This document shows positions 1 to 64,000 of a stretch of 64,000 nucleotides of DNA, piece after piece. The position numbers were made by a program, and so were the translations under genes. The stretch comes from Pristiophorus japonicus (lineage: Eukaryota). The stretch lies in NCBI RefSeq assembly GCF_044704955.1, contig NC_091999.1:50344001-50408000 (forward strand). The letters run 5' to 3'. The first letter of the stretch is position 1. Each line of letters starts with the position of its first letter. Below the pieces are notes generated by a model. It was given only the letters and a program-made list of their open reading frames with translations, was not told where the DNA came from and did no database searches.

Positions 1-2
1 GG

Positions 3-311
3 GAGAGTCCCAGTGACCCAGAGATGGAGAAACGAAGGAAATCCATCATTTTACTGTTTGTTATATCCGGCAATTTTATGCTCTTATGGGCAGTGTTTCT
101 GTTGTATTCTGTTTTTGAACGATTGTATTCGTTAAACGTTATTCCTGTATCTCTACCTAAATATGTACAGGAAATGGGATTAATGCTTCAGCTCCTGAGT
201 TGCTGCACCAACACATGTATTTATGCCGTGACCCAGACGAAATTCAGAGAGGAGTTGAAGAATGTGGTGAAATATCCCTTTACTGTAATTGTTAAATGCA
301 TTAAATTATAA
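3..311 (+). CDS. 3' part (ICL3-TM6-TM7-C tail) of a GPR139/GPR142-like class A orphan GPCR; 5' part lies outside the window
   Basis: Open frame from the window edge: ESPSDPEMEKRRKSIILLFVISGNFMLLW...QEMGLMLQLLSCCTNTCIYAVTQTKFREELK. Paralogous to the pseudogene at 44499-47379 (LQLLSSCTNTCIYSVIQSKFREEL). Whether the whole gene is intact cannot be judged. Confidence 0.85.
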   Translation, partial: ESPSDPEMEKRRKSIILLFVISGNFMLLWAVFLLYSVFERLYSLNVIPVSLPKYVQEMGLMLQLLSCCTNTCIYAVTQTKFREELKNVVKYPFTVIVKCIKL

Positions 312-1399
312 GAATCACACAATGTTTTGGGCGGGTGTTCTGCCCAATCCGCTCATCTCTGTGATATACACAGAGTGAGGCATGTTTTGATCTTTCACCG
401 CGCGGATTCAGCGACTCACAAAAATGGTAGAGGTGGGGAAGTCCACGGAGATCAGTCCCGTTGGACTCCTGCAGGTTTTATCCCCGCTAAGACGTCTGCT
501 GCGGTTTCGGACGGGTTTATAAAGCTCCCGACCGCTGGGCTCGTGTCGGATGTGTTTACCCAAAGAGAGCGGCACGGTGAAGGTGGCTCTGTTACTTTTC
601 AGTCCACGGGCGGAAGGGCCGCTCAGTCCCCAGCATTCACAGGGAAAGCTGGGGGGAAATGGCCTGGGACCAAACAACAGCCAGGGAGGCAAGGTTTCAA
701 AGGCTCAAAAGGCCAGTGCTTTCATCCTTTTGCAGGCTCCTTGTGTTTTTCTCCAAGTGGGGTTTAACCTGAGCAGCCCCAGCGCCCGGTGATAGCGACG
801 TATCCTTGTTTCAGATAATCTACCTTTGGGATTAACGGGCCTCCTGCAGACGGAGTATCTTCCAGTGAAATTCACCACTATAACGTTCCTTTGTAAGTTT
901 GCCTGAACAATGCGGTGAGCTGCAGGATGAAGTGTTCCCCGCACACACTCGACACACATTAAACTCAGCTCCTCCTCACTCTCTGTAAAATCTCCGTGCT
1001 AAACATAGCCCATAATATGCAGTGTTCAGGGAGGGTGGTAACGAGCTTTGTTGCTCGCTATTGCAGTATGTGTGATGTAATAAAGCAGGGAAACTCACAT
1101 GACACTGTGCCTGAGTATTGTGACATCACAGATCTGCCCTTCTGACCATGCCCTGGTCTGTGGTTGATCCAGAATCGCATTTCAGACATCCCTTCTCCTT
1201 CACACCTCACTTTACATAGAGTTACTTAATGTCTGCAACACCGAAATAGGCCATTCGGTGCTCGCGGCTGCAAACTGGTCTGAGGCCGTTCCCCTGAGGT
1301 TTCACTGGGGGTGCTGGGAGTTAGCAGCCCATCTGCCTGTGGACTGCAAATTTACAGAGCGACCTTCCCCACCCCGAACCTTTCGGCCCAGCAAAGCAT

Positions 1400-3005
1400 G
1401 TCAGAGCTTACTCTATCACCACATCATGATCTTAAACGGAGTGCACAAAGAGAGTGTTAAACTTGGGAACGTAGAGAAAGTGAGATTCAGTGGTAAGTCC
1501 GTGGTGAGTCTGGCTGAGTATTAGCTGTAAAAAGGGACATTTAGATTAACGTTTTGAATTGAACTTAGAACTTTAAATACAGAAGTTAGCAGAAACTGCC
1601 TGTTAGTGGTAGTTAACTATCAGTCAGCTGTAAGTGTTAGTCTTAAATATGTGCTAATTACTGCGAGCAATGGGCATGGAGCTGAGACAGCACTTGTAAC
1701 TTGTGTGTGGCTCCAAAGATATAAAACGAAACACTAACTGCTGATGCACAGTGTGTTCTGCACAGTGATATTAAACGGAATTTGGTGAGAGTTTGAATGG
1801 GAACAGTGGTTGAAGGAGGTGCTGCTTTGGCCTCCAAAATACAGCAGGTTGAATACGTTTGGAGAGTATTACCTTTTTTCTCGAAGCTTGGTCCACACTA
1901 AGACCTGGGAGCAATAACAATACTTTATTAAATTAATAATTTAACTATAATTACTAATTAATTAATATAATTATAAATAACAATTGTCTAAAAACTAAGT
2001 AATTAAATTAATTCAGTGTGTAATAAGCAAATAAATTTATAAAAAATAACTAAAGATGGCAGGGTAGGCAATGAGTCGAGACTGTAGTGTGTGTGAGTTT
2101 GTGGACATCAAATCTGTCCCACATTCCCACATCTGCAATAAATGTGTATTCTTTATTCGCTCTGGCTCAGGGTAATTGGGCTGGAGTGCGAGTTCGACAC
2201 ACTCTGAAACACACAGGAGGAGTGATTTAATCCAGAAAACAGTCACATCCCACAGAAAAGCGCAGGTTCAGGAAAGTCCGTGGTTGATTGGGTGTCGTGT
2301 GGCGAGAACTGAGGAGAGGCTGAGAATGAGACAATGCTCCTGCCCAACGATAGGGATAAAGATTGCGTGGAGGACATCCACAATACATACCAAGGTACGT
2401 GGCTCACAATGTTGTCCACAGACAGAGATAGGAAGAAATATTAAACAACTACTTTGCATCAGTATTTATCAGGGAGTCAACACAGGTGGACATGATATTG
2501 GATGATATTAGAAATGAAATAACTGCATTTAAAATAACAAGAGTACAATATTATGTAAACTAATCAAACCGAAAATGGATAAAATGCCGGCTTCGGACAA
2601 ATTACATCGAGGGAAGAGATAGCAGAGGCATTAATAAACATATTCATTATTTCGCTAGAATAAAGTGCAGTGCCAGAGGATTGGCAGATACCTAATGTAA
2701 TACCAATTTTTAAGAAGTGAGGTAGAACGTGTCTGAGGAACTATAGTCCAGTCAACTTAACGTCGTTGGGAGGAAAAATAATGGATTCCCTACTAAAGGA
2801 GAAAGTGGAAGAACAACTAGAAACCAAAAATGAATAGTCAGCATGGATTATAAAAGGGAAAGTCTTGAATTGACCAAATTCTTTGAATTTTTCGAAGAAG
2901 TAACAGATAGCGTAAACTAACGTAATGTAGTAGATGTAATTTATTTGGATTTCCAAAGGCCTTCGATAAGATACCCCATAATAGACTGAAAGGGCAGATG
3001 ACAAA
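1400..3005 (+). mobile_element. Old CR1 LINE remnant (5' region, ORF1 zinc-finger remnant, ORF2 RT fragments)
   Basis: 2057-2210 encodes a decayed MAG..C..C..E...VP..HIC.KC ORF1 start. 2570-3000 encodes ORF2 pieces (IAEALI, VPEDW, ANVIPIFKK, NYSPVNLTSL) with stops and deletions. Confidence 0.65.
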
Positions 3006-3031
3006 TCGTAATTACAATTAATAATAATAAT

Positions 3032-3522
3032 TGTGATGTTTTAAAATGGAGTTAACAGATTTTTAAAATGGATCCCACAGCCTGTTTTTCAGATTGTGAG
3101 AAGCATGTGTGGAATGCCTTCCACAGAGGAGCAGATGTTCCAATTCATAGAGCAAAGGCCTTGGGAGCTGGGCACAGACACAGATAACATAGAATTTGAA
3201 TTCTGTAATAAGATACAAGTTAAATAAAAAGAATCATAACAACATGTATCCTGAATTACTAATTAAACATATAGAGGCCAGATTGGAGGAAGCAACCTAC
3301 CAGATAATCATGTATTAATCAATCAGCACATATTAATTGTAACTTGCATAATTAAGTAAGACTATAATCTGAAACTGTATAAAATAAGATGTCTCTGGCA
3401 GTTTCTCTGCGCATTCATTCAAGGATAGCTCAACTGGCAGCTTGTATCTTTTATTAATAAAAACTGCATTTACTTTAAGGCAAATGGACTCCGAGTATGG
3501 TTTGAAGTTAACTCGAACAACG
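3032..3522 (+). promoter_or_regulatory. Putative 5' LTR of the ERV
   Basis: Begins TG (TGTGATG) where the CR1 remnant stops. TATAAAA at about 3378, AATAAA at 3456-3461. Ends AACAACG (probably a mutated CA) directly before the PBS. No second LTR is present to confirm the boundaries. Confidence 0.6.
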
Positions 3523-3540
3523 CGGCGCAGTCAGCAGGAT
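3523..3540 (+). promoter_or_regulatory. Primer-binding site complementary to the tRNA-Ser 3' end
   Basis: CGGCGCAGTCAGCAGGAT matches TGGCGTAGTCGGCAGGAT at 15/18. The latter is the complement of the tRNA-Ser 3' end plus CCA, as seen in the Ser genes at 17405 and 20785. Confidence 0.75.
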
Positions 3541-5764
3541 CTACTGGACGGGCAGATTAGACTCAAAAAGCCAAACCAACCGAATAACGAGTGAGCAGAT
3601 AATTACCTTGAGAAATTCTCCTCGCAAAGTAAACAGAGATCCAACGAATCTGAGGTAGAGTCCATGCAGCCAGTAAATCCAGTTGAGGGGTGCGTCAGGA
3701 CACTGTAAATAAAGACTGTAAGTTTTGGTACAACAAGTACGTATACAGGAAAAGAGCTTCAGTGTAAATAGTCCCACATAAGTAAAAGCGGAAAAACAGC
3801 ACTAGGTAAAAAGCCTTGGTTTAAAAAGTTCTGCTTAAGTAAAGATGGTAAAAGAGGAACTGGGTAAAAAGCCCCAATGTATGAAATGGCAAAGGAATCT
3901 GCCAAGGCTCTTGGACGGCTGAGTTATAAACTACCAGAATAGTTTCTGAGAGAAAAATCTGAAAATGTCATGAAGATGGTTAAGGCAGGATATGATGAAG
4001 GGAAAAAGATCATTTTAAAAGTCGGAAAGATGAATAGAAAGAGACCCGAAGGTGAGATGGACAGCGAAAGTGACAAAAGACCACAGGATGTAAGTATAAA
4101 AATAGATATAGATGACAGAAGCGAATGGACAGAGGAATTTGGCCCAAATTTGTATCCCCCACTAATAGGGTTATGATTAGGACCTGAGGAAAATAAAGTA
4201 TTGATTGGGGGCCAGAAGGCTCGCTTAGTAGATATTTTCCCGAAGTCCACAACAAAAACTATTAGTGACTTTCTTAAGTGAAGTGTGGATACAAAAATAG
4301 AGCCGGCCAAACAATAAGCTTTGTTGAATGAAGAGAGATTTTTGGGATTGTCTGTCTTTGAATGAAAGTGCTTGTGTGATTTTGGACTTCGGAATATTTG
4401 AGTTGGGAGTTAATGAATTTTTCAGGTGTCTGAAAGCCTGCTTCAGAAAGTGGTAGAGCTATCTGTTGTTATGGCCCCACCCACTTTTTCAGACAGAGTG
4501 AATTTGTTTTAACCCTTTGCAGTGTTGTCCTGTATGAAGGAAGTTTTAAGAAAGTGTGAACCTAGAATTGAATTACATTTTAATTTAGAAACCCAGGTGT
4601 GGATTTATTCAGATGATATGTTATGGAGCTAGGAAATGCACAAAGGATAGGTTTGTTGAGCAAAATATAAAAAATGTGTGGTCCCGATGGTTTAAAAAAA
4701 AATTTTCGACACGCTCATTTGTCAAAAGAAAACATGTAATCATTGATTACATTTGTTTGAAAGACAATACATTTAGTCTAGGAATGAGATAATGAACGGA
4801 GAAGGGAAATTGTAATGCCTTAAAAAAGAATCCTGCGTGGGTGTCTCAAGGCTGCGTGCTTGGGAAGTACGCCCCCATATTTCTTTGTGTAAAATCATGA
4901 TACGAAAGCTTCGAGCTCAGTAAAAATATTTTTAAATAAAAGATTGGCATATTTGAGTTGGGATTTTGAGATATTTCTGGTGATTCTCCTTGATAAACAT
5001 TTTGGTTGTATTGGAAAATCTTGGGTTTGGAAAGACTTTTAATAAAAGTAAACATACTGCGTCAGACGCTGAAGCTCAAAAAGATTACATTTATGAGATG
5101 CTGTATCACAAAATTGAAGTTACACCGCAAAAGATTAGAGTTTTTGATGTTCAGCTTCTAAAACAGAAGTTTGGCACGTAATTATAAAACAAGTACTTTG
5201 CATTCTGTGATCTATGAATCACTACAAAGAATAAATGATAAGTCCGATTAAAAAACAGTATTACCATATTTGACATTTCATAATCCAACAATAAATACAA
5301 ATACTACAAAAGGGGAGCAGAAATCAGGATGGGAGCAGTGAAGAGTTAATTTTGTTGTGAATATTTCAAGTACCACTGTTTAAGAAAATACACAACAAAA
5401 TGAAATACATTTAACATAAAAAGTTAAATCTGATCTCATAAAAAAAAAAAAAAACTATAATGGTTGAAAACAATATAGAAATACCTTCAGGGATCAGGTC
5501 AAACTCCTGGGCAAGTGGGGAGCTATCTGCGAAAGGGTAAAAGGAATTTTGAAAAAAATTAAATGTTAAAACGGCAGTCTTTAGCAGTTTAGAACAAAGG
5601 AAAATATAAGTTGAACTTGTGACTTCAGATACAGTGATTGAAGAACCACAGAAAGTGAGACGTAAAGGCTTTGAAACTGGAACATTTGAGATAACGGAAA
5701 GCAGCAATCAAAGCATCCGTGCTAGACTCTGTTCCAGTTATGGAAAAATCATTTAAGATAACGG

Positions 5765-6017
5765 AAAGCAGGATTTAAAGTAAATCCCAAAAAGGCACAA
5801 ATCGGACAAGCTGTGGTACAGTACCTGGGACATGAAATATCCCAAGGAACTCGGACCATGTCCAATGACAGGAAGGAGGACATTAGGATTATGCCAAGAC
5901 CAAAACCAGCCTGAGGGTTTTGTAAGGTACTGGGGTTCTTTAGCTATTGCAGGAATTTTGTGCCTAACCACAGCAATTGCAGAACCAATACAGTGGCTAG
6001 TGAAAGGAAAATCCGGT
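5765..6017 (+). pseudogene. pol: Retroviral pol fragment (RT palm/thumb C-terminal region)
   Basis: KAGFKVNPKKAQIGQAVVQYLGHEISQGTRTMSNDRKEDIRIMPRPKPA*GFCKVLGFFSYCRNFVPN, then a frameshift, then AIAEPIQWLVKG. Fits the retroviral G.KV..KKAQ...V.YLG...LG...YCR.F.P pattern. Confidence 0.8.
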
Positions 6018-6308
6018 TGAAATGGAAATGGTAAGACTCTAACTAAAACTGGAATATCCAGGATGTGTTTTATCAACAGAATATAAACGTGATCATCACC
6101 GTCCTTCCGATTCTACAAGGACAAGCTACAAGGCCGCCCCGAGGTTGCCCAGAAGCATTTAACCACAGCGGAGGGTACAACAACTACGTAAAGCAGCCTC
6201 TAGAGGGCGACATCTAAGTATCAGGAGCGTTTGTCTTGAAGCCATAAGATAAGTGTGTAAAAAATGTTACCTGAATAATGTAAACCAGGGGAATTAAACT
6301 TGGGAAAT

Positions 6309-6962
6309 TGCCTGGTAGTTAAACCTGGAACAGAAGTAATGTTGTTATTTGACAATGTGCAGCATGAAATGTTACCTGTGAGCATAAATGTATCAGCCCT
6401 ATACCTGCCAGAAAAAAATTAGCCACAAGACTAAAGCGTTGTAAATACGATTGCTAGACACAATCCTGAGAATAGCTAGTGACACATCAGGAGGAAGAGA
6501 TAACACAAGAAGCTGAGACACAAAGAAGGAAGACAGAGGAGATTTACAGCGAATGACGTATTAACTTTACAGGGACATTTCTAGTAAATGCACCAGATAT
6601 ACAGGCGATCCAGGCACGTGTAGATAGTTTGAGGGGAACAACGGAGGTACTAATCAGGAAACAGGCCAGGATTGGGATAGAATCTTCAGAGTTAGGATCT
6701 AAAACATCCAAAAAAAATGCTAGAGGGTGTATCCGTATTGGAAGGCCATGCACGAACAATTAAAGAGCAAAATAAGCAGGAATTGAGAGGACGATGCCGA
6801 GGACAGGAAAATAGACACATGTCATGCCGATGGTAGATGGCTGATTGGTCAGGTGAGACACAATATGGATCAGATACAAACCGGGCGAGTTACAGGTTCA
6901 ATAAATAGCACCCAGTTGAAAGAAATGGCACAGCACACTGGGCCATTAGATGCATGCACCAT
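6309..6962 (+). pseudogene. env: Retroviral env remnant with furin site and fusion-peptide/heptad region
   Basis: CLVVKPGTEVMLLFDNVQHEMLPVSINVSALYLP; RQRR at 6531-6542 followed by FTANDVLT; frameshift; TGTFLVNAPDIQAIQARVDSLRGTTEVLIRKQ; later TCHADGRWLIGQVRHNMDQIQTGRV. Confidence 0.55.
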
Positions 6963-9900
6963 GAAACATAGAAACATAGAAAAAAGGTTGCAGGAATAGG
7001 CCATTCGCCCCATCGAGCCTGCACCAACATTCAATAAGGTCATGGCTGATCATTCACCTCAGTACCCCTTTGCTGCTTTCGCTCCATACTCCTTGATCCC
7101 TTTACCTCAAGGGCCATATCCAACTCCCGCTTGAATATATCTGATGAACTGGCATCAACAACGTTCTGCGGAAGAGAATTCCACAGGTAACAACTCTCTG
7201 AGTGAAGAGGTTTCAACTCATCTCGGTCCTAAATGGCTTATCCCTTGTCCTTAGACTGTGACCACTTGTTCTGGACTTCCCCAACATCGGGAACGTTCTT
7301 CCTGCATTTAACTTGCCCAGTCCATGCAGAATTTTAAGTTTCTGAGGTCCCCTCTCATTCTTCTAAACTCCAGTAAATACAGACGCAGTCGATCCAATCT
7401 CTCCTCATATGTCAGTCCTACCATCCCGGAAATCAGTCTGGTGAACCTTCGCTGCACTCCCTCAATAGCAAGAACGTCCTTCCTCAGATTAGAACAAAAC
7501 TGAACACATTATTCCAGGTGAGGCCTCACCAAGGCCCTGTACAGCTGCAGCAAGACCGCCCTGCTGCTATATTCAAATCCCCAAGATATGGGGCCAACAT
7601 GCTATTTGCCTTCTTTCTGTCTGCTGCACCTGCATGCCAACCTTCAATGACTGATGTACCATGACACCCGGATCTCGTTGCACTTCCTCTTTTCCGAATC
7701 TGTCGCCATTCAGATAATATTCTGCCTTTGTGTTTTTGCCACCAAAGTGCATAACCTCACATTTATCGTTATTAAAGAAATCTGCCACGCAATTGCCCAC
7801 TCACCGAACCTGTCCAAGTCACTCTGCAGCCTCTTAGCATCCTCCGCACATATCACACCGCCATCCAGCATAATGTCATCTGCAAAATTGGAGATATTAT
7901 GCACAATTCTTTCATCTAATTCATTGATGTATATTGTAAATTATTGGGGTCCCAGCACTGAGCCCTGCGGCACCCAACTAGTCACTGCCTGCCATTGTGA
8001 AAAGGACCCGTTTATCCCGACTCTGTCAACCAGTTCTCTATCCACATCAATACATTACCTCCAATGCCATGTGCTTTAATTTTGCACACCAACCTCTTGT
8101 GTGGGACCTTGTCAAAAGTCTTTTGTAAGTCCCACTGCACCACATCCACTGGTTCTCCCTTGTCCGCTCGACTCGTTGCATCCTCACAAAATTCTAAAAG
8201 ATTTGTCAAGCATGATTTCCCTTTCATAAATCCATGCTGATTTGGACCGATCCTGATAGTGCTTTCCAAATGTGCTGCTGTTTCATCTTTAATAATTGAT
8301 TCCAACATTTTCCCCACCACTGATGTCAGGCTAACTGGTCTACAATTACGTGTTTTCTCTCTCCCTCCTTTTTCAAAATGTGTTGTTACATTCGCTACCC
8401 TCCAGTCCATACGAACTGATCTAGACTTGATGGACTGTTAGAAAATGATCACCAATGCATCCACTATTTTTAGGGCCACTTCCTTAAATATTCTGGGATG
8501 CAGACCATCAGGCCCAGGGGATTTATCGGCCTTTAGTCCCACCAATTTTCCGAACATAATTTCCCACAAATAAGGATTTCCTTCAGTTCCTGCTTCTCAC
8601 TAGCCCCTCGGTCACGTAATATTTCCAGAAGGTTATGCGTGTCTTCCTTCGTGAATGCAGAGCCAAAATATTTGTTCAACTGGTCGACCGTTCCTTTGTT
8701 CCCCATTATAAATTCACCTGAATCTGACTGCAAGGGACCTACGTTTGCCTTCACTAATCTTTTTCTCTTCACATATCTATAGAAGTTTTTATGTTCCCAG
8801 CAAGCTTCCTCTCATACTCTATTTTCCCCCTCCGCAATAAAACGCTTTGTCCTCCTCTGCTGAATTCTAAATTTCTCCCCGTCCTCGGCTTGATGCTTTT
8901 TCTGACCAATTTAAATGCCTCTTCCTTGGATTTAACACTATTCTTTATTTCCCTTGTTAGCCACGGTTGAGCCACCTTGCCCGTTTTATTTTTTTAATCC
9001 AGACAGGGATTTCCAATTGTTGAAGTTCATCCATGTGATTTTAAATGTTTTCTATTGCCTATCGGCCTCAACCCTTTTAAGTATCATTTCCCAGTCTATT
9101 CTAGCCAATTCATGTCTCATACCATCGAAGTTACCTTTCCTTAAGTTCAGGACCGCAGTCTCAGAATTAATTGTTTCACTCTCCACCTTAACAAAGAATT
9201 CTACCTTATTATGGTTACTCTTCCCCAAGGGGCCTCGCACAACAAGATTGCTAATTAGTCCTTTCTCATTACACATCAACCAGTCTAGGATGGCCAGCCC
9301 TCCAGATGGTTCCTCAACATATTGGTCAAGTAAAACATCCCGTATACACTCCAGCAAATCCTCCTCCACAGTATTGCTACCAGTGTGGTTAGGCCAAATT
9401 ATATGTAGATAAAAGTCGCCCAATAAACTTCTGTACCTATATTGCACACATCCCTGCTTTCTTGTTTGATGCTGTCCCCAAACTCACTACTATTGTTTGG
9501 TGATACACAACTCCCACTAGCGTTTTCTTCCCTTTGATATTCCGCAGCTCCACCCACACAGAATCCACGCGAATGTCCTTCCTTACTATTGCGTTAATTT
9601 CCTCTTCAACCAGCAATGCCACCCCACCTCCTTTTCCTTTCTGTCTATCCTTCCTGATTGGTGAATATCCCTGGATGTTGCGTTCCCAGCCTTGGTCACC
9701 CTGGAGCCATTTCTCCGTGATGCAAATTACATCATATTCATTCATTGCTGCCTGTGCAGTTAATTTGTCCACCTTATTACGAATACTCCTCGCATTGAGG
9801 CACAGTGCCTTCAGGCTTGTTATCTTACCGCACCTTGTCTCTTTATAATTTGGCTTCAATGTGGCCCTTTTTGATTTTTGCCTTGGGTTTCTCTGCCCTC

Positions 9901-10250
9901 CACCTTTACTTTTCAGCCCCCATTATACTTCCCTCTGTCTCCCTGCATAGGTTCCCATCCCACTGCCATATTCGTTTAACCCCTCCCCAACAACACGAGC
10001 AAACTCTCCCCCGTGGACATTGGTTCTGCCCAGGTGCAGAGCGTCTGGTTTGCACTGGTCCCAGCTCCCCCTGAACCGTTTCCAATGTCCCAGGAAATTG
10101 AATCACTCCATTCTGCACCACACATTCATCTGAGCTATCCTGCGATTCCTACTCTGACGAGCAGGTGTCAGTGGCAGCTATCCTGAAATTGCTACCTTTG
10201 AGGTCCTATTTGTTAATTTAGCTCCAGGCTCCCTAAATTCAGCTCGAAAT
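6963..10250 (-). mobile_element. CR1 LINE, nearly complete ORF2 (APE endonuclease + RT) plus ORF1 tail, disrupted
   Basis: Minus-strand ORFs include LCLNARSIRNK, ITEKWL, GGGVAL, RPVSLTSVVGKMLE, QHGFMKGKSCLTNLLEF and FADD. 3' (TTCTATGT)n tail at 6963-6980. Confidence 0.95.
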
Positions 10251-10453
10251 TCCTCAGACAGAGTGAGTCAGACTCAAACACAAACACATGAAGACTCTCT
10301 TAACACAGAGAGTGAGAGGCACAGAAACATTGCATAATCCCATTTCTTTGTCAGTTGAGAATGTTATAAAGTTATCGACATGTACAGATTCAACAGAATA
10401 CATTTGCGTATTACTGAGCAGAATGGGAGGAAATCGGTTTCAATTTAAAGATT

Positions 10454-10537
10454 TACCAAGAGTGGGGTATCGAACACACACAGCTACACACCCATTGGAT
10501 TTTACGTCCAACGCCTAAACCACTCGGCCATCCTGGT
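10454..10537 (-). pseudogene. tRNA-Leu(TAA) pseudogene, copy 1
   Basis: Reverse complement begins ACCAGGATGGCCGAGTGGTTTAGGCGTTGGAC. T-arm and variable arm are damaged and U33 is changed to G. Confidence 0.85.
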
Positions 10538-10634
10538 TTTATCAGTATTCGGATTTTGTCTCTGTGAGAATATGGGCTGCAGCTCCACTCTCACAGACAG
10601 AGGTTTTCAATGAGCATTTTCAAATATTTACAGC

Positions 10635-10880
10635 AATATTGACACAGGGGCAATTCTCCTATTCTTTTTCGAGTAATGCTCTGGGAACTTTCACACCCAC
10701 CCAAGGGTGCAGACGGAGCTTCAATTTAACATTTCATCCGAAAGTCAACAGCTTCAACAATGCAAAATTGCCCAAGTACTGTATTTGAGTGTCAGCCAAG
10801 ATTAAATGCTCAAGTCTCAGGAGAAGGACTGACACACACAACCTCCTGATTCAGCCGAGAATGCTGCCACTGAACCAAAT
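10635..10880 (-). mobile_element. Deu-SINE (SacSINE1-like) 5' portion; part of the array unit, also at about 16750-16990, 19125-19360, 22478-22725 and 25891-26140
   Basis: Minus strand reads a tRNA-like head GGTTCAGTGGCAGCATTCTCGG, then GAGACTTGAGCA...GGCTGACACTCA...CAGTACT and the Deu core CTTTCGGATGAAATGTTAAA. Confidence 0.8.
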
Positions 10881-10963
10881 CTCACATCCGTATTACTTTC
10901 CCCAAGTCTTTTTATAAAGTTCCAGGACATTTGAAGCAATATTCAACATTTTGAAAAAGCTCC

Positions 10964-11035
10964 ACCCTCATCAGGGCATTGAACCCCGACCTCACGAGTG
11001 ACAGGAAGGGATACTAACTACTACACGAACGAGGA
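10964..11035 (-). pseudogene. tRNA-Asp(GTC) pseudogene, copy 1
   Basis: Reverse complement TCCTCGTTCGTGTAGTAGTTAGTATCCC..CCTGTCAC..GGGGTTCAAT. Anticodon GTC is retained, the stems are mismatched, and a T5 terminator lies just downstream. Confidence 0.85.
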
Positions 11036-11696
11036 ACTGACGGGCATTTGCTTTGTCAGAGCAGGAATCGAGCTGTGAACAGAACTGGACAACATGAGAA
11101 GTCGACAGGCACATTGAGAGACAGAGACAAACCGACAAACAGGGAGAGACAGACAGCGAGATAGAGACAAAGTGAGACAGAAAGTATGAGACTGAGAAGG
11201 AGAGGCAGACTGAGTGAGAAAAAGACTCAAACACACACATATACAGATATGTGTGTGTATGTGCTCTTTAAAGAGAGAGAGGGAAAGAATGAGAGAAAGA
11301 CAGTGACAAAGAGAGAGACAGAGAAAGAGTGAGTGACAGATCGAGAGATAGGCACAGATATAAACAGAAAATGATGAAACAGCAGGTTAGAGACAGGAAC
11401 TAACAGAGACAGGCAAAGAGAGAGACAGGTACAGACATGGACAGACAGAGAGGTTGGGAATGAGAGCGACAGTCAGACAGAGAGACTGAGAGAATCCCAT
11501 TGGAACAGAACTGGACATCGTGAGAAAGAGGCAGATAAGTTGAGAGACAGGGAAACAGGAGGAAGGTCAGACTGAATAACAGAATGCCTCATACACGTAC
11601 ATATACAGAGATGTGTTTGTGTGCTCCATAAAGAGAGGGAGGCAAATAGTGATGGAATGACAGGGACAAAGACAGGAGCAAAGAGAGAGACAATTC

Positions 11697-14130
11697 ATAG
11701 AATGCATACGGGACTATTTCTTAGAACAGTATGTAACAGAGCCTACAAGGGAGCAAGCCATCTTGGATCTGGTCCTGTGTAATGAGACAGGAAAAATAAA
11801 TGATCTCCTCATAAAAGATCCTCTCGGAATGAGTGATCACGATATGGTTGAATTTGTAATACAGATTGAGGATGAGGAAGTTGTATCAGAAACGAGAGTA
11901 CGATGCTTAAACAAAGGGGACTACAGTGGGATGAGGGCAGAGTTGGCTAAAGTAGACTGGAAACAAGGACTAAACAGTGGCACAATTGAGGAAAAGTGGA
12001 GGACTTTTAAGGAGCTCTTTCATAGTGCGCAAAAAAATATATTCCAGTGAAAAAGAGGGGCGGCAAGAGAAGTGATAACCAGCCGTGGATAACCAAGGAA
12101 ATAAAGGAGAGTATCAAATTAAAAACCAATGCGTATAAGGTGGCCAAGGTTAGTGGGAAACTACACGATTGGGGAAATTTTAAACGACAGCAAAGAATGA
12201 CTAAGAAAGCAATAAAGAAAGGAAAGATAGATTACGAAAGTAACTGGCGCAAAATATAAAAACAGATAGTAAAAGCTTTTACCGATATATATAACGGAAG
12301 AGAGTGACTAAAGTAAATGTTGGTCCCTCAGAAGATGAGAAGGGAGATTTAATAATGGGAAATGTGGAAATGGCTGAGACCTTAAACAATTATTTTGCTT
12401 CCGCCTTCACAGTGGAATACACAAAAACAATGCCAAAATTTGCAGGCCACAGGAATGTGGGAAGGGAGGACCTCGAGACAATCACTATCACAAGGGGAGT
12501 ACTGATGGACAGGCTAATGGGACTGAAGGTAGACAAGTCCCCTGGTCCTAATGAAATACATCCCAGGGTATTAAAAGAGATGGCTGAAGTTATAGCAGAT
12601 GCATTGGTTATAATCTACCAAAATTCTCTGGACTCTGGGGAGGTACCAGCGGACTGGAGAGCAGCTAATGTAACGCCTCTGTTTAAAAAACGGGGCAGGC
12701 AAAAGGCAGGTAACTATAGGCCGGTTAGTTTAACATCTGTAGTGGGGAAAATGCTTGAAGCTACCATTAAGGAAGAACTAGCGGGACATCTAGATAGGAA
12801 TAGTGCAATCAAGCAGACGCAGCATGGATTCATGAAATGGAAATCATGTTTAACCAACTTACTGGAATTCTTTGAGGATATAACAAGCATGGTAATAGAG
12901 GTGTACCGATGAATGTGGCGTATTTAGATTTCCAAAAGTCATTCGACAAGGTGCCACACAAAATGTTACTGCAGAAGATAAATGTACGCGGAGTCAGAGG
13001 AAATATATTAACATGGATAGAGAATTGGCTGGCGAACAGAAAGCAGAGAGTCGGGAAAAATGGGTCCTTTTCTGGTTGGAAATCAGTGGTTAGTGGTGTG
13101 CCACAGAGATCAATACTGGGACCACAACTGTTTACAATATACATGGATGACCTAGTAGAGGGGACAGAGTGTAGTGCAACAAAATTTGCAGATGACACTA
13201 AGAATAGTGGGAACGCGGGTTGTGCAGAGGACACAGAGAGACTGCAAGGAGATTTGGATAGGTTAAGCGAATGGGCTAAGGTTTGGCAGATGGGATACAA
13301 TGTCGGAAAGTGTGAGGTCATCAACCTTGGGAAAAAAAACAGTAAAAGGGAATATTATTTGAATGGGGAGAAATTACAACATGCTGTGGTGCAAAGGGAC
13401 CTGGAGGTCCTTGTGCATTAATCCCAAAAGGTTAGTTTGCAGGTACAGCAGGTAATCAGGAAGGCGAATGGAGTATTGGCCTTCATTGCGAAAGTTATGG
13501 AGTACAAAAGCAGGGAGGTCTTGCTGCAACTGTATAAGATTTGGTAAGGCCGCAACTGGAGTACTGCGTGCAGTTTTGGTCACATTACTTAAGGAAGGAT
13601 ACACTAGCTTTGGAAGGGGTACAAAGACGATTCACTAGGCTGATTCCAGAAATGAGGGGGTTTCTTTATGATGATAGATTGAGTAGACTGGGTCCTTACT
13701 CCTTAGAGTTCAGACGGATGAGGGGTGATCTTATAGAAACATTTAAAATCATGAAAGGGATAGACAAGATAGAGGCAGAGAGATTGTTTCCACTGGTCGG
13801 GGAGACTAGCACTAGGGGGCACAGCCTCAAAATACGGAGGAGTCAATTTAAAACCGAGTTGAGAAAAAATTTATTCTCCCAGAGGGTTGTGAATCTGTGG
13901 AATTCTCTGCCCAAGGAAGCAGTTGAGGCTAGCTCATTGAATGTTTTCAAGTCAAAGATAGATAGATTTTTAACCAATAAGGGAATTAAGGATTACGGGG
14001 AGAGGGCGGGTAAGTGGAGCTGAGTCCACGACCAGATCAGCCATGATCTTATTGAATGGCGGGGCAGGCTCGTGGGGCTAGATGGCCTACTCCTGTTCCT
14101 AACTATTATGTTCTTATGTTCTTATGTTCA
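11697..14130 (+). mobile_element. CR1 LINE (5'-truncated ORF2 to 3' tail) inserted in the GA-rich spacer
   Basis: ORFs 11763-14023 give endonuclease C-terminus and RT (GNYRPVSLTSVVGK, FADDTK, EYCVQFWS). (TTCTTATG)n tail. The spacer sequence resumes at 14131. Confidence 0.95.
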
Positions 14131-14184
14131 AAGGGGGAGACAGATAGAGAGAAAGACAGATATAGAGAGAGATAGAGAAAATAA

Positions 14185-16142
14185 TTCGGTTCTGTCTTTA
14201 CAAAGGAAGATACAAAAAACCTTCAAAATGTACCAGGGGACTGTGAGTCTAGTGAGAATGAGGAACTGAACGATATCCTTATTGGCGGGAAATTGTATTA
14301 GGGATATTGATGGGAATAATGGCCGATAAATCCCTGGGTCCTGATAGTCTGCATCCCAGAGTACTTACGGAAGTGGCCCTGGAAATAGTGGATGCATTGC
14401 TGATCATTTTCCAACAATCTATCGACTCTGTATCAGTTCCTATTGACTAGAGGGTAGCTAATGTGATGGCACTTTTTAAAAAAGGAGGGAGAGAGAAAGC
14501 GGGTAAATATAAATCGGTTAGCCTGACATCAGTAGTGGGGAAAATTTTGGAATCAATCATTAAGGATGAAATAGCAGCCCATTTGGAAAGCACTGACAGG
14601 ATCGGACCGAGTCAGCATAGATTTATGAACGGGAAATCATGCTTGAGGAATCTTCTGGAATTTTTTGAGGATGTAACGAGTAGAGTGGACAAGGGAGAAC
14701 CAGTGGATGTGGTGTATTGAACTTTCAATAGGCTTTTGACAAGGTCCCGCACAAGAGATTGGTGCACAAAATCCCAGCGCATGATATTGGGATTAATGTA
14801 CTGATGTGGATAGAGAACTGGTTGGCAGACAGGAAGCAGAGAATCGGGATAAACAGGTCCTTTTCAGAATGGCAGGCAGCTACTAGTGAAGTGCCGCAGG
14901 GCTCAGTGCTGGGACCCCAACTCTTTACAATATACATTAACGATTTGGTTGAAGGAATAGAGTGTAATATCTCCAAGTTTGCGGATGACACTAAACTGGG
15001 TGGTATTGCGAGCTGTGAGGAGGATGCTAAGAGGCTGCAGGGTGACTTGGACAGATTAGATGAGTGGGCAATTATACGGCAGATGCAGTATAATGTGGAT
15101 AAATGTGAGGTTATCCATTTTGGGGGCAAAAACACAAAGGCAGAATATTATCTGAATGGCGGCACACTAGAAAAAGGGGAGGTGCAACGAGACCTGGGTG
15201 TCATGGTTCATCAGTCACTGAAAGCGGGCACGCAGGTACAGCAGGCGGTAAAGAAGGCAAATGGCATGCTGGCCTTCATAGCTAGGGGATTTGAATATAG
15301 GAGCAGGGAGACCTTACTGCAGTTGTACAAGGCCTGAGTGAGGCGGCCAGACCTGGTATATTGTGTTCAGTTTTGGTCTCCTAGTCTGAGGAAGGACGTT
15401 CTTGCTATTGAGGGAGTGCAGCAAACCAGTTGCCAAACAGTTCTCTATTCACGCCAGTACCTTAATCCCAATACCATGCACTTGGATTTTGTGCACCAAT
15501 CTCTTGTGCGGGACCTTGTCAAAAGCCTATTGAAAGTCCAAATACACCACATCCACTGGTTCTCCCTTGTCCACTCTACTCGTTACATCCTCAAAAAATT
15601 CCAGAAGTTTCATCAAGCATGATTTCCCTTTCATAAATCCATGCTGACTCGGCCGATATTGTCAACAGACTGATTCCAGGGATGGCAGGACTGTCATATG
15701 AGGAGAGATTGGATCAACTGTGCCTTTATTCATTGGCGTTTAGAATGATGAGAGGGGATCTCATAGAAATATATAAGATTCTGACGGGACTGTACAGGTT
15801 AGATGCGGGAAGAAAGTTCTCGATGTTCGGGAAGTCCAGAAACAGGGGACATAGTCTTTGGATAAGGGGTAGGCCATTTAGCACTGAGATGAGGCGAAAC
15901 TTCTTCACTCAGAGTTGTTGACCTGTGGAATTCCCTGCCGCAGAGAGTTGTTGATGCCAGTTCATTGGATATATTCAAGAGGGAGTTAGATATGGCACTT
16001 ACGGATAAGGGGGTGAAGGGTTATGGAGAGAAAGCAGGAAAGGGGAACTGAAGGAATGGTCAGCCATGAACATATTGAATGGCGGCGCAGGCTCGAGGGG
16101 CCTAATGGCCTAATCCTGCAGTTATTTTCTATGTTTCTATGT
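14185..16142 (+). mobile_element. CR1 LINE, RT to 3' tail, with an internal inverted self-duplication at 15425-15660
   Basis: ORFs 14463-15921 carry RT motifs PQGSVLGP and FADDTKL. TTCTATGT tail at about 16127-16142. Confidence 0.93.
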
Positions 16143-16564
16143 ATCTAAAACTGAAAATGATGAAAATACTCATCAGGTTAGAGACAGGGACAAAGTGAGA
16201 CAGGCAAAGACATGGGCAGACATGATGGGAAAGAGAGAGACAGTCAGACAGAGAGTCTGAGAGAATCCTATTGGAACAGACGTGGGCACCGTGAGAAAGA
16301 GACAGATTGAGAGACAGAGACAAACAGAGAAACAGGCACAAACAGAGTGAGTCAGAGAGAGGCAGACTCAGACTCAAGCACACAAACACATGCACAGCTC
16401 TCTAAAGACAGAAAGGCAGAGACTGAGATACACAGATACATTTCACAATTTCATTTCATGATCGGCTCAGAGTGTCACAGAGTAACAGAAAATTGTTGAT
16501 TCTGCAGATGAAACTCAGGTATCACTGATCAGCATGGGGCAAAATCAGTGATAAATCAAAGAGA

Positions 16565-16646
16565 TTCGAGGAGTGGGGTACGAACTCTCGTGGGAAAATC
16601 TCATTGAATTTTAAGGCTGGCGTCTTAACCAGTCGGCCATCCTGGT
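16565..16646 (-). pseudogene. tRNA-Leu(TAA) pseudogene, copy 2
   Basis: ACCAGGATGGCCGACTGGTTAAGACG... with broken acceptor and anticodon stems. T-loop reads TTCGTAC. Confidence 0.8.
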
Positions 16647-17404
16647 CCTTCCAGTGTTTCGATTCTGTCTCTGTGAGAATCTGGGCTTCAACTCCACCCC
16701 ACAGACACACACATACACATCGGGTTTCAGTGAGCATTTCGGAACATTTTAATAATATTGACACAGGGGCAACTCTCCTATTCTTTTTCGAGTAATGCTG
16801 TGATCCACCCGAGGGTGCAGACGGAGCTTTAATTTAACATTTCTTCCGAAAGTCAACAGCTTCAACAGTGCAAAATTCCCCAAGTACTGCACTTGAGTGT
16901 CTGCCAAGATTATCTGCTCAAGTCTCAGGAGTGGGACTTAAACACACAAACTCCTGATTCAGTCGAGAATACCGCCACTGAACCAAAGCCGATACCAAAG
17001 TTCACAACCGTATTATTTTCATCAAATCTTTTAAAAAATTCCATGACATACCAAATTCATGGTGATGATTTATACAGACAGTTGCACATACACAGATATA
17101 TATATATACCCGATAGAGAGACACAGACACACACACACATAAGCAAAAATATACTCGCACCAACGGACATGTCTATCCCTCTATATGTCTTAGACATATA
17201 GAGGGATAGACAGGCTGAATCACTGTCGCAACTTTGGCTAATTTTTGCGTTTTTCTATACGTAAGTATCGTGAAAATTGCAGTTTAATAAAAATGATTTA
17301 AAAAATGACAGTTTTGAAAGGTGTGGGACGTTATTCCATCTATCCCAGGATGAGTTTTGCAGAGACCTGGTTAAATTGTGAAATGGAATGAAAATGCTGA
17401 GAAT

Positions 17405-17486
17405 CGTAGTCGGCAGGATTCCACCTTTAGGCGAAAAATACGATGGATTTTCGAGTTCATCGCTGTAACCTCTTGCCCACGACTAC
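17405..17486 (-). pseudogene. tRNA-Ser pseudogene (AGA-type body)
   Basis: Ends GTAGTCGTGG...AATCCTGCCGACTACG are intact; internal arms are heavily mutated. Confidence 0.8.
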
Positions 17487-17673
17487 TGACTCGTTATTTA
17501 TTTAAATGTTACTCAGATAAAACTCAGTCATCCACCTCTCTGCAGCAGATGACACAGAATTCTGAAAAAATCTCCTCTTCCTATATTTTTACTATTCTGC
17601 ATTGCTCTGGAACTTTTTAATATTAATCTATACCAAGAAACAGAAGTAAAATCCTGCATTTTGAAAAAGCTTC

Positions 17674-17744
17674 CTGCCCGTTGGGAATTGAAACTCTGTC
17701 TTCTGCATAACAGGCCGGGATACTTAGCACTATTCCAACGAATG
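17674..17744 (-). pseudogene. tRNA-Asp-derived pseudogene, copy 2 (anticodon position reads GTT)
   Basis: Same position in the unit as copy 1; AGTATCCCGGCCTGTTATGCAG. Confidence 0.7.
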
Positions 17745-18442
17745 TGGATTTAGTCAAAGCAGGGATCGAACTGTGAAGAGAACTGGACTCCATGAGAAGT
17801 GGAGAGACACATTGAGAGACAGAGACAAACGGACAAACAGGGAGAGACAGACAACGAGATAGAGAGAACGAGAGACAGAAAGTGTGAGACTGAGAACGAG
17901 AGGCAGACGAATGGAGAAAAAAACTCAAACACATACTTATACAGAGATATGTGTGTGCTCTATAAAGAGAGAGAGGGAAAGAGTGAGACAAAGACAGTGT
18001 TAATGACAGTGACAAGGACAGAGACAGATAGAGAGAGAGCGACAGATAGAGAGAGAGACAAAGATATAAACAGACAATGATGGAAATACTCAGCAGGTTA
18101 AAGACAGGAACTAACAGCGACAGGAAAAGAGATACAGACAGGCAGAGGCATAGACAGACAGAGATGATGGGAAAGAGAGAGGCAGTCAGACAGAGAGACT
18201 GAGAGAATCCCATTCGAACAGAATTGGACACCGTGAGAAAGAGACAGACTCATTGAGAGACAGAGACAAACAGGGAAACAGGGAGAGACAGATAGCGAGA
18301 TAGAGACAGAGAGAGACAGAAAGTTTTAGACTGAGAGTGAGGGTCAGACTGAGTGACACAAAGATTCAAATACTTACATACACAGAGATGTGTTTGCGTG
18401 CTCCATAAAGAGAGGGAGGCAAATAGTGATGGAATGACAAGA

Positions 18443-18618
18443 NNNNNNNNNNNNNNNNNNNNNNNNNNNNNNNNNNNNNNNNNNNNNNNNNNNNNNNNNN
18501 NNNNNNNNNNNNNNNNNNNNNNNNNNNNNNNNNNNNNNNNNNNNNNNNNNNNNNNNNNNNNNNNNNNNNNNNNNNNNNNNNNNNNNNNNNNNNNNNNNNN
18601 NNNNNNNNNNNNNNNNNN
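18443..18618. other. Assembly gap (N run) inside a GA-rich spacer of the array
   Basis: Run of N. Confidence 1.
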
Positions 18619-18933
18619 ATGATGGAATGACTCATCAGGTGAGAGACAGGGACCAACACAGACAGGTTAAGATATGGACAGAGATGAAGGGAAAGAGAGA
18701 GACGGTCAGACAGAATCCCTTTGGAACAGAATTGGACACAGTGAGAACAAGACAGAGGCAGACTTCGAGAGACAAAGACACAAACACAGCTTGCGAAAGA
18801 GAGAGGCAAAGACTGAGCGACACAGATACATTTCATTATCTGCTCAGAGTGTCACCGAAACATGCAAATGCAACAGATGTAAATCGGGTATCACTGAGCA
18901 GCATGGGAAATAATCTCTGTTTAATTAAGCAAT

Positions 18934-19016
18934 TACCAGTTGTGGGGTTCGAACCCGCGCAATTATAATTTCATTGGATTTTAAGTCCAACACATTAACC
19001 ACTCAGCCATCCTGGG
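18934..19016 (-). pseudogene. tRNA-Leu(TAA) pseudogene, copy 3
   Basis: Anticodon arm TTGGA-CTTAAAA-TCCAA and GGTTCGAACC B box are intact. Acceptor stem and variable arm are broken. Confidence 0.85.
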
Positions 19017-19535
19017 CCTGGCAGAAACGGGCTTTGTCTCTGTCAGAATTTGGGCTTCAGCGCCACCCCCACAGACACACACACACACAGAGGGTTTCAG
19101 CGAGGATGTTCGAACATTTTTAGTGATATTGACACGAGGGCAACTCTCCGATTCTTTTTCGAGTAATGCTCTGGGACCTTTCACATCCATCCGAGGGTGC
19201 AGGCGGAGCTTTAATTTTACATTTCATCCGATGGTCAACAGCCTCAACAATGCAAAATTCCCTAAGTACTGCATTTGAGTGTCAGCCAAGATGATGCGCT
19301 CAAGTCTCAGGAGAGGGACTTACACAAACGACCTTTTGAATGGAGCCACTGAAACAAAGCCGATACCAAAGATCACAAGCGTATTATTTTCCCCAAGTTT
19401 TTTAAAAAGTTCCAGGACATACCAAATTCTTGGTGATGATTTCCATAGACAGTTGCACAGACACAGAGACATACATACAGATAGACATAGACAGACACAC
19501 ACACACATAAAATAACCAAAAATATACACGCATCA

Positions 19536-20265
19536 ACATAGAAACATAGAAACATAGAAATTAGTTGCAGGAGTAGGCCGTTGGCCCTTCGAGCCTGCAC
19601 CACCATTCAATAAGATCATGGCAGATCATTCAACCTCAGTACCTATATCCTCCTTTCCCTCCATATCCCTTGATCCCTTGAGCCGTAAGAGCCATATCTG
19701 ACTCCCTCTTCAATATATCTAATGAACTGGCTTCAACAACTTTCTGCGGTAGAGAATTCCACAGGTTAACCACTCTCTGAATTAAGCTCTTTCTCCTCAT
19801 CTTGGTCCTCAATGGCTTACCCCTTATTCTTAGACTGTGACCCCTGGTTCTCGAACTCCCCAGCAACAGAAACATTCTTCCTGCCTCTCACTTGTCCAAT
19901 CTCGTCAGAATTTTATATGTTTCTATCAGATCCCCTCTCATTCTTCTAAACTCCAGTGGATACGAGCAGAGCTGATCCAGTCTATCCTCATATGTCAGTC
20001 CTGCTATCCCTGGAATCAAGCTGGTGAACCTTCGCTGTTCTCCATCAATAGCAAGGACGTCCTTCCTCAGATTTGGAGACCAAAACTAACAAAATATTTA
20101 ACGTGTGGCTTCACCAAGGCCCTGTACAACTGCAGGAAGACTTTCCTGCTCCTAAATTCAAAGCACCTAGCTATGAAGGCGAACATGCCATTTGCCTTCT
20201 TCACTGCCTGTTGCACTTGCATGCCCACTTTCAATGAAAGATGTAGCATGACACCCAGATCAAGA
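19536..20265 (-). mobile_element. CR1 3' fragment that is part of the long array unit; same insertion at about 22897-23615 and 26298-27008
   Basis: Same 5' truncation point (CCCAGATCAAGAT) and same insertion site (after ACACGCATCA) in three consecutive units. Confidence 0.92.
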
Positions 20266-20784
20266 TGTACACAGAGTGCCTTAGACAAATAGACGGATAG
20301 ACAGGCAGGGTCACTGTCGCTGCTTTGGCTGGCCTTTGCATTTGTCCGTCGAGAATGCTGCCACTGAACCAAAGCCAATGCAACGTCACAAACGTATTAT
20401 TTTCTCCAAGTCTTTTGAAAAAGTTCCAGGACATACCAAATTCATGGTGATGATTTCCACAGACAGTTGCACATACACAGAGACATATATACAGATAGAC
20501 AGATACAGACACACACACACACACTCACACACACACACACATAACCAAAAATATACAGGCACCAACGGACATGCACAGATGACTTAGACATATCGAGGGA
20601 TAGACAGGCTGAATCACTACTTTGGCTGATTTTTGCATTTTTCTATCCGTATGTATCGTGAATATTGCAGACTAATAGAAATGTGAAAAAAATTTCAGTG
20701 TTGAAAGGTTTGGGACGTTATTCCATCTATCTCAGGATCAGTTTTGCAAAACCTGGTTAAATTGTAAAGAAAAGTGCTGAGAAT

Positions 20785-20866
20785 TGTAGTCGGCAGGATT
20801 CGAACCTACACGCAGCAAACCCAAAGTATTTCTAGTCCATCGCTTTAACCGCTCGGCCACAATTAC
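20785..20866 (-). pseudogene. tRNA-Ser(AGA) pseudogene
   Basis: GTAATTGTGGCCGAGCGGTTAAAGCGATGGACTAGAAAT...GTAGGTTCGAATCCTGCCGACTACA. A/B boxes are recognisable; the anticodon stem 3' side is mutated. Confidence 0.88.
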
Positions 20867-21085
20867 TGCGTCTCTGGCACTTTAAATGTTACTCAGAAAA
20901 AACTCAGTCGTCCATCTCTGTGCAGCAGACGGCAACAGAATCCTGAAAAAGTCTCCGTTTGCATAAAAACCTGGAAGAGGCAATCTCCTCTTGCTGTATT
21001 TTTACTGTTCTATATTGCTCTGGAACTTTTTAATAAAATCGAAACCAAGAAACAGAAGTAAAATTCGACATTTTGAAAAAACTGC

Positions 21086-21157
21086 TGCGACGTCGGGAAA
21101 TTGAACCCGGTTCTCCCCCATAACAAGCGGGGATAATCACCACTAAACGGACGAGGG
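21086..21157 (-). pseudogene. tRNA-Asp-derived pseudogene, copy 3 (GTT)
   Basis: CCCTCGTCCGTTTAGTGGTGATTATCCCCGCTTGTTATGGGGGAGAACCGGGTTCAAT. Confidence 0.8.
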
Positions 21158-22297
21158 TACGGGTTGCGTTAGAGCAGCAATCGAGCTATGAACAGAAGTC
21201 GACAGACACATTGATCGACAGAGACAAACCGACAAACGGGGACAGACAGACAGCGAGAGAGAGAGACAACGCGAGACAGAAAGGGTGAGACTGAAAAGTG
21301 AGGCAGACTCAGTGAGAAAAAGACTCAAACACCTACATATACAGAGATGTGTGTGTGTGATCTATAAAGAGAGAGAGGGAAAGAGTGAGAGAAAGACAGT
21401 GACAAGGAGAGAGACAGATAGAGAGAGAGCGACAGATAGAGAGAGAGACAGATATAAACAGAAAATGATGGAAATGCTCAGCAAGTTAGAGGTAGCAACG
21501 ACCAGCGACAGGCAAAGAGAGAGAGATAGGCAGAAACATAGACAGACAGAGATGATGAGAAAGAGTGAGACAGTCAGACAGAGAGACTGAGTGAATCCCT
21601 TTCGAACAGAACTGGACACCGTGAGAAAGAGACAGACAGATTCAGAACCAGAGACAAACAGGGAAACAGGGAGAGACAGACAGTGAGATAGAGACAAAGT
21701 GAGACAGAAAGTTTGAGACTGAAAGGGAGGATCAGACTGAATGAGAAAAAGACTCAAACACATACATACACAGAGATGTATTTGCGTGCTCCAAAAAGAG
21801 AGGGGGGGCAAATAGTGATGGAATGACAGAGAAAAGGACAGGGACAAAGAGAGAGAAAAAGAGGGCGACAGATAGAGAGAAAGACAGATAGAGAGAGAGA
21901 GACATAGAGACAAACACAGAAAATAATGGAAATACTTATCAAGTTAGAGACAGGGACTAACAGAGACAGGCAAAGACATGGACAGACAGAGATAATGGGA
22001 AAGAGAGAGACAGTCAGACAGAGAGTCTGAGAGAATCCCATTGCAACAGTACTAGACACCGTGAGAAAGAGACAGATTGAGAGACAGCGACAGACAGAGT
22101 GGGTCAGAGTGAGACAAAGTCTCAAACACACAAACACATGCACAGCTCTCGAAAGAGAGAGTGCGGCAGAGACATTTCACAATTTCATTTCATTATCTGC
22201 TCAGAGTGTCACATAGTTACAGAAAACTAGAGATTCAGCAGATGAAAATCGGGTATCACTGAGCAGGATGGGAAAAATATCTGTTTAATTAAGGAAT

Positions 22298-22380
22298 TAC
22301 CAGGAGTGGGGTTCGAACCCACGCGGGTATAAACCCATTAGATTTTAAGTCTAACGCTTTTCCCACTCGGCCATCCTGGT
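22298..22380 (-). tRNA. tRNA-Leu(TAA), copy 4; nearly intact cloverleaf, possibly functional
   Basis: ACCAGGATGGCCGAGTGGGAAAAGCGTTAGACTTAAAATCTAATGGGTTTATACCCGCGTGGGTTCGAACCCCACTCCTGGTA. Perfect 7-bp acceptor, 5-bp anticodon, 4-bp variable and 5-bp T stems; A73; one D-stem mismatch; T5 terminator about 20 nt downstream. Confidence 0.75.
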
Positions 22381-24134
22381 CTTGATCCTGTCAAAGGATG
22401 GACTCTGCCTCTGTGAAAATCTGGGCTTCAGCTCCAGACATATCGGATTTCAGGAAGCATTTACAAACATTGTTCGTTATATTGACACGGGCGCAACTCT
22501 CCTATTATTTTTCGACTAAGGCTCTGGGAACTTGCACATCCACCCGAGGGTGCAGATGGAGCTTCAATTTAAAATTTCAGCTGATGGTCAACAGCTTCAA
22601 GAATGCAACATTCCCCAAGTACTGCATTTGAGTGTCAGCCAAGATTATGGGTTCAAGTCTCAGGAGTGGGACTTCCACACACAACCTCCTGATTCAGTCG
22701 AGAAAGGAGCCACTGAACCAAAACCGATACCAAAGTTCACAACTGTATGATTTTCCCCAAGTTTTTTAAAAAGTTCCAGGTCGTACCAAATTCATGGTGA
22801 TGATTTCCACAGACAGTTGGACACACACAGAGACATACATACAGAGAGATACACAGACACACGCACACACAATAACCAAAAATATACACGCATCACCATA
22901 GAAACATAGAAATTAGGTGCAGGAATATGCCATTCGGTCCTTCGAGCCTGCACTACCATTTAATAACATCATGGCTGATCATTCAACCTCAGTACCCCTT
23001 TCCTGCTTCCTCTTTATACCCCTTCATCCCTTTAGCCGTAAGGGCAATATCTAACTCCCTTTTGAATATATCTAATGAACTGGCCTCAACGACTTTCTGC
23101 AGTGGAAAATTTCAGAGGTTATCCACTCTCTGAGTGAAGACGTTTCTCTTCATTTCGGTTTCTAAATGGCTTACCCCTTACTCTTAGACTGTGATCCTTG
23201 GTCTCGAACTCCTCAGCAGCGAGAACATGCTTCCAGCCTCTAAGCTGTCCAATTTCGTCACAATTTTTCATGTTTCTTCTGATCTCCTCTCATTCTGCTA
23301 AACTCCAGTGGATACCAGTCCAGTTCATCCAGTCTCTCCTCATATGTCAGTCCTGCCATCCCGGGAATCATGCTGGTGAACTTACGCTGTACTCCCTCAA
23401 TATCAAGGACGTCCTTCCTCAGATTCGGAGACCAAAACTGAACACAGTATTCCAGGTGTGGCCTCACGGAGGCCCTGTTCAAATGCAGTAAGACCTCCCT
23501 GCTCCTATACTCAAATCCCCTAGCTATGAAGGGGAACATGCCATTTGCCTTCTTCACCATCTGCTGCACCTGCATACCAACAATCAATGACTGATGTACC
23601 ATGGCACCCAGATCAAGATATACAAAGATTGCCTTAAACAAGTAGATGGATAGACAGGCAGGGTCACTGTCGCAACTTTGGCTGTCTTTTGCGTTTTTCA
23701 GTCGAGGATACTGCCACTGAACCAAAGCCGATACCAAAGTTCACAACCGTATTATTTTCCCCAAGTCTTTTTAAAAATGTTCCAGCACATACCAAATTCA
23801 TGGTGATGATTTCCACAGACAGTTGCAAATACACAGAGACATATATACAGATAGAAAGACTCAGAGACACACACACCCACACACATAACCAAAAATATAC
23901 ATGCACCAACAGACATGATTTTGACATATAGACGGATAGACAGGCTGAATCACTGTCGCTACTTTGGCTGATTTTTGCGTTTTTCTATCCGTATGAATCA
24001 TGAATATTGCAGATGAATAAAAATGAGAAATAGATGTCAGTGTTGAAATGTGTGGGACGTTATTCTGCCGATCTCAGGATCCGTTTTGCAAAAACCTGGT
24101 TAAATTGTAAAATGGAATGAAAAATGCTGTGAAT

Positions 24135-24215
24135 CGTAGCCGGCAGGATTCGAAACTCACGCAGAAAACCGAAAGGATTTCTGGACCGTCGCTTTAACCA
24201 CTCGGCAACAACGAC
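24135..24215 (-). pseudogene. tRNA-Ser(AGA) pseudogene
   Basis: Positional homologue of the other Ser copies; GCCGAGTGGTTAAAGCG...CCAGAAAT...TTCGAATCCTGCCGGCTACG. Confidence 0.8.
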
Positions 24216-24433
24216 TGCGTCTCTGGCCCTTTAAATGTTACTCAGAAAAAACTCAGTCATCCATCTCTGTTCAACAGACGGCCACAGAATCCTGAAAAAG
24301 TCTCCGTTTGCAAAAGATCTGTAAGAGGCAATCTCCTCTTGCTGTATTTTTACTGTTCTATATTGCTGTGGAACTCTTTAATAAAATCTATACCAAGAAA
24401 CAGAAGTAAAATTCGACATTTAGAAAAAGCTGC

Positions 24434-24505
24434 TTTTCCGTCGGGGAATTGAACCTGGTTCTCCCGCGTAAAAGGGGGGCATAATCGGCACGACAGGGAC
24501 GAGAG
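24434..24505 (-). pseudogene. tRNA-Asp-derived pseudogene, copy 4
   Basis: 3' half ACGCGGGAGAACCAGGTTCAATTCCCCGACGGAA is recognisable; the 5' half is decayed. Anticodon position reads TTT. Confidence 0.72.
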
Positions 24506-25695
24506 AACGGGTTGCGTCAGAGCAGTAATCCAGCTGTGAACCGAAGTCGACAGAAACATTGATCGACAGAGACAAACCGATAAACAGGGATAGGCAGACA
24601 GCGAGAGAGAGACAACGAGAGACAGAAAGGGTGAGACTGAAAAGTCAGTCAGAGACAGCGAGAAAAAGACTCAAACACCTAAATATACACAGATGCGTGT
24701 GTGTGATCTATAAAAAGAGAGAGGGAAAGAGTGAGAGAAAGACAGTGATAAGGTGAGAGACAGATAGAGAGAGAGCGACAGATAGAGAGAGAGACAAAGA
24801 TATAAACAGAAAATGATGGAAATACGCAGCAGGTTAGAGACAGGAACTACCAGCGACAGGCAAAGAGAGACAGACAGGCAGAAACATAGACAGACAGAGA
24901 TGATGGGAAAGAGTGAGACAGTCAGACAGAGAGATTGAGAGAATCCCATTCGAACAGAACTGGACACGGTGAGAAAGAGACAGACACATTGAGAACCAGA
25001 GACAAACAGGGAAACAGGGAGAGACAGACAGTGAGATAGAGACAAAGAGAGACATAAACATTGAGTGTGAAAGCTGGACCAGACTGAATGAGAAAAAGAC
25101 TCAAACACATACATACACAGAGATGCATTTGCGTGCTCCATAAAGAGAGGGAGGCAAATAGCGATGAAATGACAGAGAAAAGGACAGGGACAAAGAGAGA
25201 GACAAAGAGGGAGACATATAGAGAGAAAGACAGATAGAGAGAGAGTGAGATAATCAGAGACAAAAACAGAAAATAATGGAAATACTTATCAGGTTAGAGT
25301 CAGGGACTAACAGAGGCAGGCAAAGACATGGACAGAAAGAGATAATGGGACAGAGAGAGACAGTCAGACAGAGAGTCTGAGAGAATCCCATTGCAACAGA
25401 ACTAGACACCGTGAGAAAGAGACAGATTGAGAGACAGAGACAAACAGAGAAACAGGGACAGACAGAGTGTGTCAGAGAGAGGCAGACTGAGAGAGACAAA
25501 GACTCAAACACACAAACACAAACACAGCTCTCTAAAGAGAGAGAGCGGCAGAGACCGAGCGACACAGATACATTTCACAATTTCATTTTATTATAGGCTC
25601 AGAGTGTCATATCGTTACAGAAAATTGGAGATTCAGCATTTGAGAATCGTGTATCACTGAGCAGGATGGGAAAAATCTACTTTTAATTAAGGAAT

Positions 25696-25778
25696 TACCA
25701 GGATTGGTGTTCAAACCCACGCCGGTATAAACCCATTAGATCTTAAGTTCAACGCATTTACCACTCGGCCATCCTGTT
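25696..25778 (-). pseudogene. tRNA-Leu(TAA) pseudogene, copy 5
   Basis: AACAGGATGGCCGAGTGGTAAATGCGTTGAACTTAAGATCTAATGGG...; B box mutated (GGTTTGAAC). Confidence 0.85.
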
Positions 25779-27538
25779 CCTGATCCTGTCAGAGCTTGGA
25801 CTCTGCCTGTGAGAATCTGAGCTTCAGCTCCACGCCCACAGCGACACACAGACACATAGGATTTCAGGGAGCATTTACGAACATTTTTCGTTATATTGAC
25901 ACGGGCGCAACTCTCCTATTCTTTTTCGACTAAGACTCTGGGAACTTTCACATCCACCCGAGGGTGCAGATGGAGCTTCAATTTAAAACTTCAGCCGATG
26001 GTCAACAGCTTCAACAATGCAACATTTCCCAAGTAATGCATTTGAGTGTCAGCCAAGATGATGTGTTCAAGTCTCAGAAGTGGGACTTACACACACAACC
26101 TCCTGATTCAGTCGAGAATGGAGCCACTGAACCAAAACCGATATCAGAGATCACAACCGTATTATTTTCCGCAAGTTTTTTAAAAAGTTCCACGACGTAC
26201 CAAATTCATCGTGATGATTTCCACAAAGAGTTGCACGTACACAGAGACATACATACAGATAGGCATACACACACAATAACCAAAGATGTACACGCATCAA
26301 CATAGAAATATAGAAATCAGGTGCAGGTATATGCCATTTGGCCCTTCGAGCCTGCACCACCATTCAATAAGATCATGGCTCATCGTTCAACCTCAGCACC
26401 CCATTCCTGCTTTCTCTCCATACCCCTTGATCTCTTTAGCCATAAGGGCCCTTTTGAATATATCTAATGAACTGGCCTCAACGTCATTCTGCGGTAGAAA
26501 ATTTCACAGGTTAACCACGCTCTGAATGAAGAAGTTTCTCCTCATCTCGGTCCTAAATTGCTTGCACCTTATTCTTAGACTGTGATCCTTTGTCTCGAAC
26601 ACCCCAGCAACGAGAACATTCTTCCAGCCTCGAAGCTGTCCAATCTCGTCAGAATTTTATATGTTTCTATGAGATCCCCTCTCATTCTTCTAAACTCCAG
26701 TGGATACCAGCCCAGTTGATCCAGTCTCTCCTCATATGTCAGTCCTGCCATTCCAGGAATCATGCTGGTGAACCTTCGCTGTGTTCCCTCAATAGCAAGA
26801 ACGTCCTTCCTCAGATTTGGAGACCAAAACTGAACACAATATTTAAGGTGTGGCCTCACCAAGTTGTACAATTGTAGGAAGACCTCCCTGCTCCTATACT
26901 CAAATCCCCTCGCTATGAAGGCGAACATGCCATTTGCCTTCTTTACCGCCTTCTGCACCTGCATACCAACAATCAATGACTGATGTACCATGACACCCAG
27001 ATCAAGATATACATAGGTTGCCTTAGACAAATAGATGGATAGGCAGGCAGGGTCACTGTCGCTACTTTGGCTGGCTTTTGCGTTTTTCAGTCGAGGATGC
27101 TGCCACTGAACCAAAGCCGATAACAAAGTTCACAACAGTATTATTTTCCCCAAGTCTTTTTTAAAAGTTCCAGAACATACCAAATTCATGGTGATGATTT
27201 CCACAGACAGTTGCACATACACAGGGACATAGATACAGATAGACAGACACAGCGACACACACGCACAAATAACCAAAAATATACATGCACCAACGGACAT
27301 GCACAGATGCCTTATACATATAGAGGGATAGACAGGCTGAATCACTTTCGCTACTTTGGCTGATTTTTGCGTTTTTATATCTGTATGCATCCTGAATATT
27401 GCAGATATTGAGATATTGCCTAAAAAATGAGAAATAGATTTCAGTGTTGAAAGGTGTGGGACGTTCTTCCGCCGATCTCAGGATCAGTTTTGCAAAAACC
27501 TTTATAAATTGTAAAATGGAATGAAAAATGCTGAGAAT

Positions 27539-27608
27539 CAGAGCCGGCAGGATTCGTTCCTGCGCGGGGTAAACCCAAACATCGCGTTAACCACTCGGCG
27601 ACAACTAC
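27539..27608 (-). pseudogene. tRNA-Ser pseudogene with deleted anticodon arm
   Basis: GTAGTTGTCGCCGAGTGGTTAACGCGATG is joined directly to TTTGGGTTTACCCCGCGCAGG; about 12 nt are missing. Confidence 0.8.
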
Positions 27609-27827
27609 TGCGTCTCTGGCACTTTAAATGTTATTCAGAAAAAAGTCAGTCATCCATCTCTGTGCAGCAGACGGCCACAGATTCCTGAAAAAGTCTCCGT
27701 TTGCAAAAAATCTGGAAGAGTCAATCTCCTCTTGCTGTATCTTTACTGTTCTATATTGCTCTGAAACTTTTTAATATGAATCGATACCAAGAAACAGAAG
27801 TAAAATTCGACATTTTGAAAAAGCTGC

Positions 27828-27899
27828 TTGTTTATTGGGGAATTGAACCCGGTTCTCCCACGTAACAGGCAGGGATACGCACCACTATGCGGATGAGAA
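27828..27899 (-). pseudogene. tRNA-Asp-derived pseudogene, copy 5 (GTT)
   Basis: TAGTGGTGCGTATCCCTGCCTGTTACGTGGGAGAACCGGGTTCAATTCCCC; acceptor stem broken. Confidence 0.8.
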
Positions 27900-28608
27900 T
27901 ACGGATTGTGGTAAAGCAGTTATCGAGCTGTGAAAATAAGTCGACAGACACATTGAGAGACAGAGACAAATTGACAAACAGGGAGAGACAGACAGCGAGA
28001 TAGAGACAACGAGAGACAGAAAGTGTGAGACTGAGCAGGAGAGGCAGACTGAGTGAGAAAAAGACTCAAACATATACATATACAGAGATGTGTGTGTGTG
28101 ATCTATTAAGAGAGAGAGGGAAAGAGTGAGAGAAAGACAGTGATAAACACAGTGACAAGGAAAGAGACAGATAGAGAGAGAGCGATAGAGACTAAAATAG
28201 AAAATGATGGAAATACTTCTCAGCTTACAGGCAGGGACTAACAGAGACAGGCAAAGACATGGACAGAGCGAAATGATGGGAAAGAGAGAGCCAGTCAGGC
28301 AAAGAGTCTGAGAGAATCCCATTGGAACAGACGTGGCACCATGAGAAAGAGACAGATTGAGAGACAGAGACAAACAGAGAAACAGGGACAGACAGAGTGA
28401 GTCAGACTGAGAGAGACAAAGACACAAACATACAAAACTCTCTGAAGAGAGAGAGAGAGGCAGAGACCGAACGACACAGATACATTTCACAATTTCATTT
28501 CATTATCGGTTCAGAGTGTCACATTGTTACAGCAAATTGCTGATTCAACCGATGAAAATCCGGTCTCACTGATCAGAATGGGAGGAAATCCGTGTAAAAT
28601 TAAAGAGA

Positions 28609-28689
28609 TACCAGGAGTGGGGTACGAACCCACGCGGGAAAAACCATTGAATTTTAAGGCCAACGCCTCACCCACTCGGCTATCCTGGT
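28609..28689 (-). pseudogene. tRNA-Leu(TAA) pseudogene, copy 6
   Basis: Acceptor stem ACCAGGA/TCCTGGT is intact. Anticodon stem TTGGC/TTCAA is mismatched; T-loop TTCGTAC. Confidence 0.85.
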
Positions 28690-29532
28690 CCCGTGAGAAC
28701 CTGGATTCTGTCTCAGTGAGAATCTGGGCTTCAACCCCAACCCCACATAAAAACACATACACATCGTCTTTCAGTGAGCATTTACGAACATTTTTAGTAA
28801 TATTGAAACGGGGGCAATATCCAGATATTTTTGTTTTTGTATCCCCTCAAAACAATACTATTTAGATGATACTGCCTCTCCATGTTCCACCCAAAGTACA
28901 CCGCTTCTCAATTATCCGCATTAAATTGCACTGCCATGTCCCGGCCCATTTCACTCGTCTCTCTGATTCCTCTTCAAGTCTGTTACTATCATGCTCACTA
29001 TTGGCTACGTTGCCAGGTTTTGCTTCATCTTCGAACTTCGAGATGGAATCCCTATAACCAAGTCCAGGTCATTGTTATATAACAAGAACAACAATGGGAA
29101 TTGAAATGGACCGTTTTAAGGAGAAACTTCCAATTAACCGGATTTTGGAATGGTATTTGATTCGGATTATTTATTGAGTGGGAGGAAGGAGGAAACTCAA
29201 GAGACGTCCATTCAATAGGATGGAATAGAGCCCAGCTCATAGTGCGCTGAGTAGGGAGAAACTGCTTCCGCTGTTTGGCGATGGACTACTCCCCCAAAAT
29301 TACCAGCTTTTCCTGGAAGAAAGATAAAATCACCAGCCTTTCGTGGAAGAAAGATAAAGAGCCGGTTAACCATCACCGAGTCAGAGGTGTGCAGCAGCAC
29401 TATCTACTGCGAGGTTTGACGTGGTGTGTCGGTCTGGGCCATCGCAATGCCAGGTTAGTGATGTTGGATACAGGGCAAACTGTGATAAGATGAGAAGGTA
29501 TGTTCAACTTGTACAGAAATTTGGTTAGACGA

Positions 29533-29945
29533 CACTTAGAGTGCTGTGTACAGTTCTGGTCTCCATATTACACTTAGAATGCTGTGTACAGTTCTGTTCT
29601 CCATATCACACTTAGAGTACTGTGGATAGTTCTGGTCTCCCTATCGCACTTAAAATACTGTGCACCGTTCTGGTCTCCCATATCATAATTAAAATACTGT
29701 GTATAGTTCTGGTCCCCTATCATACTTAGAATATTATGCACAGTTCTGGTTTCCATATCACATGTAGAATACTGTCCACAGTTCAGGTCTCCATATCATA
29801 CCAAGAATATTGTTTACAGTTCTGGTCTCCTAATCACTCTTGGAATACTGTGTAACGTTCTGGTCTCCAGATCATACTAAGAATATTATGCACAGTTCCG
29901 ATCTGCAGATTACACTGAGAAGACTGTGCACAGTTCTGCTCTCTG
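29533..29945 (+). repeat. 38-bp minisatellite (about 11 copies) derived from the CR1 ORF2 HLEYCVQFWSPY segment
   Basis: Unit consensus CACTTAGAATACTGTGTACAGTTCTGGTCTCCATATCA, preceded by CR1 sequence TTGTACAGAAATTTGGTTAGACGA. Confidence 0.92.
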
Positions 29946-30062
29946 TAAATGCCAGGTTAGTGTTAGTCTGACAGCGAGGAACCTGTTAAAATATAAGGAC
30001 ACTTTGCATTTCTTAATGATTGATTTTGCAAGCAATGTCAATAATTTGTCTTCTCTTTGAAG

Positions 30063-30380
30063 ATCCTGAACGCGACATCATTCCTCCAACTGTTCTCCTC
30101 ACGCTGAGTTCTACTGAACAAATCACCAGCAGCAGATATGCAAGCGCCGTGTGTTCAATCATCGAATTCCGGCCAAAGTCACTGACCGTGAATTGGCTGG
30201 AGAGTGGACAACTCCTGGATTCGGGCTCCGTCACCTCTCCCGTGTTTGAGGTGAACGGGAACTTCTCGGCGGCCAGTCGGCTGACAGTCCCCACCGAGGA
30301 ATGGTTCACCGGCTCGGTCTACACCTGCCAGGTCACTCATGAAGTGGTCACGCAAAGCCGTAACTTCACCAGATCTCAGG
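30063..30380 (+). pseudogene. IGHM: IgM heavy-chain constant exon Cmu2 (open frame, within a truncated locus)
   Basis: [45 protein letters not shown]...[26 protein letters not shown]: C1-set Ig with both Cys and the Trp. Acceptor TTTGAAG, donor G/GTAAGA, phase 1-1. Confidence 0.92.
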
Positions 30381-30524
30381 GTAAGAGGCACAATCCCGGG
30401 AGGTTACAGACCATTCTGAGCGCTGATCTCAGTCAGGACTTTTATTGAAATTAGTAAAAAGCACTGAACTATTCCTTATTTCCAATCATGCAGTTTGTAT
30501 ATTCTTGTGATTACAAACTTGCCT

Positions 30525-30945
30525 TGAAACAGCGCCTTCAGCGACCTTAGTCTGAACCAAATCGCTTGCCAGCCAATGAATTAAGTGCTGAAATGTGGTC
30601 ACAGTTGTAATGTACAACGTGCAGCAATCATTTAGTGCACAGCAATCTCCCACAAACAGCAGTGTGATAATGACCAGATTATATTTTGCTTCGTGGTGTT
30701 TTTTGAGCTATAAATATTCCCAGGCCACTAAGGAAAAGTCCTCGGCATTTCATTGAAATAGTTCCAGGGAATCATTTACGTCCACCTTAGAGGCCAGACG
30801 GATCCTCGGTTTAACACGTGATCCGAAAGACGGCACCTCCGATAGTGCACCACGCCCCCAGTACTGCACTGGGAGACTCAGCTTACATTTTGTGATCAAG
30901 TATCTGGAGTGAGACTTCAACCCACGATCTTCTGGTTCAGGATTC
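30525..30945 (-). mobile_element. Deu-SINE (SacSINE1-like) in the Cmu2-Cmu3 intron
   Basis: Minus strand: GGGTTGAAGTCTCACTCCAGATACTTGA...GTGCAGTACTG...GGAGGTGCCGTCTTTCGGAT, with an L2-like tail. Confidence 0.82.
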
Positions 30946-31139
30946 CTCATTGTTCAGGATTTAATAAACTCGCCAACGAAGCTTTCCCCCTGCTCTGATT
31001 TCAGGCAGTGAGTGACGTGCCCTAATACTCAGGTTTATCCTGAGTTGGCTGATCATATACGGAGCGGCAGTCAGAGTTTGGAACCCTTTACTGCTAGCTG
31101 TCCAGGAACCCACTGTTGGAATGGGCATCTACCCTATTC

Positions 31140-31635
31140 AGAGCACTGAGTCCAATTCTGGGCTCCGCACCTCAGGAAGGACATACAGGTCATGGAGGGG
31201 GTAAAGTGCAGGTTTATCCGAATGATACCGGAGCTAATAAAATAAAATGATGAGGAGACGAATAGAGAATATTAAGAGGTGATACAATTGAGGTGTTCAA
31301 GTAGATAAATACAATTGATCAAGTAGCTATAGAACAATTATTTCCTTTCATGGAAAAGTCCAGAACAAATAGCAGAATCTTAAAATTAGAGCGAGATCGT
31401 GCGGAAATGATGTCAGGAAGGATTTCTTCACAGGAAGTCTGGATTTCCCTCCCCAAAAGCTGCTGAAGCTTGGTTTCAATTGAAAACTGAGATTGATAGA
31501 TTTTTGTTCGGCAAGATTATCAAGGGTTACAGAACTAAGGCGTGAATATGGTGTTGAGTGTAGATCAGCCCTGATCTAACTGGATTGCGGGACAGGATGG
31601 ATGGGCTGAATGGCCTCCTCCTGTTCCTATGTTGC
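31140..31635 (+). mobile_element. Old CR1 3' fragment
   Basis: CAATTCTGGGCTCCGCACCTCAGGAAGGAC...GGGCTGAATGGCCTCCTCCTGTTCCTATGTT. Confidence 0.8.
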
Positions 31636-32341
31636 TATTAATGCCCTGAGATCATATTTAACTCTGCCTCTCTCTCAGCAGACATGCTAAATGTTCAGTA
31701 ATGACAGAAATTAACAAACTACGTCACATCATTACAATTGATGCCCCACCACAAAAGACCCTTTGGAACTCCATTCTCCCGACCTTGAACTTCTCCTCTG
31801 ACGGGGGCTGTGACTGGTTCCTGCATATTTTCACCGCAATAAAGATCACAGCAAGTGACCAGAAACATAACATTGTTTTCTGTTGTCCCATAAATCCTGA
31901 AATTAATTTGACACTTGTTTTGAACCAGAGTAATGCTGGTGTAGACCTCTTGACCTTCGGGCAATTTGGGTTTCACTATTATAACCAGCGGAGATGCGTT
32001 TGGATGCAAGGATCTACAGATGGGTGTAAAGGAGCAAGGGATTTCAGGATGAGCGCTATTCAGTGCCTAACACAATAGCACCACAATGTATTCCCGTTTT
32101 ACGCCGGTTATTTGCTTCACAGCCCATTACAGGTGGCTCTGGCTTCAAATACACAGGAAATGTTACAGATCTCCCGGAATCGTTGCCAATACATTGTCCT
32201 TCGATTAACGCCGGTGTTAAAGCAACAGCAAGAGGTTGATATCTCAAAAGTGATTTATCCCCCTTGAACGAGTTAAGGCTAAAAATTGGTGTCCGGATTC
32301 TGAAGATGCAGCTTTTCCTGACTTTCATTCCTGTTTTGCAG

Positions 32342-32648
32342 TGGATGTCCCATGCAGCGATTCAAAAATCACTCTTCGCCCACAGTCACTGGCACAGGAA
32401 TTACTGCAGCGACGGTGACCTTAACCTGCGTCGTATCTGATGCTCCTTATGGGCTCACCGTGTCCTGGACCTGAGAAAAGGAGGCTTTGAAATCAGAGAT
32501 TGCCGTCTAACACGGAGAGGATCCCAGCAGCGTAATCAGCAACTTAAACATCTCGACACAAGACTGGCTGAGTGGGGATAAGTTATACTGGATGGTGAGC
32601 CATAGGATATACCGACTCCTATCAGAGATTCCATCCACAAGGAAAAGG
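32342..32648 (+). pseudogene. IGHM: IgM Cmu3 exon, inactivated
   Basis: VDVPCSDSKITL...[32 protein letters not shown]...LNISTQDWLSG...PTPIRDSIHKEK. Two frameshifts, two stops, second Cys changed to Trp. AG/GT sites present. Confidence 0.92.
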
Positions 32649-33522
32649 GTTAGCGGGGAGATTGTTGCAATAAGTCAGATACTGTGACTATTTCTGCTGC
32701 ATGTGCAAGGGCCAATTCATTATTTAGAGTGTTTAATGGGCTACTCTGATCATTCAGTTTGGTAATTCCACGAACTCAGCACACTGGGACCTGATGTTAT
32801 GTATTTTAGGGGAAACTGGATAAGTCCATGAGCGAGAAAGGAATAGAAGGGTATGTTATTAGGATGAGATTAAGTGAGCTAGGAGGAGGCATGTGTGGAA
32901 CATACACACCAGCATAGACCAGTTGGCCAAATCTGTGCAGTAAATTCAAGTCCAACCCTTCAAGATTTCAGAGAGAAAGATTAAGTTCACTCTGCTGCGG
33001 GATGGTAAACCAGAGAGGCCCCAGAGGGGAAATAATAAAGCGTTAAATGTCAACGAAGAGCATATTTCTCTGGCGTATAACTACGGGACTTTGGCGAATT
33101 TAAACAGAGAAGGCGATTTGGTGGTGGTGGTCTCACAGGCCACCCGGGAGCAGAGGAGGATTGGAATCCGAGGGAGGAGCTCTCGGATCGCGGGGTGTGG
33201 GTTAGGCAGGGACCCTGGATCCAGGAGGGAGGTGTAAGGGCAATAACCACCTGGGTGCAGCCGTCCCCGCATCGCTGTAACTGCTGCGATTTACACAGTG
33301 TGTCAAGCCGGACAAGCTACAGTTAAAAACCGAATGGAGGTTAAAATAGAGGATGCCAGCGTCCTATAAATATATTATTCGGTCGGGTTGATGTCGGGAT
33401 GCCGATTTTTACCCATTTAATCACCCCCACACCCTCAATACGCCTGCTTTATTAGATTAAAACTCCCACCATTGTCTCTGGAACTGCCCAGTTCATTGGC
33501 CTTTATTGTAACTGTTCTACAG

Positions 33523-33913
33523 CGAAAGATCCACGGGAACCAGCCGTGTCTGTCCTCCTGCCCTCGGCAGAAGAAGTCTCTGCTCAGAGGTTGGTCAGCC
33601 GCACCTGCTTAGTGAGAGGTTTCTCCCCCCGAGAGATCTTCGTCAAATGGACCGTCAAGGACAACCCGGTGGTTCCGACAACTACAAGAACACCGAGGTG
33701 ATGGCGGAGAACGGCAGCTGATCATTCTTCATGTACAGCCTGCTATCCATTGCAGCCGAGGAGTGGGCCCGCGGCGCCTCTTACTCCTGTGTGGTGGGAC
33801 ATGGAGCGATTTCCTTGAAAACCACCAACAGAACCATCAATAAATCCAGAGGTAAACCCTGTTTTGTGAATATTTCCCTTGTTCTGATGGACAACATCAA
33901 TTCTTATCAATGA
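33523..33913 (+). pseudogene. IGHM: IgM Cmu4 exon plus secretory tailpiece, inactivated
   Basis: [22 protein letters not shown]...[15 protein letters not shown], frameshift, [40 protein letters not shown]...[20 protein letters not shown]. Internal membrane donor G/GTAAAC at 33851; AATAAA at about 33952. Confidence 0.95.
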
Positions 33914-34344
33914 GAATCTCTCGATTGCCTTTCAGTTCTTAAGTAAAAAACAATAAAGGCCTTTTCTTCCAATCGTGAGTTACACACACAGCCGCTCAAT
34001 TAATTTTGTTTCCTATTTTAGCCAAGGGGTGCGCTGTTAATCTGAAACAGAATATTTGTCGGACTTGTGGCCAAAGCTGGTACATTCAGCGCTCTCAGCT
34101 CATATGCACCACAGGTTGGAGAGAAAGAGAAGCTCTTTAATGACAGGATACCTCAAAGTCATTTCAGCAACTTTCGTCCCACTGGGAGAATCTGCATAGT
34201 TCTATTTCCCGATAAACAAATGCTGTACATTTATATCTCGGTGCCATTGTTTCTCGTGTTGTCCATCCCTTCAGATTTGGGGACAATTTATTTGGCAGCA
34301 TCGCACACTCTGGGATCTGAAATGAGGTCCACGCACGAACACGA

Positions 34345-35350
34345 ACTGAATCTCCCATCGCCCCACCAGAGAGAGGTGAAATGGAAATTGTTATCCCCCT
34401 GTACCTTCCACTACACCACCAGAGAGGTGAAAGCGCAATTCTGAACCAACTGTACCTCCCACTGCACCACCAGAGAGAGATGAAAGGGCAGTTATTCACC
34501 CACTGTAAGCCCATTGCCATACCAAAGAGTGGTGAAATGGCAATTCTGAACCCACTGTACCTCCCACTGCCCCACCAGAGTGAGGGGAAACGGCAATTGT
34601 TAATGCACTGTAACTTCACTCCGTCTCTGCAAGATTCTACAAGTTCCCTGGCAGGACAGACGCGCCAAAATTAGCGTCCTCGTGCAGGCCAACATCCCAG
34701 CATCGAAGCACTGACCACACTTGATCAGCTGCTCTGGGCAGGCCACATTGTCTGCATGCCAGACACGAGACTCCCAAAGCAAGCGCTCGACTCGGAACTC
34801 GCCCATGGCAAATGAGCCAAAGGTGGGCACGGGAAACGTTATAAGGGACCACAAAGCCTCCCTGATAAAGTGCGACATCCCCACTGACACTTGAGAGTCC
34901 CTGGCCAAAGACCGCCCTAAATGGAGGAAGTACATCCGGGAGGGCGCTGAGCCCCTCGTGTCTCGTCGCCGAGAGCATTCAGACATCAAGCGCAGGCAGT
35001 GGAAGGAACGTGCGGCAAACGTGTAAAATCTTCCCCTTCCCGCAACCACGGTCTTCCCCACCTGTGACAGAGACTGTGGTTCCCTATTGGACTGTACAGC
35101 CACGTAAGAAATCAGGCTAAGAGTGGAAGCAAGTCTTCCTTGATTGCGAGGGACTGCCTTTGATGATGTAAACCCTCTCCCCCACCAGAGAGAGGGGAAA
35201 GGGCAATTGTTAACTTACTGTCCCGCCCACAACCCCAGCATAGTGAGGGGAATCTGCAATTGTTAACCCAATGTATCCGACTTCCGCACAAGCGAGAGGG
35301 CAAAGGGCAATTGCTAAATCATTGTACCCCTCAATGTCACCAGAGAGAGA
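34345..35350 (+). repeat. About 52-bp minisatellite (about 8 copies), split by an RTE insertion
   Basis: Unit CTGAACCCACTGTACCTCCCACTGCCCCACCAGAGAGAGGTGAAAGGGCAATT occurs on both sides of 34618-35168. Confidence 0.8.
34618..35168 (+). mobile_element. RTE-clade LINE 3' fragment
   Basis: Encodes LCKILQVPWQDR...QL.WAGHIVCMPDTRLPKQAL.SEL; ends GGGACTGCCTTTGATGATG. Confidence 0.85.
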
Positions 35351-35469
35351 TGCCCATCGATTCATTTGTTGCATTCCGTCAGCTGATGTCACATTGTGTC
35401 TCACACTGAACACATTTACACAGAGCGAGGAAGAATGTGTGGAAACGTTAGTAGTGTATGTTTTTGTGG

Positions 35470-36100
35470 AAGTTCACACTTACACATAAACACAACACGG
35501 ATTTACACATACACACACAGCGACTTACACATAAACACACACATTGACACACTGACACAAGATATTACGCATACCCAGCATATAATACACACCGTCATTG
35601 TCAGAACCACAGCACCATTAATATGACAGCAAAAATAAACACACCCTTAAATAAAACAGAAGCACTAACACACACACACACACACACAAACACACACACT
35701 TTCATTTGCATAAACACATATTCAACACAAATTAACTAACGCATAACACACACACACATTTACATGCGAACAAACACAGTTACACATAAATGCACACATT
35801 GTTACCCATAAACATACACAACACGTACACATAACCATACACAAACACATTAAAACACGCACATGAACGTACTTACAAAGAATAGACATATTTAAACATA
35901 ACCACAAACAATTGCATATATACACATAAAGGCTTACATGTAAACATACACAAACTTACAAAAATATACAAACATTTACACATAAATATAAATATATGGA
36001 ATGACACATTAAAACATTCAAACTTACATATCAACATACATCAACACACAAACACAGACAACACCAAAAGAAGAGATCGTCATACACACAAACAGAAACA
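35470..36100. repeat. Degenerate CA-rich simple repeat
   Basis: Long ACAC/ACAT-rich tract including pure (CA)n at 35668-35699. Confidence 0.85.
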
Positions 36101-36742
36101 CTAAAGTGCAAAAAATACGTCAGGTAACAGACGAATATAGAATTAAAATAAATTCTTTGAACAGACAGTCTGCAACGATTGTATTAAATAAATCATTTCT
36201 GATACCATAATATCTAACATTCCTATATTCTGGTCCTGAACGCAAACTGAATCAAAGTTCTTAGTTGGAAACTCATGCAAATTAATTATGTTCAGAACCT
36301 TGACTACCACAAATTAATCCAGATTATAACTCACATCTGATGTCTTACCCTCTCCCTTTGACAGTCTCCGAATAATTATCTATCTGAAGCTATTGTTAAA
36401 TTAATCGATATCATTCAGTATAGTTCCCCCGATATTACATCATACTATTCCCGAATGGTAAATCCTATGAAATTGATGCAAAATCAATTAGCCTGTGACA
36501 TTGAAGGAAAACTGTCATATTTTCCAAAACCGACTATAGAAGGATCATAAAGAAAGAACGACTGTGGAATTAGAAACACAGATAGATTACTGAGCGTGAT
36601 TAACTTAACACAGGACATACATTGAACATTAAAATAGAGAACAATCTAACACCTTAAAAAAAGAAAATAGAATTGGTAATAATAAGATGAGATCTTGGGT
36701 TAACAAACGATCTGAATATATTTCCTCCCCTACATCCCGTAG

Positions 36743-36870
36743 ATTCCTCAGACCACATCTGGAGTGAAGAGTATGAGGACGAGAGCAGCAACTTCTGGAC
36801 AACAGCTTCCACATTCATCATTTTGATCTTCCTGAACATTTCCTACAGCGCTGCCATCACTCTGGTGAAG
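36743..36870 (+). pseudogene. IGHM: IgM transmembrane exon TM1 (open frame)
   Basis: DSSDHIWSEEYEDESSNFWTTASTFIILIFLNISYSAAITLVK: CART-like motif, phase-1 acceptor CCCGTAG, donor AAG/GTGAGA. Confidence 0.93.
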
Positions 36871-37008
36871 GTGAGAAGATTCAATGCACTCAGTTCGAGT
36901 TGATTGAAGAGGTTTGACAAATCTCTAAATGTTTCATTGATAACAACCCTGAAATTAATGCCCCAAACCACTAAAACGCTGCTTCAAACTTTTATCCCTC
37001 TTTTACAG

Positions 37009-37433
37009 GTCAAGTGATTGACTGAATTTCGGCCGCCGGGGATTTTTCTCCTCTGGTTGTTAACTGTGTCTTGAAAATAAATTATGTCCTCTTGGTGATT
37101 CCCGGAGTAAATTGCCTTCAATTTTTTCATTTCTCTGTTTGAAATGTGTGAGATAACCGTGGCTATAATGTAAATGTATCTCGGAGTTAAACAATTGTTT
37201 GAATATCTCATGTGTACATAAGTCACTTTTATCATTCATGATTCACAATTATTCACTTCCCTTGGTGTTGAACATCTGTTTCTCTCCCTGATGTCTGTTA
37301 GAGTTGTACAAATAGCTGGCAGCTCAGACCGACTGTGTTCTGGTATTAATGTGACGTTCATTTGTTGTATTCAATTTGTGTGAACTTTTGAAAACCTTCT
37401 CTGTGAATTGCTCTCTGTGAAATTGTTAATAAA
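37009..37433 (+). pseudogene. IGHM: IgM TM2 exon (VK-stop) and 3' UTR to poly(A) signal
   Basis: CTCTTTTACAG/GTC AAG TGA gives the KVK tail; AATAAA at 37428-37433. Confidence 0.88.
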
Positions 37434-37600
37434 ACTGCAATGGCAAATGGAATAATTTGGACTTTGCTGAACTCTTTACTCCAAGGCTCCTTCACACTGT
37501 TCTATTTCCCTATCACACGTTGTTTTATTTCCATGAAATTTATTCTTCCCGCGTCCTATCCTGATGTGTTTGAATCCAAGTCCCTTCGGTTAAGGAGCCA

Positions 37601-37619
37601 CTGCGCCACCTAGTGTCCC
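37601..37619 (-). promoter_or_regulatory. Candidate CTCF-binding site 3' of the IgM locus
   Basis: Minus strand GGGACACTAGGTGGCGCAG versus consensus GGCCACYAGRKGGCGC. Confidence 0.45.
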
Positions 37620-37789
37620 ATCAGAGTGACGGCACATTTTCCCCTGCCTTGTTACATCATGCACCAGATGCGGAATAACTGCACAGTGACCAGGCGGTCT
37701 CCTCTAATATTATGGCCTTTCACGTGCCAGGTTATATTAAAGAGCAGGCCTCTGATGCACCATAGTCCGATACAGTATAGTATGTGTCA

Positions 37790-38095
37790 GAACAAATCTC
37801 CCTCTACACTGTCCTAACAAACACTCTCAGGGCAGGTACAACACAGGTTAGATAAAGAGTAAAGCTCCCTCTGCACTGTCCCATCAAAAACTCCCAGGGC
37901 AGTACGGGTTAGATACAGAGAACAGCTCCATCTACACTTGCACACCACACCCTCCCAGGGCAGGTACACCGCGGGTTAAATATAGAATAAATCTCCCTCT
38001 ACACCGTCCCATCAAACACACCCAGGTCAGGAGCAGCACGGGTTAAATACAGATTAAAGCTCACTCTATACTGTCCCATCAAACACTTCCAGACA
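37790..38095 (+). repeat. About 67-bp tandem repeat (about 4.5 copies)
   Basis: Unit CTCCCTCTACACTGTCCCATCAAACACTCCCAGGGCAGGTACAGCACGGGTTAGATACAGAGTAAAG. Confidence 0.88.
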
Positions 38096-38522
38096 CACTA
38101 GAGAGCACAAACTCTTGGAATGATTCCCAAAAACTGGGGCCTAACTGACACACAGACACGCGCTCCAATGTTTCTGTTATACACATATAGAAAGCCAAGA
38201 AAGAGACGACAGGTGGAGAGATTATCTTTGACAGAGAGGAGATGAGGGTTCACGCGGCATCTGCAGGTACATTTGGAGCTTTGTGCCCGTTGGGCACCTA
38301 CATACAGAATGTGTGATGCACGGGCAATATCAATTTCTGATGTAAAATCATTGTCGTTTTGTTCTACCCAAATATATGATTGACATCCTCCTCTCTGGGA
38401 GGGCATTTGTAGAATGTAAGTTTCGTTTACGATTCAACTCTTTAAAGGTGACCTGAATGCATATGGCCCATACGGACAGAAATGCGTAGGGTTATCACTG
38501 CCAACCGTTCTCCATTATGAGG

Positions 38523-39340
38523 AACATACATAAAAACATAAGAATATAAGAAATTGGAACAGGAGTAGGCCATACTGCACCTCGACCCTGCTCTGCCATT
38601 CAATAATATCATGGCTGTTATGATAATAGACTGAGCTCCACTTTCCTGCCTGCTCCCCATAGCCCCTTATCGTTTAAAACACTGTCTATTTCTATCTTAA
38701 GGTTATTCAATGTCCCAGCTTCCACGGCTCTCTGAGGCAGCGAAGTCCAGACATTTACAACGCTCTTAGAGAGGAAATTTCTCCTCATCTCTGTTTTAAT
38801 TGGGCGGCCCCATATTTTAAGATCATGCCCTCCAGTTCTAATCTCCCCCATCAGTGCAAACATCCTCTCTGCATCCACCTTGTCAAGCCCCCTCATAATC
38901 TGATACATTTCGATAAGATCACTTCTCATTCTTCTGAATTCCAATAAGTCGAGGCCCAAACTACTCAACCTTTCCTCATAAGTCAACCCCCTCATCTCCG
39001 GAATCATCCGAGTGAACCTTCTCTGAACTGCCTCCAAAGCAAGTATATCCTTTCATAAATTTGTGAACCAAAACCGCACACAGTTCCAGGTGTGGCCTCC
39101 CCAATATCCTGTATAACTGTAGCAAGACTTCCCTGCTTTTATACTCCATTCTCTTCACAATAATGGCCAAGATGCCAATGGCCTTACTGATCATTCGCTG
39201 TACCTGCATATCATCCTTTTGTGCTTCATGCACAAGTACCCTCAGGTCCCGCTGAAGTGCGGCACTTTGCAATCTTTTTCCATTTAAATAATAACTGTCT
39301 CTTTGATTTTTTTCTGCCAAAGTGCATGAGCTCACGTTAA
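38523..39340 (-). mobile_element. CR1 3' fragment
   Basis: ORFs 38618-39344 (EAVQRRFTRMIP, LEFRRMRSDLIE); (TTCTTATG)n-like tail. Confidence 0.9.
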
Positions 39341-39359
39341 ACACGACCCGCTGTCACCT

Positions 39360-39655
39360 CATCCCCGGACTGCCTTTCTGTCTGCTCTGCACTATTCCCT
39401 CTGATACCATCTCGCTTAACTCACTGAACATCACCCACAGATTTGTTCTCACTGCTATGCTCCATTCCTTCTGATACCATCTCCCTGAACTCACTGAACA
39501 TCTTCCTAGGGATCCTGCCTCCCTGCTCTGCTTCATTCCCTTTTATACCATCTCGCTGAACTCACTGAACATCACTCTGAGGATCCTGTCTTCCTGCTCT
39601 GCGCCATTCCTTCTGATACTATCAACGTGAAATCAGTGAACAACTCCTACGGATA
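39360..39655 (+). repeat. About 70-bp tandem repeat, 4 copies
   Basis: Recurring TTCCTTCTGATACCATCTCGCTGAACTCACTGAACATC. Confidence 0.85.
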
Positions 39656-41049
39656 CAGCAGTAACCTTCGAAGAAACAGCCAATCACTGTTCTATGATGT
39701 ATGCGAGGGATTATGGCGTCATCCACGGAATCCAGCTACGCAACTCAGTTGAAGTTAGTACCAGGGACAAACATATTTCCTGATGTTTGATTTCTGATTT
39801 AAGCAAATTGGAAAAGGAGCCTGAGGTGAAAAGGGCCGAATTTATTGATGCAGTTATGATCAGGAATATACTACGTGAAAGATTGGGGAAAAGAATTAAT
39901 ATTAACTTTCAAAAGGGAATTAGTTAAATCTAAAGGGAGAAAATTGCAGGGCTTTAGGAAAAGAGTGGGACTAATACGATAGCTCTTTCAAAGTGCCAGC
40001 ACAGGCTTAATATTCTGATTCTAGATCCGAGGCGATGCCAGCGAATGTTGTCATTCTGTTCTCACAATTAACTTTAGCTGCAACCAGTTGGCTTCTGCTT
40101 CGTGCATGTCGCTAAGATACTCAACCTGCCCAATTGATTGGCTCTGCAGGACATTGCCACGAGTATCAAGAAATCAGTTTATTGTGAGCCCTTCATACAG
40201 GAGACTGTCCTTTGGGTCCATCTCAGTGTGTGTTGGCTCACAGGAAACAATGTGGCAGGATCTGCCCGCCGTTATATACGACTTCAGCAGTCGGAGCCAA
40301 GATCTACAAAGTGGCGGGAGGTTCTGTATGAGAGTTGAACTGAGTTCCATCACTGTGAGTGCCAGGGCACGTTAATAAACTGCAGGTCCAGTCATCTGCA
40401 GCCCAGAGATGGTTAAACCGGTAAACTTAGTCACAATTTAGAGATCTGCAGAGAAACGTCTCTGGCAAAATATATTACCTTCATAATAGCCGATGTATTT
40501 CACCAGAATAATCTCGATCGCAGGTAGGTTGTGGTAAGTGTTCCCTGTGCTGGTTTAAATTGTGCTAATTAAGAAGGACATTAAATGATGATCTAAATAA
40601 GCTTTACAGGTAAAATTCAATGGAGTTCGGTAATGCAGCCTCAATATGAGATGACGGTATATGAAGGAGAAAAACCTGAAATAAATGCACTTACAACACC
40701 AGTTCCGAAGATCCAGATCGTTACTGGTACGCCTGCACCCGATCCCGACAACGCAGTTTACCTTATACCGCAATAACATCAGAGAAATTGGTGCCGATTT
40801 TGCAAGAGGAAAATTCGGTGCTCGTCATTTAAATGAATATTAATTTTTCCTTTGTCAATTCAGAAAATGAATACAGCGCCGTTTATTTCTGTTGACTGAG
40901 AATCACGGTGCTTCAAACTGCTCGACTATGTAAAAGATTCTAGGGAAGCCACAGACCAAACCAAGAAGATATCTGTCATCGAGCGATTCAATAAAGCAAT
41001 ATTGTAATTGAGGGAACTTTTAAAACACCATGTTTAATTTGTTTTCATA

Positions 41050-41495
41050 TCAGGGATGTGGGGATTTTGTGGAGGGACTGGAGAAGCTGGCATTGATCTC
41101 ATTAAACCAGAGAAAGTTAAGAAGAGATTTAATAGAGTTGTTCAAAATTATGAAGAGTTTTGAGAGATTAAATTAGGGAAACTCTTTCCACTAGCAGAAG
41201 GGTCGGTAACCAAAGGACAAAGATTTAAGGTAATTGGGAAAGGAACCACAGATGACACGAGGAAACATTATTTTACCCAGCGAGTTGCTTTGATCCGCAA
41301 TGCAGAGCCTGAAAGGGTGGAGGAAGCAGAGTCAGTAGCAACGTTCAAAATCGAATTGTGTAAACACTTGAACGAATAAACGAACATTTCTATGGCGGAA
41401 TGCAAATGTGTGGGACTAATTGAACAGCTCTTGCAAAGAGGAGGCACAGGCACAAAGGTCGTAACGGCGTCCTTAGGTGTTGTATCATTCTACGT
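41050..41495 (+). mobile_element. Old CR1 3' fragment
   Basis: LEKLAL..L.QRKLRRDLIELFKIMK...LFPLAEGSVTKG.RFKV. Confidence 0.75.
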
Positions 41496-42579
41496 ACGGG
41501 ACCGTAGTCCCACAGCAATGCTCCAATTCCCGTTGAATCATGCTGCAAGTCTCTTTACTGCAACTCATTAGAAGAAGCGTATTCGTGTCGACCAAAACAC
41601 AGCGGGGTTAATGGAAGGAGTAGATTGGAGAAGGTTCTTTCACAGAGCGAGCACAGACACGATTGGTCAGACGGCCTCCTTCAATGCTGTATTATTGTGT
41701 GATTCTATAAGTCAAGCACCATCCGGAATTTTCATTTATCGTTGTTACTTTATTGTCCATGGGTTGAAATACTGGAACTTCCTACGTGACATCACATTCA
41801 CCACATGGACTGCAGCGGTGCAAGGAGAAAGCCCACCAACACTTTTTCAAGGGCAGCCAGTAATGCACAAAAAATTCCGGCCTTGCCATCTACGCCCATA
41901 TCTCGAGAATAAATACAAACATCTAAGAGAAACAGCGAGTATAGAAGGACAATTATAAAGTAAAACATTTCTTGATTTCTGTCATTTTTCCTTTCCTTTA
42001 CTATTATCTTATTTTATTCTCTTACGCTTCTTGTTCTTTCTCCATTTCAATCTTTCTCTCCTCTCTCACACTTTCTCTTGTTCACTCTATTTCCTAATTC
42101 CAATTTCTTCTTTTGCAATGTTCATAACGTTGAATGGTTAAATTGCATCCCCGAATATTTTCTTATTTTGAACAAGTGGGGTGCAGTTGTGAGGGAGGCT
42201 TGAATTACCATTCAGAAATACTACCCAGAGAAATGCTCCTCCAAAATCTGTATATCTCCTCCTTCATTGTTACTGAGTGGTATTCTGAGTGATGCGCCAA
42301 ATTCACATGAGAGGGAGTAGAGTAAGTACATCGTGACGATTCGTCAATCCTATTCAAACGCTGTTACCCAATTAAAGAATTTGGTGCCTTTTACCAGGAA
42401 AAGAATTGCACGCAATGCTTCTTTACTTTCTGTTATACCTCCCTGCCAAACAGTTGCTCACTTCACTGAGTATAGCAGCTTGCAATGGGAAATAGAATTA
42501 AAATTTTAAGGTGTTGTTGGTGACGTTGAAATAGCGCCCATATCGTACCATCATATCATTATATTGTGGCTGGTGCAGG

Positions 42580-43890
42580 ATCATAGAATCATAGAATGGG
42601 TTACAGCATAAATGGACACATTTCGGCCTGTGGAGCCCCTGTCCGCACTCTGCAAGAGCACCTCAGCCATTCCCACACCCCACCTTTTCCTCATAGCCCT
42701 GCATTTTTCCCCTTTAGGTAGCTATCCGACATCCTTTTGAAAACTACGATTGAACTTGCCACCACCATCCTTTCAGGCAGTGCTTTCAAGATCATAACCA
42801 CTCGCTGCATAAAAAAATTATTCCTCAAGTCGCACTTGGTTCTTTTGCCAGTCCACTTCAATCTGTGTCCTCTTGTTCTCGAATCTTCCGCCAATGGGAA
42901 GAGTTTCGCCCTGTCTTTTCTGTCCCGAACCTTCATGATTTTGAATACCTCTATCAAATGTCCTCTCAAGGTTCACTGCACCAGAGAACAACTCCAGCTT
43001 CTCCAGTCTATGCACGTAAATGAAATCCCTCATCCCTGTAACCATTGTTCTAATTTTTCTGCACTCTCTCGAAGGCCTTCACATCCTTCCTAATGTGTGA
43101 TGCACAGCATTGGATACAACATCCAGTTGAGCACGAACCAGTGTTTTATAGGGGATTATCTTAACTTCCATGCTTTGACACGCTATGCCTCTATTTATGA
43201 AGCCCAGGATGGCGATTGTTGTTTTAACTGCTTTCTCAACCTGCCACTCTCAACGATTTGTGAACGTGTATCACAGGTCTCTCTGTTCATGCACGCCCTT
43301 TAGGATTGTACCCTTTAATTTATACTGCTTCTCCTCGTTCTTCCTACCAAAATGTTACACTTCACACTTTTCTGCATTGGATTTCATCTGCCACTGGTCC
43401 GTCCATTCCAACAGACTGTGGTGCCCTTTTGAAGTCCATCACTGTCCGCGTCAATGTTCACCATACTTCTAAGTTTTGTGTCGTCTGTAAATTTTGCAAT
43501 TGAGACAAGTACACCCAAGTCCAATTCATTAATATATATCAAGAAAAGCAACGTTCCTGATAAAGACTCCTGGGTAACACTGATACCAGTCAGAAACACA
43601 TTCCATTCATCACTAATCCCTCTTTCCTGTCATTCAGCTAATTTGGTACCCATGCTGCCACTTTCCCTCTTACTCTATGGGCTTCTACTTTGCAGGCAAA
43701 CGTATTAGCTGGCACTTCGACTTTTTGGAAGTTCATGTATACCACATCAACCGCATTGCCCTCAACTACTCTCTCTGTTACCAACGTAAAAAAACTCAAT
43801 CAAGTTATTTAGACACAATTTACCTTTAACAACTGCATACTGGCGTCCTTTAATTAATCCATACTTGTCCAAGTGACTGTAAATGTTGTC
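42580..43890 (-). mobile_element. Old CR1 RT-to-tail fragment
   Basis: FLIYINELD, KFTDDTKL, RGHLIEVFKIMK; (ATTCTATG)n tail. Confidence 0.88.
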
Positions 43891-44498
43891 TCTATTTTTC
43901 GCAGGATCACAGAGACTGCTGCCATGATCCACCACTCGCAATAGTCCTGAGAGTTATGGATCAAGGGTATTTAGAGCGGTCTCTACAGGATAACAACTGG
44001 TTGTCACATAGTCGCATAATCCTGACTCTAAGAAGGAAAGAAAGAAAGTACTGGATTTATATAGCACCTTTTACAACGAGTGGATGTCTCAAAGCGCTTT
44101 ACAGCCAGTGAAATACTTTTTGAAAGTGTCGTCACTGTTGTAATGCAGTGAGCCGATGGTGATTCATGAGAGCACGATAGAATGGAAAAGTATCTGTTAG
44201 CATTGGTTTGATAATTCTACTCTGAGGAAACAAACCGCCGGCAGTACTGAAATAAGGCCCTCTGATTAAAATATAATCTTAATTACACGCAAATCAGTTG
44301 TACGATTTCTCACACATGGATGTCAAGATGTACGATATCGCGCATGTGGATGTCGAGATATTCAATTTCTCAGACTTGGATGTCGAGATGGGCCATGTTA
44401 TTGGGGCTGATGGAGCTGAACAAAGCTGGTTCAGAACTGACAGGACAGGATGGCCCACTGGGAGTGATGTAATGCAGAATTAACACGAAAATACATTT

Positions 44499-45409
44499 TT
44501 ATAATTTGATTAATTTTATAATGAGATTAATTGGATATTTCAGCGCATCCATTAACTCCTCTCTGAATTTACTCTGGATCACTGAATAAATACACGTGTT
44601 TGTGCAGGAACTCAGAAGCTGAAGACTATTTCCGGTTTCTTGGAGAATACATTTTGGGTCTTTGAAATTGCAACCTGAGAAATAATTATTCTTTGTAATT
44701 CGGACATACAAGAAATTTACAACGTACACTGTCCATAATAGGATGAAACTGCCCGAGATGGTAAAGTGTAAAACGATTAACTTTCTCCGGCTCTCCAACT
44801 CTGGGTTGCTTTGATTCTCTCCATTGCTGTGGGCCCGGAGCCTTCTGCGGGCTCTGCTCGTCGCTAGAATATGTCTGACGGTCAGAGCATTGAGCAGCAA
44901 TATCAGGAGAAAGGGGAGTCATGGCGTTAAAATTCTGTCAAGCCAGTCATATACTATCCATAGAGGAGAACGATAAAATATTACTTTGATGTTACATAAC
45001 CATGGGACATTGTCAGTTATGAACATAGGTTCATAAGTGAGATAAGAAGTGATGTTTTTTTAAACAGCCAGGGCACCGACCATGACTATAATCAGAGCCG
45101 CACTTTTCTCAGTGCAATATTTTGTTTTCAGTTTCTGGCATCATATGGCCACAAATCGATCGAAGGTGAAAGCGACTGTTAACCAGATGGAACTTTCCGT
45201 GGCTACATAAATTAGGATAGATGTTATAGTACAGCCTGGAGTAGTGGACAGCAGACTAAATTGAAAATAAATTCCAGTGATCCGGTTTAATATCACAGCG
45301 GTGATAATGACCAGGAGATCTGCCACTGCCATGAACAGCAGGTACCAAGTGATACAACTGGAAAGACCGCACTTTCCTCGGGACAGGATCACAATTATCA
45401 CCAAGTTAG
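44499..45409 (-). pseudogene. GPR139/142-like GPCR pseudogene, exon 2
   Basis: Acceptor TTTCCTGCAG at 45411-45410. ANLVIIVILSRGKCGLS...MAVADLL...WLTVAFTFDRFVAI*CQKLKTKYCTEK...LTP*LPFLLILLLNALTVRHIL...NTCIY. Three in-frame stops (about 45141, 45060, 44919); overall frame preserved. Confidence 0.92.
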
Positions 45410-45799
45410 CTGCAGGAAATAGACAGAAAAGAAAACAGTAACATTAAGTATCACTCCTCCTTGATGTTTATTTATTTTGATCATATTTCAGCCTCGCGAT
45501 GGGAATGATTCAGTGACCTGTCGGCAGAGATTGATCTGTTAAGATTTGAATAATGTTTGAGGAAGGGAAGCAGGAACAGCGAAAGTGAAGGAGCATGGGC
45601 GGACTAAAGCAATGAATGAGGCGCAGGACAGTGAGAACAGGCCAAGGAGTTTTAGGTGCAACTTCGTGACTACAACCGTTTATCGTTCACTGATTGCAAT
45701 CCATTTAATGACTCAGAATATCCCTTCAATAATTGCATGGCTAAAATCACACGTCAATCATGTAATCATTCAATCAGTTCAGAAATTCGATCATATAGA

Positions 45800-46670
45800 C
45801 TCATAGATTCATAGAAGCTTACAGCACGGAAGGAGGCCATTTAAGTCCCTCGACCAACAAGAAGCTTTCCAGCTTAATCACACGTTCCAGCTCTAGGTCT
45901 GTAATCCTGCAGGTTACGGCACCTATGGTGCATATCCAAGTACTTTTTAAATGTGGTGAGGGGTTCTGCCTCTACCATCCTTTCAGGCAGTGAGTTCCGG
46001 AACACTCTGCATGAAGAAATTCCCCTCAAATCCCCTTTAAAACTTTTAATTATTTTAAATTGATGTATCCGGGTTGTTGATCCCTCTGCTAATGGCAATA
46101 GACCCTTTCTATCCACTATATCTAGGCCCGTCATAACCTTATACACATCAATGAAGTTTCCCCTCTGTTCCAAGAAAAACAAATCCAGCCTATCCAATCT
46201 GTCCTCGTGGCTAATATTCCCCACTACCTGCAACATGCTCGTAAATCTCCAGTTCAATCATCTCCTTCCTGCAATGCGGTGACCTGAACTGCACACAATA
46301 CTTCAGCTGTGGCCTAACCAGTGTTTTATACAGTTGACGCATAAGCCCCCCCTGCTCTTGAATTTTATGCCGCGGCTAATAAATGCAAGCTTTAATTATG
46401 CCTTGTTAATCACCTTATCTACCTGTCCAGCTAACTTCAGGGATCTGAGGACATGCACTCCAACGTCTCTTTGTCCCTCGACACTTCTCAGTGAACCATT
46501 TAATGTGTATTCCCTTTCCTTGTCAACCTTCCCCAAATGCATTACCTCACAAACCTCTGGATTAAATTCAATTTGCCACTGTTCTGCCCACCTGACCCGT
46601 TGATAGACATTTTCCTGCTGTCTGCACCTTTATTCTTCATTATCAACCACACAGTTGATTTTAGTATCGT
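45800..46670 (-). mobile_element. CR1 3' fragment in the GPCR intron
   Basis: EDRLDRLDLFFLEQR...DVYKVMTGLD; CR1-type tail at about 45800. Confidence 0.85.
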
Positions 46671-47309
46671 TTCAACGCAATAGTCAGAAATAGATGCATT
46701 TTAATAACCCTTTACACGCATCATTTCTGGACATTTGTCCGTCGACAGCATTTGTGAACCTGTGTTTGATCACCAGAATTAACTGTACTGATAAAAAGTG
46801 GCGGGAAATACATATCAAGACACACATTATTGACCGATCATTGTCGCATCGGTTCACTTCATATTTTTTCATCAGTCACACGATTCTTACTTTTTAAAAA
46901 TAACGACTTTTGGACTTGAACAGAGATTATTAGCTGAAGGCAGTGCGAATATAGATCTGGGACAGGAAGTCACGCTGATGCAGAATAATGTTGTAATAAA
47001 TTTTGCTTTGGACACCCGGGGAACTTTACAATTCCAATAAAATGTCACACTGAACAGGGATACAGAAGACACATACTCTGACTCAGGGAGATTTGAAATG
47101 AGACCAGAAAACCTGGAAGGTCAAGCAACATCTGTGGAGAGAGAAAATGAGTTAATGTATCAGATCAGTGATCTTTCATCAGAACACAATGAACAAAGCG
47201 GCTGTGAAGCAAAATCTCGAAACACAAAATGCCAAATCGGGTAAAGATGCAGATCATCAGCAGAAACCGTGATATCCTTAACAACCAATGACTTGCTGTA
47301 ATACCTTAC

Positions 47310-47379
47310 CTGGAACACCGACAGCAGCGAGAAGCGGATAGTAAATGGCAAGTATTGGACTGTTTCCAGGGGCGTGCAT
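47310..47379 (-). pseudogene. GPR139/142-like GPCR pseudogene, exon 1 (absent from the ORF track)
   Basis: ATG at 47379: MHAPGNSPILAIYYPLLAAVGVP, then G/GTAAGG, a phase-1 donor. It joins exon 2 in frame to give GVPANLV (TM1). Confidence 0.88.
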
Positions 47380-47732
47380 TCTCTGTGAGAAACGAATTGC
47401 TGGAGACAGTAGCTCCAATATGCGTTGTGGCTCATTCTAATGATCCCTTAGTTATACCGAATGTTAATCCCCAGTGAGCCAATCAGATTATGCAATTTTA
47501 TTGTGAGCTACGGTCATTGAAACAAACAAATTAAGGCAGCCATTTTCGAGTTCACCTTTTCTACATTACAATAACTTCCAATGAATATTGCAGCATGTGG
47601 CAGGGCAAAAAAGACTTCCGTATCTTTCTAAGGAAAATATAATGTAAATCTCCATCTGGACATTCGAAGATGGCATAAAACCATACACAGCATAGAGGTC
47701 CGAGTTCAATTCCTGGTGTTTTCTTTTGAACT

Positions 47733-48042
47733 ATGGGGCACAGTCTCAGGATAAGGGGAAGCCCATTTAGGATCGAGATGAGGAGGAATTTCTTCACTCA
47801 GAGGGTTGTGAATCTTTTGAATTCTCGGCCTCATCGGGCTGTGGATCCCGAATCTCTGAATATATTCAAGACTGAGGTAGATAGATTTTTGGAGTCTATG
47901 GGGAATCTGGGGATATGAAGATTGTGCAGGAAAGTGGAGTTGAGTTCGATGATCAATCATGAATTTATTGAATGGCAGAGCAGGCTCGAGAGGCACAGGG
48001 CCTACTCCTGCTCCTATTTCTAATGGTTTGTTATGTTCCTTA
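47733..48042 (+). mobile_element. CR1 3' fragment
   Basis: GHSLRIRGSPFRIEMRRNFFTQRVVNL plus 3' UTR and tail. Confidence 0.88.
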
Positions 48043-48439
48043 ATCAGACCCAAATTATCTCAATGGGAGAAAGCAGTTGTGCGATCTAATGATAACTTTT
48101 GTCTCCCATCCTGCAATAAAGCAGTCATAGTGTAGTAGGTGGTGCTATCTTTGGACAGAGCACCCCTTGTTCTGCAGCAAACCGTCATACGGCAGAAGGG
48201 GTGCTAAAATTATAAAGCATATCCCTCATCATCCGATAAATCAATAATAGGGATGGTACAACTAGACAGACAAATAAGATGTAAACAGAAACGTGTTTTA
48301 TCAATTAAAACATGCAATACTCAAATAAACAGGGTTGAATACAGGAAACAGCTAAAGAAAATGATGGCTGCTATCACATCATCAAACACTAATGGACTAA
48401 TGGTTTGTAGACAACTGTGGCAGTAATGGGATCAGCATT

Positions 48440-50360
48440 TTTCTTTACGTGGTGAATCAGAGACTTATCAAAGATTGTATTGGGCCACTGAATGGTGTTC
48501 AAGGGCAGGTTTCAAAGGAATCACTAAGAATGGTGGAAATATTACATTTGTACTTTGCATCAGTCTTCACCCTAGAAAATGATTCTCGAATATTAGAATT
48601 TAATTCTAGTAGTTTTGTTAGCAGCATTACCAAAGATAAAAACATTAGGGTAAAAATAATTAAGAACTTGAAAATAGATAGAGCAGCCGCGCTGGATGAT
48701 ATCCACCTGATGGTCCTCTGGGAGATAGGACATGAGCTGTGAGAGCTGCTGGCCTGTATTTTTAATAGCTCACTGCTCTCTTGAATGGTTCCTACAGATT
48801 GGATGGAGACTAATGCAGACCCCATTTTTGAAATAGGTGACAAGACAGACTCGGGCAACTAAAAGCCCATAAGTTTAACATCAGTAATATGTAAGATGCT
48901 TGAAGCAAACATAAGGGATTTAAGAATACTTGGATAGGGAGGGACATTTTAGGCATACCAATATGACTTCATAAAAAAGAGGTAGTATCTCACAAATCTA
49001 ATTGTATTTTTTGAAACAGTTACGAAGTTTGTGGATCAGGGAAGCCCAGTAGACATTGTCCACTCAGATTTCCCAAAACATTTTGAAAAATACCGCACAA
49101 AAGGCTTTTGTATAAGATCGGAGCCTCTGGTATACATTGAAATATATTGAGTTGGATTCAGAACTGGCTGGCAGGAAACAGTCAAAAAGTAATAATTGAT
49201 GGATTTGAATCTGATTGTAGACTAGTCACCCGTAGTGTCCCGCAGGGGTCAGTGTTGGGTATATTGTGTTTTACTATTTTTAATAATGATCTAGATTTTG
49301 GGGTTGCGCGCAAAACTTTTAAATTTGCAGATGATACCAAGATCTGAGTGAGATTTTGAATTATAGCAGATGCTCGACTGCTTCAGGCAGATCTTAATGT
49401 GCTGGTAGATTATGCTCAAGACTGGAAAATTATGTACAACTTAGATAAGTGCATATTTATGCATGTAGTTAGGGCAAATGTTCACATTCTTACACCCTCC
49501 AGGGAAAGGTATTAAAGTTGGCGCAGATAGAAATGGAATTGCGCATTCTAGTACATACATCCTTAAAGTTACATGAGCAATGCCGTGCAGTTATAGTTAC
49601 AGCAAATAAGGCATCGGGGTGTATCCAAATGACTTTTGATTATAATAGGACGTTTACTGTTATGTCCTTGAACAAGGCCTTAATCAGACCGAGCTTTGAA
49701 TACTGTGTCCAGTTTTGTCCTCCTCACATGATAGGTGATTTTGACACTCTGAAAAGGAGAACAAGAGGGTCACGAGGCTATTTCCAAGTATAAAGCATTT
49801 TAATTACCAAGATAGGTTGAATGAGTTGGTACTCAATTCCTTAGATCAGCGTAGACTTAGGGGGGATCTGATTGAGGTTTATATAATAATGAAGGAAATA
49901 GAAGGTTTTCCAACCGATAGTTTATTTCAATTAAATAGGTGAGGTTGGACCAGATATCACACATTTAAGTTGTATAGGACTAGATCTAGGTTAGATGTCA
50001 GGAGGTGGATCTTTTCCCAGAAGATAGTAGACCACTGTACAATCTGTCGTTTCCTGTAATGAATGCAGACTCACTGAATTCCTCAATTGAAAGCAGGATA
50101 TGTTTCTGGCTGCGGTAGAGATCACATGTTATAGAAGGGAGGTACTGCAGGGAATTCAAGGCCAGAGTAATCACCTGGACTAGTTTCGATCATCTAGATG
50201 GATCAGAGAAGAATTTGCCAAATTTCTTCCCCCAAATTGGCCTGGGTTTTTAATCAGACTTTTGCTACTTCCAGGAGATCACATGGTTTCGGGCGGCGTG
50301 GGACAGGCTCAATGGACCAGATGGTCTTAACCTTTCCATCATTGCATGTATGCTCGTATC
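48440..50360 (+). mobile_element. Old CR1-clade LINE of a different subfamily (RT to 3' UTR)
   Basis: [23 protein letters not shown] with many stops; distinct long 3' UTR. Confidence 0.85.
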
Positions 50361-50579
50361 TTTGTTTGTAGAGTGTCCGTTCTCTTGCAGTAAATCTGTC
50401 ATATGGCAGTGGGCGTTGCTAAATGTATACAGAGCGTCGTTTGTCTTGCGGCAAATCAGTCAGAGGGAGGCAGGGGGCGCAACAATTATTAAAGAACATA
50501 CTATTCCATGCGTTAAAAAATTAAGAAAGCAGTAGGGGGCGCTACAATTATAAACGAATAAAGATATTGAAAAAGAGAT

Positions 50580-50745
50580 NNNNNNNNNNNNNNNNNNNNN
50601 NNNNNNNNNNNNNNNNNNNNNNNNNNNNNNNNNNNNNNNNNNNNNNNNNNNNNNNNNNNNNNNNNNNNNNNNNNNNNNNNNNNNNNNNNNNNNNNNNNNN
50701 NNNNNNNNNNNNNNNNNNNNNNNNNNNNNNNNNNNNNNNNNNNNN
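50580..50745. other. Assembly gap, followed by a GATA/GACA simple repeat (50760-51000)
   Basis: Run of N, then (TAGA)/(CAGA)-rich tract. Confidence 0.95.
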
Positions 50746-51469
50746 AGAGAGGGATAATCTGCCAGCTAGGCAGATAGAAAGATAGACAGACAGCCAAATA
50801 GATTGATAGTTACATAGATCGACTGATACATACATAGATAGATAGACAGACATACCGACAGACAGGCTGATAGACAGACTGACAGACTGACTAACAGATA
50901 GATAGTTAGACAGAAAGACAAAGAGGGCTAGAAGAATCTATAGATACATAGACAGACTGAAAGATAGATATTGATAGGGCACACAGAGAGCTCGGTAGAT
51001 AGGTAAATATCATGTTGAAAGCAACATATTAATGAAAGGAATGTCCTTGAAGAGAAAATGAGCGCTGTTTGCAGTTCGAGTTGTGTGTGTGGAAAAGTTA
51101 CAATTTCAAAATCAAGTTATGGAAATCTCATTTTGTACTGACATGTAATGCACTGCATGGTGGGACTGGTGACCAGAGTCTGCAATAACATAATGCAGGA
51201 GAGGGGCGAGGGTCAGGAGATGGAAACAGCAGGGTGTATTGACACTTGATAAATGTACATTTGGCACACTGTAACTAAAGAATGTAAACAACTTGCTCAT
51301 CCAGTCTGAATCAGACCGACCTTCATCTCCTTTCCTTGTTGCTGGATGTGATGCTATGTCTCAGGATCAAGTGGACACTATCTCAACAGTCCTTAAAACC
51401 GTGGATGTACATTACGAGTCACATCAGAAATTATATTCAAATGAAAATCAGTGAGGCACAATGCAGGGA

Positions 51470-51884
51470 TACATAATAACATAAAAAATCGGAGCAGCAA
51501 GAGGCCATTTGGCCCTGCGAGCCTCTCCGCCCTTCAGTATGGTAATGGCTGATCTTGTACCTCAACTGCACTTTCCAGCACTATCAAGAATCCCTTGATT
51601 CACTTATTATCCGACAATCTATCGACATGTGCATTGAATATACTGAACGAGTATGCCTCCACTGCCCTCTTGAGCAGAGAATTCCAAAGAATCACCCCCC
51701 TCTGTGAAGACATTTCTTTTCATCTAAGTCCTGGTTTATCCTGAGATAGTGAAAGCCTAGTTCTAGACTCTCCTGCCAGATCTTCCCTGCGTCTACCCTG
51801 TAAAGCCCTGGATGAATGTTGTAGTTTTTATATGACATTTTATTCTTCGTAACTCTAGAGGATATAGGAGTAGTCTCCTCAATC
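51470..51884 (-). mobile_element. Old CR1 3' fragment ending at an assembly gap (51885-52192)
   Basis: GGCCATTTGGCCCTGCGAGCCT...ATGGCTGATCTT CR1 3' UTR on the minus strand. Confidence 0.75.
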
Positions 51885-52194
51885 NNNNNNNNNNNNNNNN
51901 NNNNNNNNNNNNNNNNNNNNNNNNNNNNNNNNNNNNNNNNNNNNNNNNNNNNNNNNNNNNNNNNNNNNNNNNNNNNNNNNNNNNNNNNNNNNNNNNNNNN
52001 NNNNNNNNNNNNNNNNNNNNNNNNNNNNNNNNNNNNNNNNNNNNNNNNNNNNNNNNNNNNNNNNNNNNNNNNNNNNNNNNNNNNNNNNNNNNNNNNNNNN
52101 NNNNNNNNNNNNNNNNNNNNNNNNNNNNNNNNNNNNNNNNNNNNNNNNNNNNNNNNNNNNNNNNNNNNNNNNNNNNNNNNNNNNNNNNNNNNAG

Positions 52195-52908
52195 CAGGGA
52201 CTAAGAGGCACCCGTCACCGTGCAGATATTACCATGAGGGTTTCAGACTGAGACACCAGTCGATGTACTGATATGTCCCTGAGGAGGGAAGTCATATGGA
52301 TACCAATCAATGTCGAGATCTCCCCCTGAAGGAGAGGGAGTGAGAGAAATCAGTCAATGTACAGATATCTCCCTGTGGAGTGGAACTGAGGGACATCAGT
52401 CAATATTCTGATATCTCCATGAAGGAGAGGGACAGAGATAAACCGTCCATTGTACAGATAGCTCCTCAGGACATCAGACAGAGAGACACCCGTCAGTGTC
52501 CAGATATCTCTTGAGTATGCAGGTATAGCCATGAGGGATAGGGGAATGAGGACAACAGTCGATATATTGATACCTCCATGCTTGACAGGGATGGAGAGAC
52601 AGGAGCCAGTGCATAGCTATCTCTCTCAGAGAGAGGAGACTGAGACGCCAGGCACTGCACAGATATCTCTTGTGCGAGCAGGGACTGAGGGACACCAGCC
52701 AGTCTATAGAAATCTCCCTGAGTTGGGAAGGGACTGAGAGATACCAGCAGTGTACAAACATTTCTTGAGTGAAAGAGACTGGGAGACACCAGTCAATGTA
52801 AATATGTTTTCCTGCGAGAGAGGTGGGAGTCATCGAGACATCTGTAAATATACAGTTAACATCGGGAGGGAGAGGGAATTAGATATTAGTCAGTGCACAG
52901 ATATCTCG
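52195..52908 (+). repeat. About 46-47-bp minisatellite, about 14 diverged copies
   Basis: Unit CAGTCAATGTACAGATATCTCCCTGTGGAGTGGAACTGAGGGACAC. Confidence 0.85.
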
Positions 52909-53069
52909 CTTTCTCACGTATAGGATGACATTATTTTCAGTATTTCAATAACTTTAATCATATCCGTCCATTTACAGGATGCAGTTTCCTCCTTGATGTG
53001 TGAAATTATGCATGCTGGAACCTCAGGGATCTCTTGTATCTACTGGTTTCTAAAGATTTCAGAGAGGAA

Positions 53070-54312
53070 CATCATAGAATCACAAAGGTTTACAGCACGG
53101 AAGGAGGCCATTTCCTCCCATCGTGACTATGCCGGTCAATCAGAGGCAAACCAGCCAAATCCCACTTCCCATCCTTGGTCCGTAACCGTGCAGGTTACGA
53201 TACTTCAACTGCACATTCAAGTACTTTGTAAATGTGGTGAGGGTTACGCCCTATACCACCCTTTCAGCCAGTGAGTTCCAGACCTCCGAAACGCTCTGCA
53301 TTAAGAAATTCCCCTCAACTGCGCTCTAAACCTTCTACCAATTACTTTAAATTTATGCCCGCTGTAAGTCGACCCCTCTGCTATGGGAAATAGACCCTTT
53401 CTATCTATTCTATCTTGGCCCCTCATAATTGAATACACCTCAATCAGTTCTCCGCTCAGCCTCGTCTGTTCCTAGGAAAACAAATTTAGCCAATCCAATC
53501 TGTACTCACAGCTAATATTCTCACTGCTACCAATATCCTCCTAAATCGCCTCTATACCCTCTCGAGTGCAATCACGTCCTTCCTGTTATGTGGTGACCAG
53601 AACTGCACTCACTACTACAGCTGTGGCCTAACCAGTATTTTATACAGTTCAAACATAAACCACCTTTCTTGTATGCTTTGCTTTGCCAAATAAAGGCAAG
53701 CATTCCGTAAGCCTTCTTAAACAGCTTATCTGCCGGTCTATTACCTTCAGGGATCTGTGGACATGCAATTTGGACATCCAAAGTCTCTTTGTTCGTCTAC
53801 ACTTCTCAGTTTCCAACCATTTAAAGTGTATTTCCGTTCCTTGATAGCCATCCTCAAATGCATTACCTCACAGTTCTCTGGATTCAATACAAATTTGCAC
53901 TATTCTGCCCCCCTGACCAGTTGATTGATAACTTCCTGCATTACGCAACTTCCCTCTTCATTACCAACCATATAGCCAGTTTTAGTATCATCTGCAAACT
54001 TCTCAATCATACCCCCATATTCAAGTCTAGATCATTGATGTATATCACAAAACGTTGAGATCTAGTACTGAGCCCTGTGGAACCCCACTGGAACGATCCT
54101 TCCAGCCACAAAAACACCCATCAACCGTTACCCATTGCTTCCTGCCTCTGAGCCAATTTTTGGTCCAACTTGCCACTTTGCCCTGTATCGCAAGAGTTTT
54201 TACTTTTGTGATCAGTTTGCCATGTGAGACCTTATCAAAAGCCTAGCGAAAATCCATATTCACTACTTCATATGTTTGGCTCTCATCGACCCACCTGGTT
54301 AATTTCTCAAAA
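53070..54312 (-). mobile_element. Old CR1 RT-to-tail fragment
   Basis: Minus-strand GVPQGSVL and FADDTK motifs; CR1 tail at about 53070. Confidence 0.85.
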
Positions 54313-54887
54313 AGGAGTTAACTTCAACCAGTCAAACCCAGTGAGATCGGATTAACATGGTGGAGAAGCAACTGATAACTTCAACAACAAATAACCTTAC
54401 ATTGCAGTATCAACTGTTTTTGGAGAATATATCTTTAATTTCCCCCATATTTTGATCGGTTGCTCTTTATTATTTGCCACAACATCAAATGGTTAGTTTT
54501 GAGGGTTGGAACGCAAGTCAACAGATCAGGGTCGGAGATCAACTCATCCAATCAGACTGGGCCCTCGATGGACAACGCCTATGACGAAGTGGCACAGAAC
54601 AAAACCATCGACCTTCCCTGTTTCCTTGTATTAGTGCTTGTATCGGGCATTACCGGGACCTCAAGTGCACTGTAGCACATCGTACGAATGAAGAAGGTCT
54701 CACAAGCAAGTGATGTCCTCCTTCTGGATTTAATGATCACCGACTTCTTGATTATCCTGGTCTCTATACTTTCTCTTATTCAATTTATCCTTGGAAGCAG
54801 ATTATGGAGTAATTCCGTGATGTCAGTGCCCTCTTGCGTCTAATCAATCTTTATGGCAACGCACTTTTCATGACCTGCATTGCTATT

Positions 54888-57425
54888 ACATAGAAACATA
54901 GAAAATAGGTGCAAAAGTAGGTCATTCGGCCCTTCGAGCCTGCACCACCATTCAATATGATCATGGCTGATCATGCAACTTCATTACCCCATTCCTGCTT
55001 TCTCTCCATACCCCTTGATCCCTTTAGCTGCAAGTGCCTCATCTAAGTCCCTTTTGAATATGTCTAACCAACTGGCCTCAACAGCTTCCTGTGGTAGAGA
55101 ATTCCACAGGTTCACATTTCTCTGAGTGAAGACGTTTCTCCTCATCTCGGTCCTAATTGGCTTACCCCTTATCCTTAGACTCATGGTGCTGGACTTCCAC
55201 AAGATCGGGACCATACTTTTTGCATCTAACCTGTCCAATCCCGTCAGAATTTAGCGTGTTTCTATGAGATCCCCTCTCATTCTTCTAAATTCCAGTGAAT
55301 ATATGCCAAGTCGATCCAGTCTTTCTTCATATGTCAGTTCTGCCATCCCGCGAATCTGTCTTTTGAACCGTCGCTGCACTCCCTCAATAGCAAGAATGTC
55401 CTTCCTCAGGTAAGGAGACCAAAACTCTACACAAATATCAAGGTGTGGCCTCACCAAGGCCCTGTACAACTTCAGTAAGACCTCTCTGCTCCTATATTCT
55501 ATAACTTTCGCTATGAAGGCCAACATGCCATTCACCGCTTGCTGAACCTTCATACCAACTTTCAATAACTGATGTACCATGACACCCAGGTGTCGTTGCA
55601 CCTCCACTTTTCTTACTTGTCACCATTCAGATAATATTTTGCTTCCCTGTTTTTGTCACCAAAGTGGATAACCTCACATTTATCTATATTATACTGCATC
55701 TGCCATGCATTTGCCCACTCACCTAACCTGTCCAAGTCACCCTGCAGCCTGTTACCATCCTCCTCACAGTTCACACTGCCATCCAACTTAGTGTCATCTG
55801 CAAACTTGGAAATATTATTTTCAATTCCTTCGTCTAAATCATTAATGTATATCGTAACTAGCTGAGGTCCCAGCACTGAACCTTGAGGTACCACACTCGT
55901 CACTGTCTGCAATTCTGAAAAGGAACCGTTTATTCCTACTCTTTGCTTCCTGTCTACCAATTAGTTCTCTATCTACGTCAATACATTACCCCCAATACCA
56001 TGTGCTTTAATTTTTACACACTAATCTCTGATGTGGGACCTGGCCAAAAACCGTTTGAAAGTCCAAATACACCACAACCACTGGTTCTCCCTTGTCCACG
56101 CTACTGGTTACATCCTAAAAAACTTCTAGACGATTTGGCAAACCTGATTTCCCTTTCATTAATCCATGCTGACTTGGACCGATCCTGTCACTGCTTTCCA
56201 AATGCGCTGCTGTTACATCTTCAATGATGGATTTCAACATTTTTCCCACTACCGATGTCAGGCTAACCGGTCTATAATTCCCTGTATTCTCTCTCCCACC
56301 TTTTTTAAAACGTGGGGTTACATTAGCTATCCTCCAATCCATAGGAACTGATCTAGAATCTATAGAATGTTGGAAAATGCACACCAAATCATCCATTATT
56401 TCTTGGGCAACATCCTTAAATACTCAAGGATGCAGAATATCAGTCACTGGTGTTTTATTGGCCGTCAATCCCATCAATTTCCCTAACACCTGATTCTGAC
56501 TTCAAGGGAACTATATTTGTCCTAACTAATTTTTTTCTCTTTACATATCTATCGAAGCTTTGCAGTCAGTTTTCATGTTCTCGGCAAGCTTCCTCTCATA
56601 CTCTAGTTGCCCCCTCCTAATTAAATCCTTTGTCCTCCTCTGCTGAATTCTAAATTTCTCCCAGTGCTCAGGTTTGCTGCTTTTCAGGCTAGTTTATATG
56701 CTTCTTCCTTGGATTTAACACAATCCCTAATTTCACTTGATAGCTACGGTTGAGCCAATTTCCCCGTTTTATTTTTATGCCAGACAGGGATGTGTAATTA
56801 TTGAATTTCATCCATGTGATCTTTAAAGTCTGCAATTGCCTATCCACCGTCAACCCTTTAAATATCATTCGTCAGTCTTTCCTAGCCAATCCACGTTTCA
56901 TTCCATCGAAATGAACATTCTTTAATTTCAGGACTTTAGTCTCTGAATTAACTGTGTCACTCTCCATCTTAATGAAGAATTATATCACATTAAGGTCACT
57001 CTTCCCCAAGTGGCCTCGTAGAACAAGATTGCTAATTAATCCTCTCTCATTACACAATCTAGGATGGCCAGCTCTCTGGTTGGTTCCTCGACATATTGGT
57101 CTCGAAAACCATCCCTTATACACTCCAGGAAATCCTCCTCCACCATATTGCTACCAGTTTGGTTAGCCCAATCTATATGTAAATTAAAGTCACCCGTGCT
57201 AACTGCTGTACCTTTATTGCACGCATCCCTAATTTCCAGTTTGATGCCACCCCAACCTCACTATGACTGTTTGGTGGTCCGTACACAAATTCCACTAGCG
57301 TTTTCTGCCCTTTGGTGTTCCGCAGCTCTACCCATACAGATTCCGCTTCATCCAAGCTAATGTCCTTCTTTACTATTGCTTTAATCTCCTCTTTAACCAG
57401 CAACGCTACCCGATCTCCTTGACCA
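54888..57425 (-). mobile_element. CR1 LINE ORF2 (endonuclease part to tail), internally deleted
   Basis: ORFs 54984-57448: ESVWVELRN, GNYRPVSLTSVVGK, PQGSVLGP, FADDTKL. Confidence 0.93.
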
Positions 57426-58836
57426 ATATATTTTTTTGCCCACCACATTAGGTCTCATGTGTGGTGAAGGCCTTGATGCTACCTCATTCTAGCCTATGCA
57501 ATTTGGGTGGCAGTGTTGGCCCTGAGCCTGATAGCCTTTTCATAATGAGAATTAGCTGATAAGGTTTCATGCAAATATATGCAATTATCGTGGCAAATTT
57601 TCATGCAATTTTTTTAAATTAAATTATTTCCGATCCTGATGTTGTTGATCTGCTATACCCTAACCGCAAAATAATGATAGAAGTGGGAGCTGAGAAGGAA
57701 TCTATAGAGCTGATGAAGAAGAAAGTGCTGAAGTACATTCGTGTAATTTTGGTGCTTCTTTTCTGCTTTGACCCTTATCACATCCCTGAACTGTATTTTG
57801 ATTGTATTTTGAGATTAAGGATTTGCTAGATCCAGCGAATCCATTCCCAGTTTTTTTACAGGGGCAATAGTAAATTTTACAACTGGACCCTCCCTTCATT
57901 CATTGCCTTCCTCAATCCCTTGCTGTACATTTTCAGGTCGCAGAGCTTTGAATGGCGATCGCGCTGCTGCACTGTGTAACATGCTCGAAACAGTAACCCA
58001 CACGCTCACATCAGCAGGGTCTGAGTTAGAGTGTAAGAACTCACCATCTGCTTTTCCACATTAAGTACGGAGAGAATGTGCTGAAGACACGGACATCAGG
58101 AGCAACAGTGTTTGTCCAGTTGTTGCGACTGAGCAAATAGGGTACAAATTATAGCAGATTGAACTTGCCTGAAGTGAAATCATTCCAAACTTAGCTTATG
58201 TGTCCATCAAGAACGAATGATTACATTTATCTATCAATGTTACGTACTCATAAATTTGTTTTCTGTTGATTTATCTTACCGCGTATCACTATAAGTACCG
58301 TTTAACCATATGCATATCTATCCAACCATCCATCAATTTCCATCTTTCTATGTATGTTGCTGTTGATGCATCGATTAATATCTCTATCACAGAATTCTTC
58401 TACCATTATCTACATATTTATGTATCTCCATAATCTATCTATCTCTCTATCTAACTTTATTTATATGTTGCTATCTAAATCTGTTTATCTCTCCATCTAT
58501 CTGTCTCCATCACTCCTTCTATCGATCTGTCTCTATCGAATATTATTGGCCTGAATTGGCGGTCAGAGCTTTCCCATGGTCGAATGCCTCTGAACGACAA
58601 GAAAATACGAACCTAACTGATGGTCACGGAAGTTCGAACACTGGCGCTCCTGGGCCTCTACAGGTACGCAGGCATAAACGTCCACATATCCCAGGGGTGC
58701 ACGCGTTTAGCATGTGACCCTGGGATCATTTGGGCCAGGCCGACCAAACAAAAGGTGAATCCTAGTTATCTTCATGGAGATTCCACGAACTTTTGGAATC
58801 AACAAAAGCATAAATAGGAATGTGCCTGTTGGACAT

Positions 58837-61815
58837 GGCCAGAAAAAGCAGCAAACCTGAGGACTGGGAGAAATTTAGAATTCAGCAGAGGAGGACTAAG
58901 GGTCAATTTCGGACCGTGGAATATAGATTATGAGAGGAAGCTTTCTGGGAACATAAAAACTGACTGCAAAAGCTTCTATAGATATGAAAAGAGGAAAAGA
59001 TTAGTGAAGACAAACGTAGGCCTCTTTCAATCAGAATCAAGTGAATTTATAATGGGAAACAAAGAAATGGCAGACCAATTGAACAAATACTTTTGTTCTG
59101 TCTTCAATGAGGAAGACACAAATAAGGTTTCAGAAATACTAGTTCCTCCTTCTCGATGGTCTATCGAGAAGGAGGAACTGAAGGAAATTCTTATTGGACA
59201 GGAAATTGTGTAAGGGAAATTGACGGGATTGAAGGCCGATAAATTCCCAGGGCCTGATAGTCTGCATCCCACGAGTACTTACGGAAGTGACCCTAGAAAT
59301 AATGGATGCATCGATGATAATTTTCCAACAGTCTATCGACTCTGGATTAGTTCCTATGGACTCGAGGGTAGTTAATGTAACACCACTGTTTAAAAAAGGA
59401 GGGAGAGAGAAAAGGGGAAATTATAGACCAATTAGCCTGACATAAGTACTGGGGGAAATGTTGGAATCAATTGTTAAAGATGAATTAGCGGCATTTGGAA
59501 ATCAGTGAAAGAGCGCTCCAAGTCTGCATGCATTTAGGAAAGGGAAATCATGCTTGAAGAATCTTTTAGACTTTTTGAGGACGCAACTAGTGGAGTGGAC
59601 AAGGGAGAACCAGTGGATGTGATGTATTTGGACTTTCAAAAGGCTTGTGACAAGGTACCACACAAGAGATTGGTGTGCAAAGTAAAGCACATGGTATTGG
59701 GGGCAATGTATTGACGTGGATAGAGAAATGGTTAGCAGACAGGAAGCAGAGAGTCGGGTTAAACGTGTCCTTTTCAGAATTGCAGGCAGTGACTAGTGGG
59801 GTGCCACAGGGGTCAGTGCTGGGATCCCAGATATTTACAATATACATCAATGATTTAGATGCAGGAATTGAGAGTAATATCTCCAAGCTTGCAGATGACA
59901 CTTAGCTGGGTGGTGGTGTGACCTGTGAGGAGGATGCTAAGAGACTGCAGGATGACTCGGACAGGTTAGGTGAGTAAGCAAATGCATCACAGATGCAGTA
60001 TAATGTGGATAAATGTGTGGTTATCCAATTTGGTGGCAAAAAGGTGAAGCCAGAATATTATCTGAATGGTGGCAGATTATGTAAAGGAGAGGTGCAACAA
60101 GACCTGCGTGTCATGGTACATAAGTCATTGAAGCTTGAAATGCAGGTGCAGCAAGTGGTGAAGAAGGCAAATGGCATTTGGGCGTTCACAGCTAGGGGTT
60201 TTCAGTATAGGAGCAGGGAAGTCTTCCTGCAGCTCTACAGGGCCTTGGTGAGGCCTCTCTTGGAATATTGTGTTCACTTTTGGTCTCCTAATCTGAGGAA
60301 GGAAGTTCTTGCTATTGAGGGAGTGCAGCGCAGGTTCACCAGACTGATGCCCGGGATGGCAGGACTGACATCTGAGGAGAGACTGGATCGACTGGGCGTC
60401 TATTCGCTGGAGTTTAGAAGAATGAGAGGGGATCTCCTACAAACATACAAAATTCTGACGGGACTGGACAGGTTAAATGCCGGAAGAATGTGCACGATGT
60501 TGGGGGAGTTCAGAACTAGAGGTCAGAGTCTAAGATTGAGGGCTAAGCCATTTAGGACCGAGATGAGGAGAAACTACTTCACGCAGAGAGTTGCTCTCCT
60601 GTGGAATTCTTTTCCGCAGAGAGTTGTTGATGCCAGTTCGTTAGATATATTCAGGTGGGAGTTGAATATGGACTTTATGGCTAAAGGGAGCAAGGGGTAT
60701 GGAGAGAAGGCAGGAAATGGGTATTGAGGTGAACATAGAAACATAGAAACATAGAAACATAGAAAATAGGTGCAGGAGCAGGCCATTCAGCCCTTCTAGC
60801 CTGCACCGCCATTCAATGAGTTCATGGCTGAACATGAAACTTCAGTGCACCCTTCCTGCTTTCTCGCCATAACCCTTGATCCCCCGAGTAGTAAGGACTT
60901 CATTTAATTCCCTTTTGAATATATTTAGTGAATTGGCCTCAACTATTTTCTGTGGTAGAGAATTCCACAGGTTCACCACTCTCTGGGTGAAGAAGTTTCT
61001 CCTCATCTCGGTCCTAAATGGCTTACCCCTTATACTCAGACTGTGACCCCTGGTTCTGGACTTCACCAACATTGGGAACATTCTTCCTGCATCTAACCTG
61101 TCTAAACCCGTCAGAATTTTAAACGTTTCTATGAGGTCCCCTCTCATTCTTTTGAACTCCAGTGAATAAAAGCCCAGTTAATCCAGTCTTTCTTGATAGG
61201 TCAGTCCCGCCATCCCGGGAATCAGTCTAGTGAATCTTCGCTGCACTCCCTCAATAGCACGAATGTCCTTCCTCAAGTTAGGAGACCAAAACTGTACACA
61301 ATACTCCAGGTGCGGCCCCACCGAGGCCCTGTACTACTGTAGCAACACCTCCCTGCCCCTGTATTCAAATCCCCTCGCTATGAAGGCCAGCATGCCATTT
61401 GCTTTCTTAACCGCCTGCTGTACCTGCATGTTAACCTTCAATGACTGATGTACCATGACACCCAGGTCTCGTTGCACCTTCCATTTTCGTAATCTGTCAC
61501 CATTCAGATAATAGTCTTTCTCTTTGTTTTTACCACCAAAGTGGATAACCTCACATTTATCCACATTATACTTCATGTGCCATGCATTTGCCCACTCACC
61601 TAACCTATCCAAGTCACTCTGCAGCCTAATAGCATCCTCCTCGCAGCTCACACTGCCACCCAACTTTGTGTCATCCGCAAATTGGGAGATACTGCATTTA
61701 ATCCCCTCGTCTAAATCATTAATGTTCAGCCATGATCTTATTTGATGGTGGTGCAGGCTCGAAGGTCCGAATGGCCTACTCCTGCAGCTATTTTCTATGT
61801 TTCTATGCTTCGATG
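58837..61815 (+). mobile_element. CR1 LINE whose 3' UTR is split by a nested antisense CR1
   Basis: ORF2 pieces 59004-60727. The 3' UTR stops at 60731 and resumes at about 61724 (TTCAGCCATGATC...TTTTCTATGTTTCTATG). Confidence 0.93.
60732..61723 (-). mobile_element. Younger CR1 3' fragment nested in the preceding CR1
   Basis: (TTCTATGT)4 tail at 60732-60763; FADDTK to C-terminus on the minus strand. Confidence 0.93.
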
Positions 61816-62094
61816 TTCCTACTGACCTGCTCTATCAGTTCCTCTCTACCTGGTTTTCAGAGATCACATTGTAGGTGAGCACCTTAATCGTGGAGCAGTT
61901 TGCGGACTTCTGCATAGTATACTGACACAGTGCCCCGCCCCCCTTCCCCCACCCCTGCACCACTTCCAGCACGTGACTCTCCTGCGCTTTCCGATTCTCT
62001 CTCCAACAGCTCACACTTTTGTCGTTGGTTGTTTTCTACTGACCTCGTATATTCTGGCCTCGTGTTTCGACTTCGCTGCTAGCCACCTGTGACG

Positions 62095-62510
62095 GTATTT
62101 TCTGCATCTTCCCTGGGTCCCGATCTCCTTGTTGGTCCGTGCTGTACCTTTCCTGGTCACAACCTACCTGTTGGACCGTGCTGTACCTTCCCTGGGTCCC
62201 GATCACCCTGTTGTTGCGTACCTTACTTTCCTCGAGTACCGATATTGCTGTTGGCCTCAGCCTCCGACCTCACTGCTGGTTTGTGATGAACCTTCCCTGG
62301 ATGCCAACTTTATTGCCTGTCTTGGCTTCCCGACCTCGCTTCTGCGCTGTGCCTCACGACCCTGCAGCTGGTCCGTGCTGTTTCTTCCCAGGATCCCGAC
62401 CTTACTGCTGGCCTTGGCTTCCCAACCTCGCTTCTGCACTCGGTCTCCGGACCTAGCTGCTGGTCTGTGCTGTACCTTCCCTGGGTTCCGTACTCCTGCC
62501 GACCCCTGCT
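62095..62510 (+). repeat. Degenerate GC-rich minisatellite of about 40 bp
   Basis: Recurring CTGYTGGTCCGTGCTGTACCTTCCCTGGGTCCCGA. Confidence 0.75.
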
Positions 62511-62779
62511 AAACCGTTCATGGGTACTCCGATCCTCGCCGGCCATCGATTCCCACCGGTCCTCCGATTCTCCATTCCCGCCGTCACCCAGCAATTGGTG
62601 CCACGTATTTTTACCGGGGTTTCACTCGTTTTCTTGCCAATCGCTGCCCGACTTGGATGGATTGGAGACACCCGGTGTTTGCGCCACACACACCTTGACA
62701 CCCATGCAGCAGAGCCTCGTCTCCAATCATCTTGCATCCCCTTGCCATTGGACCAAGACTTAGTCTGTCAGGTTCGGTG

Positions 62780-64000
62780 GTAGCTCGTGTGCAAGGGACA
62801 CACCTCAGTAATATAATTCATGCAGGGGTATCTTCTAACCTTTAAAATGAAGTTCAGGACCTGGAAACTTTAGGCCCCTCATGGACAATCCCAACATTAA
62901 CAGACCAGAACGTCATACTGCTGCCATTGTCCGGGAACTGAGATGCTTCGACATCGACAACACTGCCCTGAGTGATACAAAGTGGGCAGGACAAGGTCAG
63001 CTCAAGGAACTAGATGGTTGATACACATTCTCAAACGGCACACCAGAAGAATAACACCGTCTCAATGGGGCATACGCACCAACCCTGGAAACTACGGACA
63101 CGGACAAAGAGGAATTCTACTCCAGCCTGGAACAATCCCTGTCCCGACTCCCAATAGGCAACACGCTGATTATTCTTGATGACTTTAACGGCAGAGTTGC
63201 AAAGGACACAGACCTCATGAGAGGGGTGATTGCCAGGGAAGGATTAGGGAAAACTAACTCCAATGGGATCCTCCTCCTGAGGAATTGCTTATAACATGGT
63301 CTTGTCATATCCAACACCTTGATTCGTCAGAATGACTACTACAAGGCCACATCGCAACACCCTCGTTCCAGGCACTGGCATCCGATTGAGGGACCACAAG
63401 GATGTCCGCATCACTCATGACATGACAGGAGCTGCTGACTGCTGCATTGACCACCGCCTAATCCGTTCTATTATCTCCATCAATATAGCCTCAAAACAGC
63501 AGGGGCAACATAAATCCTGCCGTAAAAAATCAACATTGAAGGTCTCAAAGACCCTGCAAAGAAAGTCCTAATCAGCCAACTGCTCACAGCCTACCTAACG
63601 ACTTCCAATCAACCAAAGCCGCAGAGTGTCCATAGTGCCTGTTCTGCCCTAAATCCACTAAAATTAGCATCTGCGAATAAACACTTGGCTACAATACCAG
63701 AAAATTTCAAAACTGGTTCGATGCGAATGACCAAGAGATCCAGGAGCTAATAAACCGCAAACGCAAATCATTTCTGAATTGGAAACAACACCACAACTCG
63801 AGTGAAAGCAAGCAGTTCTAGAGACAACTAAAGGCTGATGTACAACAAAAAACTGGTGACATAAGAACAGATGGTGGGTGGAAAACGCGCAGGAGATCCA
63901 GCAATTAGCTGACAATCATGACGTGCGTGGATTTTTTTTAGCACAATCAAGATCACCTAATGGCCAAGCACACTGTCCGATTCTGCAGAGAACCGAGAAT
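62780..64000 (+). mobile_element. RTE-clade LINE, 5' ORF region (APE endonuclease), decayed; runs off the window
   Basis: MKFRTW...MDNPNINRPERHTA.IVREL.CFDID..ALSDT, AYAPTL...KEEFYSSLE, LIILDDFNGRV, HPRSRHWH, DHRLIRS. Confidence 0.88.

Follow-up and report, generated by a model that had tools for sequence, protein, structure and literature searches.

A decayed provirus in a shark genome, probably a member of an unnamed basal lineage of retroviruses whose envelope is predicted to be F-type

Orthoretroviral and foamy virus envelope (Env) proteins are placed in separate fusion-protein subclasses in PMC11468914, and epsilonretroviral Env is left unclassified, as neither gamma- nor beta-type, in 10.1101/2021.11.23.469661. 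An F-like Env with an R-X-R-R cleavage site, together with a dual RNase H, is described for the lokiretroviruses, and the F-like Env is treated as a peculiarity of these viruses with four open scenarios for its origin (PMC7947760). None of six chondrichthyan genomes was positive for lokiretroviruses in the survey by Wang and Han (PMC7947760), so a shark lokiretrovirus would be new. SnRV-related endogenous retroviruses (ERVs) make up clade Huo (PMC6001957), and the elephant shark carries both SnRV-related (CmiERV lineage I) and epsilon ERVs (PMC4422223). A published statement of an F fold for the Env of SnRV-grade, epsilon or shark ERVs was not found in our search, which does not establish its absence from print.

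The DNA analyzed here, hereafter the window, is a 64,000-nucleotide stretch from Pristiophorus japonicus. It contains a decayed, 3'-truncated ERV in which every reading frame is broken. The element is probably a dead copy of a basal, unnamed retrovirus lineage that occurs in sharks and bony fish and has a predicted F-type Env; its subfamily would have been spread by a helper virus, and its locus was multiplied by segmental duplication. All proviral features lie on the plus strand. The 5' LTR (positions 2987–3519; 533 bp, TG...CA) is bounded by its end-to-end match to both LTRs of an independent copy on another contig (L037/L038). The preliminary description had recognized an LTR-like block with a TG start, TATA and AATAAA; the block and its signals are present (TATA at 3378; AATAAA at 3223 and 3456), but the start proposed for it, 3032, is 45 bases late. 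The primer-binding site (PBS; 3523–3540) begins 3 nt past the CA of the LTR and is complementary to tRNA-Ser. The suggested priming by tRNA-Ser with a 15/18 match is borne out by the 3' ends of genomic tRNA-Ser(AGA) genes, which pair at 15 of 18 positions, or 16 in one variant gene. The PBS of a sister copy matches tRNA-Ser at 17 of 18 positions, and those of other subfamily members reach 17–18 of 18 to tRNA-Ser(AGA) or (CGA), with two insertions matching a tRNA-Ser(CGA) gene at all 18. Five sites in the window match the tRNA-Ser 3' end at 14 or more of 18 positions, namely the PBS, the window's own tRNA-Ser gene and three more. A second (3') LTR and the remainder of env are absent from the entire 64-kb window.

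The PBS is followed by a long leader (3541–4172) without a Pfam match in six frames. One leader frame is open for 256 codons in one independent copy and does not exceed 139 at any other locus inspected, and it was rejected as a conserved accessory gene on the ground that it is open in a single insertion. The LYPPL peptide (4150–4164), previously regarded as gag-like, lies inside the leader and is no Gag late domain because it is located upstream of the gag start (~4173) and in a different frame. The remnant of the gag N-terminus (4173–4332) carries the motif DWGPEGSLSRYF, which is also found at the gag start of copy L077, and yields nucleotide matches to L077, L061 and L032 (E ~1e-10). Where the remainder of gag and the protease gene would be expected, the window contains an AT-rich segment (4333–5490). 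The segment is common to independent copies at 76–86% and has no match in family gag/pro, the reference viruses or Pfam; it was rejected as recognizable gag or as a known domain. A remnant of the protease–RT junction (5504–5548) is detected by tblastx to L077 and L032 and by blastn to L029. The frameshifted RT fragment (5762–6009) stems from the part of RT that follows the deleted catalytic YxDD motif and corresponds, at 78%, to residues 142–210 of the pol frame of L027, a copy of the family. The AGFKVNPKKAQ..YLGH..YCRNFVP motifs noticed earlier are confirmed in it at 5762–5968, without the catalytic palm.

The env remnant (6010–6966) comprises part of the N-terminal subunit, the cleavage motif and the start of the fusion subunit with the first helical repeat. 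It is damaged by at least three frameshifts plus stops, its 3' end is cut off, and ~1.05 kb found in sister insertions is missing at 6009/6010. The RQRR cleavage motif and the downstream fusion-subunit segment that had been reported are both seen, the former at 6531–6542 and the latter, GTFLVNAPDIQAIQARVDSL, past a frameshift. A profile from which the window rows were excluded detects env homology over 6225–6969 in three frames, the best piece having an iE of 2.5e-14. The gamma-type immunosuppressive domain (ISD) and CX6CC motif, which had not been observed in the surviving part, are absent from five of five long family envs checked and present in the gamma references.

The anatomy of the family was read from natural frames in copies other than the window. 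Its gag encodes CCHC knuckles (zf-CCHC in the gag of L028; PF00098, E 9e-9), and its pol encodes RT, tether plus second RNase H, and an integrase that is followed by a GPY/F-like motif (RWSGPYE). Downstream of env, no accessory frames were seen in the copies read. Independent copies have LTR pairs, a polypurine tract and a 5-bp target duplication in five of seven pairs (three exact and two with one mismatch). Close Pol relatives (44–61%) occur in Heterodontus, Mustelus, Pristiophorus, Acipenser and Pimephales. The representative library holds 18 env relatives, the named ones being from three shark genera and one frog, and the closest named env and pol relatives are from sharks.

The polymerase groups with basal true retroviruses, not with lokiretroviruses. 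The RT tree (LG+G4; 39 rows, 256 columns) contains one lokiretrovirus row and is without ERV-L, ERV-S, ERV4 and fish foamy-like references; class II rows are present only in a quick mixture-model tree (82 rows). Both trees omit six short RT rows, including the window's own 50-residue piece, which is too short for placement but is identical at 43 of 46 residues to tree member L030. Scanning viral contigs with a single sequence gave no relative, and the references were recovered by an alignment-based search. The WDSV (12,708 nt), gamma, foamy and delta references are presumed to be these viruses from lengths, ORF content, motifs and clustering. The SnRV reference is a 10,688-nt record that agrees with the SnRV length in PMC12193657, and the lokiretrovirus reference (P0174) was assigned by RT motifs found in the supplement of PMC7947760.

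In the RT tree, the family forms a clade with its shark and minnow relatives (96/85). This clade belongs to Retroviridae (100/93), which excludes the lokiretrovirus reference, but not to class I (100/99), and it emerges together with SnRV and the foamy viruses from an open fork. The AU test rejects grouping of the family RT with lokiretroviruses (p 0.007), WDSV (0.0002), gamma (5e-7) and gypsy (0.025) but does not reject SnRV (p 0.39), foamy viruses (0.24) or a position as sister to the whole of class I (0.074). The RT therefore falls outside Ty3/Gypsy and outside gamma/epsilon, in keeping with the poorly described lineage that had been surmised, which is apparently unnamed. Among SnRV, foamy viruses and class I, the position of the family RT is a fork. 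RNase H and Gag have their highest scores to class I.

SnRV is the best named match of the RT core (140 bits vs 102 for WDSV; scores, not a tree), and SnRV and the family have in common a CCHC knuckle with a GGG motif after it, at the end of Gag. The 5-bp target duplication is of the class III type, as in SnRV-related elements. However, RT identity between SnRV and the family is only 41%, the tRNA-Ser PBS of the family differs from the PBS of the SnRV-length record, the family env is shorter, its RNase H is nearer to class I and no 3' ORF was seen. The family likely belongs to clade Huo. It also fits the unclassified group 'related to Ovex1 and SnRV' of Chong et al. 2014 and, like ERV3/ERV4 of Repbase, is neither class I nor class II and makes a 5-bp duplication; unlike ERV3/ERV4, in which both are missing (PMC4299795), it has zinc knuckles and a GPY/F-like motif.

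Of the alternative placements, an early class I offshoot that is sister to gamma plus epsilon, keeps a WDSV-type envelope and is not a relative of SnRV survives best, although we consider it unlikely. Besides the AU result, it gains from RNase H, thumb, tether and Gag, for all of which the highest-scoring named viruses are class I references; for RNase H, the scores are 78–93 bits to class I compared with 12 to the lokiretrovirus reference and 16–17 to the foamy references (scores, not a tree). In the PDB, the full RT-RH region best matches MLV-type structures (326 bits vs 152 for foamy virus and 101 for Ty3 RT), and the zinc knuckles, the GPY/F-like motif and an env nearest to that of WDSV would also suit such an offshoot. 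It is opposed by the target duplication, which is 5 bp and not 4 bp (PMC4299795, Table 1). Moreover, the RT core carries TIDY in place of the VQDL of class I, its highest score is to SnRV, and the family lies outside the 100/99 class I node. WDSV itself shares with the family the lack of a gamma-type ISD and CX6CC, but the rejected RT grouping, the 5-bp duplication and the lack of visible cyclin-type accessory frames in the family set the two apart.

A foamy-like (clade Tu) fish retrovirus is very improbable, even though foamy rows stand near the family in the quick mixture tree (SH-aLRT 89), the AU test does not reject the RT grouping and foamy Env is the best VIA match of the predicted Env. 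The family Gag has CCHC knuckles, which argues against a foamy assignment, and foamy Gag is not known to have CCHC knuckles or a Cys-His box. The RT core scores 83–88 bits to the foamy references, Pol is different, no accessory frames are seen after env in the copies read, and the family Env is much shorter.

It is extremely improbable that the family extends the lokiretroviruses to cartilaginous fish, a group whose F-like envelopes the preliminary description had compared with the cleavage-site and fusion architecture of this locus. The integrase scores higher to the lokiretrovirus reference (168 bits) than to any named retrovirus (≤144), and both groups have an F-like Env (in the family, predicted) with a basic cleavage site; the tether and second RNase H that they also share are common to all retroviruses and not diagnostic. 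In contrast, the RT grouping is rejected, the RT motifs differ from those of all lokiretrovirus sequences seen in the PMC7947760 supplement, and the family lies inside Retroviridae whereas lokiretroviruses are sister to the other retroviruses (PMC7947760). Furthermore, the family RNase H is gamma/epsilon-like, with 85–93 bits to the gamma/epsilon references, its env rows have no PF00523 match, and no SMC gene was seen. The element works like SnRV-grade retroviruses and is not a lokiretrovirus.

A structure was predicted from P0139, an uninterrupted env frame of a related but otherwise defective copy, using a 30-row alignment. The window env pieces are ~22% identical to P0139 and 40–48% identical to intermediate homologs that link both. 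The model has a mean pLDDT of 60 and a pTM of 0.37. In a Foldseek search of the PDB, all rows listed are pneumo- or paramyxovirus F proteins, including those of RSV, henipavirus, hPIV3 and hMPV, with a best E value of 2.7e-8 and TM-scores of 0.2–0.3. A viral structure library returned lispi-, chu- and baculovirus glycoproteins, paramyxovirus F and feline foamy Env. In VIA, the first 13 rows consist solely of foamy Env and F, the best having a Z of 8.5, a value close to the level reachable by unrelated models (rmsd 7.0, 243 aligned). In the ESM Atlas, haemagglutinin ranks first (0.89) and the F families follow at 0.82, under the Atlas's own reliability line. The family Env is thus predicted to fold like RSV/paramyxovirus F and foamy Env, for the latter of which an F-like core is described by Fernandez et al. 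2024 (PMC11468914).

At the sequence level, no similarity to F was found by Pfam on 19 pieces and 30 aligned rows (0/30 with PF00523) or in the PDB by sequence and profile, and a longer-protein search with an env piece gave 0 of 680 candidates. The env profile matches WDSV Env best among named viruses (hhalign probability 92.8%), matches SnRV Env (18%, 367 columns) and foamy Env weakly, and does not match gamma Env (2%). WDSV Env is a remote homolog of the family env. The preliminary view of an env that is F-like rather than gamma/epsilon-like therefore stands in its first part, given the predicted F fold of P0139 and the missing gamma match, but not for epsilon, since the best named sequence match is an epsilonretrovirus Env. 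When the Env region of SnRV was modelled, F proteins were likewise among the matches (E 2.9e-7), although the alignment behind the model contained shark envs and the result is not independent; in VIA, the first match of this model is foamy Env (Z 7.6, rmsd 16.1, 207 aligned), a weak result because the remaining matches are coiled coils.

These predictions suggest that the F-type envelope is more widespread than assumed. That a basal retrovirus of otherwise ordinary appearance has an Env predicted to be F-type, to which WDSV Env and putatively SnRV Env are remotely homologous, favors an ancestral F-type Env. We tentatively propose, at somewhat less than even odds, that the family is an unnamed genus-level fish lineage and that its F-type Env, which SnRV, WDSV, foamy viruses and lokiretroviruses would share, represents the original envelope of retroviruses and was later replaced by gamma/beta-type Env. 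If so, the F fold would not separate foamy viruses or lokiretroviruses from orthoretroviruses. The proposal is made testable through structure-guided phylogeny. Screens demanding a gamma/beta TM motif would overlook elements of this kind.

Independent insertions point to the spread of an already defective subfamily. The RT breakpoint at residue 142–143, past the catalytic motif, is the same in the window and in four independent insertions, and these four also jump from the tether into the middle of the integrase at one common place; two other independent insertions retain the RT palm. In the ancestral virus, host tRNA-Ser would have served as the primer for reverse transcription, and integration would have left a 5-bp target duplication; judging from motif and predicted fold, the virus would have entered cells through a furin-cleaved trimeric Env with both subunits sharing the F fold. 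The subfamily of the window copy would already have been without protease, RT palm and RNase H, with little of gag and half of the integrase left. Since a defective genome with the same deletions stands at several sites with proper ends, an intact helper virus likely provided for its packaging and copying in trans; PMC10435555 names complementation in trans as a mechanism. LTR pairs diverge by 0.035–0.096 substitutions per site, and 0.035 corresponds to ~8 or 79 million years under the two rates used in PMC4422223, which lie so far apart that the age is loose. The window copy would later have lost a further 1 kb and its entire 3' end next to a LINE. The locus is a dead passenger, and its interest lies in the family.

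The provirus was inserted into a decayed LINE fragment of the endonuclease-RT type (2616–2977, plus strand; tblastn with LINE ORF2 from L041). It is ended by a LINE on the minus strand (6963–9709; tblastn 7064–9709 with an endonuclease-RT ORF), which we take to be CR1-like from its microsatellite tail. The LTR search gave 776 candidates, with 35 of the 40 scored ones on the window's contig. All 26 loci from the first LTR and RT searches, three of which are the window itself, align with the window through the flanks (93–100%), and the 24 LTR-bearing loci fall into four flank groups. The 5' LINE flank is common to all duplicated copies, and the env/LINE junction is identical in five of six copies compared. 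Because both flanks are common to the copies, the look-alikes on the contig go back to a single insertion, which segmental duplication within an array of tRNA genes has multiplied. We give almost no credence to recent retroviral activity or selection for the locus as the source of the copy number, which would draw on the 109 of 150 scored RT matches on the contig and identities of up to 99.9% but is contradicted by the shared flanks and LINE junction, which refute a retrotranspositional burst there, and by frames that are all broken. The window copy would instead have been multiplied passively on one chromosome, flanks included, as part of a tRNA-gene-bearing unit. A twin of the locus is 99.9% identical across ~70 kb, other copies share tens of kb at 89–98%, and the duplicated unit carries degenerate tRNA genes.

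The env gene and the LTR are exchanged within the retroviral family. The RT DNA of the window provirus is 88% identical to that of L030, a family member included in the RT tree, yet the env proteins of the two copies are only ∼22% identical and represent two env types. The LTR also differs between these copies. The combination of 88% identical RT DNA with two env types and different LTRs points to exchange of both elements within the family. Long env homologs are also found under host-protein annotation in the frog Pelodytes and the bamboo shark (protein rows P0133 and P0138; 723 and 739 residues, respectively), and the 739-residue bamboo shark homolog is labeled Ig-like. These proteins are possibly co-opted or recent envs.

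Between integrase and env, several copies contain a short frame, marked by a hydrophobic stretch and a basic tail (positions 4836–5087 in L030 and 1742–2341 in the related locus L038), which is mostly deleted from the window. The frame would encode either an env leader or a small membrane protein. Upstream, most of gag and protease is replaced by an AT-rich segment of ∼1.2 kb (window positions 4333–5490), and the same replacement is present in at least six independent insertions. At the related locus L027, the env gene of the C2 copy harbors another retrovirus (positions 1848–4799), which is more distantly related and belongs to the same broad clade.

An inverted twin of the window, which also covers the 10 kb upstream of it, lies 2.3 Mb away (G000:C23:48019001-48089000), with 99.9% identity over ∼70 kb. 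This twin either arose very recently by segmental duplication or is a duplicate created during assembly. On unplaced contigs, a second insertion with the same LTR type has been multiplied together with its flank (loci L129–L139), which is common to 10 of the 11 loci.

The window is part of a tRNA-gene array with degenerate copies of tRNA-Leu(TAA) and tRNA-Ser(AGA), observed at window positions 10454–28689 and on contig C23, which carries many look-alike copies of the provirus. A search with one tRNA-Ser 3′-end pattern returned 1059 exact matches genome-wide. Among the matches listed, 96 of 100 are located on C23, where a 1.95-kb tandem array contains many of them.

Follow-up and report, generated by a model that had tools for sequence, protein, structure and literature searches.

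Faster divergence of tRNA bodies than of their co-duplicated spacers in a tandem Leu/Ser/Asp tRNA array of Pristiophorus japonicus

In a 64,000-nucleotide stretch of the Pristiophorus japonicus genome (the window), a tandem array of tRNA-derived copies was found in which the tRNA bodies have decayed about twice as fast as the spacers duplicated with them. In the main comparison, restricted to units U1–U4 since U0 and U5 are incomplete, 127 changes were counted in 237 tRNA columns and 422 in 1636 spacer columns (0.54 vs. 0.26 per column, approximately 2.1-fold), the data being those of one locus and one haplotype with non-independent array copies. As an object the array is ordinary, since tandem tRNA units with retroelement fragments are already known in human and mouse, and tandem units in Arabidopsis. 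What is new is the pace at which the bodies decay, observed here with a mutation control built into the array, and the open-access literature searched yielded no report of tRNA pseudogenes whose bodies outpaced co-duplicated spacers in divergence.

The array consists of six head-to-tail units on the minus strand, numbered from left to right (Table 1), the order of elements in the direction of transcription being Asp-Ser-SINE-Leu. Across the units, tRNA content, order and strand are fixed, as in a tandem tRNA gene array, and six is a minimum count because the assembly gap lies inside the array. Consecutive Leu copies are separated by 6111, 2369, 3364, 3398, and 2913 bp; the period of 2.4–3.4 kb given in the first-pass annotation thus fits four of the five intervals and fails for the first, which has no Ser, contains two LINE insertions and measures 1710 bp without them. 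GC content of the array unit is 44%, and other elements adjoin the array on both sides. An Ig heavy-chain pseudogene neighbouring the array marks the DNA as that of a shark, in line with the first-pass annotation.

Table 1. Features of the array and of its inserted elements (window coordinates)
Feature	Position	Strand	Remarks
Tandem array U0–U5	10250..28832	-	U0 without Ser, U5 truncated
tRNA-Leu(TAA) U0	10454..10537	-	2/24 pairs broken, no T4 terminator
SINE remnant U0	10637..10880	-	
tRNA-Asp pseudogene U0	10964..11034	-	Sole GTC copy; Ser block deleted at ~10932
LINE in U0 AG-rich spacer	11693..14128	+	Endonuclease and RT remnants, octamer tail
Second LINE, same U0 spacer	14179..16143	+	Family of the in-unit LINE; internal inverted duplication 15431-15664
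tRNA-Leu(TAA) pseudogene U1	16565..16646	-	10/24 pairs broken
SINE remnant U1	16756..16989	-	
tRNA-Ser pseudogene U1	17405..17486	-	
tRNA-Asp-bodied pseudogene U1	17673..17744	-	GTT
Assembly gap in AG-rich spacer	18443..18618	.	176 N, inside the array
tRNA-Leu(TAA) pseudogene U2	18934..19016	-	7/24 pairs broken
SINE remnant U2	19127..19360	-	
LINE 3' end, co-amplified copy 1 (U2)	19535..20261	-	Within duplicated spacer stretch of ~290 bp
tRNA-Ser(AGA) U2	20785..20866	-	Both promoter boxes, T4 run; Rfam 35 bits; 8 non-standard pairs marked
tRNA-Asp-bodied pseudogene U2	21085..21156	-	GTT
tRNA-Leu(TAA) U3	22298..22380	-	Rfam 58.9 bits, 1/24 pairs broken, both boxes, T5 terminator
SINE remnant U3	22480..22724	-	
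LINE 3' end, co-amplified copy 2 (U3)	22897..23614	-	
tRNA-Ser(AGA) pseudogene U3	24135..24215	-	
tRNA-Asp-bodied pseudogene U3	24433..24504	-	TTT
tRNA-Leu(TAA) pseudogene U4	25696..25778	-	6/24 pairs broken
SINE remnant U4	25894..26138	-	
LINE 3' end, co-amplified copy 3 (U4)	26300..27003	-	
tRNA-Ser pseudogene U4	27539..27608	-	12-nt deletion through anticodon loop
tRNA-Asp-bodied pseudogene U4	27827..27898	-	GTT
tRNA-Leu(TAA) U5	28609..28689	-	Rfam 50.7 bits, B box changed, 3/24 pairs broken

Fifteen full-length tRNA-derived copies, all on the minus strand, were identified: six Leu-TAA, four Ser-AGA and five Asp-bodied. Single-copy nhmmer seeds placed the Leu and Ser copies at the lower coordinates listed in Table 1 and the Asp-type copies at 10964, 17674, 21086, 24433, and 27827, with non-self matches of E 6e-4 to 3e-16, which bears out the earlier count of 15 co-oriented copies in fixed order. 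Profiles built from these copies and run against the 64-kb window detected none further, the only additional matches being Leu/Ser cross-matches and one of 32 nt (E 0.057). ARAGORN called 4 of the 15 copies, as did Rfam at its gathering cut-off, while Rfam in E-value mode recovered 5; no Asp copy was called as Asp by ARAGORN or Rfam. When plurality consensuses were submitted to ARAGORN at a threshold lowered to 80%, Leu and Ser were called and Asp was not, and the Asp label is a putative one, taken from a by-eye match of the plurality consensus to the published tRNA-Asp-GTC (approximately 55 of the 62 called positions among the first 65). Anticodon GTC is kept in one of the five Asp copies, with GTT in three and TTT in one.

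The tRNA copies differ from one another by 12–42%. A T4 or longer run was present within 30 nt of 13 copies, compared with 15% of random 30-mers (the copies being non-independent), so the oligo-T Pol III terminators described previously are indeed retained. Both promoter boxes plus a T4 run were found in 2 of the 15 copies, using rough box patterns that are poorly suited to Asp, and the Leu copy at 22298 alone adds nearly full pairing to these features. This is the best preserved copy, with one private change in 83, and it is possibly still functional. No structural selection was detected on the tRNA copies, as 81% of cells were paired vs. 79.5% after shuffling, and no covariation excess was present in Leu. 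Purifying selection did not hold the surplus copies, as was observed for most of them; Leu 22298 may be the exception.

The SINE claimed for every unit is present, truncated at its 3' end, in all five units long enough to contain it, and the sixth (U5) ends within it. Outside the array, dispersed copies were found in the same window at 30501-30940, plus a tail piece at 44056-44147, and the in-array SINEs are approximately 60% identical to the lone long dispersed copy. By eye, an A-box-like stretch is visible in the array SINEs and a B-box-like stretch solely in the dispersed copy, the B box of the former being degenerate. Two short motifs of their central region recur in BivaMD-SINE1, an element with a partial Deu domain, and the family is possibly SacSINE1/DeuSINE. 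Overlooked in the first-pass annotation was a LINE 3' end of approximately 720 bp, inserted once and co-amplified in three units (U2–U4). Its copies form one clade with respect to seven dispersed copies (99% UFBoot) and match the 3' end of the LINE copy at 6952-9922; from the octamer tail, the LINE would belong to the CR1 clade. Longer LINE members contain RVT_1 (8015-8437, 12876-13418, and 14732-15334) and weak endonuclease matches (9440-9922 and 11661-12047), and the first of the two LINEs in the U0 spacer belongs to a separate family, 33–36% apart from the in-unit LINE.

Distances between units are nested, with approximately 5–12% for the youngest duplication and about 13% for older SINE pairs, and trees of different segments conflict, the AG spacer grouping U2 with U3 (100%) and the Leu/SINE block grouping U3 with U4 (99%). 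Compared in a shifted register, units 2/3 and 3/4 differ by 5.6–15.7% along their length. Moreover, lesions are held in common: an Asp anticodon change by four units, and a Ser anticodon-stem change and the LINE by three. The nested, segment-incongruent trees and the shared lesions show that units kept duplicating locally after decay had begun, and a homogeneous parent satellite is unnecessary to account for the array. At its base the tree comes close to a star, which may reflect an initial burst or a piece excised from a larger array. The starting point would have been an ancestral shark cluster of Asp-GTC, Ser-AGA and Leu-TAA genes on one strand, all with individual oligo-T terminators, which would already have carried an old SINE with a degenerate promoter. 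Expansion in place, as the trees show, would have proceeded by repeated unequal crossing-over with staggered breakpoints; one unit took up the LINE 3' end and was then triplicated.

Several comparisons support the excess of changes in tRNA bodies. None of 100,000 random placements reached the tRNA rate, and the Mantel-Haenszel odds ratio for tRNA vs. spacer changes was 2.2. The excess was found at A/T sites (33/94 tRNA vs. 161/866 spacer, p 4e-4), in columns more than 5 columns from any gap (76/171 vs. 269/1119, p 8e-8) and in the youngest duplication alone (42/224 vs. 241/2627, p 2e-5; p 0.003 with CpG columns masked); it was unchanged under three alignment settings, and private changes exceeded the flank rate in 13 of the 14 copies tested. 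The rate peaked at positions -20 to -1 (p 4e-5), where 0.80 changes per column were counted over all 15 copies, compared with 0.63 for the body and 0.30–0.42 elsewhere; no excess was detected in the SINE head (0.25 changes per column). Around Leu, the excess extends beyond the gene, with relative rates of 1.46 and 1.33 in the 100–200 bp flanks vs. 1.15. Against the in-unit LINE, the cleanest neutral standard, tRNAs were also raised (68/224 vs. 135/700, p 8e-4), but not significantly when CpG columns were masked (35/151 vs. 115/653, p 0.13), and a three-unit CpG-masked test of Ser plus Asp against adjacent spacers gave p 0.11. Strand asymmetry is absent among the tRNA changes (C>T 9.3%, G>A 7.8%), as is a specific C>T/G>A signature, every substitution class being raised, with 27 transitions and 48 transversions at non-CpG-prone sites. 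Promoter boxes changed less than the remainder (0.50 vs. 0.71 per column, a pooled value without significance test; Leu alone, p 0.04), and the excess is also seen in those Asp copies in which the common A-box region had been altered beforehand.

The explanation that we favour, with moderate confidence, is local expansion followed by decay of unselected copies with Pol III mutagenesis, the array serving no selected function today beyond one or two residual genes at the most. Damage that Pol III inflicts on the genes it transcribes is the probable cause of the more rapid decay of the bodies. The mutation peak of active tRNA genes lies just upstream of the gene (Thornlow et al., PMC6130373), and human Pol III mutagenesis is reported to lack strand asymmetry and to spare SINEs (10.1101/2022.08.20.504670). 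Of the features of Pol III-mutagenised loci, a raised substitution rate in the gene and inner 5' flank was found here, weaker against the LINE alone, and the predominance of C>T and G>A changes described in PMC6130373 was absent. The spread of the excess into the Leu flanks and its presence in Asp copies with an altered A box likewise speak against this explanation. We infer from the sequence that the array copies were transcribed by Pol III. The SINE head, whose B box is degenerate, changed at the background rate. Surplus copies would have remained bound and transcribed in the germline for part of their history, and local mutagenesis, normally hidden by selection, would have accumulated roughly twice as fast as in the spacers, both within the bodies and over the 20 nt upstream of them. 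If active copies mutate at 7–10 times the background rate, the human figure, activity over approximately 12–18% of the time since duplication would suffice for the 2.1-fold excess, and decay would be self-limiting, ending once the promoter is hit.

Under the same array history, the excess could instead come from GC-/CpG-rich, hairpin-prone tDNA decaying faster than AT-rich spacer without any transcription, which we consider unlikely. In its favour, Leu stems changed more than loops (43/286 vs. 18/209, p 0.04), significance against the LINE is lost under CpG masking, and the tRNA windows (GC 0.50–0.55, DNA fold energies -9.4 to -11.3 kcal/mol) exceed all 19 background windows in GC content and fold stability, which makes controls based on the latter an extrapolation. 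Nevertheless, background divergence tracks neither GC (rho 0.20, p 0.42) nor fold energy (rho 0.35, p 0.14, with a sign opposite to that expected), the excess also appears at A/T sites and in the unstructured 5' flank, and CpG transitions in tRNAs are just about 1.5 times the non-CpG ones (18 of 84 dinucleotides lost). Furthermore, the clustered or compensatory changes expected of template switching were absent from tRNA bodies, and inactive human snRNA pseudogenes are reported not to be hypermutable (10.1101/2022.08.20.504670). Gene conversion, either slowing the spacers through exchange between neighbouring units or altering tRNA bodies from other tDNA paralogues, appears improbable. The mosaic trees do show exchange between units, and U2–U4 are unusually alike in the spacer 5' of Ser (5.5–7.4%), but conversion tracts would have to skip three islands of 70–80 bp in each unit; body changes are scattered and structure-breaking, and functional donors would repair them, while the SINE and LINE, with many paralogues each, are not raised.

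As for the origin of the block, the first-pass annotation took it for a fragment, either an orphon or an array edge, that derived from a large homogeneous tDNA satellite of the Leu/Ser/Asp unit and decayed after homogenisation stopped, a reading that we regard as possible, although rather doubtful. The near-star tree base with older SINE pairs at 9–14%, the other elements abutting both ends and the gap inside agree with it, as do the very numerous and clustered tRNA loci of sharks (10.1101/2025.06.08.657570) and the gathering of dead genes at the ends of the Arabidopsis array (PMC2886086). The tandem tDNA unit that it proposed is real; simple drop-out from a homogenised satellite, however, is not supported, because a star tree and private lesions would be expected, whereas nested distances, conflicting trees and shared lesions were found. 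Later duplications copied already damaged genes and the LINE insertion, and the block therefore evolved as an array in its own right; a satellite origin also leaves the faster decay of tRNA bodies unexplained and is compatible with the favoured explanation for the first burst only. Finally, two further ideas, that dispersed SINE families supplied the tRNA-like pieces as their heads and that the repeat is an assembly artefact, were rejected as having a negligible chance of being right. Low tool scores and the one gap are all that speaks for them, whereas complete bodies are directly followed by oligo-T and no head-plus-body copies exist outside the array in the window, as the earlier reading of full-length tRNA genes held; the fixed order, shared spacers, nested phylogeny and divergence of 5–17% between units in most spacer segments exclude an artefact.

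Shark genomes might contain surplus tandem tDNA units in large numbers that remain Pol III-active in the germline once selection has ended and are destroyed by their own transcription, a generalisation that we offer tentatively. Current estimates of Pol III mutagenesis of tRNA genes, as presented in the studies cited, rest on flanks or rare variants because selection purges the bodies. Arrays such as this one are natural mutation-accumulation experiments, since their co-duplicated neutral spacers and retroelement inserts are of exactly the same age, and the value of the present array is that of a measuring device, in which apparently unselected bodies stand beside same-age neutral DNA. From such arrays in a cartilaginous fish, the mutation rate and spectrum inside tRNA bodies could be read free of purifying selection, as could the half-life of tRNA genes that are no longer selected. 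Should the effect hold genome-wide, it would help to explain the fast turnover of surplus shark tRNA loci, allow a test of whether mutagenesis stops at promoter death, and mean that ages of tRNA pseudogenes estimated from body divergence are about twofold too old.

The Ser-Tyr-Tyr array on Arabidopsis chromosome 1 (27 triplet units; PMC2886086) resembles the shark array in its three-tRNA unit expanded by unequal crossing-over, its non-functional genes and its neutral copy-number drift. It differs in its isotypes, concerted evolution and many functional genes kept, whereas nearly all shark copies are dead and their units contain a SINE and a LINE. The human 1q23.3 tDNA VNTR and its mouse orthologue (PMC4041453) are also vertebrate tandem units that combine Leu and Asp genes with microsatellites and, in each unit, fragments of retroelements (LTR plus LINE in human, LTR plus SINE in mouse), which gives the capture of retroelements a precedent. 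The human unit, however, is 7.3 kb long and GC-rich, with five genes on both strands and 98% identity between units, and the tRNAs are the part conserved between human and mouse. In contrast, shark units measure 2.4–3.4 kb with 44% GC, use a single strand, lack such near-identity (spacers mostly 5–17%, tRNA copies 12–42% apart) and have tRNAs as their least conserved part. Abundant, clustered shark tRNA loci are likewise described in an elasmobranch survey (10.1101/2025.06.08.657570), which counts loci scoring at least 50 in tRNAscan-SE and appears to treat neither unit structure nor decay. Like the SacSINE1/DeuSINE elements of sharks (PMC5499810, PMC4824008), the array SINE appears to have a tRNA-like head, followed by a central region sharing two short motifs with a published partial Deu domain; unlike them, array copies are 3'-truncated with a degenerate B box. 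With tRNA genes subject to Pol III mutagenesis (PMC6130373; 10.1101/2022.08.20.504670), the array shares the upstream peak, the lack of strand asymmetry and the sparing of SINEs. In those genes, selection is reported to keep the bodies conserved over evolutionary time, and in human even inactive loci exceed reference DNA in conservation, whereas the shark array has no specific transition signature and its tRNA bodies diverge faster than the reference DNA beside them.

Self-comparison of the window revealed the tandem repetition proposed in the first-pass annotation, and an nhmmer search with one seed copy per element recovered its 15 minus-strand tRNA-derived copies: six tRNA-Leu(TAA), four tRNA-Ser(AGA), and five Asp-bodied copies. 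All are co-oriented and, in alignments, have full-length bodies with common flanks. The oligo-T terminators and the 2.4-3.4 kb spacing described in that annotation stood for the most part. Runs of T4 or longer lie within 30 nt downstream of 13 of the 15 copies and are missing from the other two, whereas 15% of random 30-mers contain a T run of at least four. The Leu-to-Leu distances are 6111, 2369, 3364, 3398, and 2913 bp, only the first falling outside the range.

ARAGORN detected 4 of the 15 copies, as did Rfam at its gathering cut-off (5 of 15 in E-value mode). Lowered ARAGORN thresholds produced many spurious calls and mis-typed Asp copies, and were not used for counting. Under such a threshold, the Leu and Ser plurality consensuses were called as tRNA-Leu(TAA) and tRNA-Ser(AGA), and the Asp plurality consensus received no call; by eye, about 55 of its 62 called positions match the tRNA-Asp-GTC given in excerpts of PMC5699543 and PMC12217144. 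The GTC anticodon is kept in one of the five Asp copies, with GTT in three and TTT in a fourth. The GTC to GTT change on the Asp body, common to the U1-U4 lineage (units are numbered U0-U5 from left to right), amounts to a switch of Asp-to-Asn type preserved in pseudogenes. Functional remoulding was considered, the change being old and shared between units, but damage to acceptor ends and A-box regions led to its treatment as a lesion.

The array is genuine. The possibility that the tRNA-like pieces are SINE heads was ruled out by the full-length bodies, the terminators, and the lack of copies outside the array in the window, and an assembly artefact by the divergence between units; a 176-N assembly gap lies inside the array. 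Fourteen more Rfam matches in 10000-29200, all far under the gathering score, were taken as chance. An exception among the copies is the Leu of U3, which may still be a working gene: 1 of its 24 pairs is broken, both promoter boxes and a T5 run are present, and it carries 1 private change (a change in one copy only) in 83, where its sister has 7 (p 0.06).

Features of the window (window positions)
Position	Strand	Feature	Remarks
3-311	+	Rhodopsin-family receptor	C-terminal part (7tm_1, E 0.002)
~3200-6950		Decayed element	By eye LTR retroelement- or provirus-like; one short weak RT match (E 0.05)
10250-28832	-	Decaying tandem tRNA array	U0-U5
11693-14128		LINE	In U0 spacer
14179-16143		LINE	In U0 spacer
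15431-15664		Inverted duplicate of 14594-14827	Same LINE; 93% identical; about the age of the youngest array duplication
17673-27898	-	Asp bodies of U1-U4	GTC to GTT lineage
22298	-	Leu of U3	
29254-36873	+	Decayed Ig heavy-chain constant region	Stops and frameshifts; four domains plus secretory tail and membrane exon
29532-29943		38-bp minisatellite	10.8 copies
29881-30054		Intron before second C exon	76% match to part of Pristiophorus gene model P0004
30065-30379	+	Ig exon	C1-set domain
30501-30940	-	Long dispersed SINE copy	In an Ig pseudogene intron; related to the in-array SINE
58836-61821		Two same-family LINE copies, tail to tail	Around octamer repeat 60732-60769; large diverged inverted repeat

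In the direction of transcription, the unit comprises an AG/TC-rich spacer, Asp, Ser, a spacer, a SINE, and Leu. A SINE had been claimed for every unit; U0-U4 do carry a 3'-truncated remnant of about 245 bp, but U5 ends within the SINE. This element may be SacSINE1-like. It has two short motifs in common with a partial Deu domain from the literature, and no motif matches were found in the full text searched or in the PMC5804259 supplement. Across about 160-210 nt it matches the long dispersed copy (E 1e-14 to 1e-18), and the B box of its head is degenerate in all five in-array copies. In U2-U4, a 720-bp LINE 3' end, matching that of longer copies with reverse transcriptase and endonuclease remnants, lies inside a duplication of spacer sequence about 290 bp long. 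In a tree with seven dispersed copies, the three in-unit copies group together (99%): a single insertion was amplified along with the unit. The spacer of U0, which has lost its Ser, is broken by two more LINEs. The transition/transversion ratio is low (0.7-1.5) among all LINE copies in the window, and CpG decay in the window is weak, about twofold, a combination unusual for vertebrate neutral DNA.

About 420 bp separate the array end from the start of the Ig pseudogene, which is probably IgM-type judging from its domain layout. Its first C domain is broken, and no V segment was matched within the window. The C1-set exon had 3 matches among 193 candidate proteins, with 78% identity to a Pristiophorus japonicus protein and 58% to one from Scyliorhinus torazame. 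Those proteins were used to trace the constant region across 29254-36873, and the identities mark the genome as that of a shark, probably a squalomorph. Gene model P0004 seems to include intron-derived sequence also found here, and the 38-bp minisatellite apparently arose by expansion of a LINE coding fragment.

Trees of different segments disagree. The Leu/SINE block tree groups U3 with U4 (99%), whereas the AG spacer tree groups U2 with U3 (100%); the SINEs of most units are 9-14% apart, those of U3 and U4 5.3%. In a shifted register, the stretch that begins with the spacer 5' of the U2 Ser and runs to the U3 Ser diverges from the next such stretch by 5.6-15.7%, with peaks at the Asp and Ser windows. 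Incongruent blocks together with a shifted register are the pattern expected from unequal crossing-over with staggered breakpoints. Lesions were inherited across units, namely the anticodon change of Asp (U1-U4), one in the Ser anticodon stem (U2-U4), and Leu changes common to U3 and U4 or to U1 and U5. Thus, the array was still duplicating after its genes had begun dying. The homogeneous parent array postulated in the first-pass annotation, of which this block would be an orphon or edge, is unnecessary, although possible for the first burst. Dating is loose, at about 40-60 Myr with the faster and several hundred Myr with the slower of two rates quoted in PMC5499810, which differ about 6-7 fold.

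Within the unit, divergence is greatest in the tRNA bodies. Counts from U1-U4 (the incomplete U0 and U5 and the LINE block were left out) gave 127 changes in 237 tRNA columns versus 422 in 1636 spacer columns, a value reached by 0 of 100,000 random placements. The odds ratio after stratification by base class was 2.2 (Mantel-Haenszel), with 33/94 versus 161/866 at A/T sites (p 4e-4), 40/82 versus 169/552 at non-CpG G/C sites (p 0.002), and 21/34 versus 25/54 at CpG sites (p 0.19). The excess was stable under three alignment settings and with near-gap columns removed, and was present in the youngest duplication alone (42/224 versus 241/2627) and in the private changes of 13 of the 14 copies tested (Leu of U5 left out). 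Partition rates were 2.16 for Ser, with its flanks at 0.84 and 0.73, and for Asp 2.55 versus 0.78. Over all 15 copies, changes per column peaked in the 20 nt upstream (0.80), followed by the body (0.63), with 0.30-0.42 in other bins; the SINE head was at background (0.25). Promoter boxes changed less than the rest (0.50 versus 0.71).

Mutation at tRNA loci runs 7-10 times faster than average in humans and other species and is highest 10-15 nt upstream, with bodies kept by selection (PMC6130373). The hypermutation, nearly limited to active genes (demonstrated for snRNA genes), shows no strand asymmetry and leaves SINEs unaffected (10.1101/2022.08.20.504670); flanks serve as a proxy for unselected mutation input (PMC13034040, PMC13010820). 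We consider it rather likely that Pol III still acted on the surplus copies in the germline during part of their history, until promoter damage ended this activity. If human multipliers apply, this part would be about 12-18%. The slower change in promoter boxes fits such a course, and fits residual selection as well.

An origin of the excess in the sequence itself, without transcription, appears unlikely. Divergence did not correlate with GC or hairpins across 19 background windows, which fall short of the tRNAs' own GC and fold energy. Some results weigh against the Pol III reading. The wider flanks of Leu evolve as fast as its body, a specific C>T/G>A signature is absent, and with only the in-unit LINE (U2-U4) as reference the tRNA bodies show a 1.6-fold excess (p 8e-4) that loses significance when CpG columns are masked (p 0.13). 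CpG decay was rejected as the main cause, its effect being weak in the window. Neither strand-asymmetric deamination nor clustered or compensatory changes were found among the tRNA changes, and no covariation was seen in the bodies.

The rate contrast makes the array usable as a natural control for Pol III mutagenesis, at one locus. A search of mainly open-access literature found no earlier account of its unit, nor of pseudogene bodies that diverge faster than the spacers duplicated with them. The Xenopus oocyte tRNA gene cluster was a precedent named by the first-pass annotation, and abundant, clustered tRNA loci are known from sharks (10.1101/2025.06.08.657570). Unlike a homogenised satellite, the array lacks near-identity of units. 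The Arabidopsis Ser-Tyr-Tyr array (PMC2886086) works in the same way, and the human 1q23.3 VNTR, with retroelement fragments in its units as well (PMC4041453), is similar. With known Pol III mutagenesis the array described here shares the location, the strand symmetry, and the sparing of the SINE, but, in contrast to known tRNA loci, its bodies are unprotected by selection.
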